A stretch of DNA of 64,000 nt, from positions 8,645 through 72,644 of the forward strand of contig MGIR01000001.1 of the NCBI GenBank assembly GCA_001793855.1, read 5' to 3'. Below are positions 1-64,000 of the stretch, piece by piece. A program made the position numbers and the translations under genes. The notes below the pieces were generated by a model, which saw only the letters and a list, made by a program, of their open reading frames with translations, was not told where the DNA came from and did no database searches. Source of the DNA: Candidatus Wolfebacteria bacterium RIFCSPLOWO2_01_FULL_45_19. GTDB lineage: Bacteria; Patescibacteriota; Minisyncoccia; UBA6257; GWB1-45-9. Positions within the stretch are counted from its first letter, which is position 1, and the number at the start of each line of letters is the position of its first letter.

Positions 1-763
1 CAACGCCTTTTAAATCTTCGTCCAAAGTGTTCTCAAAATAAGGCAGGTGCTTCTTGGGAAAAATACGAATTTCAAACGGCTCGCGAGAAACAAACGGCGC
101 GAAAGCAACGGCGCTGTCATTTTCGTAAATAATTCTCTCTTTCTCCTTCAACTCAAATTCTATCATAACGCAATGCACGCATTTTTTGTTCGCTTGGAAA
201 TAATCCAAAGAACCGCTCAATGAATGTTGTACGTCAGGAGGAACAACGGGAATGGCTATAATTTGATAATGAGGATGATATATGGAAGCGCCCGCGGTAG
301 GACCCCAATTGTGAAAAATGGAAACGTAAGCGATATATTTGTCGTCAAGAAGCATCATGTAGCGATCGCGAAATGCGCGAAAAACAAGTTCGGCGTGTGA
401 AACGGTTAAATTTGGGAAATTTTTGTCGTGGTCGCGAGTTGTAACAACATCATGATATCCGACTCCCGGCAAAATATGATACGGTCCATGTTTCGCGGGA
501 ACGGCTACGATGCGTTCATGGCTGACAGCTGGATATTTATTGGGAATAATCGCCAATTCCCATCCGCGCTTATTCTTATAAACCAAAATCGGCTCCTCAT
601 TTCCCGGCGCTTGAGGATTTTCAAACGGACAACCGCGCGCGGACGCGCCAACACGCTTGATTTTTTTTTGCTTTTCTATCAAGTCGCTTGGGCGGTTGGC
701 GCGGCCCGGCGCCATCACAATCCAGTCACCTGAAACTATGTCTTGTCGTAGTTCAGAATCCAA
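1..763 (-). CDS. galT: galactose-1-phosphate uridylyltransferase (HIT family), 3' end of gene lies beyond window start
   Basis: Minus-strand translation is continuous to the window edge. HPHYQ active-site motif and SGDWIVMAPGRANRP N-terminus resemble E. coli GalT. The track may omit it because it is edge-truncated. The start is probably TTG at 763 or a downstream GTG/ATG. Confidence 0.6.
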   Translation of the reverse strand, partial: MDSELRQDIVSGDWIVMAPGRANRPSDLIEKQKKIKRVGASARGCPFENPQAPGNEEPILVYKNKRGWELAIIPNKYPAVSHERIVAVPAKHGPYHILPGVGYHDVVTTRDHDKNFPNLTVSHAELVFRAFRDRYMMLLDDKYIAYVSIFHNWGPTAGASIYHPHYQIIAIPVVPPDVQHSLSGSLDYFQANKKCVHCVMIEFELKEKERIIYENDSAVAFAPFVSREPFEIRIFPKKHLPYFENTLDEDLKGV

Positions 764-765
764 AG

Positions 766-835
766 TATAGATTTAAGATTTATGATTTAGGATTTAAGAT
801 TCTTACGTCTTAAATCTTACGTCTTAAATCTTTTT
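766..835. repeat. heptamer-tandem palindrome (gatttaN x4 / atcttaN arm) in the galT-mrdA spacer
   Basis: Tandem gatttaagatttatgatttaggatttaagatt is followed by its reverse complement, cttacgtcttaaatcttacgtcttaaatc. Confidence 0.7.
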
Positions 836-2680
836 TAATCTATTTTCATAATACCACCTCAAAACATCCTTAGCCATCGGGACAGAAACAAAAGAGCCCT
901 CCGGTACATCCTCTACAATAATAAGAATAGCGATTTGCGGCTCATCAGTGGGGGCGTAGCCGACAAAAATAGCATTTGCTTTAGCACCGCTGTTTGTTTG
1001 CGCCGTACCGGTTTTCGCCGCGATGCCGAACGATAAATTCGAAAGCAAATGCGCCGTACCGTATGACTGTTTAACCGCATCTTTCATTCCTTCCCTGACT
1101 TCCGTTATGGCATTTCCCCAATCTTGCCGTGAAAGCACTTGCGGTTCGCCCTCAACAAGCCGCGGTTCGTAAAAAGTTCCGCCGTTCGCGATTGCGGCAA
1201 TGTAATTGAGCAATTGAATTGGCGTAACCAAAAAATCACCTTGCCCGATGCTTACGTTGTATGTATCGCCAATACGCCATATCTCGCCCGTGCGCGATTC
1301 TTTATATTCCGGATCAGGAAGCAGTCCCTCCGCTTCTCCAGGCAAATCAATGCCTGTTTTTTTACCAAAACCGAATTTTTCCCACCATTCCTTAAGCTTT
1401 ACTATGCCCAAACCTTTTATATCTTCAAAACCGCCTCCGGCCGCGTAAAAATATATGTTGCTGGAGCGCGCTATTGCCGAACGCAAGTTTACCCAACCGT
1501 GAGGTTTCCAGTCGCGAAAAACGCTCGGCTGTGACGGAAAATAGGGGTTTGGGATTTCAATGAAACCTGCGGAAAAAATATTGGTCTCAGCCGTTACAAC
1601 CCCCTCAATCAAAGAGGCAAGAGCCACAAGCGGCTTAATGGATGAACCAGGATTGTAAATTCCGGAGACGGCGCGGTTAAAAAACGGTTTGCGCGGGTCC
1701 TCTAAAATTTTCTTTCTTTCTTCGCTTCTGTCCGGATAAGAAAAAGCGTTGGCCTCATAATTCGGAAAGCTGAACAAACTTAGGATTTCTCCGTTTTGCG
1801 GATTAATGGCGATGCCTACGCCGGAAGAACGTCCGAGCGCGGACAGCGTTTCCTTAAAACGTTGGAAAAAGTATTTTTGAAATTCCGCGTCAATTGTCAA
1901 TTTAAGAACCGTGCCGTCTTTCGGTTCAACGACCATTTGTTCGCCAAGCCGTTCACCCATCGCGTTTCTATAAATTATAAATCTGCCGCCTTCCCCTCTT
2001 AACACACCGTCATATTGCAATTCCAAACCGCCCCTGCCTATCAAGTCATTCGTATAAAGAGAGGGATTTTTGGCGATATCTTCCCGCGAGACCATTCCGA
2101 CATATCCAAGCACAGAAGAAAAAACCGGGTCGTCTTCATAATTTCTTATATAGTCCTCGCTTATTACAAAAATGGACGGGCTGAAACTTTTTATGCGTAT
2201 AACTTGTTCGTACGTTATTCCGCGAGCGATAAGAATTTCAGGATTTTTCTCAATATTCGTTTCTTTCAGCAATGATTTGAGTGAATCGCCGTCAATCAAC
2301 TTCGCCGTCTCAAGAGCGCCAATAATCGCTTCTTGTTCCTCTGAGGAGGCCTTTATAAATTTATGAGTCCGCAAACGCACATTAAATCCGGGAATGTTTT
2401 TTACAAGCGGGTTGTCAAAACGGTCAAGAAACAGACCCCGTTGCGCCTCGATTATTCTGACTTCATTTGCGTTGGCTTCGGCGCGCCTGCCGTAAAATTC
2501 TCCCTTGACGTAAACAAGATATAAAGAGCGCCCCGCTGCCATTATGGTGGCGGCCACTATTATTAACGCGAGAAGACGCAATGCCGATTCGGAAAGTGGG
2601 AGCTCTATCGTTTCCTCGTCTTTCGCGACTATCGCATCTTCAAGGTTCGGAGGAGGACTATTTTTTCTTCGCCAAAACAT
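824..2680 (-). CDS. mrdA: penicillin-binding protein 2 (peptidoglycan D,D-transpeptidase)
   Basis: SSIK (SxxK) and KTGTA motifs are present. It sits downstream of mreBCD. Confidence 0.8.
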   Translation of the reverse strand: MFWRRKNSPPPNLEDAIVAKDEETIELPLSESALRLLALIIVAATIMAAGRSLYLVYVKGEFYGRRAEANANEVRIIEAQRGLFLDRFDNPLVKNIPGFNVRLRTHKFIKASSEEQEAIIGALETAKLIDGDSLKSLLKETNIEKNPEILIARGITYEQVIRIKSFSPSIFVISEDYIRNYEDDPVFSSVLGYVGMVSREDIAKNPSLYTNDLIGRGGLELQYDGVLRGEGGRFIIYRNAMGERLGEQMVVEPKDGTVLKLTIDAEFQKYFFQRFKETLSALGRSSGVGIAINPQNGEILSLFSFPNYEANAFSYPDRSEERKKILEDPRKPFFNRAVSGIYNPGSSIKPLVALASLIEGVVTAETNIFSAGFIEIPNPYFPSQPSVFRDWKPHGWVNLRSAIARSSNIYFYAAGGGFEDIKGLGIVKLKEWWEKFGFGKKTGIDLPGEAEGLLPDPEYKESRTGEIWRIGDTYNVSIGQGDFLVTPIQLLNYIAAIANGGTFYEPRLVEGEPQVLSRQDWGNAITEVREGMKDAVKQSYGTAHLLSNLSFGIAAKTGTAQTNSGAKANAIFVGYAPTDEPQIAILIIVEDVPEGSFVSVPMAKDVLRWYYENRLKKI

Positions 2681-3098
2681 TAATTTTGAAATTCTTTACA
2701 ACGAAAAAGACTGCTAAAGCTATGGCAATATTCATGGCCGCCTCCGTTAAGTACTGATAAAAACCGGGCGGCAAAAAAACAAGAGTCGCGACCGCCGCGG
2801 CCGCTACAACGAATATGACGCTACCACGGCGAAAATAGTTCGCCGCAAAAATAAGCGCGGCTCCGGCGGCTATAAACAAAATTATTTCCATTTCAAAAAA
2901 TGCCTCGGTTTTCAACACAAAAGCGCCAAAAGACAAAAAGCCGGCGTTAACAAAAAAATTCTGGCTGAAAACAACCAGTGCCGCGAAAACCGCGAGAACC
3001 CAATTCGGCTTAACTCCCCAGACATTAAAAAATCCATACTGCAAAAAAACCGCCATTAAAATAAGAAAAAGGAAAAAGGCCTCACGTTTCATAATCAA
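2658..3098 (-). CDS. mreD: rod shape-determining protein MreD (polytopic membrane protein)
   Basis: Hydrophobic 146 aa protein between mreC and mrdA. Confidence 0.55.
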   Translation of the reverse strand: MIMKREAFFLFLILMAVFLQYGFFNVWGVKPNWVLAVFAALVVFSQNFFVNAGFLSFGAFVLKTEAFFEMEIILFIAAGAALIFAANYFRRGSVIFVVAAAAVATLVFLPPGFYQYLTEAAMNIAIALAVFFVVKNFKINVLAKKK

Positions 3099-3771
3099 TC
3101 ACGTAAATTACTCGCAATTTATTGAGCGAATACGGAATCTCTATACTCGCGGACTTGAAACTTTCTGCCGGAGTGTCAAATACTTCTCCAACCAAACCGA
3201 TGGATAGGCCGTATGGAAAACGCGAATCGGCCAAAACAACCGGAGCGCCTTCGAAAATATTTTCATCTTTTCCAATCATGGTCAGCAATGGATGGTTACC
3301 GCCTCGTAAAAAAGCGTCTATTTCTTCTGCGCCGATGCGAACCGAGATTTCAAAATCCTGGTCAAAAATAGTCCTGACTGAGCTTGTCTTTTCGGACACT
3401 CTGCTCACAAAACCAACAAGCACCTTCTCCCGGGTAACGACCGGCGCCACTTCTTTGATGCCGTCGGCTGTTCCGCCTTGAATTATAAGTTCATTTCGCG
3501 TGTTAAACGGATAACTGGAGTAAACGCGAACAGAAATAAATCCCTCGGTCTCGTTCGGGATATAATTTTCTTCCAACGCAAGCCGGCTCTTCAAAACGGT
3601 ATTTTCTGCCCTGAGTGTTTCCAATTCTTCGGAAACAGCCGAAGAAAAAAAATCGCCCAAACCGATATATAAAGAGCCAAGCGCAACGTTTTTGAGATCA
3701 ACAGCGAAACTTCCAGCGAAAGCAACGACAAGAAAGATGATTGCTAAAAACGAAAATAAATAATTCTTCAT
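3082..3771 (-). CDS. mreC: rod shape-determining protein MreC
   Basis: N-terminal TM segment plus coiled-coil. Position between mreB and mreD. Confidence 0.65.
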   Translation of the reverse strand: MKNYLFSFLAIIFLVVAFAGSFAVDLKNVALGSLYIGLGDFFSSAVSEELETLRAENTVLKSRLALEENYIPNETEGFISVRVYSSYPFNTRNELIIQGGTADGIKEVAPVVTREKVLVGFVSRVSEKTSSVRTIFDQDFEISVRIGAEEIDAFLRGGNHPLLTMIGKDENIFEGAPVVLADSRFPYGLSIGLVGEVFDTPAESFKSASIEIPYSLNKLRVIYVIDYET

Positions 3772-3774
3772 GCT

Positions 3775-4815
3775 TCATGATATGTCCTTTGGTTGCATGG
3801 GCACATTTAGAATATTCTTATAAAATTCAAGCTTCTCTATCGCGACGCCAGTGCCGCGCACAACGCAAGTTAGAGGGTCATCAATCACAACGGTTTTAAC
3901 ACCAAGCTCTTTTTCTATAAGCTGATCCATGCCTCTCAACAAACTGCCGCCGCCGCAAAGATGCACTCCGCTTTTCAGCGTATCGCCTACCAATTCCGGC
4001 GGAGTCATTTCTATAACGTCTCGAATGGCGTCTATTATCAAACGGAGAGAACGCGACATCGCCACGCGCGCCTGAGTATTTTTTATGTTAATTTCTCTCG
4101 GCAAGCCCGTTGCCATATCCCTGCCCCTGATAAGCATTTCAAGACGTTCGTCTATCGGCGTTGCGGAGCCGACTGTTTTTTTTATTTCCTCTGCCGTTGG
4201 CTCGCCTATCGCAAGCTTGAATTCTTCACGAACGAAACGAATCAGATCTTCATTTAATTTTTCTCCCGCGACTTTCAAGCTTAGCGCAGTGACTATTCCC
4301 CCAGTCGATATAACCGCGATTTCCGTGGTGCCGCCGCCTATATCAACTATCATGCTCGCGGTTGATTCGTTTATCGGCAAATCCGCGCCAAGCGCCGCGG
4401 CAAGCGGCTCTTCAATAATATATGCCCTGGCGGCTCCGGCACCGAGAACGGCGTCTTCCACCGACTTGCGCTCAACTTCGGTCAAATTGATCGGAACGCC
4501 TATAACCGCACGGCGATACCTGAAAAAACTGCTTCCAAGCTTTTGAAAAAATTTCTGAAGCATTTCCTGCGCCATATCAAAATCTGATATAACTCCGTTT
4601 ACCAGCGGCTTAACAACCTCTATATGAGATGGGGTGCGGCCAAGCATTCGACTGGCTTCGTGTCCTATCGCGTGTATCTGACTTGTTTTTGTATTCAGGG
4701 CGACCATCGACGGCTCGTTTATGACAATTCCTCTGCCAACTTGATAAATGAGCGAATTAGCGGTTCCAAGGTCAACTCCAAAATCTTGTGAAGCAAATTT
4801 TAAAAATTTAGTCAT
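3775..4815 (-). CDS. mreB: rod shape-determining actin homologue MreB
   Basis: DLGTANSLIY and the full actin fold signature. Confidence 0.9.
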   Translation of the reverse strand: MTKFLKFASQDFGVDLGTANSLIYQVGRGIVINEPSMVALNTKTSQIHAIGHEASRMLGRTPSHIEVVKPLVNGVISDFDMAQEMLQKFFQKLGSSFFRYRRAVIGVPINLTEVERKSVEDAVLGAGAARAYIIEEPLAAALGADLPINESTASMIVDIGGGTTEIAVISTGGIVTALSLKVAGEKLNEDLIRFVREEFKLAIGEPTAEEIKKTVGSATPIDERLEMLIRGRDMATGLPREINIKNTQARVAMSRSLRLIIDAIRDVIEMTPPELVGDTLKSGVHLCGGGSLLRGMDQLIEKELGVKTVVIDDPLTCVVRGTGVAIEKLEFYKNILNVPMQPKDIS

Positions 4816-4839
4816 ATTTTAACTGATACTACGCCAGTA

Positions 4840-6093
4840 TTATAATAATTTCAATATCTTCTCCAAATTCATCGTCCGCATTTCATCAGAATCACGCCGC
4901 TTAACTTCAATCTCATTTTTTGTCTTGTCGCTGATTACCAGCCTGTACGGAATGCCAATCAGGTCGGCGTCGTTGAATTTTTCTCCGGCACTCACGCCTT
5001 CGCGGTCGTCATACAATACTTCAACTCCCGCCTTTTGCAATTTGTCATATATTTTCTGCCCTCTGTCTTCTGTTTTCTGTTTTCTATTTATTGAAATCAG
5101 ATGCGCTTTAAACGGCGCAATGTTCTCCGGCCAGACTATCCCCCTTCCGTCATGAAAAACTTCCACAGCGGTTCCCATCGTGCGACCGAGACCTATGCCG
5201 TATGATCCCATAACAACGTATTTTTTTTCGCCTCGCTCATCGGTGAACCGCAAATTAAACGCCTCAGAATATTTAGTGCCTAAAGGAAAAATATTCCCAA
5301 CTTCAATAGCGCGCTTCTCCATTACCGCGCCTCCACATTTCGGACATTTGTCTCCGGTTTTAAGTTTTGATATTTCTTTATTTTCCGCGTACTCGCACTT
5401 TTCGCAGACGCAAATGGTATCCTCGCCAACGTCGGCAAGAATTTGGAATTCGTGGGTGTTGCTTACGGTAAATTCACCGCCGGCGGCCAAGGTGTAAATT
5501 GATTTAAGGCCGCAACGTTTAAATATTTTATGGTAGGCCTTGGCGACTTTTTGATAATATTTATTCAGATCATTTTCAGAAACGTGGAAGCTATACAAAT
5601 CCTTCATTAAAAACTCACGCCCTCTCAACAGGCCGGATTTGGCTCGCGGCTCATGCCGGAATTTGGTCTGAATCTGATAGGCGGCAAGTGGCAAATCTTG
5701 ATAAGAATTGACGTAACTCGCGGCAATTTCGGCAATAACCTCTTCGTGAGTCCAGCTTATGTTGAAAGACGGCTCGTCTTCGTTTCCGGCAAACACTTTA
5801 TACACCACTCCGACATCCCATCGCCCGGTCGCGGTTAAATAACGCTTGTCATGCAGGGCGGCCATCAACATTTCCTGACCACCGATGGCATCCATCTCTC
5901 CGCGAATAATATCCGCGATTTTTTTAAGCACCCGCCAGCCCAAAGGCAAAAAAGAATAAACGCCCGCGGAATTTTTGTACACAAAACCTCCGCGCGTAAG
6001 CAGTTTAGCGTTAACCGATTCTTCGTCCTTCGGCGCCTCCCGCCTTGTTTTTGAAAAAAGTTCTGATTGTCTCACGCAATCATTATAAAACAC
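4840..6093 (-). CDS. proS: prolyl-tRNA synthetase (short form without editing insertion)
   Basis: Class II motif 2 FRHEPRAKSGLLRGREFLMKDLYSF matches ProRS. C-terminal CxxC..CxxC. Confidence 0.75.
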   Translation of the reverse strand: MFYNDCVRQSELFSKTRREAPKDEESVNAKLLTRGGFVYKNSAGVYSFLPLGWRVLKKIADIIRGEMDAIGGQEMLMAALHDKRYLTATGRWDVGVVYKVFAGNEDEPSFNISWTHEEVIAEIAASYVNSYQDLPLAAYQIQTKFRHEPRAKSGLLRGREFLMKDLYSFHVSENDLNKYYQKVAKAYHKIFKRCGLKSIYTLAAGGEFTVSNTHEFQILADVGEDTICVCEKCEYAENKEISKLKTGDKCPKCGGAVMEKRAIEVGNIFPLGTKYSEAFNLRFTDERGEKKYVVMGSYGIGLGRTMGTAVEVFHDGRGIVWPENIAPFKAHLISINRKQKTEDRGQKIYDKLQKAGVEVLYDDREGVSAGEKFNDADLIGIPYRLVISDKTKNEIEVKRRDSDEMRTMNLEKILKLL

Positions 6094-6907
6094 AAAATTA
6101 TTTTAGTCATGCCCAATAATTAGGGCTTACGAAGCTCTAAATATTACTCCAAAGTTATTTGCGATATATCGCGTGAATCCATCTCCTTGAGCCAGCTCGT
6201 CATTGATTTTTTATACTGCTCCGGCCCATCAAAAAATTTAAGCAAGAGATCTCTCTGCGTTACGGAGGGAAAATTCTTTTTACCGATATAATCCGGAAAA
6301 CTGCTCCATCGGTAGTTTTCTAAATAGGCAAACGCTTTTTTATAATCTTTGACATCTCGCTCTCTCCAATTTGGCGCGAAATAATCAAGCGGATTGCAGT
6401 GAATATAAAATGGGAGGTGAATAAAATGCGCGTCATTATCGACGGCGATACATTTATATCTTCCTTCAAAAAGCGCGCCGGCTCTTTTGTATTTTAGATT
6501 AAAATAATTCGCGTATCCCATATTCAATCGCCGCATAAAAAGCGTCAACCATTCTTTAGAGCGCGCCCTGACGAGTAAATGATAATGATTTTTCATTAAA
6601 CAAAAAGTTAACATCTCAGCCAACAATATCCGCGGCCTTCGCTGTTTTTGTTGCCTCTCAATATTAGGGCTTGCGAAGCCCGAAGGATTAGTTTTGAAAA
6701 GATAGGTATTATTTGGAAGCGGCTGAGCGTCGTTAAATTCAAATAAATTATGAATAAATCTCATAAAATCCTCTTCATCCAAAAAAAGTTTTCTTTTGTC
6801 AACTCCTCTGCTTAAAATGTGGTAAATATTTCCAGGTATAATTTGCGGCCTCATAATAAACATACTCTAGCGCAACACTTAGGGCTTCGCAAGCCCTAAG
6901 TGTTGCG
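6094..6907. mobile_element. REP/RAYT unit: IS200-like tyrosine transposase gene flanked by TTAGGGCTT-NGC-AAGCCCTAA hairpins
   Basis: Hairpins at ~6100-6128 and 6871-6907 (16-17 bp stem), plus a third copy inside the ORF at ~6663-6683. Confidence 0.6.
6144..6863 (-). CDS. REP-associated tyrosine transposase (RAYT, IS200/IS605 Y1 family)
   Basis: YHILSRG and NHYHLLV HuH motif. Confidence 0.7.
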   Translation of the reverse strand: MFIMRPQIIPGNIYHILSRGVDKRKLFLDEEDFMRFIHNLFEFNDAQPLPNNTYLFKTNPSGFASPNIERQQKQRRPRILLAEMLTFCLMKNHYHLLVRARSKEWLTLFMRRLNMGYANYFNLKYKRAGALFEGRYKCIAVDNDAHFIHLPFYIHCNPLDYFAPNWRERDVKDYKKAFAYLENYRWSSFPDYIGKKNFPSVTQRDLLLKFFDGPEQYKKSMTSWLKEMDSRDISQITLE

Positions 6908-6941
6908 GCGCAGACTCAATTCCGCTTACAATATAAGCGGA

Positions 6942-8240
6942 ATGGCGAAATTTCTTACACAAGGCGGGCGGGCACTAAATGGTGAGATAACTTTGGCCGG
7001 GGCGAAAAACGCGGCGACCAAAATGCTGGTCGCTTCTCTGCTGACTGACGAGCAGTGCGAATTTGAAAACTTTCCTGAAATCGGCGACACGGAAATAACC
7101 GCGGAATTGTGCCGGACAATCGGCAGTGAAATTAAAATCAAAAACAATAAAGCCGTCATTCGCACTCCGCGAATAAAACAAACTTCCGCGGTTTCCCTCA
7201 GCAGAAAAAATCGCATTCCCATATTAACTTTGGGACCCCTGCTCGCGCGCGCGAGCGAAGCGGAAATACCCATTTTGGGCGGAGACAAAATCGGACCGCG
7301 TCCCGTGGACATCCATTTGGAAGCGCTTAGAAGCATGGGGGCTGAAATAGAAGCAACGGAAAATGGATACAAGGCGCGAGCTCCGCGCGGCCTGCGCGGT
7401 GCGAATCTGTCTTTTCTCCATCCGAGTGTCGGAGCCACAGAGAACGTCATTCTCGCGGCGACGCTCGCGAAAGGCAAAACAAGAATCCACAACGCGGCGA
7501 TTGAACCGGAAATAATCAGCTTGATAGAAATGCTCCAAAAAATGGGGGCTATAATAGAATTAGGCGCGAACCGAACAGTTTATGTTGAAGGCGTTGAAAA
7601 ACTGCGCGGCGCGAAACATGCCGTAATTCCGGACAGAAACGAAGCGGTTTCATTCGCTTGCCTAGCCGCGGCAACCGGAGGAAAAATAAAAATAAAAGGC
7701 GCGCGGCAAAATCATTTGATAACCTTTCTAAACGCTTTCAGAAAAATCGGGGGCGAATACGAAGTCGACGACGACGGCATAATTTTTTGGAAAAACGGCG
7801 CTCTTCACGGCATAGAAATTGAAACGGACGCACACCCAGGCTTTATGACCGATTGGCAACAACCATTCGCCATTCTTCTTACGCAGGCTAAAGGAACATC
7901 GGTGATTCACGAAACCATATACGAAAATCGCTTTGGTTACGCCAAAGACTTGAATACGCTCGGCGCGAACATACAAATATTTACGAAATGCCTCGGCGAA
8001 TTGCCTTGCCGCTTCAACGGGATGAATCTAAGTCACAGCGCGACAATACACGGAGCGACTCCATTGCGCGGTTCAAAGCTCATAGTGCGCGATTTGCGGT
8101 CGGGCATCGCCCACGTTATCGCGGCGCTTGTCGCATCCGGAGAATCCGTGATTGAAGGAATTGAAGAAATAGACCGCGGATATGAGAAAATAGACGAACG
8201 GCTTAGAACGCTTGGAGCCAAGATTGAGAGAATTTCATAA
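6942..8240 (+). CDS. murA: UDP-N-acetylglucosamine 1-carboxyvinyltransferase
   Basis: MAKFLTQGG...LAGAKNAATK N-terminus. The track ORF starts at 6900, but that extension overlaps the strong hairpin at 6871-6907, so the start is set at 6942. Confidence 0.85.
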   Translation: MAKFLTQGGRALNGEITLAGAKNAATKMLVASLLTDEQCEFENFPEIGDTEITAELCRTIGSEIKIKNNKAVIRTPRIKQTSAVSLSRKNRIPILTLGPLLARASEAEIPILGGDKIGPRPVDIHLEALRSMGAEIEATENGYKARAPRGLRGANLSFLHPSVGATENVILAATLAKGKTRIHNAAIEPEIISLIEMLQKMGAIIELGANRTVYVEGVEKLRGAKHAVIPDRNEAVSFACLAAATGGKIKIKGARQNHLITFLNAFRKIGGEYEVDDDGIIFWKNGALHGIEIETDAHPGFMTDWQQPFAILLTQAKGTSVIHETIYENRFGYAKDLNTLGANIQIFTKCLGELPCRFNGMNLSHSATIHGATPLRGSKLIVRDLRSGIAHVIAALVASGESVIEGIEEIDRGYEKIDERLRTLGAKIERIS

Positions 8241-8358
8241 TTGACTTACTATCAATTTAATGTAAAATTCAAAAATCAAAGTGCAAAATGACAATATAAA
8301 ATTTTAAAATTTTTAACTGTTGTTTTTCATTTTGATATTTACATTTTAAATTTTAACT

Positions 8359-9369
8359 ATGTTTACTCGCAAAATCGGCATAGACCTTGGAACCGCGAAC
8401 ACTATCATATTCGTGCCCGGACGCGGTTTTATAATAAACGAACCAACCATAGTCGCGCTTAACAATTCAGACAATTCGGTTTTGGCGGTTGGCCGCGAAG
8501 CCAAAGAAATGCTCGGACGCACGCCGGAAGACATCACCGCTTACCGCCCTCTTAAAGACGGGGTAATAGCCGACTACTACATAACCAAGGCGATGCTCAA
8601 ATATTTCATCGCCAAAGCCGTCGGCCGTTTCAATTTGTCACGTCCCGACATCGTAATATCCGTTCCAGCCGGCATAACCACCACAGAACGCCGCGCGGTT
8701 ATAAACGCCGCCAAAGAAGCCGGGGCACAAGAGGCATATCCGGTAAAGGAACCCATACTCGCCGCGCTCGGCGCCGGCATTCCAGTAAACGCCCACCATT
8801 CCGGCAATATGATAATAAATATAGGAGGAGGCACTTCGGAGGTAGCCGTTATTTCACTCGGAGGTATCGTGTCATATGCAAGCCAGCGCGTAGCCGGCAA
8901 CAAGTTTGACCAGGCAATCATAAATTATCTGCGTAAAAAATATTCTTTGGCGATAGGAGAACAAACCGCGGAAACTATAAAAATAGAAATCGGTTCCGCC
9001 CTGCCTATAAAAAACAAACTGGAATTCAAACTACGTGGAAGGGATTGCATAACCGGATTGCCCAGAGACCTCGTGGTCAATTCCAATGAAATAGCCGAAG
9101 CGCTTACCCCACATCTTGTGGACATCGCCTCAGCCGCGCAGGGTGTTTTCAACGAAACTCCACCGGAACTAGTGGCGGATATAATGGAAAAAGGCCTAAT
9201 AATTTCCGGTGGCGGCGCGCAGTTAAGGCACATAAACGAGTTCTTTGAACGCGCCGTAGGAGTTCCGTCTTATATAGCCGAAGAACCGCTGTTTTGCGTG
9301 GCAAAAGGAACCGGACTTATACTGTCACACTTGGACGTGTATAAACGAACATTGTTGAACAGAAGATGA
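8359..9369 (+). CDS. second MreB/Mbl-like actin homologue
   Basis: IGIDLGTANTIIF. Paralogue of the 3775-4815 gene. Confidence 0.85.
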   Translation: MFTRKIGIDLGTANTIIFVPGRGFIINEPTIVALNNSDNSVLAVGREAKEMLGRTPEDITAYRPLKDGVIADYYITKAMLKYFIAKAVGRFNLSRPDIVISVPAGITTTERRAVINAAKEAGAQEAYPVKEPILAALGAGIPVNAHHSGNMIINIGGGTSEVAVISLGGIVSYASQRVAGNKFDQAIINYLRKKYSLAIGEQTAETIKIEIGSALPIKNKLEFKLRGRDCITGLPRDLVVNSNEIAEALTPHLVDIASAAQGVFNETPPELVADIMEKGLIISGGGAQLRHINEFFERAVGVPSYIAEEPLFCVAKGTGLILSHLDVYKRTLLNRR

Positions 9370-10052
9370 AACGGGACAAGCTTGAATATTTCAAGAAATT
9401 GCTTGAAAACGGCAAACTTGGTCATACTTATCTTTTTTGGGGAGAAGCAGGCGCAGAAAAATTCGCTTTCGCGAAAAAGTTGATTTCGTTATGGGATGCA
9501 AAATTTCTCGAGACCGCGATTTTGGAAGCTGACAAAGGCGGTACGATAGGCATAGACAAAACAAGGTTCGCCAAACAATTTCTTTTCCAAAAACCTCTCT
9601 ACGCGCCGAGACGCGCGGTAATAATAAACGAAATGGAAAACCTGACGGACGAAGCCCAGAACTCTCTGCTCAAACTCGCGGAAGAGCCGCCGGGAACCTC
9701 TTTGCTTATTGGCATCGCCGTCAACCCAGAAAATTTATTTACGACTCTGTCTTCGCGTTTTTTAAAATTTTATTTCGGAAAAGTTCCGCACGCCGACGGC
9801 TATAACGATAACGCTGTCGCCTTTTTAAAAAATAAGCCGGCACGCGGCAAAATAATAGAAAAAGTGCTGGAAGACGAAAAAGAGAACGAATTTTTTGAAG
9901 GGCTTTTAATAATTTTACGGCGTGATATAATGACCAACTGGCGGCTCATCAAATTCGTAAACGAACGGATTGGGCTAATGCGGCGCTACCAAACCAATAA
10001 AAAACTCCAGCTTCAAGCCATCAAAGAGTTCGTAGACAAACATGGAAGATAA
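9366..10052 (+). CDS. holB: DNA polymerase III delta-prime-like clamp-loader subunit (short)
   Basis: GHTYLFWG P-loop-like box N-terminus typical of HolB. Confidence 0.5.
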   Translation: MKRDKLEYFKKLLENGKLGHTYLFWGEAGAEKFAFAKKLISLWDAKFLETAILEADKGGTIGIDKTRFAKQFLFQKPLYAPRRAVIINEMENLTDEAQNSLLKLAEEPPGTSLLIGIAVNPENLFTTLSSRFLKFYFGKVPHADGYNDNAVAFLKNKPARGKIIEKVLEDEKENEFFEGLLIILRRDIMTNWRLIKFVNERIGLMRRYQTNKKLQLQAIKEFVDKHGR

Positions 10053-11082
10053 AGCGTTTTTTTTAATATTACTGGTTATCTTAGTTTCGGTGGGGATATA
10101 CGCCTACACGACTTCTAACCCCGCCCATGAAGCGTACTTCATGAGCGGGGTTGGCGCGCGCGAAACAACTGCGGCTCCTTTTATTGCAGTATCGGATGAC
10201 GGCGGAAAAACTTTTAAAACGGCCTCAACGCACGACGTCGACGACAATCGGAAGCTTCAGGTTTACGACATTAAATTTATTCCAGGAAACGAAAAACTCG
10301 TCTACGCCGGCACAAATCAAGGACTTTTAATCAGCAAAGACGACGGAATGAACTGGTATCTTTACGCCGACCTTGAAAAAAAACTGGACGAAAAAACGCA
10401 AATATACGGGATAACGCCAAACTTAGATGAACCGCGGCAAATTTTCATCTCGGCTTTTAAAAACGACGTGGGCTATTTGTACGAAACGCGGGATAATTTT
10501 TTCACGCTGGAGAATTTGATTGAATTTGAAAATTCGGCGATATATTCTTTGGATTTTAACGGAGGTCGTCTATATATGGGCCTCTCCGACGGCAGAATTA
10601 TGGAATATTATCCCCGCTCATCCACCTTCAGAGCTTTAGCCGCGCTCGGCTCGCCAATTACCGATGTACTGGCAAAAAACGGAACAGGATTAATTTACGC
10701 CGCCACAAAAAACAAGGGCGTATTCGTTAGCGCGAACGGCGGCAACAGCTTCAAGACAGTTAACGGGAGCTCCGATTACCGCCAAGAAACGACAAGAATA
10801 ACCGGCGACAATCTGATTTATGCCGCCTCTCTTCACGGTCTCGCGCGAACAAACGACGGCGGCAATAATTGGACGGCTCTCAATGCGATTGTGCCGAAAA
10901 ATACGCCGATAAACGCGATGACCGTTGACGAAAACGGCAGTATTTACGCTTCGTCCGGCTCTATGTTATATATAAGCAGAGATTACGGATTCAGCTGGCA
11001 AACTGTTCGGCCGCTCCAGAACGAACGCGAAATTTCCGTAATAAGAGCTTCAAAGAATCGGGTAATAATAGGAACGCAATAA
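10042..11082 (+). CDS. BNR/Asp-box repeat protein with N-terminal TM anchor
   Basis: Repeated SxDxGxTW-like boxes: DDGGKTF, KDDGMNW, NGGNSF, NDGGNNW, SRDYGFSW. Confidence 0.6.
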   Translation: MEDKAFFLILLVILVSVGIYAYTTSNPAHEAYFMSGVGARETTAAPFIAVSDDGGKTFKTASTHDVDDNRKLQVYDIKFIPGNEKLVYAGTNQGLLISKDDGMNWYLYADLEKKLDEKTQIYGITPNLDEPRQIFISAFKNDVGYLYETRDNFFTLENLIEFENSAIYSLDFNGGRLYMGLSDGRIMEYYPRSSTFRALAALGSPITDVLAKNGTGLIYAATKNKGVFVSANGGNSFKTVNGSSDYRQETTRITGDNLIYAASLHGLARTNDGGNNWTALNAIVPKNTPINAMTVDENGSIYASSGSMLYISRDYGFSWQTVRPLQNEREISVIRASKNRVIIGTQ

Positions 11083-11087
11083 AACAG

Positions 11088-11618
11088 ATGGTTGATGACT
11101 TATCAAAAATTGTTGAGTCGCTAAGAAACGAATTAATAGGCACGCGCGGCAATCGCCCTTCGCCTAAAATGGTTGAAAACATACCGGTTGACGCCTACGG
11201 ACAAAAAATGACCGTAAAACAGCTCGGTTCCATAACTATTGTTCCGCCGCGGGAAATAGATATAACGGTATGGGACAAAGAAGCCGTAAATTTCGTCGCC
11301 AAAGCCGTGGAGGCGTCACCTCTCGGCGTAACGGCGAACGTTGAAGGAAATCTCATCCGTCTTAATCTTCCGACTCTGACCGAAGAAAGAAAAAAAGAAA
11401 TTATAAAAATGGTGAAATCAACCGCGGAAGAGCACAGAATAAAAATACGCGCCGCGAGAGACGAAGCAAACAAAAAAATAAAGGATGACGAACGGGATAA
11501 AAAAATAAACGAAGATGAATCGTTCAAGCTGAAAGAAAAAGTGCAAAAGAGCGTTAATGACGCCAACAAAAAAATTGAGGAAGTGGTTTTGGCAAAAATA
11601 AAAGAAATAGAAGAATGA
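11088..11618 (+). CDS. frr: ribosome recycling factor
   Basis: Full-length similarity to Frr. Confidence 0.85.
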   Translation: MVDDLSKIVESLRNELIGTRGNRPSPKMVENIPVDAYGQKMTVKQLGSITIVPPREIDITVWDKEAVNFVAKAVEASPLGVTANVEGNLIRLNLPTLTEERKKEIIKMVKSTAEEHRIKIRAARDEANKKIKDDERDKKINEDESFKLKEKVQKSVNDANKKIEEVVLAKIKEIEE

Positions 11619-12673
11619 TTGTATTTTTAGTCATAGTATTTCTGGTTTTGCTGATTATAGTGCACGAGTTGGGACATTTTTTGGCGGCTAAGCTTTTCAA
11701 AGTCAGAGTGGAAGAATTCGGCATCGGATTTCCGCCACGCCTATGGATTAAAAAGGCAGGTGAAACCGTTTACAGTTTTAATGCCTTGCCGCTCGGGGGT
11801 TTCGTAAAATTATTCGGGGAAAATATAAGCGATGACGAAAAAATATCCGAAGAGGAAAAACAAAGCAGTTTCCAGCACCAACCATCATGGAAACGCGCGG
11901 TTGTTATGTTCGCCGGCACGGGAATGAATTTCATCGCCGGTTGGCTGATTATTTCTTCTATTTTTATGCTCGGCATACCGCCGGGATTGGCAATTTCGCA
12001 AGTTGTAACCGATTCTCCCGCGGAATCAGCGGGTTTTAAAGTTAATGACTTTATTTTGGCAGTAAGCGCCAATGGCGCTTCTGTTTTAGAGCCAAAAACG
12101 CCTGATGAATTCGTAAATTTTGTAAAAGAATTTCGCGGGCAAGAATTGCTTATCGCCGTTAATCGCGCTGGGCAAACAGTGAAACTAAAAACGGTACCGC
12201 GCATAGACGCGGCCGAAAACGAAGGAGCTCTCGGAATAGCCGTGGTCCAAAAGGGCATAGAAAAACTCTATCCACCAGCCGCGATATATGAAGGACTTAA
12301 AACTGCAGCGTCAATTTCTTATTTAATAGCCGCGGCGCTTGGCCAAATGCTTGTCGGCGCGTTCAGCGGCCAGCCGGTGCTTGAAAACCTTGTGGGCCCA
12401 ATCGGCATATTCGGGATAGCAGTTAACGCCGGGCAAATCGGAATAATTTACCTTCTTCAGCTTGTGGCTTTAATTTCTTTAAATCTTATGGTTATAAATC
12501 TTATTCCTCTGGTTCCTTTTGACGGAGGCAAGCTACTATTCATAATTATTGAGAAAATAAAAGGTTCAGCGCTGTCTTTGCGAACTGAACAAACCGCCAC
12601 CGCAATAGGCATCGCGTTGATTATTCCGTTATTTATCGTGGTTATTGTCCGTGATATAATAAAATTTTTCTAA
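11615..12673 (+). CDS. rseP: site-2 protease, M50 family (RseP-like) with PDZ
   Basis: HELGHF zinc motif in the first TM segment, and a C-terminal LDG-like region. Confidence 0.8.
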   Translation: MIVFLVIVFLVLLIIVHELGHFLAAKLFKVRVEEFGIGFPPRLWIKKAGETVYSFNALPLGGFVKLFGENISDDEKISEEEKQSSFQHQPSWKRAVVMFAGTGMNFIAGWLIISSIFMLGIPPGLAISQVVTDSPAESAGFKVNDFILAVSANGASVLEPKTPDEFVNFVKEFRGQELLIAVNRAGQTVKLKTVPRIDAAENEGALGIAVVQKGIEKLYPPAAIYEGLKTAASISYLIAAALGQMLVGAFSGQPVLENLVGPIGIFGIAVNAGQIGIIYLLQLVALISLNLMVINLIPLVPFDGGKLLFIIIEKIKGSALSLRTEQTATAIGIALIIPLFIVVIVRDIIKFF

Positions 12674-13109
12674 TAACTGCCCAGGCGAACAATCCGCCCA
12701 GCAAATCAAAAAATAAATCCTTCATCGTATCGGCAGTGCCCAGTTGTGCCACCGCCATGTAGCCTTTTGAAGAAATAAAAACATCAAAAAAGAACTCAAA
12801 AAATTCCCATAGCACGCCGATAAAAGCCGCGAAACTCAGCGCCAAAATCACGCCCAGCCATTTTGAAAGAATTTCATCCCCACGCCCTAAAACGCCCAGA
12901 TGGCATTCGGGCGACCGCCCGTGAGGGTGATTTAGCCCTATAACACTGCGCGTTCGAAAAATCCAAAATAACAGAACAACGGCCCATGCTCCGCCGACGA
13001 AGTGCATAGGAATGTCAATCCATGGATAAGCAAAATACCACAGATTCAAAATCGCGGCGACATGCGCGACGCCGATTAATAAAAGAATGGTTACTACCGC
13101 TTTGCCCAT
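12642..13109 (-). CDS. hypothetical polytopic membrane protein
   Basis: Four predicted TM segments. No recognisable motif. Confidence 0.4.
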   Translation of the reverse strand: MGKAVVTILLLIGVAHVAAILNLWYFAYPWIDIPMHFVGGAWAVVLLFWIFRTRSVIGLNHPHGRSPECHLGVLGRGDEILSKWLGVILALSFAAFIGVLWEFFEFFFDVFISSKGYMAVAQLGTADTMKDLFFDLLGGLFAWAVIRKILLYHGQ

Positions 13110-13501
13110 TGAGGCGCCCGTCTGGCTTTTTTTAATCCGTATTTTTTTCGCTCCACCATTCTCGAATCGCGAGTCAAAAAGCCGAGTTTTCGCAAACGTT
13201 TTTTTAAAATCGGGTTCAAAACCACAAGCGCCCTCGCGAGACCGTGGCGAATTGCTTGCGATTGAGCCGTCAATCCTCCACCTTCCACTTTGGCGGTAAA
13301 ACTTACGTTATCCAGCTTTAATTCCGAAACGGGCACGACGGCGTCAGCGCGCTGGCGTTCCGTCTTGAAATAATCTTTCAACTGCTTTCCGTTCACAGAG
13401 AATTCCCCACTTTTAGCATAAATCCGGACACGCGCTATCGCGGTTTTTCTTCTGCCGACGGCTTCGTAGTATTTCTGTTTTTTATCAATTTTTTTCACCA
13501 T
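13094..13501 (-). CDS. rpsI: 30S ribosomal protein S9
   Basis: C-terminal KKYGLKKARRAPQWAKR. Confidence 0.9.
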   Translation of the reverse strand: MVKKIDKKQKYYEAVGRRKTAIARVRIYAKSGEFSVNGKQLKDYFKTERQRADAVVPVSELKLDNVSFTAKVEGGGLTAQSQAIRHGLARALVVLNPILKKRLRKLGFLTRDSRMVERKKYGLKKARRAPQWAKR

Positions 13502-13845
13502 TATTCTATAATCAATCTATTCAACCTCTTATCCTTCAACGAATTCTTTGGCAGCATTCCTCTGACGGCATGCCTCAAAACCCACCCCGGATTCCTTGAA
13601 AACGTTTCCTGATATTTTCTTTCTTTAAGATGCCCGATGTAACCAGTGTGCCGGTAGTACGTTTTTTGTTCGGCTTTTTTGCCACTGATCGTAATTTGTC
13701 CAATATTTTTAACAACAATTTTTGCCGTACCCGCATTCTTTTTTTCAAAATCCGGACTGTTTTTCTCCTGCAAAAGAATGGCTATTTCGGAAGCCAGGCG
13801 GCCCAATTTTTTATTTTTCGCGTCAATTATGTAATCCATTTGCAT
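13501..13845 (-). CDS. rplM: 50S ribosomal protein L13
   Basis: Similarity to L13; adjacent to rpsI. Confidence 0.8.
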   Translation of the reverse strand: MQMDYIIDAKNKKLGRLASEIAILLQEKNSPDFEKKNAGTAKIVVKNIGQITISGKKAEQKTYYRHTGYIGHLKERKYQETFSRNPGWVLRHAVRGMLPKNSLKDKRLNRLIIE

Positions 13846-13857
13846 AACTTAAAAACA

Positions 13858-13895
13858 GTTCTTGGGTTCTTCAGTTCTTACGTTCTTTAGTTCTC
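13858..13895. repeat. tandem gttcttNN octamer array (single arm) in the rplQ-rplM spacer
   Basis: gttcttgggttcttcagttcttacgttctttagttctc. Confidence 0.6.
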
Positions 13896-14245
13896 TATAC
13901 AAACTCTATAATCGCCATCTTAGCAGAATCTCTCTTTCTTCGCTTCATTCCTTTGATAATCCTGAGATATCCCCCTTTTCTGTCGACGTAACGCGGGGCT
14001 ATTTCATAATATAACTTCTGCGCCGACTGTTTCGGAAGACGCGAAAGCAAAAGCCGAAAGCTGGCCATAGTTTGCTTTTTAGCCAACGTCAGAAGTTTTT
14101 CCATTTTCGGCCTTAGTTCTTTGGCGCGCGGCTCCGTAGTTTCAATGTTCTCACGCATTATAAGATTGTTCAAAAGCCCCTTTAAGAACGCTCGCCTTTG
14201 TCCCCTTTCTCTTCCGAATTTTCTGCCCTTTTTTCCGTGCCTCAT
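13895..14245 (-). CDS. rplQ: 50S ribosomal protein L17
   Basis: MRHGKKGRKFGR start. Confidence 0.9.
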   Translation of the reverse strand: MRHGKKGRKFGRERGQRRAFLKGLLNNLIMRENIETTEPRAKELRPKMEKLLTLAKKQTMASFRLLLSRLPKQSAQKLYYEIAPRYVDRKGGYLRIIKGMKRRKRDSAKMAIIEFV

Positions 14246-15027
14246 TATTTTTTCTTAGCGGTTTTCTTTGATTTCGCTTTTTTCTCCGGCTTGTCCGCCA
14301 TAACCTTGACGTCGGCGGACTCGGCTGCCTTCATAACCTCTACCGCGGATACTTTTTCAAAATGGTCCTTCAGAATATTGCTCGCCTTATGAAGAGCGGA
14401 AGATGGAGCGATAGTTCCGTCAGTGACTATATGGAAACGCACGCGATTGTAGTCAGTGCGATCTCCGATTCGCATATTTTCCACTTCAAAATTAACTTTA
14501 ATAACCGGCGAAAAGGCGGCGTCCAAAGCTATAGCGCCTATCGGCAGCTTTTCGCTCTTTCTCGCTTCGGACGGAACATACCCCAAGCCCTTTTCAACCG
14601 TTAATTCGGCTTCAAATTCCGCGTTTTTGGCGGTAAGCGTGGCAAGCAAAACTTCGGGCGTTACAAGTTCAATCTGCGCGTTTGTTTTTATATCGGAAGC
14701 ATAAATTTTTTTCTCTCCCTTAACTTTAACAGTCAAAGCCTGCGGTTCATCGGTGTACATTTTGAAGCGCAATTTTTTGAAATTAAGCGAAATCGTTACC
14801 GCGTCTTCGAGAACGTTTTCCATCGCGGTAAATTCATGCCCGATTCCCTTAATCTTAATCTGAGTGACCGCCGCTCCCGGCAAAGAAGAATATAAGACGC
14901 GCCGAAGAGCGTTGCCCATAGTAATGCCATAGCCACTGTAAAGGCCTTCTATTTCAAAAACGCCTTCTTTTTCGTTTTCCGAAACGGTTTTAATCGCCAC
15001 TGTTTCGCTTAAATATTGGTATTTCAT
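14245..15027 (-). CDS. rpoA: RNA polymerase alpha subunit, N-terminal domain only with Lys-rich tail
   Basis: The alpha N-terminal domain is recognisable. The 260 aa protein ends in KPEKKAKSKKTAKKK and has no recognisable alpha C-terminal domain. Confidence 0.8.
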   Translation of the reverse strand: MKYQYLSETVAIKTVSENEKEGVFEIEGLYSGYGITMGNALRRVLYSSLPGAAVTQIKIKGIGHEFTAMENVLEDAVTISLNFKKLRFKMYTDEPQALTVKVKGEKKIYASDIKTNAQIELVTPEVLLATLTAKNAEFEAELTVEKGLGYVPSEARKSEKLPIGAIALDAAFSPVIKVNFEVENMRIGDRTDYNRVRFHIVTDGTIAPSSALHKASNILKDHFEKVSAVEVMKAAESADVKVMADKPEKKAKSKKTAKKK

Positions 15028-15029
15028 GT

Positions 15030-15650
15030 TTATTTACTATAGTAATCCACTACCAGGTTTAAATCAAAGGGCGCTTCTATATTTTTTGGCGCCGATACGA
15101 CCTTGCCGTCAAGCTTATCGTGTTCCAAAACAAGCCACGATGGCGGCTCGTATTTTTTGAGCAACTCCGGCAAATCTACGAACGGCTTTAAATTTTTGGA
15201 CTGCTCTCTGAGCGCTATGACATCTCCAATTTTAACTTTATGAGACGGCGAGGCGGTCTTGCGGCCGTTAACCGTAATATGGCCATGATTCACGAATTGA
15301 CGCGCGACAATTCGTGAAGGCGCGAAACCGAGCCGGTAAACCGCGTTATCCAGACGCTTCTCCAGCAATTCAATCATTTTCTCGCCGGTGACTTCCGGAT
15401 TACGCAAGGCATTCTTAACCAAACGAAGCGTTTGAGAATCATTTAAGCCGTATGTTAGTTTTATTTTTTGATTCTCGCGCCATTGTCTGCCGAGCTCCGA
15501 CATAATCTTTCGCTTTCTTGACTGTCCATGAGCGCCGGGACGATACGGCTTTTTTATCATGGCGCACTTTGGCGAATTGCAGCGATGAGCTTTCAAAAAA
15601 AGCTTCACGCCCAACGCACGTTCTTTTTTTTCTTTTGCTGCTATTGGCAT
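15030..15650 (-). CDS. rpsD: 30S ribosomal protein S4
   Basis: Zn-ribbon-containing N-terminus; S4 domain. Confidence 0.9.
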   Translation of the reverse strand: MPIAAKEKKERALGVKLFLKAHRCNSPKCAMIKKPYRPGAHGQSRKRKIMSELGRQWRENQKIKLTYGLNDSQTLRLVKNALRNPEVTGEKMIELLEKRLDNAVYRLGFAPSRIVARQFVNHGHITVNGRKTASPSHKVKIGDVIALREQSKNLKPFVDLPELLKKYEPPSWLVLEHDKLDGKVVSAPKNIEAPFDLNLVVDYYSK

Positions 15651-16114
15651 TATATTCTGCGAGCTTTTTTCGGCCTTGGACCATTATGCGCTATCGGAGT
15701 TATATCCGCTATTGATAATATATTAAACCCCTGATTGGCAAGGGAGCGCAATGCCGCGTCTCTTCCCGAACTCGCGCCCTTCAACTTTACATGAACATTG
15801 AGCGGCCCGGATTTTCTAACTTTTTCCGTGATGGCGGCGATGATTTTTGAAGATGCGAACGGAGTCGCTTTTTTTGGTCCGGAAAAACCCAAAGCGCCGG
15901 AAGATGCCCATGCGACCACGTTGCCTTTTTCGTCTGTAACGGTAACCATCGTATTATTGTAAGACGCGCTTATATACACGCAGCCCGTTTCTATTTTTTT
16001 GGCCTGCCCGCCCGTTGGCTGGGACGCGCTCTTAACTTCGGCGGGCGTGGATGTCGCTTTTTCTTCTCTTGAAACCTCTTCGGTTATTTTTTCAGCTATT
16101 TTTTTCTTACCCAT
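15650..16114 (-). CDS. rpsK: 30S ribosomal protein S11 (N-terminal extension)
   Basis: Conserved S11 core. Confidence 0.9.
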   Translation of the reverse strand: MGKKKIAEKITEEVSREEKATSTPAEVKSASQPTGGQAKKIETGCVYISASYNNTMVTVTDEKGNVVAWASSGALGFSGPKKATPFASSKIIAAITEKVRKSGPLNVHVKLKGASSGRDAALRSLANQGFNILSIADITPIAHNGPRPKKARRI

Positions 16115-16131
16115 GATATTTACACTTTACA

Positions 16132-16515
16132 TTATTTCAGGTCCACTTTTCTCTTACCGCTGCCGGCGGTCTTGCGAACATTGCCGCGAACAGTGCGCGA
16201 ATTTGTTTTTGTCCGCTGTCCTCTCACCGGAAGGCGCCGCGCATGGCGATTACCGCGATAACTTTGAATTTCTTTCAATCGCTGGATATTCTGCTTTGTA
16301 ACTTGCCGCAGTTCACCCTCAATTTTGAAATTCTTTTCAAGCGTGATCTTTATCTTATTAATCTCATCCTGCGTCAAATCTTTCGCCCTTTTATTCGGAT
16401 TAACTCCGGCGGTTTTCAAGATCACTCCGGAAGAATGCCGACCTACCCCGTAAATATAAGTCAGCGCTATCTCAACTCTTTTATTGTCCGGTATGTTTAT
16501 GCCTGTTATACGCAT
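16132..16515 (-). CDS. rpsM: 30S ribosomal protein S13
   Basis: MRITGINIP start. Confidence 0.9.
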   Translation of the reverse strand: MRITGINIPDNKRVEIALTYIYGVGRHSSGVILKTAGVNPNKRAKDLTQDEINKIKITLEKNFKIEGELRQVTKQNIQRLKEIQSYRGNRHARRLPVRGQRTKTNSRTVRGNVRKTAGSGKRKVDLK

Positions 16516-16580
16516 TTTTGTATATTTATCCCTAAATCAAACTGCGTTTGATCGGGCGAACAATTTGCAATCAAATTGTT

Positions 16581-16697
16581 CTAGCCTTGTCTTTGTTTAT
16601 GCTTCGGTTCTTTTTTGCATACTACATAAAGCCGTCCATTTCTTCGGACGGTTTGACAATTCTTGCATCTTTTTTTAACAGAAGCCTGTACCTTCAT
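16581..16697 (-). CDS. rpmJ: 50S ribosomal protein L36 (38 aa; not in ORF track)
   Basis: Minus-strand translation [38 protein letters not shown]. Confidence 0.85.
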
Positions 16698-16698
16698 T

Positions 16699-16911
16699 TT
16701 ATCTTCTACGAACTAACCTCCCTCTTGCCTTGTCGTATGGACTCATCTCCACCAAGACCCTGTCACCGGGAACAACTCTTATATGATAAAGACGCATTTT
16801 CCCCGCGAGATACGCCAGTATTACGGAATCGTCCGAAAGGCGCACCTTGAAATTGCCTCCCGGCAAAGCTTCTTCTACCAACCCTTCCATCAACCGATTC
16901 TGATCACTCAT
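16699..16911 (-). CDS. infA: translation initiation factor IF-1
   Basis: S1-like IF-1 sequence. Confidence 0.9.
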
Positions 16912-16962
16912 ACAAATATAGAGACAATTTTACAAAACTCATAATCAATAGTCAAGTCCTCG

Positions 16963-18495
16963 TTACTGTATTATTATCCTAACCTTATCCGGGTTGTCGG
17001 GAATGGTTCCAACCCAAAACGGCCAGAAATTTATGCTCCCAGATTTAAAACCGGGCAAAGAATAAATGACCGCCTGCGCGTCGTCTTCCTTTTTCCCAAT
17101 CAAGTTGCGCATAAGCGCGTTTTCTTCAATCGGCCGCGCGAAAACACCTTTGAAATTCACGCGAAAAGAAAGAGATACTCTGTCCTCGCTCAGATTGGCG
17201 CCACTGTAACTTATTTCATATTCTCTAACCGCTATATCCGGATGCGAATCTTTTTTGGCGCGTTCGCGAAGCATCTCAACCAAATCACTCTCTTTGAATC
17301 CAAAAGCGATTCTTTCCGCTTCTCCAAAGACAGAGAATTTGCCGTCGCTGTTTGTTTCTTCGTTAATCACTTGCCTTATTACGCGCGAAGCAAAAGCGCC
17401 TTCTATAAAAACGAAACCGTCGGGAACGTTTTGCGCCAAAGTAATTTTCAACACGTCTTCAAGCGCCTGATTCACCGCTTTTTTCGCGGCGGCTATATCG
17501 CTTTCGGTAGGATATGCTTGTTCTCCTATGAATCCACCATCCATATTCCCGGAAGAAGAACCGTAGAAACCTTCAAAGCGCGGGGTGCCTCTGAATCCCG
17601 GAATTGAAAAACGGGCGACCGGCCCTACATTATATTCGGAACCAGGCTTGTCCGCGGTAACGTTCGCATTGATACTTGACGGCTCAATCTTGCCGCCAAC
17701 AATTTTGGCGCCGGGCACGGTAATGCCGCTGTCCAAACGATAAATCTTGCCGTCCGTGGTTTCAAAACGAGTTGTGGCGACAAGCGGCTGGGGACTGGAA
17801 CTGAAAGCGTTGTAAATTGTCATAACCCCTTTGGCCTTGCGCTCCACGAATCGCTTTCCCGAAGCCGAAAAAACCTGTTGGACATTTTTAGGTTCCGTGA
17901 ACAACGCTCCCGGAATCAGCGCGCCCTCCGCGTCAAAGGCCGCGAGCGATTTATCTGCCTTAACCAATCCGGCGTATTCCCATTCCGTTTTTTGAACATT
18001 TACGATCACTTCTACGCGCGGAAGAACTTTAACCGCGACAAACGCCGTTAAGCCCAAAATAGCTACTGACGCAATCACAAAAAGCGGTTTCTTTAAAAAT
18101 TTTCGAGGCGGCGAAATTTTTTCTACGTAGTCGTTTTGAACTTCCTGAGATTCTTCACGCTGTGATTCCGGCCGCGCTTGGCGCGCAACGTTTCTTCGCG
18201 CCGGAGGAATTATGTCCGAGAACGTCTTTTTTTGGTCAACTCCCCTGAAAAACGGATTGTAGCTTGCTATGCCGACGGATTCGGCAAGTGCCAGAATATG
18301 TTCGTCAACGGACTCGACTATTATTTTCTTTCCGGCGGTGTCCGCCTCACGCTTAAGCAATTCAAAATTCATCACAGATTCTCCAAGCTTGGAAAATCTG
18401 GGCACGTTTAAAACCGCCTCGACGTTTTCGGTATTTATTATTTTTTCAGCTATTGACGAAAGCTCTTCGCTTTTGCCTATAAATATCTTTGCCAT
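16963..18495 (-). CDS. hypothetical single-pass membrane protein (cytoplasmic N-domain, large extracytoplasmic C-domain)
   Basis: TM helix around residue 140. No recognised domain. It occupies the slot where secY-adk-map usually sit. Confidence 0.45.
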   Translation of the reverse strand: MAKIFIGKSEELSSIAEKIINTENVEAVLNVPRFSKLGESVMNFELLKREADTAGKKIIVESVDEHILALAESVGIASYNPFFRGVDQKKTFSDIIPPARRNVARQARPESQREESQEVQNDYVEKISPPRKFLKKPLFVIASVAILGLTAFVAVKVLPRVEVIVNVQKTEWEYAGLVKADKSLAAFDAEGALIPGALFTEPKNVQQVFSASGKRFVERKAKGVMTIYNAFSSSPQPLVATTRFETTDGKIYRLDSGITVPGAKIVGGKIEPSSINANVTADKPGSEYNVGPVARFSIPGFRGTPRFEGFYGSSSGNMDGGFIGEQAYPTESDIAAAKKAVNQALEDVLKITLAQNVPDGFVFIEGAFASRVIRQVINEETNSDGKFSVFGEAERIAFGFKESDLVEMLRERAKKDSHPDIAVREYEISYSGANLSEDRVSLSFRVNFKGVFARPIEENALMRNLIGKKEDDAQAVIYSLPGFKSGSINFWPFWVGTIPDNPDKVRIIIQ

Positions 18496-18978
18496 TTAAA
18501 GAATTCCCAACTCCCGTAAAAATGCTTTATAGTTTTCAATTGCGTGTCCGGCTTCAACCGGAGAAACTTCAAAACCCGGCGTGTGGACTATATTGTTGCG
18601 AAGACGATGCGCGCGCCAAAGCGCGTCCAAACTCCTCATTTCGTCAGTCGGTAGATTGTCCAAGCGGTCCGCCATATGTTCTCCCGGCAAGCCGATTTTC
18701 TTCAAAACGCCGTCAACGAACTTGTCTGCCTCAATAATAGCAATTTTTGCCGCTTCGGGCAAATCAACAGCCGCCCTCTTTTCAATCTCCGACCATTTTT
18801 CGGCAAACACGGCGTTTTTAGCCGTAAGAATACGTTTTTTTTTCATCTCTTGTAAAGAAAAACGCGGTCTAAAATTCAGGCTTTTCCGTAAAACATAAAT
18901 AATGCCCCCAAGCAAAGCGGCTACAAGAACGTACATAATAGTCTTGAAAATTATGAACCCGGATTGAAATATCTCCAT
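18496..18978 (-). CDS. hypothetical membrane-anchored protein with C-terminal Rx4H (HEPN-like) motif
   Basis: N-terminal TM; RLRNNIVH motif. Confidence 0.35.
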   Translation of the reverse strand: MEIFQSGFIIFKTIMYVLVAALLGGIIYVLRKSLNFRPRFSLQEMKKKRILTAKNAVFAEKWSEIEKRAAVDLPEAAKIAIIEADKFVDGVLKKIGLPGEHMADRLDNLPTDEMRSLDALWRAHRLRNNIVHTPGFEVSPVEAGHAIENYKAFLRELGIL

Positions 18979-18982
18979 CTCG

Positions 18983-20275
18983 TTATTTAAACTTCTCTAT
19001 TTCTTCCTCTTCTCCAAATATAGCCAATCCAGCCGGCGGACCGGCCTTGCGGCTTTCAACGCGTTTCAGATGCGGGGCGATAAGAACGAATTGTGTCGGC
19101 GGATGAAAAATAGTCGCGAGACATTCCGTGTTCAACACGAAAGGAATAGAGTGAAAATTCCAATACAGCCAATGCGAAGTGATCACGCGCCCCATAAATG
19201 TCTCCGGTGGAGTTTCTCTGCGCCGATAATTATAAAGAAAGCGCTGTTTACGATACATTATTCTTTTTTTCGCAAAAACATAGGGCCATGCGAACCGCTT
19301 AATCACAGTACTCGCGCTGTAATTCGGGCGAAACGAGTTAAGATTCAGCGCGGAATACTGGTTAAACGCGCCCATCACTCCGCGCCTGGCAAAGGCATCG
19401 AAAAAAATATCTTTTGGCGCGATATAAAGCAATCTTACTACGGCAGCAAAAGCCGACTTTGAAAGATTGTTTTCCACCTCCTCGAGCACAAACGTTTCGC
19501 CGGGAGTCCGCATCACTTTCGCGAAATCCATAGCTCCGGATGGAGCGCTTTTAGCCGCGCCTTTGGTTGCCGATTCTTTTAATTTCGCGATGGTGCCCCT
19601 GTATTTGTCCGCCCAATCCGGTCCGCTCGGAGTTATCAAAATCTGTATGCCGACAAATTCTCCTTTTTTAACTTTGCTTAAAAGTTCAATAAAAGTGGAC
19701 ATCGGGTCAAATTCTTTTTCTTCGGCTGGCGATTCAAATTTGAGATATGTTTTTATCGGATACGCGGATTCTTTTATCAATGCCAATTCCGTCCCCCAAA
19801 TACTCAACTCTCTTTCTTCCATTTCGCGCAAATTAACCGGGATCTGATTGGCGTAATCGTCAACCTCCGAAACTTCAACGTCGGGATAATAAGAAAAAAA
19901 CGCGGCTTCAACCAAACCACGGTATCGCGCGTAGGTTCTTACAAAAAAACGCACTTCGCCCCCTAAGCTGACCATTTCCAAAGAAAAAGGCCTCGTGACT
20001 TCGCCGTCTATGTATTCGTCTTTTAAATTGGCCGGAGAATTGCGGAGCGAATGAATAGCCGCCAAAACCTGCTCCATGGCCCTTACACCTTTTTTTATTT
20101 CACGCGGCATCCTTAATTCCAAAACCGCCCACTCGTTTTCGCTCTTAAACAATTCCTGCCTCCAAAAAAGCCATGCCGACCTAAAAATCGGCAAAAGTAC
20201 GATGGGAATAAAAAACCACCAAGTGGCTTTTATAAAATTCTGTGTTAGTTGTAGAATTAGAAAAAGCGGCTCCAC
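18983..20275 (-). CDS. hypothetical membrane-anchored protein
   Basis: N-terminal TM, 430 aa, no recognised motif. Confidence 0.4.
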   Translation of the reverse strand: MEPLFLILQLTQNFIKATWWFFIPIVLLPIFRSAWLFWRQELFKSENEWAVLELRMPREIKKGVRAMEQVLAAIHSLRNSPANLKDEYIDGEVTRPFSLEMVSLGGEVRFFVRTYARYRGLVEAAFFSYYPDVEVSEVDDYANQIPVNLREMEERELSIWGTELALIKESAYPIKTYLKFESPAEEKEFDPMSTFIELLSKVKKGEFVGIQILITPSGPDWADKYRGTIAKLKESATKGAAKSAPSGAMDFAKVMRTPGETFVLEEVENNLSKSAFAAVVRLLYIAPKDIFFDAFARRGVMGAFNQYSALNLNSFRPNYSASTVIKRFAWPYVFAKKRIMYRKQRFLYNYRRRETPPETFMGRVITSHWLYWNFHSIPFVLNTECLATIFHPPTQFVLIAPHLKRVESRKAGPPAGLAIFGEEEEIEKFK

Positions 20276-20282
20276 TTCAAAA

Positions 20283-21284
20283 TTATACCTCTTTTACGCG
20301 GTATTTTCCATCCGAAGTTCGTTCAAAAAAGTTTTTATTTTGAAGATTCAAAAAAACGGTGTTGGGCTTAAAAAATCTTTCACTCTGCACCGCGAGCAAA
20401 ACATCATTCGCGCGCATCGGGCCTTTTTCTTTCAAAATTCTTCGGATTACTTCCTTCGCTATGCCCGGTTTGTGGCCGTATTCAGCAAGCCCATACATTC
20501 CGCGGCCGACCAAAACAAAACGCTCGTCTTTTATCAATTCGTTGTGAACCGTCTGCGCGTATGCTTTCTTGCTGTTAAAATTCATTTTGTTTATTTCTTC
20601 CGCTATCTCCGAAAAATGCATCGGCTTCACTATCTTTTTAAGAACTATGTGCGCTTTTTCTTTCACGGTTTTCGGATATATTTCGGGCCACTCCGAAAGT
20701 CCGATGTCGCCGTAAGGATTGACGCCAAATCTTTTTGAAATTGAAACGTAATTCAGGCCAACGGCTTCACTAAGTCCGTGAGCTTTGGCCGCGGCGGCGA
20801 AAAGAACGCCAAACTTCCCTTTGTCAATAACTTCGTTTTTATTATCTTTCAAGGACACTTCCAGTTTTTTCAAAAAATTCCGCGTGCGGACCATTGCGTT
20901 TTTATCGGTGTGCCAAAAAGCGTGAAATTCGCCGTCTTCGTCGCGATGAAAAACGGCGCCGTTTACTTTCAAAATAAAAGCGGCCGCGCCGGGAAAACGC
21001 AAAGAAAAGCGGTCAGTTATTTCAACTCCACCGAGCGAACGAAGATACGAAACCGCGTCGGCAACGACTTTCTTGGCTTCTTCGTCGCGGTTGACTGCTT
21101 CGGCCGCGGATTTAAGCGCGGCGACTTCAATCTGACGGACGCGTTCCCGCGTAATTCCATATTTTCCCCCAAGCGCGGCAAGAGTTATTTTTCCCACTCT
21201 GCCGTTAAATCCATAACGAGCGGTCAAAATCTCGCGTTGTTTATCCGTAAGACCGGATAAAAGCCGTTTTAACAGCATTTGCAT
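20283..21284 (-). CDS. sigma-70 region-4 HTH + C-terminal HARE-HTH domain protein
   Basis: N-terminal LTDKQREIL...GITRERVRQIE (sigma region 4). C-terminal MHFSEIAEEI...RFVLVGRGMYGL (HARE-HTH / RNAP delta-like). Confidence 0.6.
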   Translation of the reverse strand: MQMLLKRLLSGLTDKQREILTARYGFNGRVGKITLAALGGKYGITRERVRQIEVAALKSAAEAVNRDEEAKKVVADAVSYLRSLGGVEITDRFSLRFPGAAAFILKVNGAVFHRDEDGEFHAFWHTDKNAMVRTRNFLKKLEVSLKDNKNEVIDKGKFGVLFAAAAKAHGLSEAVGLNYVSISKRFGVNPYGDIGLSEWPEIYPKTVKEKAHIVLKKIVKPMHFSEIAEEINKMNFNSKKAYAQTVHNELIKDERFVLVGRGMYGLAEYGHKPGIAKEVIRRILKEKGPMRANDVLLAVQSERFFKPNTVFLNLQNKNFFERTSDGKYRVKEV

Positions 21285-21315
21285 ACAACGAGTTTAGCAT
21301 TATTTGAGTTAAAGT

Positions 21316-21379
21316 GTCAACCCCGCCTCTGAAATATGTTTCAGAAGCGAGGTTGACAAAACTTTCTCATAGATACAAT
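21316..21379 (+). promoter_or_regulatory. sigma70-like promoter (TTGACA ... TACAAT) embedded in a nested palindrome
   Basis: GTCAACC...TCTGAAATATGTTTCAGA...GGTTGAC overlaps the -35 box upstream of the 21387 ORF. Confidence 0.45.
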
Positions 21380-21386
21380 ATAAAAA

Positions 21387-21725
21387 ATGACTATGGAAAA
21401 CCGCGAAAAACAAGACGAGACGGCCGATGAACGGCCTATGACAGAAACCGAGCTTACCATCAGCAATTGGTTCTGGATTGAGTTTATGAAACGTATGGGA
21501 AAATCCGAAGCCGATCTCCCGGCGCTTATAGAAAAATACGGCGGGCTCGAAGAACATATCTTTTTCAAAAATGAAGAACGCGCGGAACATCTCGACGACG
21601 CGGCGCTTGAATCGCTCGCGCGCGACGCGGAAGCCGTCTTATTGCGAGGAGAGCCGCTTGAATCGCACCCTAAATTGCTCAAGCTTTACAAGCATATTGA
21701 AGCAAAACTATTGCGGGGGCACTAG
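21387..21725 (+). CDS. hypothetical acidic protein
   Basis: ORF with a good upstream promoter. Its 3' end overlaps tRNA-Trp by ~12 nt. Confidence 0.35.
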   Translation: MTMENREKQDETADERPMTETELTISNWFWIEFMKRMGKSEADLPALIEKYGGLEEHIFFKNEERAEHLDDAALESLARDAEAVLLRGEPLESHPKLLKLYKHIEAKLLRGH

Positions 21726-21784
21726 GAATCGAACCCAGATTGGCGGTTTTGGAGACCGCCGTCCTGCCATTGAACGATGCCCCC
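21714..21784 (-). tRNA. tRNA-Trp (anticodon CCA)
   Basis: Manual cloverleaf: acceptor GGGGGCA/TGCCCCC, anticodon loop CTCCAAA, T-loop TTCGATT. Confidence 0.8.
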
Positions 21785-21794
21785 GGATTAAAAT

Positions 21795-21880
21795 CTCTAA
21801 ACCCTTATCTCTAAATCCTAAACGTTTGAAGTTTTGAATTTGAGATTTATTTAGAAATTAGATATTAAAAATTAGGATTT
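21795..21880. repeat. palindromic heptamer-repeat element (ctaaatcc / ggatttag family)
   Basis: The left arm tctaaacccttatctctaaatcctaaac is nearly identical to the arm of the element inside the 16S gene at 32221. Confidence 0.7.
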
Positions 21881-21891
21881 ACATAAAAAAG

Positions 21892-22062
21892 CTACTTTCT
21901 CGCTTCTTTATGCGCGGTATGTTTTCTGCACCAATCACAAAATTTGGAAAGTTCAATCTTTCTTTCAACTTTCTTTTTATTTTTGTGCGCATTATAATTC
22001 ACACGCTTGCATTCGGCGCAGCGAAGCCGCACAAATCTTTCCGATGTTTTTATTTTAGCCAT
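21892..22062 (-). CDS. rpmG: 50S ribosomal protein L33 (56 aa; not in ORF track)
   Basis: Minus-strand translation MAKIKTSERFVRLRCAECKRVNYNAHKNKKKVERKIELSKFCDWCRKHTAHKEARK. Confidence 0.8.
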   Translation of the reverse strand: MAKIKTSERFVRLRCAECKRVNYNAHKNKKKVERKIELSKFCDWCRKHTAHKEARK

Positions 22063-22069
22063 AATTTTG

Positions 22070-22141
22070 AGCCAGCGGGGAGAATTGAACTCCCGCTCTT
22101 TCCCTTACCAAGGGAGTGCTTTACCACTAAGCTACGCTGGC
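22070..22141 (-). tRNA. tRNA-Thr (anticodon GGT)
   Basis: Manual fold: acceptor GCCAGCG, D-loop AGTGGTA, anticodon loop TTGGTAA, T-loop TTCAATT. Confidence 0.7.
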
Positions 22142-22185
22142 GTCAGTATAACACATATTAACACGCTCAACAAGAAAGAAAAGTG

Positions 22186-22257
22186 AGCCACCTCTCGGAT
22201 TCGAACCGAGGACCCACGCTTTACAAAAGCGTTGCTCTGCCGCTGAGCTAAGGTGGC
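22186..22257 (-). tRNA. tRNA-Thr (anticodon TGT)
   Basis: Manual fold: acceptor GCCACCT, anticodon loop TTTGTAA, T-loop TTCGAAT. Confidence 0.75.
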
Positions 22258-22307
22258 GGATTGAATTTTGAAACGCCGCCGAATATAATAATACCACCGG
22301 TGAAAAA

Positions 22308-22394
22308 GCGCAGGTAGTCCCGTAGGGCGCGGGGGCAGACTGTAAATCTGTTGGCCATTGGCCCCGGTGAGTTCGACTCTCACTCTGCGCACCA
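22308..22394 (+). tRNA. tRNA-Tyr (anticodon GTA), long variable arm, CCA encoded
   Basis: Anticodon arm GCAGACTGTAAATCTGT and T-arm GTGAGTTCGACTCTCAC. The D-arm is unusual. Confidence 0.55.
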
Positions 22395-22581
22395 CGTAGT
22401 AACTTTTTGAGCGTATACAAATATTCAGTACATGCGGAATTAATGTATAAAAAGATTGCGGGGTGGTCCCCTGTTTACGTCAAGAATCTTTATGGCGAAA
22501 TAGCTTGAGCCGGTTGATGTTCCGAAGAAGCGGCGGCTAAACTTATTTTTATGATTTTATTTTTCATATGCGCTTTTTATT

Positions 22582-23787
22582 TTAGTAGTAAGTGTAAGTG
22601 GTATAACTTGAATAAGCGCTCCAAGTGCACAACCCGGCGTTCAGAGGAGAGCTAGTATTAGTAGCTTTTCTGGAACCGCCTCCGTAGGGATAACAACTTC
22701 CATCAAACGGCCAGCCATTGGCGTCGGAAGTAGGAACCGTGCCATTTTGAGCGTATAAAGACACTCCAGGACTACTGCAAGCATAAGTAAGATTTGTGCA
22801 GGTCGCGTCACTCATATAACAGTTGAAGCCATTCGTAACTCCGTTCCACGAAACCATCCAAAAGCTAACCGTGTCGGCGCCGGACTGGCAACTACTGGGG
22901 GTCGGCGGGGTACAACTATATGACGCTCCCGGAGTAGCAGTTGATGCACCATTTGCACATTGTCCCAAGAAATTATAGCCTGTGCCAGTAGTGTAATTAT
23001 CCCAATATCTGTTGCAATCCTCATCAATGAGAGGCGTTGCCGAACCGGACCCTCCTACTGCCGAACAAGTCGCATTTTGCGAGAACGCCGCGACTGACGC
23101 GCTGTCCGAAATCCGTTGCAGTCTGATTTGCAGTCCGGTTGCATTCCAAGTCGTTGCGGTAAAGTTATCGCCATTCAATTGAGCGGCCGCGTTGGTCGTG
23201 TTGGCATCGCAATTGTAAGTGGCATAGCTTAAGTCAGTCCATACTGAACCGGTGTAATACTGCAACCGACAGCCGCCCACCCCTCCGTTGCCTGTGCCGG
23301 CAGTCCAGCTGACGGTGAAGTCCCTGCGCCTGACCGTCTGAGTTAAGACAAGCGAAGTCGGCGGAGAAGAGGCGCCCCAAACACAAGAAGTCGCGCCGTC
23401 GCTGGTTTTAACCCAGCCGGTTCCGTTGCAGGCGCAGGTCGTGTAACCTGCAGTCATAGCCAACGATTTGCTTGTTGAAGCGTCACAAGTAAAAGGACTG
23501 GAAGAGTTTATTGGAAATTTTAACGCTCCTGTCGCCTCAATAATCCCGTTAATCGTGAGCTTGCTTGCCGGAGAAACTGTGCCGATGCCGACATTGCCGG
23601 TTCCGGGGTCAAATACTAAACCAGCGGTGCTTGTCGCGTTGCCTACCCGAAACCCGCCGCTCACGTCAAAAGTGTACTCCGGCGTTATTCCGATGCCGAT
23701 GTTTCCGCTACTGAACTTAAGGTTTCCACCGCCGATGCCTGGGCTTAAACTGGCGGGGCCGGTGAATCCGAGCGCGACAAAAACCAA
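22582..23787 (-). CDS. Cys/Thr/Gly-rich secreted or surface protein
   Basis: N-terminal hydrophobic segment. GTGNVGIGT repeats and many Cys. Confidence 0.55.
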   Translation of the reverse strand: MVFVALGFTGPASLSPGIGGGNLKFSSGNIGIGITPEYTFDVSGGFRVGNATSTAGLVFDPGTGNVGIGTVSPASKLTINGIIEATGALKFPINSSSPFTCDASTSKSLAMTAGYTTCACNGTGWVKTSDGATSCVWGASSPPTSLVLTQTVRRRDFTVSWTAGTGNGGVGGCRLQYYTGSVWTDLSYATYNCDANTTNAAAQLNGDNFTATTWNATGLQIRLQRISDSASVAAFSQNATCSAVGGSGSATPLIDEDCNRYWDNYTTGTGYNFLGQCANGASTATPGASYSCTPPTPSSCQSGADTVSFWMVSWNGVTNGFNCYMSDATCTNLTYACSSPGVSLYAQNGTVPTSDANGWPFDGSCYPYGGGSRKATNTSSPLNAGLCTWSAYSSYTTYTYY

Positions 23788-23863
23788 GAAACCGGAAACT
23801 AAGATACTTATTGATATTAATAGATATTTATTGATATTCGTGAATCCAGATTAATTTGTTTGC

Positions 23864-24331
23864 TCACCAGACGCATGCCGTTATGCCGTCGCTGGTTTTA
23901 ACCCAGCCGGTCCCGTTGCAGGCGCAGGTCGTGTAACCTGAAGTCAATGACAATGAGCCGGCATTTGAAGCGTTACAGGTAAAAGGAGCCGATGCGTTAG
24001 CCACCAATTTGAATCCCCCCAAAGTGGATTCAATAATCCCGTTGATCATGAGCTTGCTTGCCGGAGAAACGGTGCCGATGCCGACATTGCCGGTTCCGGG
24101 GTCAAATACTAAACCAGCGGTGCTTGTCGCGTTGCCTACCCGAAATCCGCCGCTCACGTCAAAAGTATATAAAGGCGTTATTCCTAAGCCGGTGTTTCCG
24201 CCAGAAGTTACAAAAAACCCAGAGCCAGTTCCCGGAGAAACCGAAGGGCCTGTAAATCCCAACACAACCGATACAAAGATGCCGGCGGATACTATTATAC
24301 CTGCGGATATCAACAGATATTTATTGATCAT
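23864..24331 (-). CDS. truncated paralogue of the 22582-23787 gene (tandem partial duplication)
   Basis: About 95% nucleotide identity over ~450 bp with 23390-23790. It diverges after TSDG. Confidence 0.5.
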   Translation of the reverse strand: MINKYLLISAGIIVSAGIFVSVVLGFTGPSVSPGTGSGFFVTSGGNTGLGITPLYTFDVSGGFRVGNATSTAGLVFDPGTGNVGIGTVSPASKLMINGIIESTLGGFKLVANASAPFTCNASNAGSLSLTSGYTTCACNGTGWVKTSDGITACVW

Positions 24332-24409
24332 TGCTTATAATTTTTTCTTTGTCTAACATTTTTTTATTATAGCATATTCGACCTTGTTTGTTGGTGGATG
24401 TGGATAAGT

Positions 24410-25363
24410 TCAGGGGCTCCAGTTAATGATGATGTCGGTTACGGTTGGGCCGACGGTTCGTCCAGTATCTGTTTCTAAAATAACTTTGTAGCGCCAGTAA
24501 CGTTTGTCGGTGTGACAAGTAAGGTCAATTTTGGATTGAATATTCGGGCCACCCGGATTGTAAAAATCGCCAACGCTACAGTTGGGTCCTCCGGGTCCGA
24601 CAAACGCGCCGTCGCCGGTCAATTTATCTCCTCCCCAGCCGACGCCGGTATCGCAAGTCGGAGAATTTGTCGCGCCATTGGAACAATTCGCGGCGGCTAT
24701 CCGAAAAAAAACGTTCGTGCCGCTTGGTTGCGTTCCCTGCCACATAATGGTGTTTATGGCGGAGCCGCCCTCAACCTGCGAGTCAAAAATACTTGAAATT
24801 AAAGTTCCTTCCGCGGGGTAGTTTGTCCAGCTTGTTTTGACTTTGTAATTGGAAGTTCCGCAAGTGTTTGGAGGACCGGCGCAATTGAAACTGAACCAGC
24901 CGACATCATTATTCCACGCCCAACCGGAGAAAATTCCCGTGCTCGGGTCAACGGATACTTTATAATTAGATTCCAAACAATTGTCATTTAGGCAGTTGAA
25001 ACTAATCCAGCCGACGCCGTCGTTCCACGCGAAGCCGCCAAGCTCGTTGGTGCTTGTGTTGTTGGTTACCTTAAAATTGCTCTGACCGCATATGTCCCCT
25101 GCCGGCGTTGTTTGGCAATTCAAAATAATTTCTTCGACAGTTGAGCTTGCCCAGCCGCGAAGTTCTGTTTCGTCAACAAAAACGTTGTTAGTGCCGTAAA
25201 AGTCAATCCAACCGATGGAATCGTTCCAGGCCCATTGTGTATATTCGGGTGGATTGTCCGGAATGATATTTGTTACGGCGAAAACCACCAGCCATGACGC
25301 GGATATGGCAGTTATAAATATAATAAAAAATATAATTAGTTTTTTCATACTAATATCCTTCAA
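24410..25363 (-). CDS. secreted repeat protein (~40 aa GWAWNDxxGWIxFNC repeats)
   Basis: N-terminal TM or signal sequence, then four Trp/Cys-containing repeats. Confidence 0.55.
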   Translation of the reverse strand: MKDISMKKLIIFFIIFITAISASWLVVFAVTNIIPDNPPEYTQWAWNDSIGWIDFYGTNNVFVDETELRGWASSTVEEIILNCQTTPAGDICGQSNFKVTNNTSTNELGGFAWNDGVGWISFNCLNDNCLESNYKVSVDPSTGIFSGWAWNNDVGWFSFNCAGPPNTCGTSNYKVKTSWTNYPAEGTLISSIFDSQVEGGSAINTIMWQGTQPSGTNVFFRIAAANCSNGATNSPTCDTGVGWGGDKLTGDGAFVGPGGPNCSVGDFYNPGGPNIQSKIDLTCHTDKRYWRYKVILETDTGRTVGPTVTDIIINWSP

Positions 25364-26531
25364 TCCTTATTTGCCCCGACGTGGCGTAATCAATGTTTGT
25401 TGAAGTGTTAAAACTCGCGGTGGTAGTAGCGGTAATTGGATTGTCTGTCGGATCTGTATAGCCGCCGCTCCAGTCGGTCTGCGAAAACAGGCGGTTAGAA
25501 TGACGGGTAAAATATCTGAACTGGCTGAAAGAATCAGTCGCGGCTAAAATTTCCCAGCCGGAAGTTACGGTTATTTTCTGAGTGGACGGGTCGTCGGTTC
25601 CGCTCACGGCTATTGCTCCGTTCGCGTCTCTATTTACGTTCTCAACATAAAAAGAGCGCATATATCTGTCACTGTTATAAATCTGCCAAATTTCATCGGC
25701 GGATAGGGCGCGGTCGTAAATGCGGACGTCGTCCAGCAGACCGTCAAAATAACCAGCAGAAACACGCCCGATGTCCATCGCCGAAGCGCCAACGCCTGTC
25801 GTGTCGGTTATAGCGACGTGGCGCCAAACCGCTGTAATAGTCGCGGACGCGGAACTGCCGTCCACATACACGATGGAGGCGGGGAAGCCCGTTGCGACAA
25901 CGTTGCTGTTTGCGTCTATTTCAATTTGAGCCGTCCCGTTCATATCAATTATTTTTTTTGATACTATAACATCCGCCTTCATCCAAAACATCACCGTCTT
26001 AATGCCGGCTCCAACATTGCCCAAAACGACATAATCCTCCGTCCCGTCAAATTCCAAACATCTGCTCAATTTGCAGGCGGAAGTTGAGGTCGCGCCGCCG
26101 GTGACTGTGCCGTCGTTATTGTTGTTCGTAGCGTCAAAAGCCGTAGTCGTTCCTACTGCCTCGTCAAATTTCCAGTAACCAACCAAGCCGTTAATAATGT
26201 CATCGCTGATAAGCCCCTCTTCGCCTTGTATAATCGTGGACGTCGCTCCAAACTTAATAAAATATTTATTCGCGGAGCCCTTATCTAAATTGTAAATATC
26301 GTGCCAGTTTTTTTCGGACATTCCCGCAAGCGAAATAAAATATTCGGATGTCAGACCGGCCGCTGTCTGCATCTGTTTGCTCTGCACGTTGCCGCGTAAT
26401 ATTCCCACGATACTAACCACCACTCCGCCGACAATAATGGCGCCAACGGCAATGGCGACGATAATCTCAAGAAGGGACTGCCCTTTTTGAGCTTTTAGCT
26501 TATAGCTTTTAGCTTTTAGCTGATTTTTCAT
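25350..26531 (-). CDS. type IV pilin-like protein with C-terminal LamG/concanavalin-like domain
   Basis: Prepilin leader KGQSLLEIIVAIAV (Glu at +5). LamG_3-like signature FDGLLDDVRIYDRALSADEI. Confidence 0.65.
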   Translation of the reverse strand: MKNQLKAKSYKLKAQKGQSLLEIIVAIAVGAIIVGGVVVSIVGILRGNVQSKQMQTAAGLTSEYFISLAGMSEKNWHDIYNLDKGSANKYFIKFGATSTIIQGEEGLISDDIINGLVGYWKFDEAVGTTTAFDATNNNNDGTVTGGATSTSACKLSRCLEFDGTEDYVVLGNVGAGIKTVMFWMKADVIVSKKIIDMNGTAQIEIDANSNVVATGFPASIVYVDGSSASATITAVWRHVAITDTTGVGASAMDIGRVSAGYFDGLLDDVRIYDRALSADEIWQIYNSDRYMRSFYVENVNRDANGAIAVSGTDDPSTQKITVTSGWEILAATDSFSQFRYFTRHSNRLFSQTDWSGGYTDPTDNPITATTTASFNTSTNIDYATSGQIRIEGY

Positions 26532-26708
26532 TGCAGTTTTTTAATTATTGTTGTCAACATTTTTTGAGCTTCCGTGAGAAATGCTTCAGCTTTAGAAAAG
26601 TCAACGTCTTTGTAAAGCTCTTTGGCTATTAATATTTGCGTTTCAAGCTCCGCGAAAGATTCTACGTACATAAATAATTTCTAAAAGCTACGAGCTAACA
26701 GCTATAAG

Positions 26709-27167
26709 CTATCTCGTGATATTTCCATTTTCCAAAACGCTTACATTGATTATACCGTCTCCGACGGTGGTTAGCAAAGTAAATGTAGCCGTATTATCAG
26801 GGACGCCGCTTATTTTAAGAAAATTGATTATCGTTGAATTTCCCTGCGCCGGAGAGCTGAATTCAATATGCGACGGCAAAGTTACCGAACGATGCGTAGT
26901 TGAAGCGCCACCGATTGTCTCGGCGTAAAAAATATCGTACCTATCCCCGTCACCAGCCGGCGCGTTTACATATACTCCCCAAAAACTTGATTCCAGTTCG
27001 CTTATGGAATTTTGCTGGGCTTCGCGAAGAGTTTGAACAAGCTTGTCTGATTCAAATTCCAAAGTACGTTGAACCCGCAAGTTTTGAATCGTGAGCAAAC
27101 CTATACCGCCGACAATCACCGTTATGCCGAGCGAAATCAGAAGCTCAATTAAGGTAAAACCCTTCAT
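26709..27167 (-). CDS. type IV pilin/pseudopilin
   Basis: MKGFTLIELLISL class III signal. Confidence 0.75.
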   Translation of the reverse strand: MKGFTLIELLISLGITVIVGGIGLLTIQNLRVQRTLEFESDKLVQTLREAQQNSISELESSFWGVYVNAPAGDGDRYDIFYAETIGGASTTHRSVTLPSHIEFSSPAQGNSTIINFLKISGVPDNTATFTLLTTVGDGIINVSVLENGNITR

Positions 27168-28375
27168 ATACTACCAATAAGTTGATAGATCGGAACTATT
27201 ATTGAAAGCGCTATTGTTCCTATTATAACTCCGAGAACGAGAAGCATTGCCGGTTCAAGGAACGACACAAGTGTTTTTATTGAATTGTCTATTTCCGATT
27301 CGTAAAACTTTGAAAGCGTGTCCAGGATGTCTTCCAAATGCCCGGCTTTTTCCGAAATCGCGACAAGATTGACGACAACTTTCGGAAAAACCTGCTCCCG
27401 TCTGAACGCATCGCCGACGGTCATCCCCTTAACGAGGCCCTCGCGCGAAACGCGCATAAGCGCCTCTTTCAATTCCTCCCAACCGACGGCCCGCGAAGTA
27501 ATTTCAAGCGAATCGGTTATATGCAAACCGGCGCGCATAAGAGACGAGAACGTGGAAGTAAATCTCTGCAAAGACGTTTTGCGTAAAACTTCGCCGAGAT
27601 ACGGAACGCGAAACGCGAAACGCTGAAGGACGCGCCTCGCGTTTATGTTTTTTGAAAGCACGTACCAGCCGCCGAAGGCCGCGCTCGCAAGCAAAATAAG
27701 AACATAAATAATATTATTACTGATAAAAAGCCCGACACCGAACACCACTCTGGAGAAAAGCGGCGGCTCAAATCCTCCGGTCATAAAAACTTCGGCTATT
27801 TTCGGCAAAGCGAAAGTAACCAAAAGAAGAAGAATGATGAAAGACGCGGCGAGAAGCACAACGGGATAAATGAGCGCGGAACGGATACGGCCTCGCAGTT
27901 CCTGTTCTCGCTCCAAAGAAACCGACAGGTCCTCAAGAACTTTGTCCAGAGTTCCGGATTTCTCGCCGGCGCGAATAAGATTGACAAACGCGGACGAAAA
28001 AAATTTCGGATATTGCGCGAAAGTGGTGTAAAACGGATTTCCTTTTTCAAGATTTGAGCGTATCTGAAGCAGAAGGGCTTTGATGGTCGGTTTTTCAAAA
28101 TCGTTTATAAGAATGTCTATTGCTTTGAAAAGGTCAGTTCCGGCCCTAAGCATCAGCGCGAGATATTTCGTCAAAAACAACTGATCAAGCGTGGTAAACG
28201 TGGGACCAAAAAGGCGGGCGCGAACCCCACCGCCAAAACCTTTGGCGATTTTTATAGAAATAGGGCGCAGGCCTTGCGCGCCAAGCTTCGCGAGCAATTC
28301 GTCGGTGTTCCCGGCTTCCATGCTATCTTCAACTATTTTTCCTTCCGCGTTAGACGCGACGTAATGGAATAACAT
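27164..28375 (-). CDS. pilC: type IV pilus platform protein PilC / GspF family
   Basis: Two GspF-type repeats and polytopic membrane topology. Confidence 0.8.
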   Translation of the reverse strand: MLFHYVASNAEGKIVEDSMEAGNTDELLAKLGAQGLRPISIKIAKGFGGGVRARLFGPTFTTLDQLFLTKYLALMLRAGTDLFKAIDILINDFEKPTIKALLLQIRSNLEKGNPFYTTFAQYPKFFSSAFVNLIRAGEKSGTLDKVLEDLSVSLEREQELRGRIRSALIYPVVLLAASFIILLLLVTFALPKIAEVFMTGGFEPPLFSRVVFGVGLFISNNIIYVLILLASAAFGGWYVLSKNINARRVLQRFAFRVPYLGEVLRKTSLQRFTSTFSSLMRAGLHITDSLEITSRAVGWEELKEALMRVSREGLVKGMTVGDAFRREQVFPKVVVNLVAISEKAGHLEDILDTLSKFYESEIDNSIKTLVSFLEPAMLLVLGVIIGTIALSIIVPIYQLIGSI

Positions 28376-28379
28376 AATT

Positions 28380-30089
28380 CTACTCCCTAATTACCCGAAG
28401 CACTTCTTCAAGCGTAGTCATGCCTTTTTCCGCTTTACGGAGACCATCTTCAAACATTGAAATCATTCCTTCTTTCCTCGCCAAGTTCTTAAGCGCGCCA
28501 AGAGAAAAGTCGGACGACACTATTAATTTTCGCACGTTTTCGGTAACATTCAAAACTTCAAAAATACCCATTCTGCCGCGATAGCCGGTGTTATTACAAC
28601 TGCGGCAGCCCTTGGCTTTGAACACAAGCTTAGGCGGTTTGAATTCACGGCTTATTCCGAGTTCCTCCCATTGTTTTTTAACCGCTTCAACGACATCCGA
28701 CGATGGTTTTTGCGACTGGATGCAATACGTACAAACGCGGCGCAACAAGCGTTGAGCCAGCACGGCGTTTATCACTGCCGCGACAAGAAAGGCGGGAATT
28801 TTCATATCGGTAAGACGAGGCACCGCGGTTGAGGCGTCATTGGTATGCAAAGAAGAAAGAACGAGGTGGCCGGTCAGCGCGGAGTGCACGGATATTTCAG
28901 CGGTTTCTTCGTCGCGGATTTCTCCGACCATTATTACGTTCGGGTCCTGACGGAGAATGGCGCGAAGTCCGTTCGCAAAAGTGATTCCGGCCTGCGGATT
29001 AATCTGCGTCTGATTGACATACTGAATATCGTATTCTATCGGGTCTTCAATGGTAACGATGTTGACTTCCGGACGGTTTAAAATGTTGAGAATGGAATAA
29101 AGCGTCGTGGTTTTTCCGGAACCGGTCGGGCCGGTAACCAACACTATACCGTAGGTCTTCTGTGTATTTTCTTTAATGGTTTTAACTGTATCTTCTTCCA
29201 TTCCCAATTCTTCAAAAGAAAGCGGTCGCTGAGCCGCGGTCAAAAGACGCATTTCAATTTTTTCCCCGTAAAAAACCGGCATAATCGCGACTCGGACGTC
29301 AACAATTTCTTTTTCTATTTTGTAACGAAATCTTCCGTCTTGCGGACGGCTGTGCTCGTCAAGTTTCAAACCGCTCACGAGCTTTATTCGCGCCGCCATG
29401 GCGTCGCTTATTTCTTTCGGCAGTTTGAGAATTTCATGAAGAATGCCGTCAACGCGGTACCGAATTAAAATAATATCTTCCAGCGCTTCAATATGGATGT
29501 CGGAGGCGCGAAGAGAAAGGGCGTATTTAAGAATATTGTCAACCAGCGCGACAATCGGAACGTCTTTCGCGGCTTCTTCCACGCCCGCGGCGCGCGAACG
29601 AAACGCCTGTCGCACATTTTCTTCCATTATTTTCTGGAAATCTCCGGAGAGTTCTTTGCCGTAAAAAGCATACGCCTTGTTGAGGTCGTCGTCGCTCGCG
29701 AGAAACGGGCGGACTTTGGCGTTGAATCTCCGTTCTATGAGTTCAACTGTTTCAAGATTGCCCGGGTCCTCCATCGCCACATCAAGCGTCCCGTCGGTTT
29801 CGCGGCCGAAAATCACGACGCGCCTCTGGCGCGCAACGTTTTCCGGAAGCATTCTCACTAAATTGTCGTCAAGCTGAATCTCCACGAAATTGGCTTTCCG
29901 GACTCCAAGATATTCGGCTACAATCTCGGCGAGGTAAGTTTGAGTAATTATATTTTTCGAAAGAAGAACGTCGTTTGTTGAGGTGCCGAGGCGCTCGGCT
30001 TCTTCTCTGGCCTGCTCAAAGGCTTCTGCCGTAATAAGACCGGCGTCAGTAAGAATCTGCTTTAACTTATCCGAAGGAATTTGAAGCAT
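28380..30089 (-). CDS. pilB: type IV pilus assembly ATPase PilB / GspE family
   Basis: Walker A GPTGSGKTTT, a Cys4 cluster, and a GspE N-terminal domain. Confidence 0.85.
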   Translation of the reverse strand: MLQIPSDKLKQILTDAGLITAEAFEQAREEAERLGTSTNDVLLSKNIITQTYLAEIVAEYLGVRKANFVEIQLDDNLVRMLPENVARQRRVVIFGRETDGTLDVAMEDPGNLETVELIERRFNAKVRPFLASDDDLNKAYAFYGKELSGDFQKIMEENVRQAFRSRAAGVEEAAKDVPIVALVDNILKYALSLRASDIHIEALEDIILIRYRVDGILHEILKLPKEISDAMAARIKLVSGLKLDEHSRPQDGRFRYKIEKEIVDVRVAIMPVFYGEKIEMRLLTAAQRPLSFEELGMEEDTVKTIKENTQKTYGIVLVTGPTGSGKTTTLYSILNILNRPEVNIVTIEDPIEYDIQYVNQTQINPQAGITFANGLRAILRQDPNVIMVGEIRDEETAEISVHSALTGHLVLSSLHTNDASTAVPRLTDMKIPAFLVAAVINAVLAQRLLRRVCTYCIQSQKPSSDVVEAVKKQWEELGISREFKPPKLVFKAKGCRSCNNTGYRGRMGIFEVLNVTENVRKLIVSSDFSLGALKNLARKEGMISMFEDGLRKAEKGMTTLEEVLRVIRE

Positions 30090-30093
30090 AGTT

Positions 30094-30162
30094 GTAATTT
30101 TGAATTTCTAATTTCAGTCATTTAAAATTGGTTCGAAATTCAAAATTCAAAATTGAAAATTA
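30094..30162. repeat. aaaattc heptamer palindrome
   Basis: taattttgaatttctaatttc ... cgaaattcaaaattcaaaattgaaaatta. Confidence 0.6.
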
Positions 30163-30707
30163 AAACCGAGCCCACTGAATATTATAACAGAGATGGATAT
30201 TGGTAGCCAAAGCCAATATAACGGAATACGCTTTTGTTGTTTATGAATAATGAATAATGAAGTATGAATTATGAGATATATGGACAAGACAGCGGCGAGC
30301 GCATACATCCATCCCGGGTGTCCCGCGAGAAAAAGCGCCCCAGCGGCGATGTACGGCTCTTCCTTTTCAAAAAAGCGGTCTTGGAATTTGCGGTTTAAAA
30401 ATTTCGCGCCGAGCAAAACAAAAAGCGCCGCGAAAAACGCCAAAAACGGCTGGATTAGAAAATTCGTGAAACTGTACAGCGCGAAATAACTGAAGCCGCG
30501 ATACGGCGGAACGAGATAGCTTGCAGGAGGGCCGCCGCCATGCCAAGCAAGAAACTGTTCCCGCATCCAATATGCCTGGATTGCGAAAATTACAATGACA
30601 GACAACCAAAACAGCGTTCTAAAAATTCGCGACTTATGCTCAAAAAAGAAGCGCAGTAGAATCTGCGCTCCCAAAAAAACAACCGCGGCGACTAAGCCAA
30701 CGGTCAT
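30147..30707 (-). CDS. polytopic membrane protein (possibly prepilin-peptidase-like; unassigned)
   Basis: Five to six TM helices between the pilin and pilB. No clear A24 motifs. Confidence 0.35.
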   Translation of the reverse strand: MTVGLVAAVVFLGAQILLRFFFEHKSRIFRTLFWLSVIVIFAIQAYWMREQFLAWHGGGPPASYLVPPYRGFSYFALYSFTNFLIQPFLAFFAALFVLLGAKFLNRKFQDRFFEKEEPYIAAGALFLAGHPGWMYALAAVLSIYLIIHTSLFIIHKQQKRIPLYWLWLPISISVIIFSGLGFNFQF

Positions 30708-31279
30708 ATGGTCAACTTGTTGCCGACTTCGTAAATGGTGGCATTGTTTCCTCCGTCCGTGCCTTCTCTGTCGTCAGTTCCGCTGGACGCGTAGCGTTCG
30801 CTTTCAAGATTCGCGGTCAGTTCGTACTTCAAAGTATCATGGCCATAAGCATAAAAGTAGGTGGCGTCATTAACCGGGTCAAGCGGCAAACCCACCAACG
30901 GCGAGCCGCCGGGTATGGACCCGAAATTAACCCTCACCCATCCGGTGGCGTCAGTCGCGCGCGCAATTGCTACCGTGGTTGTGGCTGTGGCTGTTATTCC
31001 GGCTGAATATCTGGTCGAGCCACTGCAAGTCACAACTGCCTGATCGCCGCCGACAACACATGTAGTCGTGGCTAAACCGTTCTGAAAATCAGGGCTAGAC
31101 ACGGTTGCTAGATACAATCCAAGAGCCGAGTGAACTGTTCCCAGATCGGAAACGCGCTGTGAATCGCGCGCCTGCCTTAAAAGTTCCGCCGGGTTAATAA
31201 CCAAAACCGCGACCGTAGATAAAATTGCCAGAAGGCCGATAACGATAAGGAGCTCTATTAATGTAAAACCTTTTTTCAT
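30704..31279 (-). CDS. type IV pilin (probable major pilin)
   Basis: MKKGFTLIELLIVIGLLAIL. Confidence 0.8.
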   Translation of the reverse strand: MKKGFTLIELLIVIGLLAILSTVAVLVINPAELLRQARDSQRVSDLGTVHSALGLYLATVSSPDFQNGLATTTCVVGGDQAVVTCSGSTRYSAGITATATTTVAIARATDATGWVRVNFGSIPGGSPLVGLPLDPVNDATYFYAYGHDTLKYELTANLESERYASSGTDDREGTDGGNNATIYEVGNKLTI

Positions 31280-31340
31280 AAAATTAATTATATCATACTC
31301 CCCACCCCACCCCGCAAGACGCGAAACTGTGGATAACTTT

Positions 31341-31712
31341 TTACTTCATATAATCTTTGATTCTGACAACAAGCTCGTCTATGGAGGTTTTCGCTTTGAC
31401 GAAATACTCAATCGCGCCCAATTCCTTGCCGGTCTGAATGTCGGATTCTTGTCCAAGGTTTGAAATTATAACAATCTGGCTTTGGCTTAACTGCGGGTCA
31501 CTGCGAATCGCTTCAAGAACTTCAAATCCGGATTTTTTGGGCAAAATTATATCAAGCAGGACGAGGTCGGGTTTTTGGTCGCGCAAAAACTTCAGCGCTT
31601 CTTCGCCGTCAGGAGCGTGAATCACGGTGAAGTTTTCTTTTTGCAAACGCGTCTTCAAAAGAGACGACAAGAACACGTCGTCTTCCACAAGCAAGATGGT
31701 TTTCCCATTCAT
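31341..31712 (-). CDS. single-domain response regulator (CheY-like receiver)
   Basis: LLVEDD ... DLVLLDIILP ... receiver motifs, with no output domain. Confidence 0.8.
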   Translation of the reverse strand: MNGKTILLVEDDVFLSSLLKTRLQKENFTVIHAPDGEEALKFLRDQKPDLVLLDIILPKKSGFEVLEAIRSDPQLSQSQIVIISNLGQESDIQTGKELGAIEYFVKAKTSIDELVVRIKDYMK

Positions 31713-31994
31713 GATTTATATTATAGCAAAACTTTTCTCGTTGTCCCAAGAGTCGAGACTTGATGGCTCATCGACTAATACCATCCCGCCGAAGCGGGGT
31801 CGACACTAGTTTTCATTATTGAAAACTAAGTTTAATTAATCCACGCACAGCTTCCGCTACGCGTGCCTTGTTACGACTTCGTCCGTGTCACCGAACTTAC
31901 CCTAACCCCGCAAAACGGAGTTTTAGGTATTCCCGGCTTCCTTGACGTGACGGGCGGTGAGTACAGGACTCGAGAACGTATTCACCGCGGCATA

Positions 31995-32029
<35 letters not shown>

Positions 32030-32193
32030 AGGGCGAGTTGCAGCCCTCAATCCGAACTTGGGCCGGTTTTAAGGGATTAGCTCCACCTTACGGTTTGGCA
32101 ACCCTTTGTACCGGTCATTGTAGCACGAGTGTAGCCCAGGGCATCAGAGGGCCATGCGGATTTGACGTCGTCCCCTCCTTCCTCCCAGCACTT

Positions 32194-32359
32194 TGTTCGC
32201 AAACGAACAAAGCAATTTCTAAACTCTAATATCTAAATCCTAAACAAATTTTAAAAATCAAATCTCAAATTCGAAACGTTTGGAACATTTGAATTTGGAA
32301 TTTTGAGATTGTTTAGAGATTAGGATTTCGAATTTAGGATTTCTTTGCGCTTGTGCGCA
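32194..32359. repeat. ~165 nt palindromic heptamer-repeat element forming an expansion in the 16S h40 loop
   Basis: Closed by CAGCACTT/AAGTGCTG. The arms tctaaactctaatatctaaatcctaaac / gtttagagattaggatttcgaatttaggattt match the element at 21795. Confidence 0.7.
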
Positions 32360-32725
32360 AAGTGCTGGGCAGTTTTGCCTGACACGTATAACAGACAATA
32401 GGGGTTGCGCTCGTTTCCCCACTTAAGGGAACGTCTCACGATACGAGCTGACGACAACCATGCAGCACCTGTCCTGACGTCCTTGAGAGACAACACGCCT
32501 TTCAGCATGTCTTCGTCAAGATTTCTAGCCCTGGTAAGGTTCCTCGTTTAGTATCGAATTAAACCTCATGCTCCACCGCTTGTGCGAGTCCCCGTCTATT
32601 CCTTTGAGTTTTAAGCTTGCGCTCGTACTTCCCAGGCGGCCTGCTTAACGCGTTAGCTTCGCCACTCCGAGGGTCGATACTCGAAACAGCCAGCAGGCAT
32701 CGTTTAGGGCGTGGACTACAAGGGT

Positions 32726-33856
32726 TGAATTTGTTACTTCGCGACAATAGTATTATTGTCACGCGAGCCGAACATTTCTGTCGGCTTCTCTATGTTGCCA
32801 TAGAGTCCGGACTATATCTTTATCTGAAAGCCGTCCATCGAGCCAGTTTCTTCTCGTATTCGGATAAAATAACCGAACGAGGAAAGCGGCTCAAACTTAC
32901 AACCTCAGATATCCAGCGTTCTTGAAATTGAGAATCTTTATAGAGAAGTATTGCTTTGCGCAACATGTCCGGCGTTGGTATATGCGGCAGAATGATGCGA
33001 AGAAACTTTTTTAATTCCTCCTGCGATCTGATCCATATCCGCCAATATTGCCGCCGCTCTCCTTTATAGATACGGGATATGGGAGATACGATATTTTTTA
33101 TATCCCATACTACTTTAAGGTAGCGAGATAGTATTTTGACAGATTCTTTGTCAAAGCCATCGGTACAAAATACTCCCTTTCTTCCTCCGTAACTAATAAG
33201 TGAGCCATCATCACACCACCATACGGCGAGCGATAACGGGGTCATTCGGTTCAGCCAAGTGCGTCTAATGCGCAATCGGTTATTTTTATACGTTAAGCGA
33301 TGCAATTCAGTTAACGCTGGCAGATTTCTGCTTATAAACCGCCACTTGCTGTTTACGCTGAAACCGTCGGCCCTTTGGACACTAATACTTTTCTCTCGCG
33401 CTATCTCTTGAAGCATATCTGCTTTCCATAAGAGATAATCTTTTTGTGTTTCCGAATGACGAATTTGTAAATTCGCATTGGCACATTTTTTTTGAATCTT
33501 CAACGAACCGTCTCCTAGGATTGTTCCTAAAATAACGGCTCGCGCTTGATCCGACAAAGGCACATACTTTTTATCATTTTGCATATTATTATTTTATACG
33601 CTCATGACATAATGCGCCAACTATCTTAACTCAATTTCATAGTCTCTACGGGGTCAAACAAAATGAAATTTGAACTTTCAATTTTGCATTCTGTCGACTT
33701 CCCTCGGGATTGTCCGTCCGACAGGACGGAGTTCCCCGATACAGCTAGATGCTCACCCCGACGTCGCCGTCGAGGGGGACACCTTTGACAACCCCGATTT
33801 ACATCGGGGCTCTTTGTTTCTACGGGCAAAAGGAAAACCCTCCACAAAGATTTCGT
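32726..33856 (-). mobile_element. group I intron in 16S (near E. coli position ~790) carrying a homing endonuclease ORF; boundaries approximate
   Basis: It interrupts GGATTAGATA | CCCTTGTAGTCC. P7 elements GTAGAGACTATG (R) and AAGATATAGTCC (S) are present. Confidence 0.75.
32820..33584 (-). CDS. LAGLIDADG homing endonuclease (double-motif)
   Basis: ILGDGSL and WCDDGSL motifs. Confidence 0.8.
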   Translation of the reverse strand: MQNDKKYVPLSDQARAVILGTILGDGSLKIQKKCANANLQIRHSETQKDYLLWKADMLQEIAREKSISVQRADGFSVNSKWRFISRNLPALTELHRLTYKNNRLRIRRTWLNRMTPLSLAVWWCDDGSLISYGGRKGVFCTDGFDKESVKILSRYLKVVWDIKNIVSPISRIYKGERRQYWRIWIRSQEELKKFLRIILPHIPTPDMLRKAILLYKDSQFQERWISEVVSLSRFPRSVILSEYEKKLARWTAFR

Positions 33857-34457
33857 ATCTAATCCTTTTTGCTCCCCACGCTTTCGTGTCTCAGAGTCAG
33901 GAACGTCCCAGCCAGCTGCCTTCGCCTTTGGTGTTCCGCACGATATCAACGGATTTCACCCCTACACCGTGCGTTCCACTGGCCTCTGACGTCCTCTAGT
34001 TCGGCCGTATCTCTTGCAGCCTCAGGGTTGAGCCCCGAGATTTAACAAAAGACGCACCGAACATCCTACACACGCTTTACGCCCAATAAATCCGGATAAC
34101 GCTTGAGGTCTACGTTTTACCGCTGGTGCTGGCACGTAGTTACCCACCTCTTTCCACAGGGTACCGTCAACCTCGCGCGTAGCGCGAGAACCGAAAAACA
34201 CATGAACGTAAAAACGTAAGAACAAGTTGTTCTTTGGTTTATAGGTTCTTTAGTTTTTTAGTTCTTGTGCTACGCACAAGGCTTCTTCCCCTGCTATCGC
34301 GGTTTACGACCCGAAGGCCTTCTTCCCGCACGCGGCGTCGCTCGATCAGGCTTTCGCCCATTGTCGAATATTCTCGACTGCTGCCTCCCGTAGGAGTATG
34401 CACCGTGTCTCAGTTGCATCGTCGGGGAACAGGCTCTCACCCCCCCTACCGGTCATA

Positions 34458-34492
<35 letters not shown>

Positions 34493-34817
34493 CAGACCTA
34501 AGCCACTCCTGAAGCGATTTGCATCTTTACTCCGACACCCTTGCGGGGTCGGAGATTATTTGGAATTACCTCGTCTTTCGACGAGCTATGCCAAACTTCA
34601 GGGTATGTACTAAGGCGTTACTGACTCGTTCGCCACTGCCTCGCGCCTTGCGCGAGAACAAAAAAACGAAAGAACAAAAGAACTTAAGAACAAAAAGTTC
34701 TTGGGTTCATAAGTTCATGGGTTTTTTAGTCCTTGTGCAAAACACAAGGCCGTTCGACTTGCATGCCTTATCCACGCCGCCAGCGTTCATCCTGGACCAG
34801 GATCAAATCCTCAATAA

Positions 34818-34892
34818 GAGCTTTCAGCTTTTAGCTTATAGCTTATAGAAGGTAACCCCCCTAACAGCTAACAGCTATCAGCTAACAGCTCG
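34818..34892. repeat. agctNNN heptamer palindrome immediately upstream of the 16S 5' end
   Basis: agcttttagcttatagcttatag ... ctaacagctaacagctatcagctaacagct. Confidence 0.6.
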
Positions 34893-35296
34893 AAATACTT
34901 GGGACAACAAGAAAAATTTTGCTTGTTTTACTTAATTTGGACTCTTTTTTATTTTCCTTTTTTATTTTTAAAACAACGGTCAAATCTCTCTGGATTCAAT
35001 AAAACATCCACCGCTAACCCGTCTGCGACGGACTAGCGGTGGACGTCTTCAAATTAAATTATAGAATTGATTTTAAAATGTTAATCGTCCCATCCTTCAA
35101 TCATGTTTCCAGTATAACCGCAGCAAAAAACTTGTCAAGTGATGATTTTAATTGGAAGAATTAAACGCTGTGGATAACTCACTTACATACTCAACGATCG
35201 TTAAGTATGTAAGTAAATTGTTATACTTGCCCCCCATATCTATGCATAGATGTGGGGGCTTGCTTTCAAAAATGGTTTATTATAATATGTGAAACT

Positions 35297-35554
35297 ATGA
35301 AGCCCGATATACATCCGAAATATTATGAAAAAGCCAATGTTCGTTGCGCTTGTGGAAATGAACTCACGGTTGGCTCCGCCAAGCAGGAGTTAAAAGTGGA
35401 AATATGCTCAAAGTGTCACCCATTTTATACAGGACAGGAAAAACTGATTGACACGGCCGGACGCGTGGAGAAATTCAAATCGCGCAAAGCAAGAGCGGAA
35501 GCCGCGCCCAAAAAAGAAAAAAGACCGCGCGCCAAAAAACAAAAGATGTCCTAA
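35297..35554 (+). CDS. rpmE: 50S ribosomal protein L31 (C-terminal Lys-rich extension)
   Basis: [10 protein letters not shown], with CxC...CxxH zinc-type motifs. Confidence 0.85.
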
Positions 35555-35557
35555 GCG

Positions 35558-36274
35558 ATGGTTCAAAAAGTAATTCTTGAAATTCGCGCCGGGGCCGGTG
35601 GAGACGAAGCCGGCATTTTCGCCGGCGACCTCGCGCGCATGTACCAAAAATATGCCGCTCAAAAGGGATGGAGATTTTCTATTATTGATTTTAATCAAAA
35701 CGATTTAGGTGGATATAAAAATTTGTCGGCTGAAGTAGCCGGCGAGAATGTTTATGAGATTTTGAAATATGAGATTGGCGTACACCGCGTTCAACGAATA
35801 CCAAAAACCGAAAAGGGCGGACGCGTGCACACTTCAACCGCCTCGGTCGCGGTTTTGCCGGAAGTGGAAGCAAAAGAAGTAAACTTAAATCTAGGCGATT
35901 TGGAAATAACTTTTTCACGCGGAGGCGGACCGGGCGGACAAAACGTAAACAAGGTTGAAACTGCGGTAAGAGTACTCCACAAACCGACTGGCATCGTCGT
36001 CGCCTCGCGCTCCGAACGTTCCCAGCATGCCAACCGCGAGAAAGCGATGGAGATACTTCGCGCCAAACTTTACGAAGAACAGCGGCGCCAGGCAGTTGGC
36101 TCAATTACCGAACTCCGCCGCGAGCAAATCGGCTCCGCGGAGCGTTCAGAAAAAATACGCACCTATAATTTTCCGGAAGACCGAATCACCGACCACAGAA
36201 TCGGAAAAAAATTCCATAACATAGAAAAGATTCTTGACGGCAACTTGGACCCTATCGTGAAAGCGTTCAGCTAA
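35558..36274 (+). CDS. prfA: class-I peptide chain release factor lacking N-terminal domain 1 (RF1-like, PKT tripeptide, GGQ)
   Basis: It aligns to E. coli RF1 domains 2-4 from [13 protein letters not shown] onward. GGQ is present. There is no room upstream for domain 1. Confidence 0.65.
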
Positions 36275-36289
36275 ATTTTTCGCGTGACG

Positions 36290-36560
36290 CGCCGCCCGTA
36301 TTCCTACCTGAACCGAACCGGTAAGTTTTTCGCGGGTCCTGCCGCCAGTTTTTCTCGCAGACACGCTATCAAATTCCCCAGCGAGGAATTTGCGCTCGCT
36401 CTCGGCCTCGCTCCTCCGACTGCGAGTCGGAGACCATGCCCGCTCGGCCTGCGAGACGGTCTGCTCGCAATAACTGGCGTCACCCGCGAAAACCTACATT
36501 GGTTCCCCAAGAAATACAGGCGGCGTATAAAAAACCTTGTTAAAATCATTTTTTCGCGTT
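36290..36560 (+). other. GC-rich structured non-coding region (candidate ncRNA or infB leader)
   Basis: About 60% GC against ~45% background. It has a long nested helix (CGCGGGT...ACCCGCG, CGCCAGTT/AACTGGCG, GCAGAC/GTCTGC, CTCCGACTgcgAGTCGGAG). The in-frame reading does not look like IF2. Confidence 0.4.
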
Positions 36561-36564
36561 ATTA

Positions 36565-37981
36565 TATGGGAACTATGGCAGAGAAACGTTCGTCAATTGT
36601 TGTTGTAATGGGCCACGTTGACCACGGCAAGACAACACTCTTGGATTACATTCGTAAAACAAACGTAACCGCTAAAGAAGCCGGTGGAATTACGCAGTCC
36701 ATCGGAGCATACGAGATAACCCACCCTTCAACGAGCTCAGGGCAAGCAAGAAAAATAACATTTATAGACACGCCGGGGCATGAGGCGTTTGTGAAAATGC
36801 GCGCGCGAGGAGCCGGAGTTGCCGACTTGGCGATTCTTGTTGTTGCCGCCGACGACGGAGTGAAACCGCAGACAAAAGAGAGTATAAAAATTCTTAAAGA
36901 AACCGAAACGCCGTTCGTTGTGGCGATAAATAAAATTGACAAGCCGAACGCCGATGTTGAAAGAACCAAAGCTGATTTAATGAAAGAAGACGTTTTACTT
37001 GAAGGATTCGGCGGCAGTATAAGCTGGCAGGCGATTTCCGCGAAAACCGGACAAGGCGTGAACGAACTGCTTGATCTTGTTTTGTTGTCGGCTGAAGTTG
37101 AGGACTTTGTTTATAATCCTGAGAATAAAGCGCGCGGAGTTATTGTTGAAGTGGAACAAAGTAGCAGCAGGGGAATTGAAGTATCGGCGGTTGTTAAAGA
37201 CGGCGTGTTGAGGGTCGGAGACGAAATAGCCACTCCGACCGCGGCTGGACGCGTGAAGATTCTTGAAAATTTTTTGGGTAAACGGGTTAAAGAACTTTCG
37301 CCTTCAAGTCCTGCTCTTATTATTGGTTTTGAAAACTTGCCGCAAGTCGGCGAAGAGTTTATGGCTGGCAACGTCGTTTTGAATGTATTGGAAACGCCGC
37401 CGCGGTTAAAGGCCATTCCTAAAACGGGCGCGATAAACATTATTTTGCGCGCGGACGTAGCCGGTTCTTTGGAGGCGATAGCGGATATTTTGAAAGCTTT
37501 GCAAGGAATTGAAATCATAGACGCGACAGTCGGCAAAGTTACTGGCGGCGATGTCCAGCTTGCCATTTCAACCGGAGCCGTAATCGTAAATTTCAAATCC
37601 AAAGTTGAAAAATCAGCGGAAATATTTGCCAAAAACAACGAGGTAAGAATAATTTCCTCAGAAATAATATATAAACTCGTAAAAACAATTGAGGACTTGC
37701 TTAAAGAAGGCGTGAAAGAAATAAAAGGCGAGTTGGAAATACTTGCCGTATTCAGCAAAAAAGGCAATCGTCAAGTTGTGGGCGGCCGCGCTACCAAAGG
37801 TATGCTAAGAAAAGGACGCGCGGAAATATGGAAAGGCGAGGAGCGTTTGGGAGATGGCAAAATTCTTAATCTTCAGGAATCCAAAAAAGATGTGACACAA
37901 TTGTCAGTGGATAAAGAGGGAGGATTGTTTGTGGATTCGGCTGTTATAATAGAAAAAGGCCACCGCGTTATACAGAAATGA
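36565..37981 (+). CDS. infB: translation initiation factor IF-2 (G domain to C-terminus; minimal form)
   Basis: [13 protein letters not shown]1 motif ~10 aa after MGTMAEK. The track ORF extends to 36284, but that part does not look protein-like. Confidence 0.8.
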
Positions 37982-38304
37982 AACATAGGCCGCAGAGAGT
38001 AAGTTCCTTGATAGAACGGGAATTGAGCGCTATAATAATGCGCGAATTGGAATTTGAGAATTGTCTGGTTACCATTACCGGCGTTGAGGTCAATAACAAA
38101 TTGGAGCGAGCGATTGTCAAATTTAGCGTTTATCCGTCTGAGAAATTAAAAGGGGTATCCGCGATTCTTAACAAGTCCAGAGGGCGTTTGCAATTCTTAT
38201 TGGGACGCAAGATTAACATAATGCCGATGCCGCGGATTGAATTTCATGAAGACAAGGGATTGGAAGAAGCCGCGAAAGTGGAAAAAGCGTTGATGAATAA
38301 ATAG
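37978..38304 (+). CDS. rbfA: ribosome-binding factor A
   Basis: KH-like RbfA sequence. Confidence 0.75.
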   Translation: MKHRPQRVSSLIERELSAIIMRELEFENCLVTITGVEVNNKLERAIVKFSVYPSEKLKGVSAILNKSRGRLQFLLGRKINIMPMPRIEFHEDKGLEEAAKVEKALMNK

Positions 38305-38315
38305 AATTAAAATAT

Positions 38316-38390
38316 GGCCGAGTAGCCAAGTGGTAAGGCAGGGGACTGCAAATCCCTTACACGAGGGTTCGATTCCCTCCTCGGCCTCCA
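38316..38390 (+). tRNA. tRNA-Cys (anticodon GCA), CCA encoded
   Basis: Acceptor GGCCGAG/CTCGGCC, anticodon loop CTGCAAA. Confidence 0.8.
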
Positions 38391-38391
38391 A

Positions 38392-38479
38392 GCCCGGGTG
38401 GCGGAATGGTATACGCAAAGGACTTAAAATCCTTGGCTCCTAACGGGGCTTGTGGGTTCGACTCCCACCTCGGGCACCA
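38392..38479 (+). tRNA. tRNA-Leu (anticodon TAA), long variable arm, CCA encoded
   Basis: Anticodon arm AAGGACTTAAAATCCTT; T-loop TTCGACT. Confidence 0.8.
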
Positions 38480-38749
38480 CGTTGGAAAAGTCAAATCGGC
38501 TGGGGCTTCGCGGCCTTCGGCCGCGACCAAATCGTAAGGATTTTTCGGGGCAAAAAGAAATTCCCGATTCCCTTAAAAGCAGAAAAGAAAAATTTTCAAA
38601 TACTCCCAAGAGGCGGCACTTGCCGCCTCTTGACTTTTGTGGTCTAAAATGCTAGACTTGAGCATTATCGGAATCATAGTTAACCGATAATCTGTGACCG
38701 TAGCGGTTGCAGAAAGCACATTCCGAAACAAACACGAAAGGAGGTTCAT

Positions 38750-39139
38750 ATGAGTCTTGAACAGAACAAGACGTTCGCGTCTGAACTCGAAGCCGAGCTG
38801 CGGGAAGCTGGTCTCCCGTCCGACCCGAGTCAAATCGTTGGCCATCTCTATTGGTTTGGGTGTGAACATGGTTCGCACCATCACATTCTCTCCGGAACGA
38901 TTCAGGCCATCGAGGTTTCCGACGAGGGAGGTCTCGACCTCTACATCACAAATCCTCGTTTCTGGGGCGAGCGGCTCATTAGCATCAAGTACAGCAACAA
39001 GTGGATGGCCTACGTGGACGTCAAGCCTCGTGAGTGGAGCGACGAGGCACTGGAGCGAATGTCCGAAGAAGAGCACGAGCGCGCGATCCAAGAAGACATC
39101 GCGGCCAAGTTCTTCGAGGGCGAGTTCCAACTTCTCTAG
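38750..39139 (+). CDS. hypothetical acidic protein in a GC-rich islet, with a canonical Shine-Dalgarno
   Basis: AAGGAGG sits 7 nt upstream of the ATG, ~58% GC, with its own terminator. The antisense 223 aa ORF is not preferred. Confidence 0.45.
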   Translation: MSLEQNKTFASELEAELREAGLPSDPSQIVGHLYWFGCEHGSHHHILSGTIQAIEVSDEGGLDLYITNPRFWGERLISIKYSNKWMAYVDVKPREWSDEALERMSEEEHERAIQEDIAAKFFEGEFQLL

Positions 39140-39164
39140 TCGCGCATGCCTCCCACTAACATCG

Positions 39165-39201
39165 AAAGCGGTATGGTTCGCCCTGCCGCTTTTCTCTTTT
39201 T
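39165..39201 (+). terminator. rho-independent terminator
   Basis: AAAGCGG...CCGCTTTTCTCTTTTT. Confidence 0.55.
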
Positions 39202-39467
39202 CAATTTTTGATTTAAGAATTTTCATAAAAGAATTTGCCGCCAATCAACACATTTTTTAATAACTTTTAAATTGAAAAAATGTACTGAAATGAGTTATTA
39301 TTAACTCATTAGAAAAACTTGAAATTGTCATTCGTGCGGCTCCGCCGCCTTTCCGAATTTTCGCGGGCCTTCGCCTCGCCGAAGTGGCTTCGGCCACGCA
39401 GGCGGGGGGAATTTTCCGGAAAAATGTGTTTGGACTAATTCAAGAATACTGCACCACGTAAAATACA

Positions 39468-40529
39468 ATGCGAATTCTTGCCATTGAAACAAGTTGCGAC
39501 GAAACAGCTATAGCTGTTGTGGATGCGAAAGGCGGCCTGAAACGGCCGCGTTTTAAGATTGTCGCGAATGAAGTCGCTTCACAGATTAAAATACATCGCC
39601 CGTTCGGCGGCGTTGTCCCGAATCTTGCTAAGCGAGAACATATAAAAAACCTCCCCATTTTATTTAAAAGAATTCTTAAAGCTAAAGGCTTAAAGCTAAA
39701 AGCTGATATTATCGCCGTTACCGTTGGACCAGGGCTTGAACCGGCGCTGTGGACCGGAATTAATTTTGCAAAAGAGCTCGCGAAGAAATATAAAAAACCG
39801 CTTATCGGTGTTAACCATATGGAAGGGCACCTCTACTCGAACTGGTTTTTACCAGTTCGAGAAATTCAAAATTCAAAATTCAAAATTCAAAATTCCATCA
39901 AGACGATTGTTTTTCCAGCAATCGTTTTGGTTGTGAGCGGCGGCCACACCATTCTTTTGAAGATGGATTCTGTAACAAAGCGGAAAAAACTCGGTGAAAC
40001 TCGCGATGACGCGGCGGGGGAGGCATATGATAAAGTCGCGCGATTGCTTGACTTGCCGTATCCCGGCGGACCGGAGATAGAAAAGATAGCCAAAAGAGGA
40101 AATTCCGAAGCCGTACAATTTCCGCGCCCTATGCTTAACCAGAAAAATTATGACCTCAGTTTTTCCGGCCTAAAAACCGCAGTTTTGTATTATCTGCGTG
40201 ATAACCCTCTAAAAGCCAAAAGCTTAAAGCTAAAAGCTGATATCGCCGCTTCGTTTCAGCAAGCCGCGATTGATGTTCTTGTCGCAAAAACGATGAACGC
40301 CGCTAAGGAATACAAAGCTAAATCCGTGATGCTTTGCGGCGGAGTAGCCGCAAACAAAGCTCTTCGCAAAGAACTTAAAATTCAAAGCTTAAAATTTAAA
40401 GCTGATTTTTACGCTCCGGAATTTGCGTTGAATACGGACAACGCGGCAATGATAGCCGCCGCGGGTTATGTAAGTTTTTTGAAAAAGAAAAAACTGCGTC
40501 TGACCGCGCAGTCAAATCTCAGCTTGTGA
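39468..40529 (+). CDS. tsaD: tRNA N6-adenosine threonylcarbamoyltransferase TsaD, with a repeat-derived internal insertion
   Basis: Collinear with E. coli TsaD (HMEGH, GGHT, DDAAGEAYDK). It has ~14 extra residues (REIQNSKFKIQNSIKT) encoded by gaaattcaaaattcaaaattcaaaattcc. Confidence 0.85.
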   Translation: MRILAIETSCDETAIAVVDAKGGLKRPRFKIVANEVASQIKIHRPFGGVVPNLAKREHIKNLPILFKRILKAKGLKLKADIIAVTVGPGLEPALWTGINFAKELAKKYKKPLIGVNHMEGHLYSNWFLPVREIQNSKFKIQNSIKTIVFPAIVLVVSGGHTILLKMDSVTKRKKLGETRDDAAGEAYDKVARLLDLPYPGGPEIEKIAKRGNSEAVQFPRPMLNQKNYDLSFSGLKTAVLYYLRDNPLKAKSLKLKADIAASFQQAAIDVLVAKTMNAAKEYKAKSVMLCGGVAANKALRKELKIQSLKFKADFYAPEFALNTDNAAMIAAAGYVSFLKKKKLRLTAQSNLSL

Positions 40530-40971
40530 GTTCTTCTTTTAGCATTTGCGAAATTTTGTTTCCGTCTGCTCTGCCCTTCACTTGCGGCATTATTAATTTC
40601 ATTGTTTTGCCAAAATCCTTTTGACTTTGCGCGCCTGATTCCGCAACAGATTTTTTAACAATCTCGCGCAGTTCTTCATCCGGCATCTCCGGAGGCAGAT
40701 ACCCTTTTAATATCGCGGCTTCGCTCTCTTCTTTTTTTGCCGATTCTTCGCGCCCGCCTTTTTTGTATTCCACGGCGGCGTCTTTTCGTTTTTTGAGTTC
40801 GCTGTTTATTACGGGGATAATTTCGTCATCGGAAAGCCCCATGTCTTTTTTGCGCAGTTCTATCTCTTTGTTGGCGATTGCCGCGGACAGCATACGCAAG
40901 GTTGAAAGCCGCAAGGCGTCGCCGCTTTTAAGCGCTTGTTTGATGTTATCGGTTATTTTTTGCTTAAGCAT
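40519..40971 (-). CDS. yqeY: GatB/YqeY domain protein
   Basis: Similarity to YqeY from MLKQKITDNIKQALKSGD onward. The track ORF's N-terminal extension is probably spurious. Confidence 0.7.
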   Translation of the reverse strand: MLKQKITDNIKQALKSGDALRLSTLRMLSAAIANKEIELRKKDMGLSDDEIIPVINSELKKRKDAAVEYKKGGREESAKKEESEAAILKGYLPPEMPDEELREIVKKSVAESGAQSQKDFGKTMKLIMPQVKGRADGNKISQMLKEELTS

Positions 40972-41000
40972 ATTAAAAGTATAAATTGAATCGTGAGACA

Positions 41001-41028
41001 TTGACAAGTTTCGGGGTATGTTTATAAT
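41001..41028 (+). promoter_or_regulatory. consensus sigma70 promoter (TTGACA-16-TATAAT) for rplJL
   Basis: Seen directly in the sequence. Confidence 0.65.
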
Positions 41029-41031
41029 ACG

Positions 41032-41115
41032 ATAAAGCCGCAGATAATGGGCAGGGAATACCCAAGAGTCCCGTTGAGGCGTATGGCGGCTTTGGGTCGT
41101 TTTTTTATTTGCATT
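41032..41115 (+). promoter_or_regulatory. L10 (rplJ) leader with attenuator-like hairpin
   Basis: AAAGCCGC...GCGGCTTT helix followed by a U-run; position typical of the L10 autoregulatory leader. Confidence 0.45.
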
Positions 41116-41610
41116 ATGCTCACGAGAAAACAAAAAGAAGAATCGGTTAAACATGGCAAAGAGCTTTTACAAAAGAGCCGAAATTTGATTTTGGTTGATT
41201 TTAGCCGCGCGCCCGCGGAAGCGATGCGGCGATTGCGCCGGGTGATTAAAGACAAGCAATCCCAGCTTAAAGTTATAAAAAAGCGTTTACTTGGCTTGGT
41301 TTTAAAAGCAGCAGGCGCTGATTTTGATTCGGCGAAATTCAAGACATCGGTCGGGGCGGTATTTGTTTCTGGAGAGATAACTGACGTTGCCGGAGATTTA
41401 TATAAATTCAGCAAAGAAAACGAAGGCTTCAAAATGCTTGGCGGGTACAATCTTCAAACCAAAGAATTTGTTAGTGACGAATTGCTTAATCGCATAGGGC
41501 AATTGCCGTCGCGTGAGGTTTTGCTTGCTCAGCTTTTGGGAATGTTTACCGCGCCAATGAGGAAATTCCTTATTGTGTTAAACGAGAAAGGCAAAAAGGT
41601 CGTAGCATAA
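41116..41610 (+). CDS. rplJ: 50S ribosomal protein L10
   Basis: Similarity from MLTRKQKEE onward. Confidence 0.85.
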
Positions 41611-41620
41611 TAGATTTAAG

Positions 41621-41980
41621 ATGGAAAAGTACAACGATTTAATTTCAAAGTTGGAGGGAATGAGCGTTGTTGAGCTTGCCGATTTGGTTAAGGCGCTTGA
41701 AGAAAAGTGGGGAGTTTCCGCCGCTATGGTTGCCGCCCCTTCGGCTGGCTTAGGGCAAGCGGAAGAAAAAACGGAATTTGACGTGATTTTAAAAGCTGCG
41801 GGCGAACAGAAAATAAACGCCATTAAGGCAGTACGCGAAATTACCGGTCTCGGACTTAAGGAGGCAAAGGACCTGGTTGACGGCGCGCCAAAGACGGTTA
41901 AACAGAGCGTAAAAAAAGAGGAAGCTGAAGAGATAAAGAAAAAACTGGAGGCCGCCGGCGCGACCGCGGAGGTGCAATAA
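41621..41980 (+). CDS. rplL: 50S ribosomal protein L7/L12
   Basis: Characteristic N-terminal domain, Ala-rich hinge, and C-terminal domain. Confidence 0.9.
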
Positions 41981-41999
41981 ATGCAATAACATCTTCCGC

Positions 42000-42071
42000 G
42001 GGCGGTTAGCTCAGCGGCAGAGCACTGCATTCACATTGCAGGGGTCATAGGTTCAAATCCTATACCGCCCA
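42000..42071 (+). tRNA. tRNA-Val (anticodon CAC)
   Basis: Acceptor GGGCGGT/ACCGCCC, D-arm GCTCAGCGGCAGAGC, anticodon loop TTCACAT. Confidence 0.75.
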
Positions 42072-42076
42072 CAAAA

Positions 42077-42112
42077 AAGGAATACGCAACACGGATTGCG
42101 TATTCCTTTTTT
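42077..42112 (+). terminator. rho-independent terminator
   Basis: AAGGAATACGCAA-cacgg-ATTGCGTATTCCTTTTTT. Confidence 0.75.
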
Positions 42113-42155
42113 AACGGTTTGGGGGTATGATACTGGCGTTCTTTTGAAATTGGGG

Positions 42156-42830
42156 ATGATAATGAATTTCAGAGCCGGTTTAGGAATTGTGTTTGCGGTT
42201 TTGTTTTTGGCTCCAGTATCGTTTTACGCTTTCGCCGCGCCTGAAAATATTGATTTGCAGGCTGTTGTGAAAATTAGCGCGACGCGTGATTCAAGCAATT
42301 ATACATTTAAAGGCGCGCGTCTTCCGAAAAACGGCGAAGGCTCCGGATTCGCGGTAAGTGCGAACAAAATTTTAACCAATGCTCATGTTGTATGGGGCGC
42401 GTCTGTTGTTGAAGTCGTGACATACGACGGAAAAATAATCCCGGCGAAAATCGTTGAATTTGATTCTGATTTGGATATCGCTGTTCTTCGGGTTGATGAA
42501 CGGCTTCCGGCGGTTACGGCGATTCGCAAAAGTTCGGTTGTGCAGGGAGAAGCCGTATACGCGATTGGTCATCCGGAAGGACGACCGGACTGGACTGTTA
42601 TGCCCGGCGTTGTGAAAAGCGTGTATCACATAAGCAACGGCTTTGAAAAAAACGGAGCCATGATACGGCTTATATTGACTAACGCCATTGGAGAAAGGGG
42701 AGCGAGCGGCGGACCTCTTTTTGATTCAAAGGGACGCGTTGTCGGCATTGTTGCGCGAGTTAACAGAATGCTAGACGGCTGGTTGATTGTAGTACCGATA
42801 ACAAAGGTTTTGGAGAGTTTTGTGTTATAA
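42156..42830 (+). CDS. secreted trypsin-like serine protease (S1 family, no PDZ)
   Basis: Signal peptide. TNAHVV (His), DIAVL (Asp), GASGGPL (Ser). Confidence 0.75.
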   Translation: MIMNFRAGLGIVFAVLFLAPVSFYAFAAPENIDLQAVVKISATRDSSNYTFKGARLPKNGEGSGFAVSANKILTNAHVVWGASVVEVVTYDGKIIPAKIVEFDSDLDIAVLRVDERLPAVTAIRKSSVVQGEAVYAIGHPEGRPDWTVMPGVVKSVYHISNGFEKNGAMIRLILTNAIGERGASGGPLFDSKGRVVGIVARVNRMLDGWLIVVPITKVLESFVL

Positions 42831-42848
42831 TTTATTATTATAACTAAT

Positions 42849-43454
42849 ATGCATACGCTTCCTAAATTGTCTTACGCTTACGACGCGCTTGAGCCGCACA
42901 TTGACGCGCGGACAATGGAAATTCACCACGGCAAACACCATCAGACCTACGTTGATAAACTCAACGCGACACTGAAACTCTTCCCGGATTTGCAAACAAA
43001 AACTGTTGAAGAGCTTTTGAGCAATATCAGCGAAGTTCCGGAGGACATTCGCCAGGATGTCATAAATTACGGCGGAGGCCATGCTAACCATTCTCTGTTT
43101 TGGCGGATTATGTCTCCGAACGGTCAAGGGCCGGAAGGTGAATTGGCCGACGCCATTGTTAAGACATTCGGAGGCCTTGACGGTTTCAAAGAAAAATTTA
43201 CAAATGTCGCGCTGAATGTTTTTGGTTCCGGATGGGCTTGGCTGATAGTTGCCAAGGACGGTTCTTTGAAGATATGCCAGACTCCGAATCAGGATAGCCC
43301 GCTCACAAATGGCGACAGGCCAGTTCTTGTCCTGGACTTGTGGGAGCACAGTTATTATTTGCTTTATCAAAATCGTCGCGGCGATTACGCGAAATCGTGG
43401 TGGAACCTGATTAATTGGCAGGAGGTATCTAAATTGTGGACAAATAGGGGATAA
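42849..43454 (+). CDS. sodA: Fe/Mn superoxide dismutase
   Basis: HHGKHHQTY and DLWEHSYY motifs. Confidence 0.9.
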
Positions 43455-43601
43455 ACGAAGCGCCGATGTAGATTTTACGGCGCTTTTTTGATACTTGCGT
43501 GACTTGCGTCTTTTTTTGCGTTTTTTTAAAAGGTGGGGTATTGTTATATGTAGGTGGGGAATTGTGGATAAATATGGGGATAACCACCGCATTCTGGGGA
43601 T

Positions 43602-44033
43602 ATGTTCATAGGAGAATATCAACATAATTTGGATTCAAAGAGCAGGGTTGCGGTGCCTTCAAAGTTCAGGGCTAAACTTTCCAGTGGCGCGATTATCACG
43701 CGCGGTTTGGATTATTGTTTGTTTGTTTTCGGTTCCAAAGAATGGGAATCGCTGGCGCAAAAATTAACGTCGCTTCCTTTGGCGCAGGCGAACTCGCGCG
43801 CTTTTGTCCGTTTGATGCTTGCCGGCGCGATGGACGCAGTTCCGGACCAACAGGGCAGAATTCTGATCCCGGATTATTTGAGGCGTTACGCGGATTTAAA
43901 AAAGCAAGTTGTGATAGCCGGTTTATATAATCGAGTTGAAATATGGGATTCCGAGAAATGGCAGGAATACAAGAAGAAGACCGAAGGCGCTTCCGACGAG
44001 ATAGCCGAAAAGTTGGGAGAGCTCGGGATTTGA
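43602..44033 (+). CDS. mraZ: transcriptional regulator MraZ
   Basis: Similarity to MraZ. Confidence 0.8.
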   Translation: MFIGEYQHNLDSKSRVAVPSKFRAKLSSGAIITRGLDYCLFVFGSKEWESLAQKLTSLPLAQANSRAFVRLMLAGAMDAVPDQQGRILIPDYLRRYADLKKQVVIAGLYNRVEIWDSEKWQEYKKKTEGASDEIAEKLGELGI

Positions 44034-44956
44034 TGCACGTTCCCGTTCTTTTAAACAAAGCTATTGAGTTGCTTGACCCGAAGCCCGGAGAATTCTTCAT
44101 TGACGGTACTTTCGGAAACGGAGGACACGCGGCCGCGATTGTTGAAAAAATTTTTCCCGGCGGAAAGCTTTTGGGAATCGATTGGGACAAAAAGGTGATT
44201 GCAAACGGCAAAAACGTAATTTTAGTGAACGATAACTACAAAAACATTCCAATGATTTTAAAAGAGAAAAAATTAGGCAAGGCAGACGGATTACTGCTGG
44301 ATTTGGGAATGTCATCCGACCAGCTGGAATCTGCCGGTTGGCGGACCGGACGCGGCTTCAGTTTCAAAAAAGATGAACCTCTGGATATGCGCTACGGCGA
44401 CGATTCGGTAACTGCCGCGGAAGTTGTCAACACCTTCGGCGAGGACGCGCTTGTGGAAATTTTCAAAAAATACGGAGAGGAACGATACGCGCGGCGAATA
44501 GCGGAAAAAATCGTTGAACAAAGAAAGAAGTCGCGCATCATAACCACTTTCCAGCTTTCAAGAATTGTGGAAGACGTTTATCGCCATCGTAGCGGGCGAA
44601 GCTACTCCGAGCGGCCGCCTTACGCGGCCGAGCCGTCAGGCTGTAGGCTCGGACGCTCTAGGATTCATCCTGCCACCAAAATTTTTCAAGCGTTGCGGAT
44701 ATATGTAAATAATGAATTGGAAAATCTGGATAAAATTTTAGACGCCTTGCCGCTTGTCCTAAAACAAGAAGGAAGAGCGGTTGTCATATCATTTCATTCG
44801 CTGGAGGACAGAATTGTTAAAAATAAATTCAAAGAAATGTCGGCTCAAAACATCTTAAAAATTTTAACAAAAAAACCGGTTACGCCGGATGACGTTGAAG
44901 TCGCAGCGAATCCGAGAAGCCGTTCCGCGAAATTACGCGCGGCACAACTGTTATGA
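44033..44956 (+). CDS. rsmH: 16S rRNA (cytosine1402-N4)-methyltransferase RsmH
   Basis: MHVPVLL start overlapping mraZ; SAM-binding motifs. Confidence 0.85.
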   Translation: MHVPVLLNKAIELLDPKPGEFFIDGTFGNGGHAAAIVEKIFPGGKLLGIDWDKKVIANGKNVILVNDNYKNIPMILKEKKLGKADGLLLDLGMSSDQLESAGWRTGRGFSFKKDEPLDMRYGDDSVTAAEVVNTFGEDALVEIFKKYGEERYARRIAEKIVEQRKKSRIITTFQLSRIVEDVYRHRSGRSYSERPPYAAEPSGCRLGRSRIHPATKIFQALRIYVNNELENLDKILDALPLVLKQEGRAVVISFHSLEDRIVKNKFKEMSAQNILKILTKKPVTPDDVEVAANPRSRSAKLRAAQLL

Positions 44957-45261
44957 CAATCATTCAACCATATAAAAAACTAAATATGTCTTTTTACGCG
45001 CTGGGAGCATCGGCTCTGATAATTTTGTGCAGTGTTTGGGCGATTTATCTTTATAACAGCACTGTTAATACGCGTTACGCGATATCGGAAAAAACTAAGT
45101 CGCTTGAAGAATTGAGTGTTGAAAACGCCGACTTCCGAAGCGCGGTTTCGCGACTTATAAGCTCAGAAAACATGGAATTGTCGGCCGAACGGCTTAATCT
45201 AAAAAAAGAAAGACATCCGGAATATTTTTCAACCAAATGGCCGCTCGTTTCTCATTTCTAA
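44953..45261 (+). CDS. ftsL: FtsL-like cell division protein (single TM)
   Basis: Position between rsmH and ftsI; TM helix plus coiled-coil. Confidence 0.5.
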   Translation: MTIIQPYKKLNMSFYALGASALIILCSVWAIYLYNSTVNTRYAISEKTKSLEELSVENADFRSAVSRLISSENMELSAERLNLKKERHPEYFSTKWPLVSHF

Positions 45262-46865
45262 TAATTTGTTTTTTCGCGTTTTATTCCGCATTAGTTTGGA
45301 ACCTTTACAATATTCAAATAGAAAAAGGAAATTATTATGTTGGGCGGGCTTTGGCGCAGAACGAAGCGCGCGGTTTTTTTGACCCAAAGCGCGGGCGAAT
45401 TCTTTTTACGGACAAGAACAAAAATTTTTCCCCCGCGGCAATTAACCGGGAGAAGCTTTCAATTTTTGCCGCGCCAAAAGAAATAGAAGACGTTTCTGAA
45501 GCAGCGCATATTTTGGCTCCGATTTTTGGTTTGGAGCCCACGCGTTTGGAAGCCAGATTTCTAAGAGAGAATTCTTTGTACGAACTGCTTGACGGGCGGC
45601 CGAGCGAGGAGCTTGTAAAAGAGATTAAAGAACTTAATTTACGCGGCATATATATAGGAACGCGGCTTTCGCGTTATTATCCGCTTGGAGAGTTGGGAGC
45701 TCACCTGCTTGGTTTCATTGCTCCGACTGCGGAAGATGACAATTTCGCGGGTCGTTACGGCTTGGAGACGTATTATGAAGAGCGCCTTGCCGGCAAATCT
45801 GGTGAGATTACCGGCGAACGTTTGCTAAGTCCGGTTCACGGCGATGATTTGGTTTTAACAATTGACCCGGCTATTCAGGAACGCGCTTCGGCGATTTTGG
45901 AAAAACTTATTAAAGATTATCGAGCCGAAGGCGGAACCGTCATGGTACAAAATCCTTCAACGGGAGCGATTCTTGCCATGCACAGCGAGCCGTCGTTTGA
46001 CCCCAACGAGTATTATAAATTTTCTTTCGGTCACTTCACTAATCCTGTCGTTGAAGCGGTCTACGAGCCGGGTTCAATTTTTAAAGTGATAACGATGGCT
46101 ATCGGGCTTGATGCCGGAAAAATTACGCCCGACACGACTTATTTTGACGGTGGCTCGGTAACTTACAACACGCATACTATCCGCAACTGGGATTTGAAAG
46201 CGCACGGCACTATCACAATGACACAGGTTCTTGAAAACTCCGTGAATACAGGAGCGGTTTTCGCCGAGCGTCAAGTGGGGCACGAAAACTTTTTAAGTTA
46301 TTTGAAAAAATTCGGATTTGATTCTAAAACCGAAGTAGATTTGCCGGGAGAGGTCGCCGGTAATTTGAAAAATTTGGATGGTTCCAGCCGCGACATAAAT
46401 TTCGCGAATGCTTCTTTCGGACAGGGCGTCGCTGTTACGTCCCTGAATTTATTAAGAGCGATTTCCACCATCGCGAACGGCGGAGTTATGGCGCGTCCGT
46501 ATCTTAACGCGGAACTTCAACCGAAAAACGAGGGAAGGATTATTTCGGAAGGAGCGGCAAAACAAACCGTTGATATGATGGTTTCGGCGGTTGACAAAGC
46601 GCGTGTTGCCGCCATACCTTATTATTCGGTGGCAGGAAAAACCGGAACGGCACAAGTGCCGGATTTAAAACGCGGAGGATATACCAAAGACGTCATCAAT
46701 ACTTATATCGGATTTGCTCCCGCTTACAATCCTCAGGCAGTGGTTTTTATCCGGCTGGACAAGCCGTATGGCGCGCCGCTCGCGGGATTAACGGTAGTTC
46801 CGTCATTTCGCGAGCTTATGGAATTTGTGCTGAATTACTATAATGTTTCACCTGACAGATTGTGA
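45237..46865 (+). CDS. ftsI: penicillin-binding protein (FtsI/PBP3-like transpeptidase)
   Basis: SIFK (SxxK) and KTGTA motifs. Confidence 0.8.
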   Translation: MAARFSFLIICFFAFYSALVWNLYNIQIEKGNYYVGRALAQNEARGFFDPKRGRILFTDKNKNFSPAAINREKLSIFAAPKEIEDVSEAAHILAPIFGLEPTRLEARFLRENSLYELLDGRPSEELVKEIKELNLRGIYIGTRLSRYYPLGELGAHLLGFIAPTAEDDNFAGRYGLETYYEERLAGKSGEITGERLLSPVHGDDLVLTIDPAIQERASAILEKLIKDYRAEGGTVMVQNPSTGAILAMHSEPSFDPNEYYKFSFGHFTNPVVEAVYEPGSIFKVITMAIGLDAGKITPDTTYFDGGSVTYNTHTIRNWDLKAHGTITMTQVLENSVNTGAVFAERQVGHENFLSYLKKFGFDSKTEVDLPGEVAGNLKNLDGSSRDINFANASFGQGVAVTSLNLLRAISTIANGGVMARPYLNAELQPKNEGRIISEGAAKQTVDMMVSAVDKARVAAIPYYSVAGKTGTAQVPDLKRGGYTKDVINTYIGFAPAYNPQAVVFIRLDKPYGAPLAGLTVVPSFRELMEFVLNYYNVSPDRL

Positions 46866-46945
46866 AAACTAAAGAACATAAGAACATAAGAACGTAAGAA
46901 CGGTTTTGAGTTCATCAGTTCATTCGTTCATAAGTTTTTAAGTTA
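46866..46945. repeat. aagaac/gttctt octamer palindrome
   Basis: ctaaagaacataagaacataagaacgtaagaac ... gttcatcagttcattcgttcataagtt. Confidence 0.7.
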
Positions 46946-46953
46946 TACAAGAT

Positions 46954-48189
46954 ATGAAAGAGGCAATAATTAAAATTTTGCAGTATATATTAAAGAAGCT
47001 TGCTCAGCTGACTGTCTGGCGATATGAGCCGGGCGTTATTGTGATTACGGGTAATGTAGGCAAGACATCGACTAAAGAAACCATAGCCGCGGTGTTGCGA
47101 AACGGCCGTAATATACGTTATTCCAGCGGAAATTTTAATAACGAGCTTGGCGTACCTCTTACGATAATAGGCGACTGGGACAAAATAAGCGGGTGGTTTT
47201 TTTGGCCAAGAGTTTTAATAATGGCTGTTTTTCAGCTTATTTTTAAAAACGGAAATTATCCGGAATTGTTGATTCTTGAATACGCGGCGGGCAAGCCCGG
47301 AGACATAAAATATCTTTTAGAGATAGCGCGGCCCCAGATAGGCGTTATTACCGCGATAGGAGAAATTCCCGCGCACGTGGAATTTTTTAGCGGTTCCGAC
47401 GCCGTAGCAAGGGAAAAATCGCGCGTAGTGGAACATTTGCCATCCAACGGTTTCGCGGTTTTAAATTTTGACGATGAAGTTGTAATGGATATGAAAGAGC
47501 GGACGCGGGCGCATGTCATAACTTTCGGTTTCGGGGAGGGAGCGGAAGTAAGAATAACAAATTTTGAAATTCGCTCCGAAAACGGCAGGCCGGACGGCAT
47601 ATGGTTCAAATTGGTTTACGGCGGAAATGTCGTTCCGTTTAACTTGAAAGGAGTTTTCGGAAAACCGCAGGCGTATGCCACGGCGGCTGCGGCGGCGGTG
47701 GGAATTGTTTTCGGAGCAAACCTCGTTAAATCGGCCGAAGCCCTTGCCGGCTACCGCCCGATTAAAGGAAGAATGAGCTTGCTTCCGGCAATCAAAATGG
47801 CTTACATTATTGACGACAGTTACAACGCCGCGCCGCTTTCAATGCGTTCAGCGCTTGACACATTGAAAGCTCTTAAGGTCTCCGGAAGAAAAATAGCGGT
47901 TCTCGGTGATATGCTTGAAATAGGCAGATACGCGCTTGAGGCGCATGAAGAGATCGGGCGAATGGCGGCAAAGACGGCGGATTTTCTGATTACGGTCGGG
48001 CCGCGGGCAAAATTTATCGCCGAACACGCCGTAAGGCACGGTTTGTCGAAAAGGCGAGTGATGTCGTTTGATGTTGTTGAAGACGCCATCAAACCGGCGC
48101 AGGATATGATTAGGAAGGGTGACGTTGTATTGGTTAAAGCGTCCAGAGCAATTCAGTTGGATAAATTAGTGAAAGCTCTTATCGTCTAG
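46954..48189 (+). CDS. murF: Mur ligase family protein (probable UDP-MurNAc-tripeptide--D-Ala-D-Ala ligase)
   Basis: ITGNVGKTSTKE ATP-binding motif. Position after ftsI. Confidence 0.6.
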   Translation: MKEAIIKILQYILKKLAQLTVWRYEPGVIVITGNVGKTSTKETIAAVLRNGRNIRYSSGNFNNELGVPLTIIGDWDKISGWFFWPRVLIMAVFQLIFKNGNYPELLILEYAAGKPGDIKYLLEIARPQIGVITAIGEIPAHVEFFSGSDAVAREKSRVVEHLPSNGFAVLNFDDEVVMDMKERTRAHVITFGFGEGAEVRITNFEIRSENGRPDGIWFKLVYGGNVVPFNLKGVFGKPQAYATAAAAAVGIVFGANLVKSAEALAGYRPIKGRMSLLPAIKMAYIIDDSYNAAPLSMRSALDTLKALKVSGRKIAVLGDMLEIGRYALEAHEEIGRMAAKTADFLITVGPRAKFIAEHAVRHGLSKRRVMSFDVVEDAIKPAQDMIRKGDVVLVKASRAIQLDKLVKALIV

Positions 48190-48290
48190 TTTGGCCTAGG
48201 ACATCCCGCACCTTTCGTTTTAAAACGAAAGGTGCGGGACAAGTCAGCTTCCTTGCCCCGCATTAAAATTTAAGCAAAACTTAACAATAT

Positions 48291-48363
48291 GGCCCCATCG
48301 TCTAGTGGCCCAGGACATCAGCTTCTCAAGCTGAAAACACGGGTTCGATTCCCGTTGGGGCTA
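48291..48363 (+). tRNA. tRNA-Glu (anticodon CTC)
   Basis: D-arm TCGTCTAGTGGCCCAGGACA like E. coli tRNA-Glu. Anticodon loop TTCTCAA. Confidence 0.75.
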
Positions 48364-48403
48364 CGGAATTTTTAGTGCGTGGTCAAGACGAGAGCGTTAT
48401 AAA

Positions 48404-48437
48404 ACGAATACGCGCGGCGCCGCGCGTATTCGTTTTT
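48404..48437 (+). terminator. rho-independent terminator
   Basis: ACGAATACGCGCGGCGCCGCGCGTATTCGTTTTT. Confidence 0.7.
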
Positions 48438-48528
48438 GTTCGGGATTCGAACCCGGAAATGGATTTGATATTTTTCGGAATGCGTGATAGTTTGTATTTC
48501 AGCACGTTTCACAAAAAAGGAATGCGAT

Positions 48529-48948
48529 ATGTCGAAAGCGAAAGATTGGCTGAGAAAAAGAAAGCATCAAGGATATTCTTACGCCGAAGTGGTCGCAGAA
48601 ATTGAGCGCCGCGTCGCCGGGAATTATATCTTTTCAAAAGCGGAGAACGAAAAGCGTTTGTTTGACGCGCTTGAGCGGGTTGACTTATTGTTCTGTTTAT
48701 CCGCCACCCTTCACGATTTTCTTGAAGAACAGAGAATGACGCTCGGACAGCTTTTTGAACAGCTTGACGATTTGGATATGAATGATGGCATAGAACGAGC
48801 GCTTAATCCATTTCCTAAAGGATCCAAAGAGGACAAGGACGAAATAAAAACCTGCGGCATTATAGATATGTTTTATCCCGGTAAAGATCTGGACATAGAG
48901 CGCGATGCTTATTCAGAACTCCTTGTTTCAAGGCGAAAAAATAAGTAA
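48529..48948 (+). CDS. hypothetical protein
   Basis: ORF followed by a terminator at 48952-48978. It sits downstream of tRNA-Glu and a tRNA T-arm fragment. Confidence 0.4.
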   Translation: MSKAKDWLRKRKHQGYSYAEVVAEIERRVAGNYIFSKAENEKRLFDALERVDLLFCLSATLHDFLEEQRMTLGQLFEQLDDLDMNDGIERALNPFPKGSKEDKDEIKTCGIIDMFYPGKDLDIERDAYSELLVSRRKNK

Positions 48949-49080
48949 CTTGAGCCGCCCGGCATTGGGCGGTTTTTTACATGTATGATATTATGTGAAT
49001 AAGCCAAGCGTTCAAGTTGTGAATAAAATGATGTTGTTGCAAAAAGTGTCGTGAGGGATAAACTATAAGTAAGGTCTTGT

Positions 49081-59690: not shown

Positions 59691-60349
59691 GTAACAAAAT
59701 ACGCCCGGACGCGTTTCGTCTGGGAATAACTAAAAATTGGAGCTCGAGATGGTTCAAAAGAAGAAACTTTCAGTCCTTTTTAGAGGAGGATGTTTTGATT
59801 AGGAAAACAATTCAGGATAAAATTTCATCCGCCGGCATAGCAGGAATAGATATAGAAAAAACAGGTGATTCGTTTCGAATCACAATCAAAGCCGCGAAAC
59901 CCGGCTTTGTTATAGGCCGCGGAGGAAAAGGTATTGAAGAGCTGACGCGCGAAATAGAAAAAAAACTCGCCAAATACAGAATCGGCAAAAAACCGTCGTT
60001 AAGCGTTAACGTGGAAGAGCTTAAGAGAAGCGATGTATCCGCCGCGGTACTTGCCCAAAATATCGCTTGGGATTTGGAAAAACGTCAATCCGCGAGAAGA
60101 ACGATGAAAAAATATCTTGAAGCGATAATGCAAAATCGTGACGTTAAGGGCGCGAAAATACGTCTCTCCGGCAGGATTAACGGCGCGGAAATATCCAGAC
60201 GTGAATGGTTGGCAAAAGGCGCGATGCCGCTTCAGACCCTAAGAGCCGATATTGATTACGGCACAGCGACTGCGTTTACTTCCTCTGGAACCATCGGCTT
60301 GAAGGTGTGGATATATAAAGGCGAATTATTTGAAGACTCTAAACACTAA
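59687..60349 (+). CDS. rpsC: 30S ribosomal protein S3
   Basis: KH and S3-C domains. Confidence 0.9.
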
Positions 60350-60354
60350 ATTTC

Positions 60355-60768
60355 ATGCTTGTTCCAAAAAAAGTAAAACATAGAAAGTGGCAGAAGGGCC
60401 GTTCCAAAAAACGTACGGTTGAAACGCGCGGAACCAAACTTGAATTTGGAAGTTTTGGCCTTCAGTCTCTCGGGGCGAGTTGGGTTAACTCAAGGCAAAT
60501 TGAAGCTGGCCGAAAAGCGATAACGCACCATATGAAAAGAGAAGGAAAATTATGGATAAGAATTTTTCCGGACAAGCCGATTACAAAAAAACCACCGGAA
60601 GTGACAATGGGCGGTGGCAAGGGTGCTGTGGAAGAATATGTTTTTCCGGTAAAGCCCGGAAGAATAATTTTTGAATTGGATGGCGTTACGAAAGATATCG
60701 CGGAGGAAGCGCTACGGCTAGCCGGGCATAAATTGCCGGTAAAAACAAAAATAGTTTCAAAAATATGA
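60355..60768 (+). CDS. rplP: 50S ribosomal protein L16
   Basis: Conserved sequence. Confidence 0.9.
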
Positions 60769-60965
60769 AGCGTAAAGAATACGAAGAATTAAAAGCAAAA
60801 CCTGTCGTGGAATTACAAAAAGAGCTACGGGTGGCAAGGGAGCGTTTGAGGGCGCTTAAATTTGATTTGGCCGCCGGGAAAACCAAAAATGTTCGGGAAC
60901 TGCGTTCTTTGAAAAAAGATATAGCCAGGATTTTAACGATATTGCGAGAAACTAAGAAATTATGA
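60765..60965 (+). CDS. rpmC: 50S ribosomal protein L29
   Basis: Position and similarity. Confidence 0.8.
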
Positions 60966-61213
60966 AACTGAAAGAACAAGTAAAAAAAAGAAAATTGGAA
61001 GGCATTGTCGTTTCGGACAAGATGCAGAAAACAAGAGTGGTTGAAATAACGCGGTTTAAGAAAAATCCCAAATACTTGAAGTATTACAAAGTAAGCCGCA
61101 AATTTAAGGCGCATGACGAGAATAACGAATACAAGACGGGGGATAAGGTTGTTATTGAAGAAACAAGGCCGCTGAGCAGGGAAAAGAGGTGGAGAATCGT
61201 GCAAAAGATTTAA
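60962..61213 (+). CDS. rpsQ: 30S ribosomal protein S17
   Basis: Conserved sequence. Confidence 0.85.
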
Positions 61214-61274
61214 GATATAAGATTTAAGAAGTAAGAGTCTTAAATCATAAACCTTAAATCCTAAATCTAAACAA
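61214..61274. repeat. taagat/atctta heptamer palindrome
   Basis: agatataagatttaagaagtaagagtc ttaaatcataaaccttaaatcctaaatct. Confidence 0.6.
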
Positions 61275-61643
61275 ATGATACAAGAACGCGCAATATTAAA
61301 AGTAGCCGACAATTCCGGAGCGAAAACAATTCGCTGTTTTCGCGTTTTGGGAGGAACAAGACGGCGTTACGCGCGAATAGGCGACGTATTTGTCGCTTCT
61401 GTTCAAGTCGCGGAACCTCGCAAGGCGTTAAAGAAAAAAGACATTGTTAGGGCAGTTGTGGTAAGACAAAAGGCTCCTATGCGAAGAGCCGACGGCTCTT
61501 ACGTCAGATTTGACGAAAACGCTGCGGTAATAATAGACGAAAAACGCCAGCCAAAAGCATCGCGCGTTTTCGGACCAATGCCGCGTGAATTAAAAGAAAA
61601 AGGTTTTGAATCCATAATAACAATGGCGGAAGAAATTGTATGA
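61275..61643 (+). CDS. rplN: 50S ribosomal protein L14
   Basis: Conserved sequence. Confidence 0.95.
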   Translation: MIQERAILKVADNSGAKTIRCFRVLGGTRRRYARIGDVFVASVQVAEPRKALKKKDIVRAVVVRQKAPMRRADGSYVRFDENAAVIIDEKRQPKASRVFGPMPRELKEKGFESIITMAEEIV

Positions 61644-61945
61644 ATATCAAAAAGAACGACGCGGTAAAAATTATAGCCGGGAAAGATAAAGGCAAGACGG
61701 GCAAGGTCATACTCGTGGATTATAAAAAAGGCAAACTTACGATAGATGGCCTGAATTTGTATAAAAAGCATGTCAGGCCTAAGCGCAAAGGCGAAAAAGG
61801 GCAGATTATTTCAACGCCAAGATCCATTGACGCTTCAAACGCCATGCTTGCGTGCGGTTCATGCGATAAGGCGGTTCGTGTCGGCTATCGCGTCGAAAAC
61901 GGTCAAAAACAAAGAATATGCAAAAAATGCAAAGCGATAATTTAA
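61640..61945 (+). CDS. rplX: 50S ribosomal protein L24 with C-terminal CxxC...CxxC zinc-ribbon extension
   Basis: KOW core plus CGSCDKAVRVGYRVENGQKQRICKKCK. Confidence 0.85.
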   Translation: MNIKKNDAVKIIAGKDKGKTGKVILVDYKKGKLTIDGLNLYKKHVRPKRKGEKGQIISTPRSIDASNAMLACGSCDKAVRVGYRVENGQKQRICKKCKAII

Positions 61946-62409
61946 AGTTGGAAAAAATAGTTGTTAACGTCGGGGTAGGGCGATTGAGTCAGGCGCCTAA
62001 TTTTTCGGATAAAATTCTTCCGGAAATTGATAAAGAACTTGCTTTAATCACGGGCCAGAAGCCGTCTCCGCGCGGCGCGAAACAATCTATAGCCGGTTTT
62101 AAAATTCGCGCCGGAAATGTTGTTGGACTGAAAGTTACTTTGCGTGGTAAAAGAATGCGCGATTTCTTGAGCCGTTTGGTGAATATAGCTCTACCGCGAG
62201 TAAGAGATTTCAGGGGCGTTGACTTGAAAAATGTGGACAAATCCGGTAATCTTAGCATCGGCTTTCGTGAACACTCCGTTTTTCCGGAAATAAATCTTGA
62301 AACCAGCCGGGTCAATTTCGGATTGGAGGTAACATTGGTGCCGAAGATTCGTATTAGAGAGAAGGCGATTGAAGCATATCGGCAATTGGGAGTGCCGTTC
62401 AAAAAATAA
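61918..62409 (+). CDS. rplE: 50S ribosomal protein L5
   Basis: Conserved sequence. Confidence 0.9.
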   Translation: MQKMQSDNLKLEKIVVNVGVGRLSQAPNFSDKILPEIDKELALITGQKPSPRGAKQSIAGFKIRAGNVVGLKVTLRGKRMRDFLSRLVNIALPRVRDFRGVDLKNVDKSGNLSIGFREHSVFPEINLETSRVNFGLEVTLVPKIRIREKAIEAYRQLGVPFKK

Positions 62410-62500
62410 ACTAAAGAATTAAAGAACCAAAGAACGGAAGAGTAAAGAACGGTTTATGAGTTCTTAAGTTCATAAGTTCTCAAGTTAAACAAATTAAACA
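62410..62500. repeat. aagaac/gttctt octamer palindrome
   Basis: ctaaagaattaaagaaccaaagaacggaagagtaaagaac ... gttcttaagttcataagttctcaagtt. Confidence 0.7.
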
Positions 62501-62502
62501 AA

Positions 62503-62688
62503 ATGGCTAAAACATCGGTAATCGCAAGAGCGAAAAAAAAGCCCAAATATTCAACTCGCATAGTACGGCGATGTTTTCGCTGTGGACGTAAGCGCGGTTA
62601 TATGAGGGATTTCGGGCTTTGTCGCATTTGTTTTCGTGAAATGGCAAGCAGGGGCGAAATACCGGGAGTAAAAAAAGCATCATGGTAA
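62503..62688 (+). CDS. rpsN: 30S ribosomal protein S14 type Z (zinc-binding)
   Basis: CFRCGR...CRICFRE. Confidence 0.9.
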
Positions 62689-63062
62689 CAGATTTATTAA
62701 CGAGAATTAAAAACGCTCAGGCGGTAAAGCATGAACGGGTAAAGCTTCCATACAGCAAAATGAATGAGACAGTCGCTCATTTGCTCTTGAAGCACAAATA
62801 TGTTGCCGGAGTGGTAAAAAAAGGAAGAATGCCAAAACGTATGTTGGAGGTGGAGTTGAAGTATGAAAACGGCTCTGGCGTCATCAGGGGCATAAAATTT
62901 GTAAGCAAACCATCGCGTAGAATTTACGCCGGTTACCGTGATTTAAAATCCGTCAAACAAGGTTACGGCATGCTTATGATTTCTACACCGGAAGGTTTGA
63001 TGAGCGGCTCGGAAGCAAGAAAGAAGAAATTGGGCGGAGAATTATTGTTTGAGATATGGTAA
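62682..63062 (+). CDS. rpsH: 30S ribosomal protein S8
   Basis: Conserved sequence. Confidence 0.9.
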
Positions 63063-63133
63063 ATAATTAAAAACCAAAGAACTAAGGAACGCAAGAATGG
63101 TTTTAAGTTCATTCGTTCATAAGTTTTTAAGTC
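63063..63133. repeat. aagaac/gttctt octamer palindrome
   Basis: aaccaaagaactaaggaacgcaagaatgg ... gttcattcgttcataagtttttaagt. Confidence 0.7.
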
Positions 63134-63141
63134 ATCTAAAC

Positions 63142-63687
63142 ATGTCAAAACTAGCCAAAAAATTAATACCAATTCCGCAAGGAGTAACAATGGAAAAGAA
63201 CGTGGACGCGTTACAGATAAAAGGTCCCAAAGGCGCTCTGTCTTTAAGTTTACTGCCGTACATAGAGGTTTCGATTGAAGAAAACGGAATTCGCGTTTCT
63301 TTTACTACCGACGAGAAGCAGGCGCGGGCTAATTGCGGAACAATGTGGGCCTTGATCAGAAACGCCTTTGAAGGAGTCAGCAAAGGTTTTGAAAAGAAAT
63401 TGGAAATAGAAGGGGTCGGTTATCGTGTTTCAATGGAGGGTAAGGCGTTGGTGCTTAACATAGGTTATTCTCATCCGGTAAGATTTGAGTCGCCGGAAGG
63501 CGTTGAGATTAAAACGGAAAAGAATGTCATGCGCGTATCCGGAATAGACAAAGGACTGGTTGGTCGCGTTGCCGCGCAGATTCGCGCGATGAAGAAACCC
63601 GAACCATATAAGGGAAAAGGAATAAGATATCAAGGGGAAATAATAAGAAGAAAAGCCGGCAAGAGAGTGGCGGGAACCACAACGTAG
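63142..63687 (+). CDS. rplF: 50S ribosomal protein L6
   Basis: Similarity from MSKLAKK onward. Confidence 0.85.
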   Translation: MSKLAKKLIPIPQGVTMEKNVDALQIKGPKGALSLSLLPYIEVSIEENGIRVSFTTDEKQARANCGTMWALIRNAFEGVSKGFEKKLEIEGVGYRVSMEGKALVLNIGYSHPVRFESPEGVEIKTEKNVMRVSGIDKGLVGRVAAQIRAMKKPEPYKGKGIRYQGEIIRRKAGKRVAGTTT

Positions 63688-63719
63688 AAAATAGAATCTA
63701 GAATCTGGAATTTAGAATC
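63688..63719. repeat. tagaatc heptamer tandem array (single arm)
   Basis: gaaaatagaatctagaatctggaatttagaatc immediately before the rplR ATG. Confidence 0.55.
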
Positions 63720-64000
63720 ATGAACAGACAAAAAAAATTGAATAAAATACGAGTTCGGAGGAAGATAAGGGCAAGATCAAGATTGTTTGGCACCCAAGAG
63801 CGTCCGCGGCTCTCGGTTTTTAGAAGTAATCGCAATATGTTTCTTCAGCTCATAGACGATAAAAAAGGCATGACGCTTGCTTCGGTTTCAACTCGCGAAT
63901 TGAAAGAGGCGGCAAGAAAAAAATCAAAAGTCAGTCAAGCCGAACTGATAGCGGCCGCGTTGTTTCAAAAAGCGAAAAAACTGGGAATAACGAAAGCAAT
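63720..64000 (+). CDS. rplR: 50S ribosomal protein L18 (3' end beyond window)
   Basis: MNRQKKLNKIRVRRKIRARSR...RLSVFRSNR. Confidence 0.85.
   Translation, partial: MNRQKKLNKIRVRRKIRARSRLFGTQERPRLSVFRSNRNMFLQLIDDKKGMTLASVSTRELKEAARKKSKVSQAELIAAALFQKAKKLGITKA

What the first reader, a model, noticed from the sequence alone, without database searches (positions are those of the whole stretch)
766..63719. Genome-wide family of 7-8 bp tandem-unit palindromes in almost every intergenic spacer, including tight ribosomal-protein operon gaps
At least 18 spacers contain the same architecture: a tandem array of 7-8 nt units, then an array of the reverse-complement unit, predicting long AT-rich imperfect hairpins.

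Unit flavours:
- aagaac/gttctt: 13858, 46866, 54335, 57352, 62410, 63063
- gaaac/gtttc: 51470
- taagat/atctta: 766, 61214
- ctaaatcc / ggatttag: 21795, 59630
- tagaatc: 63688
- agctttt: 26490, 26681, 34818
- aaaattc: 30094

In typical bacteria these S10/spc spacers are only a few nt long or overlapping. Here each holds a 60-110 nt palindrome. Candidate roles are RNase processing or terminator/stabiliser stems, or a selfish MITE/REP-like element family whose units diversify by slippage.
Basis: seen in the sequence. Interest (0 to 1): 0.7.

Follow-up and report, generated by a model that had tools for sequence, protein, structure and literature searches.

The report
Dispersed hairpin repeats built from 7-8-base units
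A tiny groundwater bacterium (Candidatus Wolfebacteria) carries families of AT-rich hairpin repeats whose two arms are short tandem arrays. They sit between genes and also at three helix tips of its 16S rRNA, so they look like a spreading, slippage-prone repeat element rather than a conserved regulatory signal.

Summary
The architecture is real and far beyond chance. Short tandem repeats in the window have periods of almost only 7 or 8. They are 30 times denser in non-coding than in coding DNA, with 17 arrays seen where 0.16 are expected. Most pair with an inverted array to give weak, beaded hairpins (z about -2 to -9).

"Almost every spacer" is overstated. 16 of 40 spacers of at least 30 nt carry one: 12 full palindromes and 4 single-arm arrays.

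Arrays also lie in coding loops of TsaD and in a pilin leader peptide.

Copies form families. One 28-base stretch recurs at three unlinked loci with at most 1 mismatch. Occupancy is not conserved in relatives. Other Patescibacteria carry the same build with other units, including one family found in an operon spacer in one contig and in 16S h6 in another.

The elements are not terminators, TIGR or CRISPR arrays, or the repeats flanking the local RAYT-like gene.

Best reading: dispersed palindromic elements (MITE/REPIN/IVS-like) whose arms change by compensatory slippage and that settle wherever extra sequence is tolerated. The means of spread and any RNA-level role are unproven.

The parts
766..832 (-). 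Family B palindrome (AAGATTT/AAGACGT units, then YTAAATC units) between the PBP2 stop and the GalT start
   Evidence: MFE -26.5/-19.7, z -6.1/-3.6; gene map
8259..8352 (+). AT-rich palindrome with weak period 7 (AAAATNN) in the MurA-MreB2 spacer
   Evidence: z -3.1
13846..13894 (-). Family A element cut short: five AAGAAC units, a loop and the first unit of the 3' arm, ending at the L13 start codon
   Evidence: does not fold
21795..21880 (-). Imperfect CTAAATC/GATTTAG palindrome between the L33-like gene and the 5' end of tRNA-Trp
   Evidence: z -2.2 on the sense strand
26486..26521 (-). AGCTAAA heptamer array that encodes the pilin-like leader peptide MKNQLKAKSYKLKAQKG
26681..26711 (-). Single AGCTNNN array running from the stop of the 152-aa gene to the start of a 47-codon ORF. 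It is complementary to the array at 26486, 155 nt away
30092..30158 (-). GAATTTT/AAAATTC palindrome between the 186-aa gene and the T2SSE gene
   Evidence: z -3.0/-2.3
32190..32363 (-). 175-nt insertion in 16S rRNA at h39/h40 (about model position 1160): two short GC hairpins flanking a periodic palindrome (32210-32346). Absent from relatives L254, L230, L249 and L288
   Evidence: (z -4.5/-5.8)
34171..34281 (-). Family A palindrome with GC modules inserted at the tip of 16S helix h17 (about model position 455). Absent in L254; L249 has an unrelated AATTTTC palindrome at the same site
   Evidence: (MFE about -53, z -8.9/-7.6)
34635..34753 (-). Family A palindrome with GC modules inserted at the tip of 16S helix h6 (about model position 80). 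78% identical to the h17 copy
   Evidence: (87/111 identical, z 24)
34815..34901 (-). AGCTNNN-unit palindrome directly next to the 5' end of the 16S gene (pre-rRNA leader)
   Evidence: (sense strand MFE -45.2, z -7.5)
39675..40403 (+). Four heptamer arrays inside the TsaD gene (39675-39704, 39862-39895, 40209-40238, 40374-40403). The first three coincide with loop insertions of +1, +14 and +5 aa relative to solved TsaD; the fourth shows no length difference
46866..46950 (+). Family A palindrome between the PBP and Mur ligase genes
   Evidence: (z -3.6)
51470..51544 (+). GAAACTA/GTTTC palindrome between S12 and S7
   Evidence: z -3.3/-3.6
54345..54449 (+). Family A palindrome between orf62 and EF-Tu, ending 1 nt before the start codon
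   Evidence: (z -4.0/-6.2)
57352..57441 (+). Family A palindrome between L4 and L23. Its first three units encode the last seven codons of L4
   Evidence: (z -2.1)
59649..59678 (+). Single-arm TTAGAAA/GATTTAG array in the L22-S3 spacer
   Evidence: (no fold)
61205..61268 (+). Family B palindrome between S17 and L14. The S17 stop codon lies in the first unit
   Evidence: (z -4.3/-5.9)
62409..62486 (+). Family A palindrome between L5 and S14. Relatives L091 and L093 have overlapping genes here
   Evidence: (z -3.1)
63075..63132 (+). Family A palindrome between S8 and L6. The true L6 start is at 63142, judged from relatives
   Evidence: (z -2.7/-4.9)
63688..63719 (+). Single-arm TAGAATC array filling the L6-L18 spacer
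   Evidence: (no fold)

Best explanation
These are families of non-autonomous, dispersed palindromic repeat elements, 60-175 nt long and 18-30% G+C in a 45% G+C genome. Each arm is a tandem array of 7- or 8-nt units.

Shown:
1. Each full element is an imperfect palindrome. It folds into a beaded hairpin of 4-6 bp helices separated by 2-4 nt internal loops.
2. Copies belong to families that share termini and linker order at unlinked loci, so sequence has been copied between loci.
3. Copies sit where extra sequence is tolerated. These places are the gap between a stop codon and the next start codon, next to the 5' ends of a tRNA and of 16S, the tips of 16S helices h6, h17 and h39/40, surface loops of TsaD and a pilin leader peptide.
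4. Occupancy differs between relatives, and the same rRNA site carries unrelated unit types in different lineages.

Inferred:
5. Unit number drifts by replication slippage. The two arms stay complementary through compensatory slippage or template switching within the hairpin.
6. The means of spread is unknown. Hairpin-based single-strand transposition, or recombination or template switching, are possible.
7. At the RNA level the elements are probably near-neutral passengers. In operon mRNAs they are weak hairpins that leave the next start codon 1-16 nt downstream of the stem, in an organism without Shine-Dalgarno pairing. In pre-rRNA they behave like intervening sequences or expansion segments.
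For: Architecture and excess over chance.

Family structure:
- Five full operon copies, one truncated copy and two 16S copies of the AAGAAC family are 65-88% identical in pairs, far above shuffles.
- Several of them share the termini AACTAAAGAAC...AAGTTTTTAAGTYA.
- The 28-mer AAGTTCATTCGTTCATAAGTTTTTAAGT occurs at 46916, 57421 and 63105 with at most 1 mismatch, where 0 are expected.
- The two 16S copies are 78% identical over 111 nt.

Tolerated sites:
- The insertions lie at h6, h17 and h39/40. These are sites where E. coli 16S accepts 31-nt insertions experimentally (PMC2441807).
- Three of the four TsaD arrays match loop insertions of +14, +5 and +1 aa.
- The ends of coding regions are conserved, and the elements sit exactly between stop and start.

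Turnover:
- Relatives L091, L092 and L093 have overlapping genes or 2-10 nt where the window has elements. L091 has a family-B-like array at a different junction.
- 16S genes of L254, L230 and L288 lack the three insertions. L249 has an AATTTTC palindrome at h17.
- The 16S h6 insert of L279 is 82% identical, with the same termini, to the S14-S8 spacer element of L001.
- Period 7 dominates short tandem repeats across 80 loci that are mostly Patescibacteria: 127 arrays against 55 at period 8 and 40 at period 9.

Published background: compensatory slippage is the accepted model for repeat-built rRNA expansion helices (PMC1888808). A slippage preference for heptamers in prokaryotes is summarised in PMC4679880.
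Against: - No transposase, target-site duplication or autonomous copy was identified. The termini contain TAA/TTAA, so a duplication cannot be told apart from the inverted repeat.
- No insertion, deletion or SNP was seen in any element among about 13 assemblies of the same population (99.8-99.99% identical). There is therefore no direct sign of current mobility or hypermutability.
- All 8 AAGAAC-family copies have the same orientation relative to transcription. Elements persist in ribosomal operons of many lineages. Both points could reflect function.
- Similarity between copies could partly come from gene conversion, or from alignment of repeats built from the same unit.
- Only about 73 kb of this genome was examined, and the nearest relatives are distant (S8 at most 79% identical).
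Confidence: 0.55

Rival explanations
1. They are functional RNA hairpins kept by selection. Within operon transcripts and pre-rRNA they could act as RNase III or other processing sites, as barriers to 3' exonucleases, or as devices that bring a stop codon and the next start codon together so that ribosomes re-initiate in an organism without Shine-Dalgarno pairing.
For: - The hairpins span the spacers from the stop codon to 1-16 nt before the start codon.
- The organism lacks the CCUCC anti-SD and SD motifs.
- All 8 family A copies share one orientation relative to transcription.
- There is no variation among strains.
- One element lies next to the 5' end of 16S and another next to the 5' end of a tRNA, where processing occurs.
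- In relatives L290 and L281, heptamer-array arms flank an ORF that resembles IVS proteins, in the manner of RNase III-cleaved intervening sequences (PMC11270868).
- The rRNA copies are more stable on the sense strand.
Against: - They are not conserved at orthologous junctions, even in the nearest relatives.
- In mRNA spacers the antisense fold is on the whole more stable than the sense fold.
- No compensatory pair changes are seen.
- Single-arm arrays and coding-region arrays cannot work as hairpins.
- Helices of 4-6 bp broken by internal loops are poor RNase III substrates (general knowledge).
- The base composition of the arm next to the start codon is not consistent across elements.
Confidence: 0.2
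2. Each element arose in place, by replication slippage of a local heptamer or octamer followed by inverted duplication or compensatory slippage. There is no movement between loci, and similar units reflect mutational bias and convergence.
For: - Period 7-8 dominates tandem repeats in many lineages, with more than 130 different units.
- Unit types differ between loci.
- The first unit of some arrays is the conserved end of the upstream gene. The S17 C-terminus QKI*, encoded by CAAAAGATTTAA, is also QKI* in relative L011.
- Arrays grow inside coding loops.
Against: - A 28-nt stretch that includes specific linkers and a variant unit recurs at three unlinked loci with at most 1 mismatch.
- Several family copies share termini.
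- The two 16S inserts share GC modules and are 78% identical.
- An h6 insert in L279 and an operon spacer element in L001 share termini and 82% identity.
Confidence: 0.12
3. The arrays are periodic binding sites for a protein, either on RNA (for example S1, cold-shock or CsrA-like proteins) or on DNA. This was proposed for the TAACTGA heptamer repeats upstream of start codons in Beggiatoaceae. On this view the hairpin is secondary.
For: - Single-arm arrays lie directly next to start codons here (13857, 26681, 59649, 63692).
- In Peregrinibacteria locus L054, ATTCTTN arrays precede start codons across the ribosomal-protein operon region.
- The published analogue is PMC4679880.
- A 59% G+C viral contig carries AAGAACNC arrays upstream of genes.
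Against: - At least seven unit types occur in one 64-kb window and more than 130 across lineages, so there is no single motif.
- Most arrays are paired with their complement, which would hide a single-stranded site.
- Arrays also occur in rRNA helices and in coding loops.
- The arm next to the start codon is purine-rich in some elements and pyrimidine-rich in others.
Confidence: 0.08
4. They are intrinsic transcription terminators or attenuators.
For: Element 766 is followed by TTTTTT on the + strand, although the flanking genes are read on the - strand. Hairpins at gene ends are the classical position for terminators.
Against: - The genome has separate canonical terminators: GC-rich stems flanked by A and T runs at 42073, 48204, 48401, 50612, 55995 and 56186.
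- None of the periodic palindromes between 44 and 64 kb is picked up by the terminator scan.
- They are 2-3 times weaker per nucleotide than those terminators.
- They lie inside the essential S10/spc operons.
Confidence: 0.03

Closest known systems
REP / REPIN elements with their RAYT transposase (Enterobacteria, Pseudomonas)
   Same: Short, extragenic, hairpin-forming repeats, many inside operons. REPINs are hairpins of about 100 nt. The window encodes a Y1 (HUH) protein whose only NCBIfam match is REP-associated tyrosine transposase, below that model's cut-off. The 16S inserts are built as GC hairpin, spacer, inverted GC hairpin.
   Different: The arms are tandem 7-8-nt arrays rather than a conserved REP with a GTAG/CGTC head. 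The RAYT-like gene is flanked by a different GC-rich hairpin, TTAGGGCTTCGCAAGCCCTAA, found only next to that gene. Several unrelated unit families coexist.
Bacterial MITE-like palindromic elements (Neisseria Correia elements, Rickettsia palindromic elements, pneumococcal BOX/RUP); from my own knowledge
   Same: Non-autonomous, dispersed, transcribed with neighbouring genes, variable occupancy between relatives. Rickettsia elements also insert in frame into coding genes and RNA genes. BOX elements have a variable number of internal modules.
   Different: No parent insertion sequence and no clear target duplication. The internal structure resembles a microsatellite, with 7-8-nt units. Sequence families are not conserved across lineages.
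rRNA intervening sequences, and the short ORF-less 'uncharacterized' insertions in CPR rRNA genes (PMC11270868)
   Same: Stem-loop insertions at helix tips of a single-copy rRNA gene. The window also has a LAGLIDADG-bearing insertion. Relatives have ORFs resembling IVS proteins, flanked by heptamer-array arms.
   Different: Here the same repeat family also fills spacers in protein operons. Excision by RNase III was not tested. Classical intervening sequences are best known from 23S helices 25 and 45.
Compensatory slippage in eukaryotic rRNA expansion segments (Hancock and Dover 1990, as summarised in PMC1888808)
   Same: Simple repeated motifs on one strand of a variable helix are matched by complementary motifs on the other strand. 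The helices grow at sites that tolerate insertions.
   Different: This is a bacterium with a reduced genome, the units are 7-8 nt, and the same structures also occur outside rRNA and as dispersed families.
Heptamer direct repeats in bacteria: TAACTGA repeats of Beggiatoaceae, Cyanobacteria and Bacteroidetes (PMC4679880); cyanobacterial STRR heptamers (from my own knowledge)
   Same: Tandem 7-nt units concentrated in intergenic DNA, often ending a few nt before start codons, including inside ribosomal-protein operons, in genes without canonical ribosome-binding sites.
   Different: Those are almost all direct repeats of one heptamer (169 direct sets against one inverted set). Here most arrays are followed by their reverse complement, and many unit types coexist.
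Organellar palindromic repeat families (Volvox PMC2670323, sponge repetitive hairpin-forming elements PMC2800124, Fusarium 'palindromic microsatellite repeats' PMC7218506)
   Same: AT-rich hairpin repeats that invade the intergenic DNA of small genomes, are optional between sister taxa and are viewed as selfish.
   Different: A different host (a free bacterial genome), different sequences, and documented copies inside 16S helices and protein-coding loops.

Membership tests
REP/REPIN-RAYT system | A RAYT (Y1 transposase) gene flanked by the same repeat that is dispersed through the genome | tested here: not met
   The Y1_Tnp/RAYT-like ORF at 6144-6863(-) is flanked by TTAGGGCTTCGCAAGCCCTAA hairpins at 6120, 6664 and 6879 only. 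None of these resembles a periodic palindrome.
REP/REPIN-RAYT system | A conserved 20-40 nt imperfect palindrome with a conserved GTAG/CGTC head | tested here: not met
   Element termini are TAACTAAAGAAC / AAGTTTTTAAGTYA or the equivalent of another family, and the arms are tandem arrays.
MITE | Terminal inverted repeats and dispersed non-autonomous copies | tested here: met
   The whole element is an inverted repeat. There are eight family A copies in 64 kb, and a shared 28-mer at three loci.
MITE | Target-site duplication and a related autonomous element with the same ends | tested here: inconclusive
   Flanks contain TAA/TTAA, which cannot be separated from the inverted termini. Empty sites in relatives are too divergent. 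No ORF flanked by family ends was found in the window.
rRNA intervening sequence / expansion segment | An extended stem-loop inserted at the tip of a variable rRNA helix and absent from relatives | tested here: met
   Inserts at h6, h17 and h39/40 fold at about -37 to -53 kcal/mol and are absent in L254, L230 and L288. The sites match permissive sites in E. coli 16S.
rRNA intervening sequence / expansion segment | Excised from the transcript by RNase III without re-ligation (intervening sequence), or retained in the mature rRNA (expansion segment) | not testable with these tools
   This needs rRNA-level sequencing or a northern blot.
Intrinsic terminator | A G+C-rich stem followed by a U tract | tested here: not met
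   None of the elements between 44 and 64 kb is picked up by the scan. They are 18-30% G+C and -0.16 to -0.23 kcal/mol per nt, against -0.41 to -0.65 for the real terminators.
Simple-sequence heptamer arrays (LSSR; TAACTGA-type) | Tandem direct repeats of a unit of about 7 nt, enriched in intergenic DNA near start codons | tested here: met
   The difference is that 12 of 16 occupied spacers also carry the inverted array.
TIGR-Tas arrays | A long array of about 36-nt dual-spacer units next to a gene for a Nop-domain Tas protein | tested here: not met
   The units are 7-8 nt, each locus has only 3-6 units per arm, the loci are dispersed, and no Nop-domain gene appears in the gene and Pfam lists. 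The definition is taken from PMC12045711.
CRISPR | Identical repeats of 24-48 nt separated by unique spacers | tested here: not met
   TRF and the repeat scans show only 7-8-nt periods with no spacers.
Compensatory-slippage helices | Repeated short motifs on one arm, complementary repeated motifs on the other arm, and length variation between taxa | tested here: met

The most novel reading that the evidence does not exclude
The periodic palindromes are kept in the mature 16S rRNA as bacterial expansion segments. The operon spacers carry arrays of the same units (AAGAAC/GUUCUU). The two sets pair or exchange strands, so that ribosomes are recruited or held at cistron junctions. This would replace the missing Shine-Dalgarno/anti-Shine-Dalgarno contact in this lineage with a contact between an rRNA expansion and the mRNA that evolves together with it.
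Probability: 0.04. Interest if true: 0.9.

Novelty: new variant of a known kind. Interest (0 to 1): 0.6.

Why it matters
CPR/Patescibacteria have very small genomes, yet they tolerate unusual numbers of insertions in their rRNA genes. The short ORF-less insertions are listed as uncharacterized in the most recent survey (PMC11270868).

This analysis links them to a concrete kind of sequence. Palindromes with microsatellite-like arms also fill operon spacers in the same genome, and in related lineages one family appears in both settings. If that holds generally, it would have three consequences:
- It would explain part of the rRNA insertion load in CPR.
- It would give a bacterial example of rRNA expansion by compensatory slippage, a process so far discussed for eukaryotes.
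- It would identify a recurrent cause of contig breaks, scaffolding gaps and wrongly called start codons in CPR metagenome assemblies.

It also offers a natural system for asking how polycistronic translation copes with 60-130 nt hairpins between cistrons in an organism without Shine-Dalgarno pairing.

Tried and rejected
- Terminator role: rejected. Separate GC-rich terminators exist and the scan does not pick up the elements.
- TIGR or CRISPR arrays: rejected on unit size, dispersal and the lack of an associated gene.
- Link to the local Y1/RAYT-like gene: its flanking hairpins are a different, GC-rich sequence found only at that gene.
- Copy-number polymorphism: 13 assemblies of the same population show no insertion, deletion or SNP in any element. 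The one apparent deletion (L085) is a run of N.
- Covariation test on five family A copies: uninformative. There are 0 pairs with changes on both sides because the copies are too similar.
- Sense against antisense stability as a sign of selection at the RNA level: no advantage for the sense strand in mRNA spacers, and an advantage for it only in the rRNA copies.
- A single conserved unit recognised by a conserved factor: rejected. There are 132 distinct canonical units in 80 loci plus the window.
- A pyrimidine-rich arm next to start codons (an S1 binding platform): not consistent across elements.
- AAGAAC-type arrays in relatives: absent from the related loci apart from a single two-unit match in L041. 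The viral scan gave mostly single or coding repeats, plus one unrelated 59% G+C contig with direct arrays.
- Genome-level link between arrays in 16S and arrays elsewhere: only weak support (0.25 against 0.08 per kb, p = 0.02, n = 7 against 32).
- Rfam search of the structured RNA between S10 and L3: no family.
- A sliding-window MFE scan alone does not pick out the elements, because GC-rich coding sequence folds more strongly.

Full report
SOURCE AND CONTEXT

The window comes from a Patescibacteria (CPR) genome. Its S8 protein is identical to that of Candidatus Wolfebacteria bacterium RIFCSPLOWO2_01_FULL_45_19, and the sequence recurs in many Rifle groundwater assemblies. G+C is about 45%.

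I built a gene map from gene calls and Pfam hits on identical contigs. 8.8% of the window is non-coding, and there are 40 spacers of at least 30 nt.

The window holds a 16S rRNA gene on the minus strand. It spans 2990 nt for a 1533-nt model.

Yes in kind, but overstated in extent.
- Non-redundant short tandem repeats in the window have period 7 (17 arrays) or 8 (14 arrays), and almost nothing else.
- They are 30 times denser in non-coding DNA (3.74 per kb) than in protein and tRNA genes (0.126 per kb).
- Dinucleotide-shuffled spacers give 0.16 arrays where 17 are observed.
- A gapless inverted-repeat search gives 26 long hairpins against 0-6 in shuffles.

Twelve spacers carry an array followed by the reverse-complement array. 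These fold with z = -2.1 to -8.9 on at least one strand.

Four spacers carry a single arm only and do not fold (13857, 26681, 59649, 63692).

So 16 of 40 spacers are occupied, not 'almost every' one. Within the S12-to-L18 ribosomal cluster it is 8 of 10. Many relatives have 0-10 nt or overlapping genes at the same junctions.

ANATOMY

The hairpins are beaded: helices of 4-6 bp (for example GAAC/GUUC or AGCU) alternate with symmetric internal loops of 2-4 nt, giving the 7- or 8-nt period.

The operon copies are 18-30% G+C and weak, at -0.16 to -0.23 kcal/mol per nt. The genome's canonical terminators reach -0.41 to -0.65 kcal/mol per nt.

The elements run from the upstream stop codon, sometimes including it or the last few codons, to 1-16 nt before the next start codon.

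1. Three periodic palindromes lie inside the 16S gene, at the tips of h6 (34635-34753), h17 (34171-34281) and h39/h40 (32190-32363). A fourth lies directly next to the 5' end of 16S (34815-34901). A separate 1.13-kb insertion encodes a LAGLIDADG endonuclease. The three helix sites are ones where E. coli 16S tolerates 31-nt insertions experimentally (PMC2441807).

2. Arrays also occur in coding DNA. Four lie in TsaD. Three of them coincide with loop insertions of +14, +5 and +1 residues relative to solved TsaD structures. One encodes the basic leader peptide of a pilin-like protein.

FAMILIES AND DISPERSAL

The AAGAAC/GTTCAT octamer family has five full operon copies, one truncated copy and the h6 and h17 copies.
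- Pairwise identity is 65-88%, far above shuffles.
- Several copies share the termini AACTAAAGAAC...AAGTTTTTAAGTYA.
- A 28-nt stretch that includes specific linkers and a variant unit occurs at 46916, 57421 and 63105 with at most 1 mismatch. None is expected by chance.
- The two 16S copies are 78% identical over 111 nt, including their GC-rich hairpin modules.

This means sequence has been copied between unlinked loci. It did not simply arise separately at each place.

All eight copies have the same orientation relative to transcription. This cannot be separated from orientation relative to replication, because genes switch strand where the cumulative GC skew turns, at about 35 kb.

COMPARISON WITH OTHER SEQUENCES

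Thirteen assemblies of the same population are 99.8-99.99% identical over up to 21 kb. They show no insertion, deletion or SNP in any element. All but one of the SNPs over the ribosomal-protein stretch are in coding DNA, and the exception lies in the non-periodic L2-S19 spacer. Several short contigs end at an element, and one has a scaffolding gap over 63684-63731.

The nearest relatives available (S8 79%, 74% and 73% identical) keep the ends of the coding regions. They have overlapping genes or 2-10 nt where the window has elements. One carries an AAGATTT/AAGACAT array at a different junction.

Among 80 GTDB loci, period-7 and period-8 arrays and palindromes occur patchily in several groups, each with its own units:
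- relatives of Wolfebacteria and Colwellbacteria;
- Yanofskybacteria;
- Moraniibacteria, which have a 90-nt dispersed repeat in seven consecutive junctions;
- Peregrinibacteria, which have single-arm ATTCTTN arrays upstream of start codons;
- others.

Across these loci there are 132 distinct canonical units, and period 7 dominates overall.

16S genes fetched from metagenomes show the same pattern. Relatives L254, L230 and L288 lack the three insertions. L249 has an unrelated AATTTTC palindrome of the same build at h17, plus heptamer arrays in its flanking spacer. L189, L198, L200, L205, L225, L244 and L279 have h6 expansions built as a GC stem plus an AT-rich periodic palindrome. L290 and L281 have an ORF that resembles IVS proteins, flanked by heptamer-array arms.

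The h6 insert of L279 is 82% identical, with the same termini, to an operon spacer element in L001.

Genomes with arrays in 16S have about three times more arrays outside it, but the sample is small (p = 0.02).

WHAT IT IS NOT

- Terminators: separate GC-rich stems with T-runs exist at operon ends, and no periodic element is picked up by the terminator scan.
- TIGR or CRISPR arrays: unit size, dispersal and the lack of an associated gene rule these out.
- The repeat of the local Y1/RAYT-like gene: that gene is flanked by its own GC-rich hairpin, which is found nowhere else in the window.

MOST LIKELY EXPLANATION (confidence 0.55)

These are families of non-autonomous palindromic elements that spread within a genome and settle wherever extra sequence is tolerated.

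Shown: the architecture, the family relationships, the tolerated sites and the turnover between relatives.

Inferred:
- Unit number changes by replication slippage, and the arms are kept complementary by compensatory slippage or template switching. This is the model accepted for repeat-built rRNA expansion helices (PMC1888808). A heptamer bias of slippage in prokaryotes is summarised in PMC4679880.
- The means of spread is unknown.
- The RNA-level effect is small.

RIVALS

- Selected RNA hairpins for processing, stability or translational coupling (0.20). For: geometry, orientation and the absence of SD/anti-SD. Against: no conservation at orthologous junctions, antisense folds as stable as sense folds or more so, single-arm and coding arrays, and no covariation.
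- Purely local origin with no movement between loci (0.12). Contradicted by the shared 28-mer and termini.
- Arrays as protein-binding sites, as proposed for TAACTGA repeats (0.08). Weakened by the number of unit types.
- Terminators (0.03).

COMPARISON WITH WHAT IS KNOWN, AND NOVELTY

The elements work most like REPIN or MITE-type hairpin repeats. In rRNA they work like intervening sequences or expansion segments that grow by compensatory slippage. Their single-arm forms resemble the heptamer direct repeats of Beggiatoaceae and cyanobacteria.

They fail the defining tests for REP/RAYT, terminators, TIGR and CRISPR.

In seven full-text literature searches I found no description of palindromes with microsatellite-like arms in CPR, or of one repeat family shared by operon spacers and 16S helices. 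The recent survey of CPR rRNA insertions leaves the short ORF-less ones uncharacterized. I therefore rate this a new variant of a known kind.

LIMITS

- Only about 73 kb of this genome was examined.
- All sequences are metagenome assemblies, and consensus sequences hide variation within a population.
- The nearest relatives are distant.
- There are no RNA data.
- Alignments of repeat-built sequences inflate identity. For that reason I rely mainly on the exact 28-mer, the shared termini and the GC modules.

Noticed in passing
window 31829-31870 (16S 3' end, minus strand) and all start codons: The 16S 3' tail reads GGAUUAAUUAAACU instead of GGAUCACCUCCUUU, so the CCUCC anti-Shine-Dalgarno sequence is missing. 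Regions upstream of the 79 genes are A/U-rich with no SD motif. The exception is the 129-aa gene at 38750, which has AAAGGAGG.
   Followed up: partly
window 55983-56309 (between S10 and L3): The 327-nt gap holds a terminator (55995-56026), a perfect TTGACA-16-TATAAT promoter (56032-56059), a GC-rich structured RNA of about 130 nt, a second terminator (56186-56208) and another small hairpin. No Rfam family matches, so this may be an unannotated small RNA gene inside the S10 operon. Relatives also have 120-500 nt gaps here.
   Followed up: partly
window 6120-6899: A Y1/HUH transposase-like ORF (6144-6863, minus strand). It matches Pfam Y1_Tnp, and its only NCBIfam match is REP-associated tyrosine transposase, below that model's cut-off. 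Three copies of the hairpin TTAGGGCTTCGCAAGCCCTAA are present: one on each side of the gene and one inside its coding sequence.
   Followed up: yes
window 32725-33855: A 1.13-kb insertion in 16S at about model position 790 encodes a LAGLIDADG_2 endonuclease (32820-33584, minus strand). No Rfam group I or II intron model reached its threshold. Relatives L254, L230 and L249 lack the insertion.
   Followed up: partly
window about 34.8-35.3 kb: The cumulative GC skew reaches its minimum here, and gene orientation switches from minus to plus. This suggests a replication origin near the 433-nt 16S-L31 spacer.
   Followed up: no
window 23395-24328: An imperfect tandem duplication of 493 nt (about 78-85% identity) spans two adjacent hypothetical genes.
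   Followed up: no
window 39368-39430: A GC-rich stretch upstream of TsaD differs by a block of about 21 nt of insertions, deletions and substitutions between this window and the assembly from another sample (L096). It is the only length variant seen among strains.
   Followed up: no
window 54129-54317: A 62-codon ORF overlaps the end of fusA and precedes tuf. It has no Pfam match and is present in all assemblies of this population.
   Followed up: no
window 26532-26680 (minus strand): An uncalled 47-codon ORF (MYVESFAELETQ...KKLQ*) is bracketed by two complementary AGCT-unit arrays. Its stop overlaps the pilin gene start (ATGA).
   Followed up: no
L111 and L172 (IMGVR_UViG_3300001533_002010): A 59% G+C 'viral' contig carries many direct arrays of AAGAACNC octamers, up to about 17 units, upstream of genes. 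They have no inverted partner, which resembles the TAACTGA-type repeats.
   Followed up: partly
L064 6094-9581 (Moraniibacteriota MAG): A conserved element of about 90 nt (GCATCCGAAAGCGCGCTACGAACGCGCC...ATTCGTAGATTCGTATTTAATTCGTAGTTTCGTATCGG) occupies seven consecutive junctions of the S10 operon. It is a different dispersed spacer repeat that also contains period-8 units.
   Followed up: partly
L290, L281 and L194 (16S h6 region): The h6 insertions in these metagenomic 16S genes carry ORFs. In L290 and L281 the ORF resembles the 23S rRNA IVS protein family and is flanked by CTGGANA heptamer arrays and their complement. In L194 the ORF looks like a GIY-YIG protein. Both assignments were made by eye and were not checked with a profile search.
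   Followed up: partly
window 56310-56732: Ribosomal protein L3 is only 131-140 aa here and in relative L093, which is shorter than the usual length of about 210 aa (my own knowledge).
   Followed up: no

What the first reader, a model, noticed from the sequence alone, without database searches (positions are those of the whole stretch)
6094..6907. RAYT (IS200-like Y1 transposase) flanked by its cognate REP hairpins, wedged between proS and murA
The transposase has the HuH motif (NHYHLLV) and YHILSRG. The palindrome TTAGGGCTT-(C/T)GC-AAGCCCTAA occurs on both flanks (6100-6128; 6871-6907, the latter with a 16-17 bp stem) and once inside the gene (6663-6683).

This matches the REP/RAYT arrangement described in proteobacteria. 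It is noteworthy in a CPR-like genome, and it is a different repeat class from the AT-rich heptamer palindromes.
Basis: partly seen in the sequence, partly recalled or inferred. Interest (0 to 1): 0.5.

Follow-up and report, generated by a model that had tools for sequence, protein, structure and literature searches.

The report
Hairpin-bounded Y1 transposase cassette in Wolfebacteria
A small gene for a single-strand-DNA cutting enzyme (a RAYT-like relative of the IS200 transposase) sits between proS and murA with three matching copies of one DNA palindrome: before the gene, after it, and in frame inside it. The same three-copy layout recurs in most relatives examined from other CPR bacteria, but the palindrome is not a dispersed REP repeat in this window.

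Summary
ORF 6144-6854(-) encodes a 236-aa Y1/HUH protein. The palindrome TTAGGGCTT-N3-AAGCCCTAA occurs three times, at 6120-6140, 6664-6684 and 6879-6899 (17-bp stem 6871-6907), and nowhere else in 64 kb.

The protein is class-2 (RAYT/TnpAREP-like), not an ordinary IS200 TnpA. Its motifs are NHYH, F-E/Q, YIHxNP and a YRWSS tail, and its best structural match is E. coli TnpAREP bound to a REP. It fails the NCBIfam RAYT cut-off, the hairpin has no GTAG foot, and there are no dispersed copies here. "REP system" is therefore not shown.

In most of 80 homologous Parcubacteria loci the same layout recurs: a hairpin upstream, one inside the ORF at a fixed codon and phase, and one after the stop. The three copies match within a locus and differ between loci. 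The window's internal copy carries exactly the one change that avoids an in-frame TAG.

A relative (MurA 80% identical) has proS and murA 37 nt apart with no cassette, so the unit is present/absent as a block.

Best reading: a REPtron/TIRtron-like cassette whose enzyme recognises its own hairpins. The role of the internal copy is inferred, not shown. Verdict: new variant of a known kind, moderate interest.

The parts
6144..6854 (-). Y1/HUH (class-2, RAYT/TIRYT-like) gene, 236 aa. An upstream in-frame ATG at 6863 would give 239 aa. Residue numbers below follow the 239-aa ORF: HUH = H93/H95, catalytic Tyr = Y153 in YIHCNP, tail motif YRWSS.
   Evidence: ORF. Pfam Y1_Tnp 32 bits, above the 23-bit cut-off. 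H93, H95, Y153, N157, W186 and S188 are invariant in 19 homologues. AF2 model pLDDT 73; best Foldseek PDB hit 4ER8_A, TnpAREP with REP. The sequence is 99.8-100% identical in independent assemblies L001, L002 and L089-L091.
6871..6907 (.). Upstream palindrome: perfect 17-bp stem with 3-nt loop, core 6879-6899. It lies 16 nt before the start codon, between the divergent Y1 and murA genes.
   Evidence: (-21.1 kcal/mol, z -7.9). An equivalent upstream hairpin was detected in 74 of the 77 loci that have at least 120 nt upstream.
6664..6684 (.). Internal palindrome copy (8 of 9 stem pairs), in frame. It encodes P-S-G-F-A-S-P-N in a loop between helix alpha-A and the strand before HUH. Its centre is the first base of codon A64, 19 codons after FEFND.
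   Evidence: On the gene strand the 5' arm is TTCGGG where the upstream copy has TTAGGG; TTAGGG here would read CCT TAG GGC, an in-frame stop (sequence). Family-wide, the hairpin centre is in codon phase 0 in 53 of 53 loci and 18-19 codons after FEFND in 40 of 53. Model residues 52-72 have pLDDT below 50.
6120..6140 (.). Downstream palindrome copy (8 of 9 stem pairs). It starts 3 nt after the stop codon (6144-6146) and lies 41 nt before the proS start.
   Evidence: In the homologous loci 56 hairpins fall in the equivalent zone, from the last 40 nt of the ORF to +100, most of them within about 15 nt of the stop.
6079..6941 (.). The whole segment present in this genome and absent at the same proS|murA junction in a relative. 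It comprises the cassette plus about 35-40 nt of spacer on each side. The exact ends are not resolvable.
   Evidence: L092 and L093 (MurA 80% aa, 77% nt identical) have proS and murA start codons 37 nt apart with no Y1 gene. Alignment to the window stops at about 6066 (12 nt inside the 5' end of proS) and resumes at the murA start, 6942.

Best explanation
This is a self-contained cassette of about 0.8 kb. It holds a class-2 Y1/HUH single-strand DNA endonuclease/transferase gene (RAYT/TIRYT-like) and three copies of its own cognate palindrome: 5' of the gene, in frame inside it, and 3' of it. It belongs to a large, apparently undescribed Parcubacteria family with this layout.

Shown:
- The fold and the catalytic residues.
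- The three matched palindromes.
- Their conserved positions and reading phase in most of the family members examined.
- Their concerted change from locus to locus.
- Presence or absence of the whole unit at proS|murA.

Inferred by analogy with IS608 TnpA and E. coli TnpAREP:
- The palindromes extrude as hairpins in single-stranded DNA, for example on the lagging-strand template.
- A dimer of the protein binds them.
- Tyr153, with the HUH-bound metal, cuts and rejoins DNA beside them.
- This is how the unit moved, or was replaced, as a block, and why the three copies stay matched.

The internal copy is kept at the DNA level inside a disordered, family-specific protein loop. Its most likely role is as a cis site for the same protein, either for autoregulation or as an alternative processing end. 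That role is inference. In this genome region the palindrome is gene-local. It is not a dispersed REP/REPIN population.
For: Protein:
- Pfam Y1_Tnp. The only NCBIfam hit is REP_Tyr_transpos.
- HUH, YIHxNP and YRWSS are invariant.
- The motifs match the Quentin subclass 2.1 signature NH[YF]H / FQ / Y[IV]HLNP / SS, median length 238 aa.
- The top Foldseek hit is 4ER8 TnpAREP+REP, followed by IS608 and ISDra2 TnpA.

Palindromes in the window:
- Three copies against 0.04 expected.

Family, 80 metagenome loci at 51-63% identity:
- 146 of 149 near-gene hairpins fall in three zones: upstream 47, internal 43, downstream 56. Density is 2.35/kb near the gene against 0.30/kb in the flanks.
- The inner 8-nt arm is shared within a locus in 53 loci (upstream-internal), 43 (internal-downstream) and 50 (upstream-downstream).
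- Mean arm mismatches are 0.94 within a locus and 3.5 between loci. Stem pairs 2, 3, 6 and 7 each take 3-4 Watson-Crick types at 87-97% pairing, and pair 8 takes two (96%).
- The internal copy is always in phase 0 and at a fixed distance from FEFND.
- The TAG stop is avoided by a C.T mismatch, enriched in internal copies (13, against 3 and 1).

Mobility or replacement:
- Empty proS|murA site in L092 and L093.
- None of the 80 homologous loci has proS or murA as a neighbour.
- L072 and L082 share flanks at about 70-95% nt identity (mostly 85-95%), but the cassette between the neighbouring genes is 28-78% identical and carries a different hairpin subtype.
Against: - No biochemical data. Binding and cleavage are by analogy only.
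- No second copy of the cassette, and no identical cassette in two contexts, was found. P0034 is on 21 contigs, all with the same neighbours. Several sub-lineages keep the gene at one syntenic site. Active transposition is therefore not shown, and the empty site could reflect deletion.
- The exact ends could not be mapped at 77% nt identity.
- Loop orientation of the flanking copies relative to the internal one is random. Strand-specific recognition, as in IS608, is therefore not evident, and a double-stranded dyad operator is not excluded.
- The window's internal and downstream copies are weak hairpins on their own.
- Metagenome assemblies may contain chimeras.
Confidence: 0.6

Rival explanations
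1. Classical RAYT/REP system. The gene is a domesticated single-copy RAYT, and the palindrome is a REP/REPIN family dispersed elsewhere in the genome and spread by the enzyme. The 64-kb window simply misses the other copies.
For: - Class-2 Y---NP enzyme with best fold match to TnpAREP.
- Cognate palindromes on both flanks, a REPtron-like arrangement.
- In other genomes of the family, solo family-type hairpins occur away from the gene. At least 34 of 95 far hairpins in 314 kb are of this type, many of a non-cognate subtype, and some loci carry dimers or arrays (L016, L074, L080, L084, L082).
- Sub-lineage synteny suggests vertical inheritance, as for RAYTs.
Against: - No extra copy in 63 kb, no shared 10-mer, and flanking 16-mers occur at most twice.
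- In 45 homologous loci only 17 cognate copies lie more than 150 nt from the gene in 322 kb, nearly all within 1 kb.
- There is no GT[AG]G foot.
- NCBIfam RAYT score is 28.8 bits against 80.
- The motif signature fits subclass 2.1, which is described as lacking REPs.
Confidence: 0.15
2. Expression-control elements only. The palindromes act as RNA hairpins, or as a double-stranded dyad operator, that insulate, stabilise or repress the transcript, as the IS200 5' structures do. They have no role as DNA cleavage or recombination sites, and the gene is a resident, immobile host gene.
For: - The upstream copy lies 16 nt before the start codon and the downstream copy directly after the stop.
- The palindromes are symmetric, with random loop orientation.
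- Identical genes are found in one context only.
- There is long-term synteny in sub-lineages.
Against: - No T-tract follows the hairpins, and the terminator scan does not pick up any of the three.
- There is no sense-strand G.U over A.C bias: 17 against 22.
- There is no Rfam family match.
- A terminator or operator inside the gene's own ORF, kept identical to the flanking ones, is hard to explain by transcription control alone.
- The unit is absent as a block in a relative and replaced as a block in L072/L082.
- The enzyme keeps all its catalytic residues.
Confidence: 0.15
3. Decaying IS200-type insertion sequence or IS fragment, with chance or relic palindromes.
For: - Size of about 0.8 kb with one ORF and subterminal hairpins.
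- Presence/absence polymorphism.
Against: - The ORF is intact and identical across samples.
- Catalytic residues are invariant.
- It has class-2 motifs, not class-1 (DH[VI]H, Y---Q, about 150 aa).
- There are no multiple near-identical copies.
- The three-hairpin layout is conserved in most of the 80 diverged loci examined, which is not decay.
Confidence: 0.05

Closest known systems
TIRYT / TIRtron and TnpA-Y1 subclass 2.1 (Di Nocera 2013, PMC3733652; Quentin et al. 2018, PMC6006769; Bertels Group 1)
   Same: - Motif signature NH[YF]H, F-Q/E, Y[IV]H-x-NP, a conserved SS in the tail, and a length of about 238 aa.
- A low-copy gene flanked by its own inverted or self-complementary repeats, which need not form a genome-wide repeat family.
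   Different: - Subclass 2.1 is described as having no hairpin or REP in its vicinity, with GGGGWSAS-type TIRs and a DnaA_C/HTH-like C-terminal domain.
- Here the flanks are perfect short-loop palindromes and no Pfam HTH is detected in the tail.
- A third copy lies in frame inside the gene.
- The host is CPR/Parcubacteria.
E. coli TnpAREP (RAYT) REPtron, PDB 4ER8
   Same: - Best structural match.
- Y---NP class.
- The gene is bracketed by the palindromes that the enzyme is expected to bind as hairpins.
   Different: - About 70 residues longer, with an extra loop and tail.
- No GTAG guide tetranucleotide.
- No dispersed REP/BIME population seen.
- NCBIfam equivalog cut-off not met.
TnpA-Y1 subclass 2.4 (Bertels Group 4): REP sequences inserted in frame within tnpAREP
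   Same: A cognate palindrome lies inside the enzyme's own ORF without breaking the frame, in a peripheral loop.
   Different: [quoted passage not shown] The hosts are Cyanobacteria and Bacteroidetes.
- Here the copy is before HuH, at one fixed codon and phase in every locus where an internal hairpin was detected, with a different foot.
IS200/IS605 family (IS200, IS608, ISDra2 TnpA)
   Same: - HUH/Y1 fold.
- Subterminal hairpins at both ends of a unit of about 0.7-0.8 kb.
- No inverted-repeat or target-duplication type ends expected.
- Presence/absence as a block.
   Different: - Class-1 motifs (DH[VI]H, Y---Q), a protein of about 150 aa, high copy number and near-identical copies are all absent here.
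- IS608 hairpins are imperfect and strand-specific, whereas these are near-perfect and symmetric.

Membership tests
Y1/HUH (TnpA-Y1) superfamily | Y1_Tnp domain with an HuH motif and a single catalytic Tyr on a C-terminal helix | tested here: met
   Pfam PF01797, 32 bits against a cut-off of 23. All 19 aligned members hit it. H93, H95 and Y153 are invariant. Fold matches 4ER8, 2A6O and 2XM3.
RAYT / TnpAREP (class 2) | Y motif Y---NP, as opposed to the class-1 Y---Q | tested here: met
   YIHCNP in the window. Y153, I154, H155 and N157 are invariant and P158 is at least 90% conserved. Criterion taken from PMC6006769.
RAYT / TnpAREP (class 2) | Curated equivalog score (NCBIfam NF047646 REP_Tyr_transpos) | tested here: not met
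   28.8 bits against a cut-off of 80, matching residues 82-159 only.
RAYT / TnpAREP (class 2) | Gene flanked by its cognate palindromes (REPtron arrangement) | tested here: met
   Copies at 6879-6899 (upstream) and 6120-6140 (downstream). The same arrangement is seen in the homologous loci.
RAYT / TnpAREP (class 2) | The flanking palindrome belongs to an abundant, dispersed extragenic repeat family (REP/REPIN; high replicon-wide frequency of flanking 16-mers) | tested here: not met
   Tested within the 64-kb window only. There are 0 further copies, no shared 10-mer, and flanking 16-mers occur at most twice. The complete genome could not be searched: a scan of genome contigs did not contain this genome.
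RAYT / TnpAREP (class 2) | 5' GT[AG]G guide tetranucleotide at the foot of the hairpin | tested here: not met
   The foot is ...CGCAACAC/TTAGGG... in the window. The family consensus is (C)AATCTA...TAGATT(G).
TnpA-Y1 subclass 2.1 / TIRYT | Signature NH[YF]H, FQ, Y[IV]HLNP and a conserved SS in the proximal tail, with a median length of about 238 aa | tested here: met
   The window has NHYH, LFEGRY, YIHCNP and YRWSS in 236 aa. The family consensus has FQ. This is by motif only; the authors' HMMs were not available.
TnpA-Y1 subclass 2.1 / TIRYT | C-terminal HTH resembling Bac_DnaA_C, HTH_23 or HTH_28 | tested here: not met
   Pfam scans of 19 members at E up to 1 give only Y1_Tnp plus scattered noise. 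The fold of the tail alone was not searched.
IS200/IS605 insertion sequences (class 1) | Class-1 motifs DH[VI]H and Y---Q, a transposase of about 150 aa | tested here: not met
   NHYH, Y---NP, 236 aa. No NCBIfam IS200-family hit at E up to 0.1.
IS200/IS605 insertion sequences (class 1) | Several near-identical copies per genome, in different contexts | tested here: not met
   One copy in 64 kb (tblastn). The nearest homologue in the database is 67% identical. An identical homologue, P0034, occurs on 21 contigs with one context.
IS200/IS605 insertion sequences (class 1) | Presence/absence of the unit at an otherwise conserved site | tested here: met
   L092 and L093 have proS|37 nt|murA, against 863 nt in the window. 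The direction of the change, insertion or deletion, is not resolved.

The most novel reading that the evidence does not exclude
The three matched palindromes are the working parts of a hairpin-addressed cassette system specific to CPR bacteria. In this reading the Y1 enzyme uses the upstream, internal and downstream hairpins as alternative single-strand recombination sites, and the in-frame internal site serves as a built-in self-limiting or self-regulating target. The same family-type hairpins, sometimes paired with an exact DnaA box, would delimit other small gene cassettes that are exchanged in trans, as in the L082 array. That would be an integron-like, HUH-driven gene-cassette economy in Parcubacteria.
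Probability: 0.12. Interest if true: 0.8.

Novelty: new variant of a known kind. Interest (0 to 1): 0.55.

Why it matters
What RAYT-like "domesticated" Y1 enzymes do for their hosts is still open. This family offers a compact test case: one enzyme and three defined, co-varying sites.

- One site is embedded in frame in the enzyme's own gene and is visibly shaped by both the palindrome and the genetic code (stop-codon avoidance). This shows selection acting on the DNA or RNA element, not on the peptide.
- The family is large: 723 clusters at 50% identity with E up to 1e-30. As far as the named hits show, it is confined to tiny CPR genomes, where mobile or selfish DNA is thought to be scarce.
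- The paired specificity between hairpin subtype and protein lineage could be used to read out recognition rules for HUH enzymes, which are also used as DNA-tagging tools.

For annotation, the gene should not be called an IS200 transposase or a REP system without qualification.

Tried and rejected
- **Exact palindrome in 185,579 species genomes.** Only 5 single hits in unrelated taxa, which is chance level. The source genome is not in that collection, so no genome-wide count was possible.
- **Synteny with proS, murA, mreB or holB in 80 homologous loci.** None found.
- **Rfam on 5800-7200.** Only a sub-threshold miRNA-model hit to the bare hairpin.
- **Terminator scan.** None of the three palindromes has a T-tract.
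- **Sense-strand G.T against A.C mismatch bias, as a test for an RNA role.** 17 against 22, not significant.
- **Loop orientation as a sign of strand-specific ends.** All combinations occur, so it is uninformative.
- **Internal hairpin as a recombination breakpoint.** Mosaic genes exist: L035/L077 switch at about nt 350, and L050/L055 are 100% identical over nt 439-739. Only L035/L058 switches near the hairpin, so this is not supported as a rule, and assembly chimeras are possible.
- **DnaA_C-like HTH in the C-terminal tail, by Pfam.** Not detected.
- **Plasmid and phage collections.** Only relatives at 22-30% identity. These are about 45 residues shorter over the aligned span, consistent with the loop being family-specific.
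- **Exact cassette ends from the empty site.** Intergenic DNA is too diverged at 77% identity.
- **Literature.** No description of this CPR family or of a fixed in-frame internal copy was found. The nearest precedents are subclass 2.4 REP insertions and TIRtrons.
Full report
**1. What is in the window**

The ORF at 6144..6863(-) is intact. Homologues begin MRxxI, so the likely start is ATG 6854. That gives a 236-aa protein identical to database protein P0001. Residue numbers in this report follow the 239-aa ORF from 6863.

- It contains YHILSRG and NHYHLLV.
- It passes Pfam Y1_Tnp at 32 bits against a cut-off of 23.
- Its only NCBIfam hit is REP_Tyr_transpos, at 28.8 bits against a cut-off of 80.
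- The neighbours are proS at 4840-6078(-) and murA at 6942-8240(+).
- MurA is 100% identical to a protein named Candidatus Wolfebacteria bacterium RIFCSPLOW..., so the CPR assignment holds.

The palindrome TTAGGGCTT-N3-AAGCCCTAA occurs three times and nowhere else in 64 kb (expected 0.04):

- 6120-6140 has one mismatch. It starts 3 nt after the stop codon.
- 6664-6684 has one mismatch and lies inside the ORF.
- 6879-6899 is perfect. It extends to a 17-bp stem at 6871-6907, 16 nt before the start codon, at -21 kcal/mol and z -7.9.

**2. The protein**

- In an alignment with 18 homologues, H93, H95, Y153, I154, H155, N157, R185, W186 and S188 are invariant.
- The motif set is NHYH, LF(E/Q)GRY, YIH-x-NP and YRWSS, in a protein of about 236 aa.
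- This is the signature that Quentin et al. 2018 give for TnpA-Y1 subclass 2.1 (Bertels Group 1, the TIRYTs of Di Nocera 2013).
- It is not the class-1 IS200 signature DH[VI]H / Y---Q / about 150 aa.
- An AlphaFold model (pLDDT 73) has the Y1 core. Its best solved-structure match is E. coli TnpAREP bound to a REP hairpin (4ER8, E 4e-4, target TM 0.62), followed by IS608 and ISDra2 TnpA.
- Sequence-only matches to PDB are marginal.
- No HTH or DnaA_C domain is detected in the tail.

**3. The family and its three hairpins**

The protein has 2,558 hits among 90%-identity clusters. The closest is 67% identical. The hits that carry a name are mostly Parcubacteria: Harrison-, Jorgensen-, Lipton- and Brennerbacteria, and Minisyncoccia. 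A profile search finds 723 clusters at 50% identity with E up to 1e-30.

I fetched 80 metagenome loci at 51-63% identity and scanned them for hairpins.

- Most show the window's layout: a hairpin 1-90 nt upstream of the start, one inside the ORF, and one at or just after the stop.
- Of 149 hairpins (stem at least 9, 3-nt loop) in or within 100 nt of the genes, 146 fall in these three zones: 47 upstream, 43 internal, 56 downstream.
- Hairpin density is 2.35/kb near the genes against 0.30/kb in the flanks.
- Within a locus the copies match. The inner 8-nt arm is shared, with at most one mismatch, between upstream and internal copies in 53 loci, internal and downstream in 43, and upstream and downstream in 50.
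- Mean 5'-arm mismatches are 0.94 within a locus and 3.5 between loci.
- Between loci the inner stem changes on both sides. Pairs 2, 3, 6 and 7 each take 3-4 Watson-Crick types at 87-97% pairing, and pair 8 takes two (96%).
- Pairs 1 (T.A), 4 (A.T), 5 (G.C) and 9 (T.A) are almost fixed.
- The window's hairpin fits pairs 1, 5 and 9 and is a rare variant at pair 4.

**4. The internal copy is a conserved DNA-level feature**

- In every locus where it was detected, the centre of the hairpin is in codon phase 0 (53 of 53).
- In 40 of 53 loci it lies 18-19 codons after the FEFND motif. In the window it is the first base of codon A64, 19 codons after D45.
- The encoded peptide follows the hairpin subtype: SIDLRNQYI, YKDVGRPYI, SYEVQLRKI, and SGFASPNI in the window.
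- It sits in a loop that the model predicts with pLDDT below 50 (residues 52-72).
- Distant plasmid-borne relatives are about 45 residues shorter over the aligned span, which is consistent with their lacking this loop.
- Flanking copies carry ...TAGATT, while internal copies carry ...TATATT. This leaves a C.T mismatch that is enriched in internal copies: 13, against 3 and 1.
- In the window, the single mismatch of the internal copy (TTCGGG instead of TTAGGG on the gene strand) is exactly the change that avoids CCT-TAG-GGC, an in-frame stop (sequence).

The palindrome is therefore kept as close to the flanking copies as the reading frame allows.

**5. Is it a REP system?**

In the window, no.

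- There is no other copy, no shared 10-mer, and flanking 16-mers occur at most twice, through self-complementarity only.
- There is no other family-type hairpin in 64 kb.
- There is no GT[AG]G foot.
- The source genome was not in the genome collection. The five exact matches there are single chance hits in unrelated taxa.
- In 45 homologous loci, only 17 cognate copies lie more than 150 nt from the gene in 322 kb, almost all within 1 kb.

Some other genomes do carry solo family-type hairpins. At least 34 of 95 far hairpins are of this type, often of a non-cognate subtype. Some loci have dimers or arrays, namely L016, L074, L080 and L084, and there is a run of five subtypes between small ORFs in L082. 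Limited scatter therefore exists in the family, but it was not seen here.

**6. Mobile or resident?**

For mobility or replacement:

- Relatives L092 and L093 (MurA 80% aa, 77% nt identical) have the proS and murA start codons 37 nt apart with no Y1 gene. The window has 863 nt there.
- None of the 80 homologous loci has proS or murA as a neighbour.
- L072 and L082 share flanks at about 70-95% nt identity (mostly 85-95%; neighbouring proteins 83-90%). Between the ends of the neighbouring genes, identity drops to 28-78% (Y1 protein 66%) and all three hairpins are of another subtype.

For residence:

- There is one copy per locus.
- The nearest homologue in the database is only 67% identical.
- An identical homologue is found on 21 contigs in a single context.
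- Several sub-lineages keep the gene at one syntenic site across diverged neighbours.

The picture is a low-activity, largely vertically carried cassette that is occasionally gained, lost or replaced as a block. That is closer to RAYT/TIRYT behaviour than to an active IS.

**7. Mechanism**

Shown: the fold and catalytic residues, three matched palindromes at fixed positions, concerted change between loci, and block presence/absence.

Inferred from IS608 TnpA and TnpAREP:

- The palindromes form hairpins in single-stranded DNA.
- They are bound by the dimeric enzyme.
- The enzyme cuts and rejoins DNA beside them through Tyr153 and the HUH-bound metal.

The matched state of the three copies could be kept either by selection for one binding specificity or by hairpin-limited conversion or replacement. 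The similarity does not extend beyond the palindrome, and loop orientation is random, which fits exchange in either orientation.

For the internal site I favour a cis role for the same protein, either autoregulation or an alternative end. This is a hypothesis. Tests for an RNA-only role and for a recombination breakpoint at the hairpin were negative or inconclusive.

**8. Comparison and novelty**

The closest known things are:

- TIRtrons / subclass 2.1: same protein signature, and flanking cognate repeats without a genome-wide family.
- The E. coli REPtron: best fold match.
- Subclass 2.4: REPs inserted in frame inside tnpAREP, but between HuH and Y, variable, and GTAG-footed.

I found no description of this CPR family, or of a fixed-position in-frame third copy, in the searchable literature.

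I rate it a new variant of a known kind, with interest 0.55. The locus is not a REP system as claimed. It is a clean representative of a large, uncharacterised, mechanistically suggestive family.

Noticed in passing
Homologous loci, e.g. L011, L030, L032, L045, L046, L052, L056, L061, L069, L075, L086 (within 150 nt of the gene ends); also L082 7240-7250: The exact DnaA-box 9-mer TTATCCACA/TGTGGATAA sits next to the flanking hairpins in 12 of 72 distinct loci. There are 15 boxes in 20 kb of near-gene flank against 6 in 307 kb (about 38-fold, Poisson P 5e-19). In L030 the repeated unit is hairpin plus box on both sides. There is none near the window's cassette. Subclass 2.1 proteins are reported to carry a DnaA_C-like tail, but Pfam sees none here.
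   Followed up: partly
L082 7200-8596: Downstream of the Y1 cassette, five family-type hairpins of different subtypes (at +585, +616, +1091, +1209 and +1791 from the gene) separate several small ORFs of 55-86 aa. The arrangement looks like an array of hairpin-delimited mini-cassettes.
   Followed up: partly
window 6919-6943: A separate 10-bp-stem hairpin, ATTCCGCTTA-CAATA-TAAGCGGAAT, overlaps the first two bases of the murA start codon (ATG at 6942). It is absent from the empty-site relatives L092 and L093.
   Followed up: no
window 801-832 and 61205-61236; L094 1397-1429: An AT-rich repeat built of AAGATTT/TAAGA heptamer-like units occurs twice in the window, in opposite orientation. It recurs between murA and mreB in the 80%-MurA relative L094.
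   Followed up: no
L094 1-92: This relative (MurA 80% identical) has a family-type hairpin (..ATCCTCGAC-GAA-GTCGGGATAGATT..) about 25 nt upstream of murA, at the contig end. Its subtype differs from the window's. The same junction may hold a different cassette there.
   Followed up: no
L096-L098 (e.g. L096 5458-6126): About 4 kb from the family gene P0034 lies a second, unrelated Y1_Tnp paralogue (222 aa, NHWH, RYVERN). It has no comparable hairpins.
   Followed up: partly
L060 (gene order 10- 0- 39- 0+ 16-): Two members of the family lie in one 5.3-kb contig in opposite orientation, with the same hairpin subtype (TTGGGACAT...) also present at -162 and +1206.
   Followed up: no
L043 (P0118): A family member with no detectable hairpins at any of the three positions. 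It still encodes the loop peptide ..NDIARPYI.., and looks like a cassette whose palindromes have decayed.
   Followed up: no
L001 1-228: The first 228 nt of this short ENA contig are GC-rich and unrelated to the window, joined inside murA. This is probably an assembly chimera.
   Followed up: no
window 42073-42112, 48204-48239, 48401-48436, 55995-56026: Other long perfect palindromes (14-17 bp stems) with A/T-run flanks, unrelated in sequence to the cassette hairpin. They look like bidirectional terminators.
   Followed up: no
window 3775-4815(-) and 8359-9369(+): Two MreB paralogues bracket the proS-cassette-murA segment in divergent orientation. The same mreB-proS|murA-mreB order is kept in L092.
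   Followed up: no

What the first reader, a model, noticed from the sequence alone, without database searches (positions are those of the whole stretch)
16963..20275. Three membrane-anchored hypothetical proteins occupy the secY-adk-map slot upstream of infA, one with a HEPN-like Rx4H motif
The infA-rpmJ-rpsM-rpsK-rpsD-rpoA-rplQ block is normally preceded by secY, adk and map. Here it is preceded by a 510-aa single-pass membrane protein, a 160-aa TM protein ending in RLRNNIVH (an Rx4-6H HEPN-like signature), and a 430-aa TM protein. None has a recognisable domain. A sigma-region-4/HARE-HTH regulator follows. It may be a lineage-specific envelope or defence module.
Basis: inference. Interest (0 to 1): 0.5.

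Follow-up and report, generated by a model that had tools for sequence, protein, structure and literature searches.

The report
Two juxtaposed conserved CPR membrane modules
The three genes are real but are not one unit: two of them (a VirB4-like membrane anchor and a membrane-tethered HEPN-fold protein) are half of a widespread, uncharacterised ATPase system of Patescibacteria whose motor gene is missing at this locus, and the third is the usual gene found just upstream of infA in this lineage.

Summary
The three minus-strand ORFs exist exactly as described: D at 16963-18495 (510 aa), C at 18496-18978 (160 aa) and B at 18983-20275 (430 aa). They are tightly packed upstream of infA. They do not replace secY-adk-map, which sit intact after rplO about 1 kb beyond the window end.

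The trio is a junction of two independent modules.
- **Module 1.** In 80 species-level genomes the order is secDF, sigma4/HARE-HTH (A), DUF8128 (B), C, T4CP/VirD4-like soluble ATPase, then Cys-rich paralogs. B is followed by C in 78/78 loci, and C by the ATPase in 71/73.
- **Module 2.** D is a single-pass protein with a GlxA/baseplate-J-like beta-barrel. It precedes infA in 54/64 loci and is never near B or C in 80 independent loci.

Only this window and its closest relatives lack the ATPase here. B and C remain as conserved relative to rpoA as elsewhere.

I found no support for a defence role. The HEPN guess was right; the single-module and "slot" ideas were not. Function remains inferred.

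The parts
20283..21284 (-). Gene A (333 aa). Sigma-70 region 4 (residues 8-58, nt 21111-21263) plus HARE-HTH (residues 206-268, nt 20481-20669). Conserved first gene of module 1.
   Evidence: Pfam Sigma70_r4 E 1.3e-13 and HARE-HTH E 1.5e-12. Directly upstream of the B homolog in 70/75 genome loci.
18983..20275 (-). Gene B (430 aa, GTG start). DUF8128 family. N-terminal hydrophobic helix (residues 17-38, nt 20162-20227), then an alpha/beta domain with the fold of the non-ATPase N-terminal part of VirB4 (about residues 49-400, nt 19076-20131). No Walker A motif.
18496..18978 (-). Gene C (160 aa). N-terminal TM helix (about residues 8-32, nt 18883-18957), then a HEPN domain predicted to be cytoplasmic (residues ~53-157, nt 18508-18822).
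18583..18600 (-). Codons for R127-N-N-I-V-H132, the Rx4H (RNxxxH) HEPN signature of C.
   Evidence: R127, N128 and H132 are invariant in 40 homologs at 45% mean column identity, together with W62, D85, H101, D104, R105, W121 and H124.
16963..18495 (-). Gene D (510 aa). Conserved N-terminal ~95-aa domain (nt 18211-18495), charged linker, one TM (residues 137-159, nt 18019-18087), and a C-terminal region predicted to lie outside the cell that contains a GlxA/baseplate-J-like beta-barrel (residues 220-312, nt 17560-17838). The usual gene immediately upstream of infA in this lineage.
   Evidence: PF21110, 26.0 bits (cutoff 27) in the window protein; 47/52 homologs match. phrog_6 baseplate wedge subunit matches 43/52 homologs, over residues 217-292 only. 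Followed by infA in 54/64 loci.
16699..16911 (-). infA, the downstream neighbour and start of the infA-rpmJ-rpsM-rpsK-rpsD-rpoA-rplQ-rplM-rpsI block.
   Evidence: ORF list. PF01176 on the homologous genes in L005 and L167.
16927..16955 (-). Promoter-like site (TTGACT-17-TAAAAT) in the 51-nt D-infA gap. No terminator-like site lies between D and infA.
   Evidence: Consensus scan only; sequence shown.
21291..21320 (-). Promoter-like site (TTGACA-18-TAAACT, with TG) upstream of A. Candidate start of an A-B-C-D(-infA...) transcript.
   Evidence: Consensus scan only.

Best explanation
The interval is a compaction junction between two unrelated, vertically inherited gene sets of Paceibacteria-type Patescibacteria (CPR).

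**Module 1: A, B and C.** This is the front half of a conserved cluster: secD-secF, sigma4/HARE-HTH (A), DUF8128 (B), TM-HEPN (C), a soluble T4CP/VirD4-like P-loop ATPase, then 0-6 Cys-rich Zn-ribbon paralogs.
- B is a stand-alone, membrane-anchored copy of the VirB4 N-terminal-domain fold.
- I infer that B tethers and organises the TM-less hexameric ATPase at the membrane. VirB3 plus the VirB4 N-terminal domain do this in type IV secretion systems. EccE sits beside the FtsK-like EccC in type VII systems in a similar way.
- C places a HEPN domain with an intact RNxxxH site at the cytoplasmic face of the membrane. It could cut RNA there, or act as a dimeric docking adaptor for the ATPase, as the HEPN protein VBP does for VirD4.
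- In this window's small subclade, the ATPase, the Cys-rich genes and the gene that normally precedes D are absent from the locus. That absence leaves C abutting D.

**Module 2: D.** D is a single-pass membrane protein with a baseplate-J/GlxA-like beta-barrel. In this class it normally sits immediately upstream of the detached infA-rpoA operon.

**Shown versus inferred.** Shown: gene order statistics, folds, invariant residues, and the location of secY-adk-map. Inferred: the B-ATPase interaction, RNase or adaptor activity for C, membrane topology, co-transcription, and whether the ATPase exists elsewhere in this genome.
For: **Synteny**
- In 80 species-level genomes: B then C in 78/78 loci, C then ATPase in 71/73, A then B in 70/75, secF then A in 58/60.
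- The same order holds on a 729-kb contig.
- In 80 independent metagenome loci: D then infA in 54/64, the upstream 406-aa gene then D in 55/59, and none has A, B, C or the ATPase within 8 kb.
- The reduced order A-B-C-D-infA occurs only in the closest relatives, L007 (64% B identity) and L167 (71%). L168 (60%) has secDF-A-B-C and then a partial gene cut by the contig end.

**Folds**
- C matches HEPN proteins, and its motif is invariant.
- The partner ATPase has no TM segment. It matches DUF87, T4SS-DNA_transf, TrwB_AAD_bind and TraG-D_C.

**Breadth**
- DUF8128 has 2,557 50%-identity cluster representatives at E <= 1e-3. The top 150 are all about 150-590 aa, most of them 400-530, so none is long enough to be fused to an ATPase domain.
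- Distant members keep sigma4-DUF8128-ATPase, in one case with an 8-nt overlap between the last two genes.

**Still under selection here**
- Window versus L007: rpoA 79%, B 64%, C 57% identity.
- Canonical pairs at similar rpoA identity: 51-58% for B and 46-49% for C.

**Operon location and literature**
- secY-adk-map lie after rplO just beyond the window end.
- PMC12102498 reports 5,713 VirD4-like T4CPs in Patescibacteria, only 148 of them near virB4, and raises the possibility that they were exapted. It also describes TrsD as a stand-alone VirB4-N-terminus-like protein.
- PMC3953389 shows that the dimeric HEPN protein VBP binds VirD4.
- PMC3710099 describes membrane-associated HEPN groups.
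Against: - No T4CP-like ATPase lies in the 64-kb window or in 10 kb beyond either end. The proposed partner of B is therefore unobserved in this organism.
- The B-VirB4 similarity is structural only. Sequence identity is 6-9%, Foldseek TM-scores are about 0.3, and a profile search of PDB sequences found nothing. The aligned residue ranges in TrwK were not available to me.
- C's Pfam support is weak: HEPN_Swt1 matches 6 of 40 members, best E 0.015.
- No biochemical activity, interaction or expression data exist.
Its domain calls cover only about 90 of 510 residues.
- D's topology is ambiguous by charge balance.
Confidence: 0.6

Rival explanations
1. One reading: B, C and D form one lineage-specific envelope or anti-phage defence module. 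It has inserted where secY-adk-map normally sit, and the HEPN protein is the abortive-infection effector.
For: The three genes are contiguous with 0-4 nt gaps. C is a genuine HEPN with an intact RNxxxH motif, a domain common in defence systems. HerA/FtsK-type ATPases also occur in defence; the partner ATPase matches PADLOC mad8 and HerA.
Against: - D is never within 8 kb of B or C in 80 D-centred loci, and only 6 of 80 B-centred loci contain D.
- B, C and D have no PADLOC hit.
- The cluster sits at a fixed chromosomal position beside secDF across about 80 species. Identities track rpoA and GC content is normal. None of that resembles a mobile defence island.
- secY-adk-map are intact elsewhere.
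Confidence: 0.05
2. B and C are a decaying remnant. After the ATPase and Cys-rich genes were deleted, the two genes lost their function and persist only because the deletion is recent.
For: The ATPase that follows C in 71/73 relatives is absent from this locus and from about 84 kb of surrounding sequence.
Against: - Both ORFs are full length and keep every family-invariant residue.
- The reduced arrangement is shared by relatives only 64-71% identical in B, so it is old.
- Relative to rpoA, B and C are at least as conserved in this subclade as in canonical lineages.
Confidence: 0.08
3. C works on its own as a membrane-proximal RNase that processes or degrades RNA at the Sec translocon. This would be analogous to the predicted role of bacterial membrane-associated HEPN proteins and of Ire1/C6orf70. 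B and the ATPase would then be only genomic neighbours, so loss of the ATPase from the locus has no consequence for C.
For: - Invariant RNxxxH plus additional invariant H101, D104, R105 and H124.
- The HEPN domain is predicted to be cytoplasmic.
- The cluster is adjacent to secDF in 58/60 loci.
- The prediction has precedent in PMC3710099.
- Distant lineages lack C between DUF8128 and the ATPase, so C is an add-on. In one lineage the slot holds a PDDEXK_3 nuclease-fold gene instead.
Against: C is inserted precisely between B and the ATPase in 71/73 loci with short gaps, which argues for a functional link. There is no activity data. HEPN domains can also be non-catalytic binders, as VBP is.
Confidence: 0.17
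4. D is functionally tied to translation or the ribosome because of its fixed place at the head of the infA-rpoA operon, rather than being an envelope protein.
For: D is followed by infA in 54/64 loci. No terminator-like site lies between D and infA in the window.
Against: - D has a strong TM segment and about 350 residues predicted to lie outside the cell, including a beta-barrel shared with secreted GlxA and phage baseplate proteins.
- A promoter-like site lies in the D-infA gap.
- In 10/64 loci infA does not follow D.
Confidence: 0.05

Closest known systems
VirB4 N-terminal domain and stand-alone TrsD-like proteins of monoderm (MPF-FATA) type IV secretion systems
   Different: B shows no detectable sequence similarity to VirB4 and has no ATPase domain. 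It carries its own N-terminal hydrophobic helix. It is encoded next to a T4CP-like ATPase beside secDF, not next to virB4, virB6 or virB3. I did not test whether B is a TrsD homolog.
Type IV coupling proteins (VirD4/TrwB/TraG), specifically the 'orphan' T4CP homologs of Patescibacteria
   Same: The ATPase that follows C in relatives matches T4SS-DNA_transf, TrwB_AAD_bind, TraG-D_C and DUF87. PMC12102498 found 5,713 such genes, mostly far from virB4, and raised the possibility that they were exapted.
   Different: The ATPase lacks the N-terminal TM domain of canonical T4CPs. It is 77-84% identical between species. No such gene is present in this window.
Bacterial membrane-associated HEPN proteins (Anantharaman et al. 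2013, PMC3710099), Swt1/Abi2-like branch
   Same: Single TM helix plus a HEPN domain predicted to be cytoplasmic, with an intact Rx4H motif. The only recurrent Pfam match is HEPN_Swt1.
   Different: None of the three described architectures fits: there is no WP-signature TM, no extra N-terminal helical domain and no Zn-ribbon. C has additional invariant H101/D104/R105/H124. It has a fixed genomic partner set (DUF8128 plus the ATPase) restricted to one CPR branch.
HepT/HEPN-MNT type VII toxin-antitoxin toxins
   Different: No MNT nucleotidyltransferase gene is adjacent. C is membrane-anchored, sits at a fixed syntenic position and is not mobile. It lacks the RX4HXY tyrosine context; the sequence reads RNNIVHTP.
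VBP (VirD2-binding protein) of Agrobacterium
   Same: A HEPN-domain protein that acts with a T4CP. Dimeric VBP binds VirD4 and serves as a docking or recruiting factor (PMC3953389).
   Different: VBP is soluble, has an N-terminal nucleotidyltransferase domain and serves a conjugative T-DNA system. No homology to C beyond the fold was tested.
EccE of mycobacterial ESX type VII secretion systems
   Different: The score is much weaker than for VirB4. No other ESX components are present.
Baseplate J (gp47/gpJ-type) barrel domain and GlxA domain 2 (PF21110)
   Same: D residues ~217-312 match PF21110 in 47/52 homologs and phrog_6 (baseplate wedge subunit) in 43/52.
   Different: Only about 90 of 510 residues match. 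D is a single-pass cellular membrane protein at the head of a ribosomal operon. It has no other phage or copper-oxidase features.

Membership tests
HEPN superfamily (protein C) | All-alpha up-and-down helical bundle of the HEPN fold | tested here: met
HEPN superfamily (protein C) | Conserved Rx4-6H motif, usually with a polar residue after the R | tested here: met
   R127-N128-x3-H132 is invariant in 40 homologs. RNxxxH is expected in 0.9% of shuffles.
HEPN superfamily (protein C) | Metal-independent endoribonuclease activity or nucleotide binding, acting as a dimer | not testable with these tools
   Needs biochemistry. No multimer model could be run.
HEPN-MNT (HepT) toxin-antitoxin | Adjacent minimal nucleotidyltransferase antitoxin gene | tested here: not met
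   The neighbours are B and D here, and B and the T4CP-like ATPase in 71/73 relatives. No nucleotidyltransferase gene lies beside C.
DUF8128 (PF26449) (protein B) | Match to the Pfam model | tested here: inconclusive
   The Pfam copy I could scan returned no family for B, even at E <= 1. Precomputed annotation assigns PF26449.1 to nearly all of the 120 listed homologs, including one 99% identical, and names it DUF8128.
VirB4 (T4SS ATPase) (protein B) | N-terminal domain fold | tested here: met
VirB4 (T4SS ATPase) (protein B) | C-terminal RecA-like ATPase domain with Walker A/B motifs | tested here: not met
   No [AG]xxxxGK[ST] motif in B, and no ATPase Pfam hit. B is not a VirB4.
Type IV coupling protein system (VirD4/TrwB) | P-loop T4CP gene in the locus | tested here: not met
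   Present after C in 71/73 relatives. Absent from the window and from 10 kb beyond each end.
Complete type IV secretion system (MPF-FATA) | virB4 together with virB6/virB3/virB8-like genes nearby | not tested
   No T4SS-specific profiles were available. None of the 14 window proteins I scanned against Pfam matched such a family, and none appeared in the precomputed Pfam annotation of five canonical loci I inspected.
Known anti-phage defence systems (PADLOC-DB 2.0) | Match of component proteins to defence-system profiles | tested here: not met
   No hits for B, C or D at E <= 0.1. A matches only through its sigma region 4 (MzaA).
GlxA beta-barrel domain PF21110 (protein D) | Score above the Pfam gathering threshold | tested here: inconclusive
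   The window protein scores 26.0 bits against a cutoff of 27. 47/52 homologs match, best E 1.6e-7.
Baseplate J / gp47 family (protein D) | Full-length match to the baseplate J profile | tested here: not met
   Only residues 217-292 match phrog_6 profile positions 147-209 of 548. Pfam Baseplate_J matches 1 of 52 members at E 0.055.
Canonical spc-alpha operon junction (secY-adk-map-infA) | infA directly preceded by map | tested here: not met
   secY-adk-map follow rplO on the opposite strand just beyond the window end. map lies within 8 kb of D in only 3 of 80 loci, and downstream of D in each.

The most novel reading that the evidence does not exclude
The cluster sigma4/HARE-HTH, DUF8128, (HEPN), TM-less T4CP-like ATPase, Cys-rich Zn-ribbon proteins may be an undescribed core membrane machine of Patescibacteria.
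- It would be a split VirB4/T4CP-type translocase exapted from conjugation machinery for a housekeeping, nucleic-acid-related task at the membrane.
- It would have an interchangeable nuclease slot: HEPN in Paceibacteria, a PDDEXK_3 gene in another lineage, and nothing in others.
- This window's subclade would then show that the anchor (B) and the HEPN protein (C) are retained under selection when the motor gene is not adjacent. That implies either a relocated motor or a motor-independent role for B and C.
Probability: 0.25. Interest if true: 0.7.

Novelty: new variant of a known kind. Interest (0 to 1): 0.45.

Why it matters
Patescibacteria make up a large share of bacterial diversity, and most of their conserved genes have no assigned function. 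A 2025 survey found thousands of VirD4-like coupling-protein genes in them that are not next to any secretion system, and it left their role open.

This analysis gives those orphan ATPases a consistent genomic context and a plausible membrane anchor. The context includes a protein with the fold of the VirB4 N-terminal domain, a sigma4/HARE-HTH protein and, in one large branch, a membrane-tethered HEPN domain. That makes the question testable through interaction assays, RNase assays and gene-essentiality screens.

For this particular window the practical message is more modest. The apparent three-gene island is a by-product of gene loss between two conserved modules, not a new unit. The ribosomal-operon "slot" is not occupied by anything unusual.

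Tried and rejected
1. **Sequence searches against solved structures.** Profiles of B, C, D and the 406-aa gene that precedes D in relatives gave nothing significant. The best results were C versus the Rpb5 N-terminus at E 0.02, D versus dihydroorotase at E 0.044, and the 406-aa gene versus FtsA at E 0.22.
2. **Family scans.** NCBIfam gave nothing useful for B, C or D. The Pfam copy I could scan returned no family for B.
3. **Defence-system profiles (PADLOC).** No hits for B, C or D, so I rejected the defence reading.
4. **Looking for the missing ATPase.**
   - Pfam scans of ten large window ORFs found only PilB, PilC, IF-2, PBPs, Mur ligase and similar.
   - tblastn of the window found no hit.
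   - The 10 kb beyond each window end contains none.
   - The rest of the genome could not be reached.
5. **The 406-aa gene.** An HMM search of the window, its extensions, L007 and L167 found nothing.
6. **Foldseek against afdb50.** That library was unavailable.
8. **Literature.** "DUF8128" returned no papers. A search for HARE-HTH plus sigma returned nothing relevant.
9. **Fusions.** I looked for B-like domains fused to ATPases among 1.84 billion representatives. None of the top 150 hits is long enough to be fused.
10. **Pseudogene idea for B and C.** Rejected on conservation relative to rpoA.


Full report
**1. What is in the sequence**

The three ORFs are exactly where the finding places them, all on the minus strand:
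- D: 16963-18495, 510 aa
- C: 18496-18978, 160 aa
- B: 18983-20275, 430 aa, GTG start preceded by an AAGAGG Shine-Dalgarno-like sequence

Upstream in transcription order lies A (20283-21284, 333 aa), with Sigma70_r4 (E 1.3e-13) and HARE-HTH (E 1.5e-12). Downstream follow infA (16699-16911), rpsM, rpsK, rpsD, rpoA, rplQ, rplM and rpsI.

The junctions are 7 nt (A/B), 4 nt (B/C) and 0 nt (C/D, TAA then ATG). The D-infA gap is 51 nt. It holds a promoter-like site and no terminator-like site. GC content (0.44-0.49) matches the rest of the window.

Hydropathy gives one strong TM in D (residues ~137-159), one in C (~3-34) and a borderline N-terminal segment in B (17-38).

**2. The "secY-adk-map slot"**

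The str/S10/spc ribosomal genes lie on the plus strand at about 51-64 kb, and the window ends in rplF. Three public contigs at least 99.9% identical to window 53097-64000 continue rplR-rpsE-rplO-secY-adk-map and then pilus genes. So secY, adk and map are intact, about 1-4.5 kb past the window end. The alpha operon is simply detached and inverted. Nothing has replaced them.

In 80 D-centred loci, map lies within 8 kb in only three, and downstream of D in each.

**3. The three genes are not one unit**

*B-centred loci.* A scan of one genome per species returned 186 relatives of B, of which the best 80 loci were fetched. Gene order in those loci:

| Adjacency | Count |
|---|---|
| B followed by C | 78/78 |
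| C followed by a T4CP-like ATPase | 71/73 |
| A followed by B | 70/75 |
| secF followed by A | 58/60 |

The ATPase is usually followed by 0-6 tandem Cys-rich paralogs of about 560-600 aa. The same order holds on a 729-kb contig.

*D-centred loci.* In 80 independent metagenome loci, D is followed by infA in 54/64 and preceded by a conserved 406-aa gene in 55/59. None contains A, B, C or the ATPase within 8 kb.

*When the two modules meet.* In 5 of the 80 B loci besides L007, the two modules are close, with D and infA within about 7 kb downstream of B-C-ATPase. The order there is A-B-C-ATPase-(U)-(406-aa gene)-D-infA, and the U and 406-aa genes are each absent in some of these loci.

*The reduced order.* Only the window and its closest relatives show A-B-C-D-infA: L007 (64% B identity) and L167 (71%). 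The next relative at 60% has secDF-A-B-C and then a gene cut off by the contig end.

The simplest reading is loss or relocation of the genes between C and D in a recent ancestor. These would be the ATPase and, where present, the Cys-rich and 406-aa genes.

**4. Protein C**

- Forty homologs (45% mean column identity) share invariant W62, D85, L92, H101, A103, D104, R105, W121, H124, R127, N128, H132, F153 and E156.
- The motif sits at residues 125-132, not at the C-terminus. A bare Rx4-6H occurs in 56% of shuffles, so on its own it means little. RNxxxH occurs in 0.9%.
- The AF2 model is confident (pLDDT 91; helices 2-36, 53-70, 74-94, 102-107, 117-132 and 140-157).
- The only recurrent Pfam signal is weak HEPN_Swt1, in 6 of 40 members.
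- Nine K/R residues follow the TM and none precede it, so the HEPN domain is predicted to be cytoplasmic.
- No MNT gene is adjacent, so C is not a HepT-MNT toxin.
- Membrane-associated HEPN groups have been described and predicted to act on RNA at the inner face of the membrane (PMC3710099). C fits that idea but none of the three described architectures.

**5. Protein B**

- Homologs carry PF26449 = DUF8128. The Pfam copy I could scan did not report it.
- B is highly conserved: 55% mean column identity and 42 invariant columns.
- The AF2 model (pLDDT 86.7, pTM 0.84) has a long N-terminal helix followed by alpha/beta repeats.
- The Foldseek top 12 hits are all TrwK chains, with E 1e-4 to 3e-3 and TM-scores of about 0.3.
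- B has no Walker A motif.

Taken together, the match is to the non-ATPase N-terminal part of VirB4. This is an inference, because the aligned ranges were not reported. TrsD is a known stand-alone protein resembling the VirB4 N-terminus and is common in Patescibacteria (PMC12102498).

**6. The missing partner**

- The gene after C in relatives encodes a soluble protein of about 470-500 aa with no TM segment. It has a Walker A motif and matches DUF87, T4SS-DNA_transf, TrwB_AAD_bind and TraG-D_C.
- It is 77-84% identical across species.
- DUF8128 has 2,557 50%-identity representatives at E <= 1e-3. The top 150 are all about 150-590 aa, most of them 400-530, so none is long enough to be fused to an ATPase domain.
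- Distant members keep sigma4-DUF8128-ATPase without C, in one case with an 8-nt gene overlap. In one lineage a PDDEXK_3 gene lies where C would be.
- PMC12102498 counted 5,713 VirD4-like T4CPs in Patescibacteria, only 148 of them near virB4, and raised the possibility that they were exapted.
- In this window no such ATPase exists, nor in 10 kb beyond either end.

B and C are nevertheless not decaying. Between the window and L007, rpoA is 79% identical, B 64% and C 57%. Canonical pairs at similar rpoA identity show 51-58% for B and 46-49% for C.

**7. Protein D**

- PF21110 (GlxA beta-barrel) scores 26.0 bits against a cutoff of 27 in the window protein. It matches 47 of 52 homologs.
- phrog_6 (baseplate wedge subunit) matches 43 of 52 homologs, but only over residues 217-292.
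- A profile search of PDB sequences found nothing.
- D has a conserved ~95-aa N-terminal domain, a charged linker, one TM and a region of about 350 residues after it.
Its function is unknown. Its best-supported property is its position at the head of the detached infA-rpoA operon.

**8. Mechanism (inferred)**

I propose that B anchors and organises the TM-less hexameric ATPase at the membrane. C would contribute a cytoplasm-facing HEPN site that either cleaves RNA or acts as a dimeric docking adaptor.

VBP is the precedent for the adaptor role. It is a HEPN protein that binds VirD4 only as a dimer (PMC3953389).

The syntenic position beside secDF in every locus recovered, and the absence of PADLOC hits, argue for a housekeeping role rather than a defence role. 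None of these functional steps has been shown.

**9. Verdict**

This window holds only a truncated copy of it.

Noticed in passing
L001:12529-19404, and most of L008-L086 downstream of the ATPase: There are 0-6 tandem paralogs of about 560-600 aa that are Cys-rich and have no TM segment. They have CxxC zinc ribbons at both ends and a conserved C-terminal ...CExCYQxEVV. One has a weak treble-clef zinc finger hit (PF23477). They are absent from the window. They could be substrates or partners of the ATPase.
   Followed up: partly
L008-L086, ATPase gene after the C homolog (for example L039:11886-13262): The T4CP-like ATPase is 77-84% identical between species whose rpoA is only about 55-80% identical. 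That is unusually strong conservation for a supposedly accessory T4SS-type protein.
   Followed up: partly
L177:3055-3447: In one distant lineage the position between DUF8128 and the ATPase holds a 130-aa PDDEXK_3 (nuclease-fold) gene instead of the HEPN gene. The ATPase there also carries a C-terminal treble-clef zinc finger. In L174 and L178 the position is empty. This hints at an interchangeable nuclease slot, but it could equally be a selfish insertion.
   Followed up: no
L005:7772-8992 and upstream of D in 55/59 loci (L087-L166): A conserved ~400-aa gene with no Pfam match precedes D. Its best PDB sequence hit is FtsA (1e4f) at E 0.22, which is not significant. It is absent from the window, the window's extensions, L007 and L167.
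   Followed up: partly
window 6144-6863 (-): An IS200/IS605-type Y1 transposase gene (PF01797 in the identical contig L172) lies between the EPSP-synthase-fold gene (PF00275) and a class II aminoacyl-tRNA synthetase gene.
   Followed up: no
window 22582-24331 (-): Two adjacent ORFs (401 aa and 155 aa) share a nearly identical ~100-aa N-terminal segment (...GFTGP..SPG...TFDVSGGFRVGNATSTAGLVFDPGTGNVGIGTVSPASKL...). They lie next to prepilin-like genes and a PilB/PilC pair at 27164-30089. This suggests a duplicated or variable surface-protein cassette.
   Followed up: no
window 21387-21725 (+) and 21713-22394: A 112-aa acidic ORF of unknown function lies on the opposite strand between gene A and a cluster of tRNA-Trp, two tRNA-Thr and tRNA-Tyr, with rpmG at 21892-22062. 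secDF, which precede A in 58/60 relatives, are missing here. The locus has therefore been rearranged on both sides of A-B-C.
   Followed up: no
L176:4790-5860: In one distant lineage the sigma region 4 and HARE-HTH parts of gene A are encoded as two separate genes (94 aa and 252 aa) upstream of DUF8128.
   Followed up: no
L134, L154, L163: In 3 of 80 D loci, map (and adk in one of them) lies 2-3 kb downstream of D, and infA was not detected anywhere in these loci. This is a different local arrangement of the spc/alpha junction in some lineages.
   Followed up: no

What the first reader, a model, noticed from the sequence alone, without database searches (positions are those of the whole stretch)
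22582..31712. Type IV pilus locus with a LamG-lectin pilin fusion, repeat/Cys-rich surface proteins and a receiver-only regulator
Contiguous minus-strand genes in order:
- receiver-only response regulator
- major pilin
- membrane protein
- PilB ATPase
- PilC
- pseudopilin
- a pilin whose C-terminus carries a LamG/concanavalin-like domain (FDGLLDDVRIYDRALSADEI)
- a 4x ~40-aa Trp/Cys repeat protein
- two Cys/Thr-rich surface proteins

In CPR episymbionts such loci are thought to mediate host attachment. A lectin-tipped minor pilin would be a plausible adhesin.
Basis: partly seen in the sequence, partly recalled or inferred. Interest (0 to 1): 0.55.

Follow-up and report, generated by a model that had tools for sequence, protein, structure and literature searches.

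The report
Type IV pilus operon, lectin-bearing pilin
This is a real type IV pilus operon of a Wolfebacteria (CPR/Patescibacteria) genome in which a minor pilin carries a lectin-like LamG domain, a design already catalogued in such bacteria, so it is a sound but largely expected find with a few uncharacterised accessory genes.

Summary
They are a receiver-only regulator, a pilin, a roughly 5-TM membrane protein, PilB, PilC, a short pilin, a LamG pilin, a Trp/Cys-repeat protein and two Cys/Thr-rich paralogues. The window is Candidatus Wolfebacteria RIFCSPLOWO2_01_FULL_45_19.

Corrections:
- LamG (aa ~108-288 of 393) is an insertion inside a conserved ~225-aa minor pilin, not a C-terminal graft.
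- The repeat protein has three clear W-x-W-N-[DN]-x-x-G-W-[IF]-x-F units plus one degenerate unit, followed by a galactose-binding-like jelly roll.

The gene order 16S rRNA, regulator, pilin, membrane protein, PilB, PilC, two minor pilins recurs in 16 Patescibacteria genomes. The two minor pilins act as scaffolds for swapped modules: LamG, NHL propeller, PF07588 or the repeat protein's domains. In some genomes those domains are fused to the pilin, which argues that the separate protein here is pilus-associated.

[quoted passage not shown] Function is inferred only.

Pilin+PF13385 architectures (PMC8179133), S. sanguinis PilC (PMC9934059) and lectin-like Saccharibacteria minor pilins (PMC11623550) are published. 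I therefore class this as a new member of a known kind. The membrane protein and the repeat protein belong to uncharacterised families.

The parts
31341..31712 (-). Single-domain (receiver-only) response regulator, first gene of the operon
   Evidence: PF00072 E 4e-22 over aa 6-118 of 123. Phospho-acceptor pocket D11/D12/D54/S84/K106 is intact. An orthologue heads the operon in L031 and in 15 of the loci annotated.
31720..31749 (-). Promoter-like site (TTGGGA-18-TATAAT with TG extension) ending 8 nt before the regulator ATG
   Evidence: Consensus scan, 10/12 matches. A pattern match only.
30704..31279 (-). Probable major pilin (191 aa, leader MKKG|FTLIELLIV)
   Evidence: N_methyl 6e-7 and TIGR02532 1e-7. 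40% G+A+S+T. TGATATAAT lies 8 nt before the ATG. One or two copies sit at this position in related loci. The 'major' role is inferred.
30147..30707 (-). Conserved ~190-aa polytopic membrane protein of unknown family, always between pilin and pilB
   Evidence: No Pfam, NCBIfam or PHROG hit. 329 representatives at E<=1e-3, mostly 180-200 aa among the 150 listed. A family profile finds nothing in the PDB or Pfam. Invariant E117 and W167; motifs RFFExEEPY and LYWLWLP. Only one Asp (read directly from the sequence).
28380..30089 (-). PilB-type extension ATPase with N-terminal MshEN domain
   Evidence: T2SSE 1.8e-124, MshEN 2.5e-13. TIGR02538 523 bits and GspE 516 bits, both below the equivalog cut-offs.
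27164..28375 (-). PilC/GspF platform protein
   Evidence: T2SSF 8e-53, two stretches; GspF 1.7e-85.
26709..27167 (-). Minor pilin 1 (152 aa, leader MKG|FTLIELLISLG), bare here
   Evidence: N_methyl 1e-4; weak ComGE/ComGD/GspH hits. Orthologues carry a C-terminal LamG (L001, L003, L013, L018, L019) or an NHL propeller (L008).
25350..26531 (-). Minor pilin 2 with an inserted LamG domain. Pilin N-module aa 1-107 (26211-26531), LamG aa ~108-288 (25668-26210), pilin C-module and conserved tail aa 289-393 (25353-25667)
24410..25363 (-). Sec-type secreted Trp/Cys-repeat protein. W-repeat domain aa ~40-180 (24824-25246) and galactose-binding-like jelly roll aa ~185-317 (24413-24811). Overlaps or abuts the LamG pilin gene
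23864..24331 (-). 155-aa Gly/Ser/Thr/Cys-rich secreted protein with a tail-fibre-like stalk motif (GNVGIGTVSPASKL)
   Evidence: No family hit. 75% identical to the N-terminus of the next gene. The hydrophobic segment precedes the G|FTGP site, so it is not a class III signal (read from the sequence).
22582..23835 (-). Longer paralogue (401 aa from the TTG; about 417 aa if it starts at ATC 23835) with a Cys-rich C-terminal extension of about 260 aa
   Evidence: Only 15 homologues in 5.8 billion proteins, some named tail fiber domain-containing. Faint fn3. Start-codon problem. Homologues P0243 and P0244 are not next to pilus genes.
31829..34818 (-). 16S rRNA gene (with a LAGLIDADG-bearing insertion) immediately upstream and co-directional: conserved context
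   Evidence: Rfam RF00177, 1261 bits. LAGLIDADG_2 1.6e-35. Same arrangement in 15 further genomes.

Best explanation
This is a compact type IV pilus operon of the monoderm type, with no secretin. PilB and PilC polymerise the 191-aa major pilin.

I propose that the two minor pilins prime assembly and stay at the filament tip. Minor pilin 2 would display a LamG (concanavalin-A-like) module, looped out of its globular head, that binds a glycan on a host or partner cell surface. The Trp/Cys-repeat plus jelly-roll protein, which is secreted and translationally coupled to minor pilin 2, would be a second, non-pilin tip module. It would be held by the conserved C-terminal tail of minor pilin 2. The CheY-like regulator would gate pilus activity through phosphorylation.

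Shown here:
- gene identities;
- class III leaders;
- the LamG fold and its inserted position;
- conserved synteny;
- module swapping and pilin-domain fusions in other genomes.

Inferred:
- tip location;
- glycan binding;
- docking of the repeat protein on the tail;
- the regulator's target;
- host attachment.
For: - HMM identities.
- G-1/E+5 leaders are nearly invariant in the LamG pilin family (G17, Q18, L20, E22).
- Insertion: short 223-245-aa orthologues align with aa 1-107 and 289-393 at 41-46% identity. The family HMM splits into positions 4-105 and 317-420, which are adjacent in those short proteins.
- The operon order is conserved in 16 genomes.
- The minor pilins carry alternative modules: LamG, NHL propeller or PF07588.
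- Rosetta-stone fusions join minor pilin 2 to the repeat protein's domains in L008, L024, L025 and P0084.
- The LamG pilin gene and the repeat-protein gene overlap by 14 nt.
- Precedents: S. sanguinis PilA-PilC tip complex with a glycan-binding ConA-like module (PMC9934059); TM7x PilX1/PilX2 lectin-like minor pilins and a host-binding defect of the pilX2 mutant (PMC11623550).
Against: - There is no experimental datum for this organism.
- No prepilin peptidase, PilT or PilM/N/O lies in the 64-kb window, so completeness and retraction are untested.
- LamG domains also bind proteins or lipids, and no sugar-binding residues could be assigned.
- Five related loci have the conserved pilin tail but no adjacent repeat-protein gene. 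In L006 that gene lies among housekeeping genes. The tail may therefore serve pilin-pilin contacts instead.
- The PilB scores do not separate T4P from T2SS or Com types.
Confidence: 0.7

Rival explanations
1. This is a DNA-uptake (competence, Com-like) pilus. The filament captures extracellular DNA for nucleotide scavenging or transformation, and the bulky modules merely cap the pilus.
For: The short minor pilin's best NCBIfam hits are ComGE and ComGD, both weak (E 1e-6 and 6.5e-6) and below cut-off. ComGA and ComGB models also hit PilB and PilC. CPR pili have been proposed to take up DNA (PMC5220378). A DUF8128/VirD4-like ATPase gene follows the operon in several related loci.
Against: PilB and PilC score far higher on the PilB/GspE and GspF/PilC models than on ComGA and ComGB. 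No ComEA, ComEC or DprA lies in the window. LamG, NHL and CBM-like modules are typical ligand or glycan binders, not DNA receptors. The two roles are not mutually exclusive.
Confidence: 0.15
2. This is a type II secretion-like pseudopilus. A short piston of pseudopilins exports the downstream Cys-rich and repeat proteins rather than forming an adhesive fibre.
For: The GspE, GspF, GspG and GspH models hit PilB, PilC and the pilins. The three downstream genes encode Sec-type secreted proteins.
Against: No secretin or GspC/L/M is present, and Patescibacteria are regarded as lacking an outer membrane (PMC5220378 reports no LPS genes). The repeat protein's domains occur fused to a pilin in other genomes, which fits a displayed module rather than an exported cargo. 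The Cys-rich genes are not conserved with the operon.
Confidence: 0.05
3. The three downstream genes (the repeat protein and the two Cys/Thr-rich proteins) are unrelated surface proteins that merely sit next to the pilus operon.
For: Homologues of the 401-aa protein are few (15), and the two examined are not next to pilus genes. One repeat-protein homologue lies among housekeeping genes (L006). The gaps before the two Cys-rich genes are 78 and 76 nt.
Against: For the repeat protein: it follows minor pilin 2 in six genomes (window, L005, L007, L009, L015, L031). Its gene overlaps the pilin gene. Its domains are fused to the pilin in L008, L024, L025 and P0084. For the Cys-rich pair this rival remains likely (I put it at about 0.6 for those two genes alone).
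Confidence: 0.1

Closest known systems
Streptococcus sanguinis minor pilin PilC (PDB 7OA7/7OA8) with its partner PilA
   Different: In PilC the Ig-like and lectin modules are grafted after a short pilin moiety. Here LamG is inserted inside the pilin module and followed by about 105 conserved residues. No sequence-level hit to PilC appeared among the 60 best of 75 PDB matches in the profile search. The ligand is unknown.
Nanosynbacter lyticus TM7x PilX1 / PilX2 (Saccharibacteria)
   Same: These are Patescibacteria minor pilins with a lectin-like beta-jelly-roll (PilX1) or a beta-propeller (PilX2). They are proposed tip adhesins. The pilX2 mutant binds host cells less well, and binding is inhibited by sugars (PMC11623550).
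   Different: They come from a different class of Patescibacteria. Their loci include PilT, PilM/N/O and PilD. [quoted passage not shown] No homology was tested here. The PilX1 domain was not recognised by CD-Search, whereas this one is a clear PF13385.
Catalogued modular pilins IPR012902 + PF13385 (Raynaud et al. 2021)
   Same: The domain combination is the same. [quoted passage not shown]
   Different: That survey is a domain-architecture list only. It does not describe the insertion topology, the operon context or the partner proteins.
GspK (T2SS minor pseudopilin)
   Same: [quoted passage not shown]
   Different: [quoted passage not shown] No sequence relation was found.
PilY1/PilC of diderm T4aP (non-pilin tip adhesin)
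   Same: By analogy with the Trp/Cys-repeat protein: it is Sec-secreted, is not a pilin, is encoded with minor pilins, and has a modular 'carrier plus effector' design (PMC8179133).
   Different: The defining C-terminal PilY1 beta-propeller is absent. The carrier here is a ~130-aa galactose-binding-like jelly roll.

Membership tests
Type IV pilus (T4aP-like) machinery | PilB-family extension ATPase | tested here: met
   T2SSE 1.8e-124. TIGR02538 7.8e-157, but 523 bits against a 675 cut-off, so it is a family member and not an equivalog.
Type IV pilus (T4aP-like) machinery | PilC/GspF polytopic platform protein | tested here: met
   T2SSF x2, 8e-53.
Type IV pilus (T4aP-like) machinery | Pilins with a class III signal peptide (G-1, hydrophobic alpha1N, E+5) | tested here: met
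   Three genes pass the N_methyl gathering score (29.1, 22.2 and 24.1 bits against 21.2). The leaders can be read directly.
Type IV pilus (T4aP-like) machinery | Prepilin peptidase (Peptidase_A24, PilD) | tested here: inconclusive
   No candidate in the pilus locus: the 186-aa membrane protein is not A24 (no hit; one Asp only). No obvious candidate was seen on reading the window's ORF translations. The rest of the genome could not be searched.
Type IV pilus (T4aP-like) machinery | Retraction ATPase PilT and alignment proteins PilM/N/O | tested here: inconclusive
   Absent from the locus. None was recognised on reading the window's ORF translations. The genome-wide status is unknown.
Modular lectin pilin (S. 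sanguinis PilC type) | Pilin module: N-terminal alpha1 helix packed on a beta-sheet | tested here: met
   AF2 shows helix 2-74 and strands 90-108 plus 289-342, with pLDDT mostly above 85.
Modular lectin pilin (S. sanguinis PilC type) | Concanavalin-A-like/LamG module | tested here: met
Modular lectin pilin (S. sanguinis PilC type) | Module grafted after the pilin moiety via a short linker | tested here: not met
   LamG is inserted at aa ~108-288. The flanks align contiguously with short pilins.
Modular lectin pilin (S. sanguinis PilC type) | Demonstrated glycan binding and tip location | not testable with these tools
   Needs glycan arrays or ITC, and cryo-ET or immunogold.
PilY1/PilC non-pilin tip adhesin (for the Trp/Cys-repeat protein) | C-terminal PilY1 beta-propeller (IPR008707/PF05567) | tested here: not met
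CheY-like single-domain response regulators (PilG/PilH type) | Receiver domain alone with an intact acidic pocket, Ser/Thr and Lys | tested here: met
   PF00072 covers aa 6-118 of 123. D11, D12, D54, S84 and K106 are present.
CheY-like single-domain response regulators (PilG/PilH type) | Linked Chp-type chemosensory kinase | tested here: inconclusive
   No histidine kinase was recognised on reading the window's ORF translations. The genome was not searched.
Peptidase A24 (for the 186-aa membrane protein) | Two catalytic Asp in conserved motifs and an A24 profile match | tested here: not met
   A single Asp in the protein. No A24 hit among the 25 listed families most often matched by the 64 family members, and none for the profile against the PDB.

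The most novel reading that the evidence does not exclude
Paceibacteria-type Patescibacteria would have their own streamlined T4P variant. It is defined by a conserved ~190-aa polytopic membrane protein, which could be a new assembly factor replacing PilM/N/O or another missing part. It also has a new class of non-pilin tip module: a Trp-repeat domain plus a galactose-binding-like 'carrier' domain. That module would dock on the conserved QTDWSGG...GxIxIxG[FY] tail of a scaffold minor pilin. The scaffold's internal insertion site and C-terminal tail would together form a plug-in platform for host-range-determining binding modules. The whole operon is genomically tied to the 16S rRNA gene.
Probability: 0.3. 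Interest if true: 0.6.

Novelty: new member of a known kind. Interest (0 to 1): 0.36.

Why it matters
How ultrasmall CPR bacteria recognise and hold on to partner cells is largely unknown outside a few cultivated Saccharibacteria. This locus provides a defined candidate set in Wolfebacteria/Paceibacteria:
- a LamG-bearing minor pilin;
- a conserved, Pfam-less secreted repeat protein;
- a conserved unknown membrane protein.

The cross-genome comparison shows that the binding modules are swapped on two constant pilin scaffolds. That pattern is what one would expect of host-specificity determinants. The LamG insert and the repeat protein can be expressed and screened for ligands without cultivating the organism. 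The general idea of modular lectin pilins, including in CPR, is already published, so the gain is incremental.

Tried and rejected
- **Membrane protein as a divergent prepilin peptidase.** Rejected. It has one Asp only. There is no A24 or any other family hit for the protein. None of the 25 listed families most often matched by 64 homologues is A24, and the family profile finds nothing significant in the PDB.
- **The two Cys/Thr-rich proteins as pilins.** Rejected. The hydrophobic stretch precedes the G|FTGP site and there is no E+5. They look Sec-type.
- **Diversity-generating retroelement link.** A bAvd/23S_rRNA_IVP-like ORF sits beside the LamG pilin in L031. No reverse transcriptase was seen there, and the window has no such ORF. 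I treat it as an intervening selfish ORF.
- **The 510-aa ORF at 16963-18495 as PilM.** The idea came from a 507-aa weak PilM_2 gene in L007. The window ORF gives only a sub-threshold GlxA barrel hit.
- **Technical failures.** The search for related loci with the 64-sequence membrane-protein alignment failed because it was too diverse; it was rerun with 3 sequences. The afdb50 fold library was unavailable. Model coordinates are not exposed, so contacts between strands could not be checked. A literature search for a 16S-pilus linkage found nothing.
Full report
**Source and setting**

The LamG pilin is 100% identical to a hypothetical protein of Candidatus Wolfebacteria bacterium RIFCSPLOWO2_01_FULL_45_19. 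The window carries housekeeping genes typical of a small CPR genome. It also has a 16S rRNA gene at 31829-34818 on the minus strand, enlarged to 2990 nt by an insertion that encodes a LAGLIDADG endonuclease. The finding lies immediately downstream of that rRNA gene, on the same strand.

**Check of the observation**

All ten ORFs exist as described. Pfam and NCBIfam identify them as follows.
- Receiver-only response regulator: PF00072, E 4e-22, 123 aa. D11, D12, D54, S84 and K106 are intact.
- Pilin: N_methyl 6e-7, leader MKKG|FTLIE.
- PilB: T2SSE 2e-124, plus MshEN.
- PilC: T2SSF twice.
- Second, short pilin: N_methyl 1e-4.
- 393-aa protein: N_methyl (aa 13-37, leader ...KAQKG|QSLLE) and Laminin_G_3.

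The quoted LamG motif is at aa 262-281. The 186-aa membrane protein, the Trp/Cys protein and the two Cys/Thr-rich proteins have no family hit in Pfam, NCBIfam or PHROGs.

Gene spacing suggests an operon:
- overlaps of 4, 4 and 14 nt;
- gaps of 4, 57 and 61 nt;
- one 177-nt gap before the LamG pilin;
- 76-78-nt gaps before the last two genes.

**The LamG pilin**

It belongs to a family with many full-length homologues of about 390-450 aa at 29-48% identity. The hits that carry a source name are almost all Patescibacteria. G17, Q18, L20 and E22 are nearly invariant, so the unusual Gln+1 leader is a family trait and not an error.

A profile of the family matches solved LamG-type domains:
- S-layer protein 4qvs, E 1e-28;
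- AbnA domain 4, E 8e-20;
- clostridial toxin Hc-N domains, neurexin, pentraxins and sialidase lectin domains.

The domain is not C-terminal. Orthologous pilins of 223-245 aa in other Patescibacteria align with aa 1-107 and with aa 289-393 at 41-46% identity, with nothing in between. The family HMM hits those short proteins as two adjacent pieces, positions 4-105 and 317-420. LamG is therefore looped out of the pilin head, as the alpha-domain is in GspK.

The last 45 residues (QTDWSGG ... G-x-I-x-I-x-G-[FY]) are highly conserved. They are nevertheless predicted without confidence in the monomer. That combination suggests a partner-dependent segment.

**Locus comparison**

I collected the following:
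- neighbourhoods of five homologues found by protein searches;
- 21 loci from a genome scan using the membrane protein as anchor;
- the closest relative of the LamG pilin.

All except L029-L031, which were fetched later and read from their precomputed gene tables, were annotated with the same local HMMs.

The order regulator, pilin (one or two copies), membrane protein, PilB, PilC, minor pilin 1, minor pilin 2 is conserved. These loci come from MAGs labelled Paceibacterota, Colwell-, Brenner- and Jorgensenbacteria and others. A 16S rRNA gene lies directly upstream and co-directional in 16 of about 20 genomes that have enough upstream sequence.

The variable part is what the minor pilins carry.
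- **Window and L031:** bare minor pilin 1, LamG-inserted minor pilin 2, then the Trp/Cys-repeat protein.
- **L001, L003, L013, L018, L019:** both minor pilins carry LamG (C-terminal on pilin 1, inserted in pilin 2), and there is no repeat protein.
- **L005, L007, L009, L015:** both pilins are bare and the repeat protein follows.
- **L008:** minor pilin 1 carries an NHL propeller.
- **P0084:** a PF07588 (DUF1554) domain occupies the LamG insertion site.

**The Trp/Cys-repeat protein**

It has 562 homologues, typically 280-340 aa and up to about 520 aa. The hits that carry a source name are Patescibacteria. None has a Pfam domain apart from PDDEXK_3 (PF13366) on two longer hits.

It has a Sec-type signal (family consensus A-x-A-A-T-N-I). 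There are three clear W-x-W-N-[DN]-x-x-G-W-[IF]-x-F hairpin repeats and one degenerate repeat. The model is confident, with pLDDT 90.6.

Structure comparisons gave the following.
- Foldseek finds nothing at E<=1e-3, and the profile finds nothing in the PDB.

Its domains are fused to the C-terminus of minor pilin 2 in other genomes.
- **L025 and P0084:** pilin plus jelly roll.
- **L008:** pilin plus jelly roll, with the W-repeats inserted before the last strand.
- **L024:** pilin plus jelly roll, with a ~370-aa repeat insert at the same point.

These fusions, the conserved adjacency and the gene overlap argue that the separate protein in this window works with minor pilin 2. It may dock on the conserved pilin tail, but that step is inference.

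**The other genes**

The membrane protein defines a family of about 190 aa. There are 329 representatives at E<=1e-3. E117 and W167 are invariant, and the motifs RFFExEEPY and LYWLWLP are conserved. It is always located between the pilin and pilB. It is not a prepilin peptidase and matches nothing known. Its role is unexplained.

The two Cys/Thr-rich genes are a tandem duplication, 75% identical over 155 aa including the signal anchor. The longer copy has lost its ATG. Homologues are very rare. They share a tail-fibre-like stalk motif and are not linked to pilus genes elsewhere. I regard them as lineage-specific surface proteins whose link to the pilus is unproven.

**Mechanism**

The best-supported model is a monoderm-type T4P. 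The two minor pilins would nucleate assembly and remain at the tip, presenting LamG and, through the repeat protein, further carbohydrate-binding-like modules to a partner cell surface. The CheY-like regulator would control activity.

This mirrors two published systems:
- the PilA-PilC(-PilB) tip complex of S. sanguinis, where the ConA-like module binds host glycans (PMC9934059);
- the lectin-like PilX1/PilX2 minor pilins of Saccharibacteria TM7x, where pilX2 deletion lowers host binding and sugars inhibit binding (PMC11623550).

The rivals are not excluded. They are a DNA-uptake pilus, a secretion pseudopilus, and mere adjacency of the downstream genes. The module content and the fusions fit them less well. 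No PilD, PilT or PilM/N/O is in the window. Whether they exist elsewhere in the genome could not be tested.

**Novelty**

Type IV pili are well known in CPR (PMC5220378). [quoted passage not shown] Lectin-like minor pilins are described in Saccharibacteria. The finding is therefore a new member of a known kind.

I did not find the following described in the held library:
- the insertion topology;
- the two-scaffold module-swapping pattern;
- the Pfam-less repeat and membrane families;
- the 16S linkage (for the last).

These points raise interest modestly.

Noticed in passing
window 31829-34818 with 31341-31712; also L001, L003, L005, L007, L009, L011-L013, L015-L019, L022, L023: The 16S rRNA gene lies directly upstream of, and co-directional with, the pilus operon in 16 independent Patescibacteria genomes. 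No 23S gene follows. A promoter-like site just before the regulator suggests separate transcription, but read-through from the rRNA promoter is possible. No mention was found in the literature search.
   Followed up: partly
window 32820-33584 (inside the 16S gene): A LAGLIDADG_2 homing-endonuclease ORF (E 1.6e-35) sits in a ~1.4-kb insertion of the 16S gene. The 16S spans in L016, L017 and L023 are also enlarged, to 2.4-3.9 kb.
   Followed up: partly
window 30147-30707: A conserved ~190-aa polytopic membrane protein family of unknown function is always found between the pilin and pilB. E117 and W167 are invariant, with motifs RFFExEEPY and LYWLWLP. There are 329 representatives and no known relatives.
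   Followed up: yes
window 26532-26708 (177-nt gap); L031 5260-5607: In the closest relative this gap holds a 115-aa four-helix-bundle ORF (PF05635 23S_rRNA_IVP / PF22296 bAvd), and a PDDEXK_3 ORF follows the repeat-protein gene. In many metagenome gene calls the four-helix-bundle ORF is in frame with the minor pilin, ahead of its leader (P0083, P0105, P0117, P0118). It looks like a recurrent insertion spot for small selfish ORFs.
   Followed up: partly
window 23788-23850: The 401-aa gene has no canonical start for its signal anchor: AAT replaces the ATG of its paralogue, and the in-frame sequence NINKYLLIS... is conserved. Either it uses ATC at 23835, or it is a decaying copy that starts at a TTG inside the anchor.
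   Followed up: partly
window 30647-30672 (minus strand): A 10-bp GC-rich stem-loop followed by a T-run lies 35 nt after the major pilin stop, inside the start of the membrane-protein ORF. It could be an attenuator that raises the pilin-to-machinery transcript ratio. It is only a pattern match.
   Followed up: no
window 18983-20275; L001 13484-15838, L003 11721-14072, L019, L023: A ~790-aa DUF8128 plus VirD4/TrwB-like ATPase gene follows the pilus operon in several related loci. The window's 430-aa ORF resembles only the N-terminal half (phmmer E 1e-6 to 1e-10), has no Pfam hit and is separated from the operon by tRNA genes and a sigma-70 region 4/HARE-HTH gene.
   Followed up: partly
L024 9652-11754: A 701-aa pilin fusion carries six or seven ~55-aa repeats (DSTYMYVVGYD...NWRIEKRLLTTGALD), propeller-like, with no Pfam hit. 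They are inserted before the last strand of the jelly-roll domain.
   Followed up: no
window 49081-50595 (+): This is another secreted, Cys-containing 504-aa protein with a coiled-coil-like middle. It has only a marginal DUF6483 hit and is unrelated to the locus.
   Followed up: no
window 21713-22394: A cluster of four tRNA genes (Trp, Thr-GGT and Thr-TGT on the minus strand, Tyr on the plus strand) bounds the locus on its downstream side.
   Followed up: no
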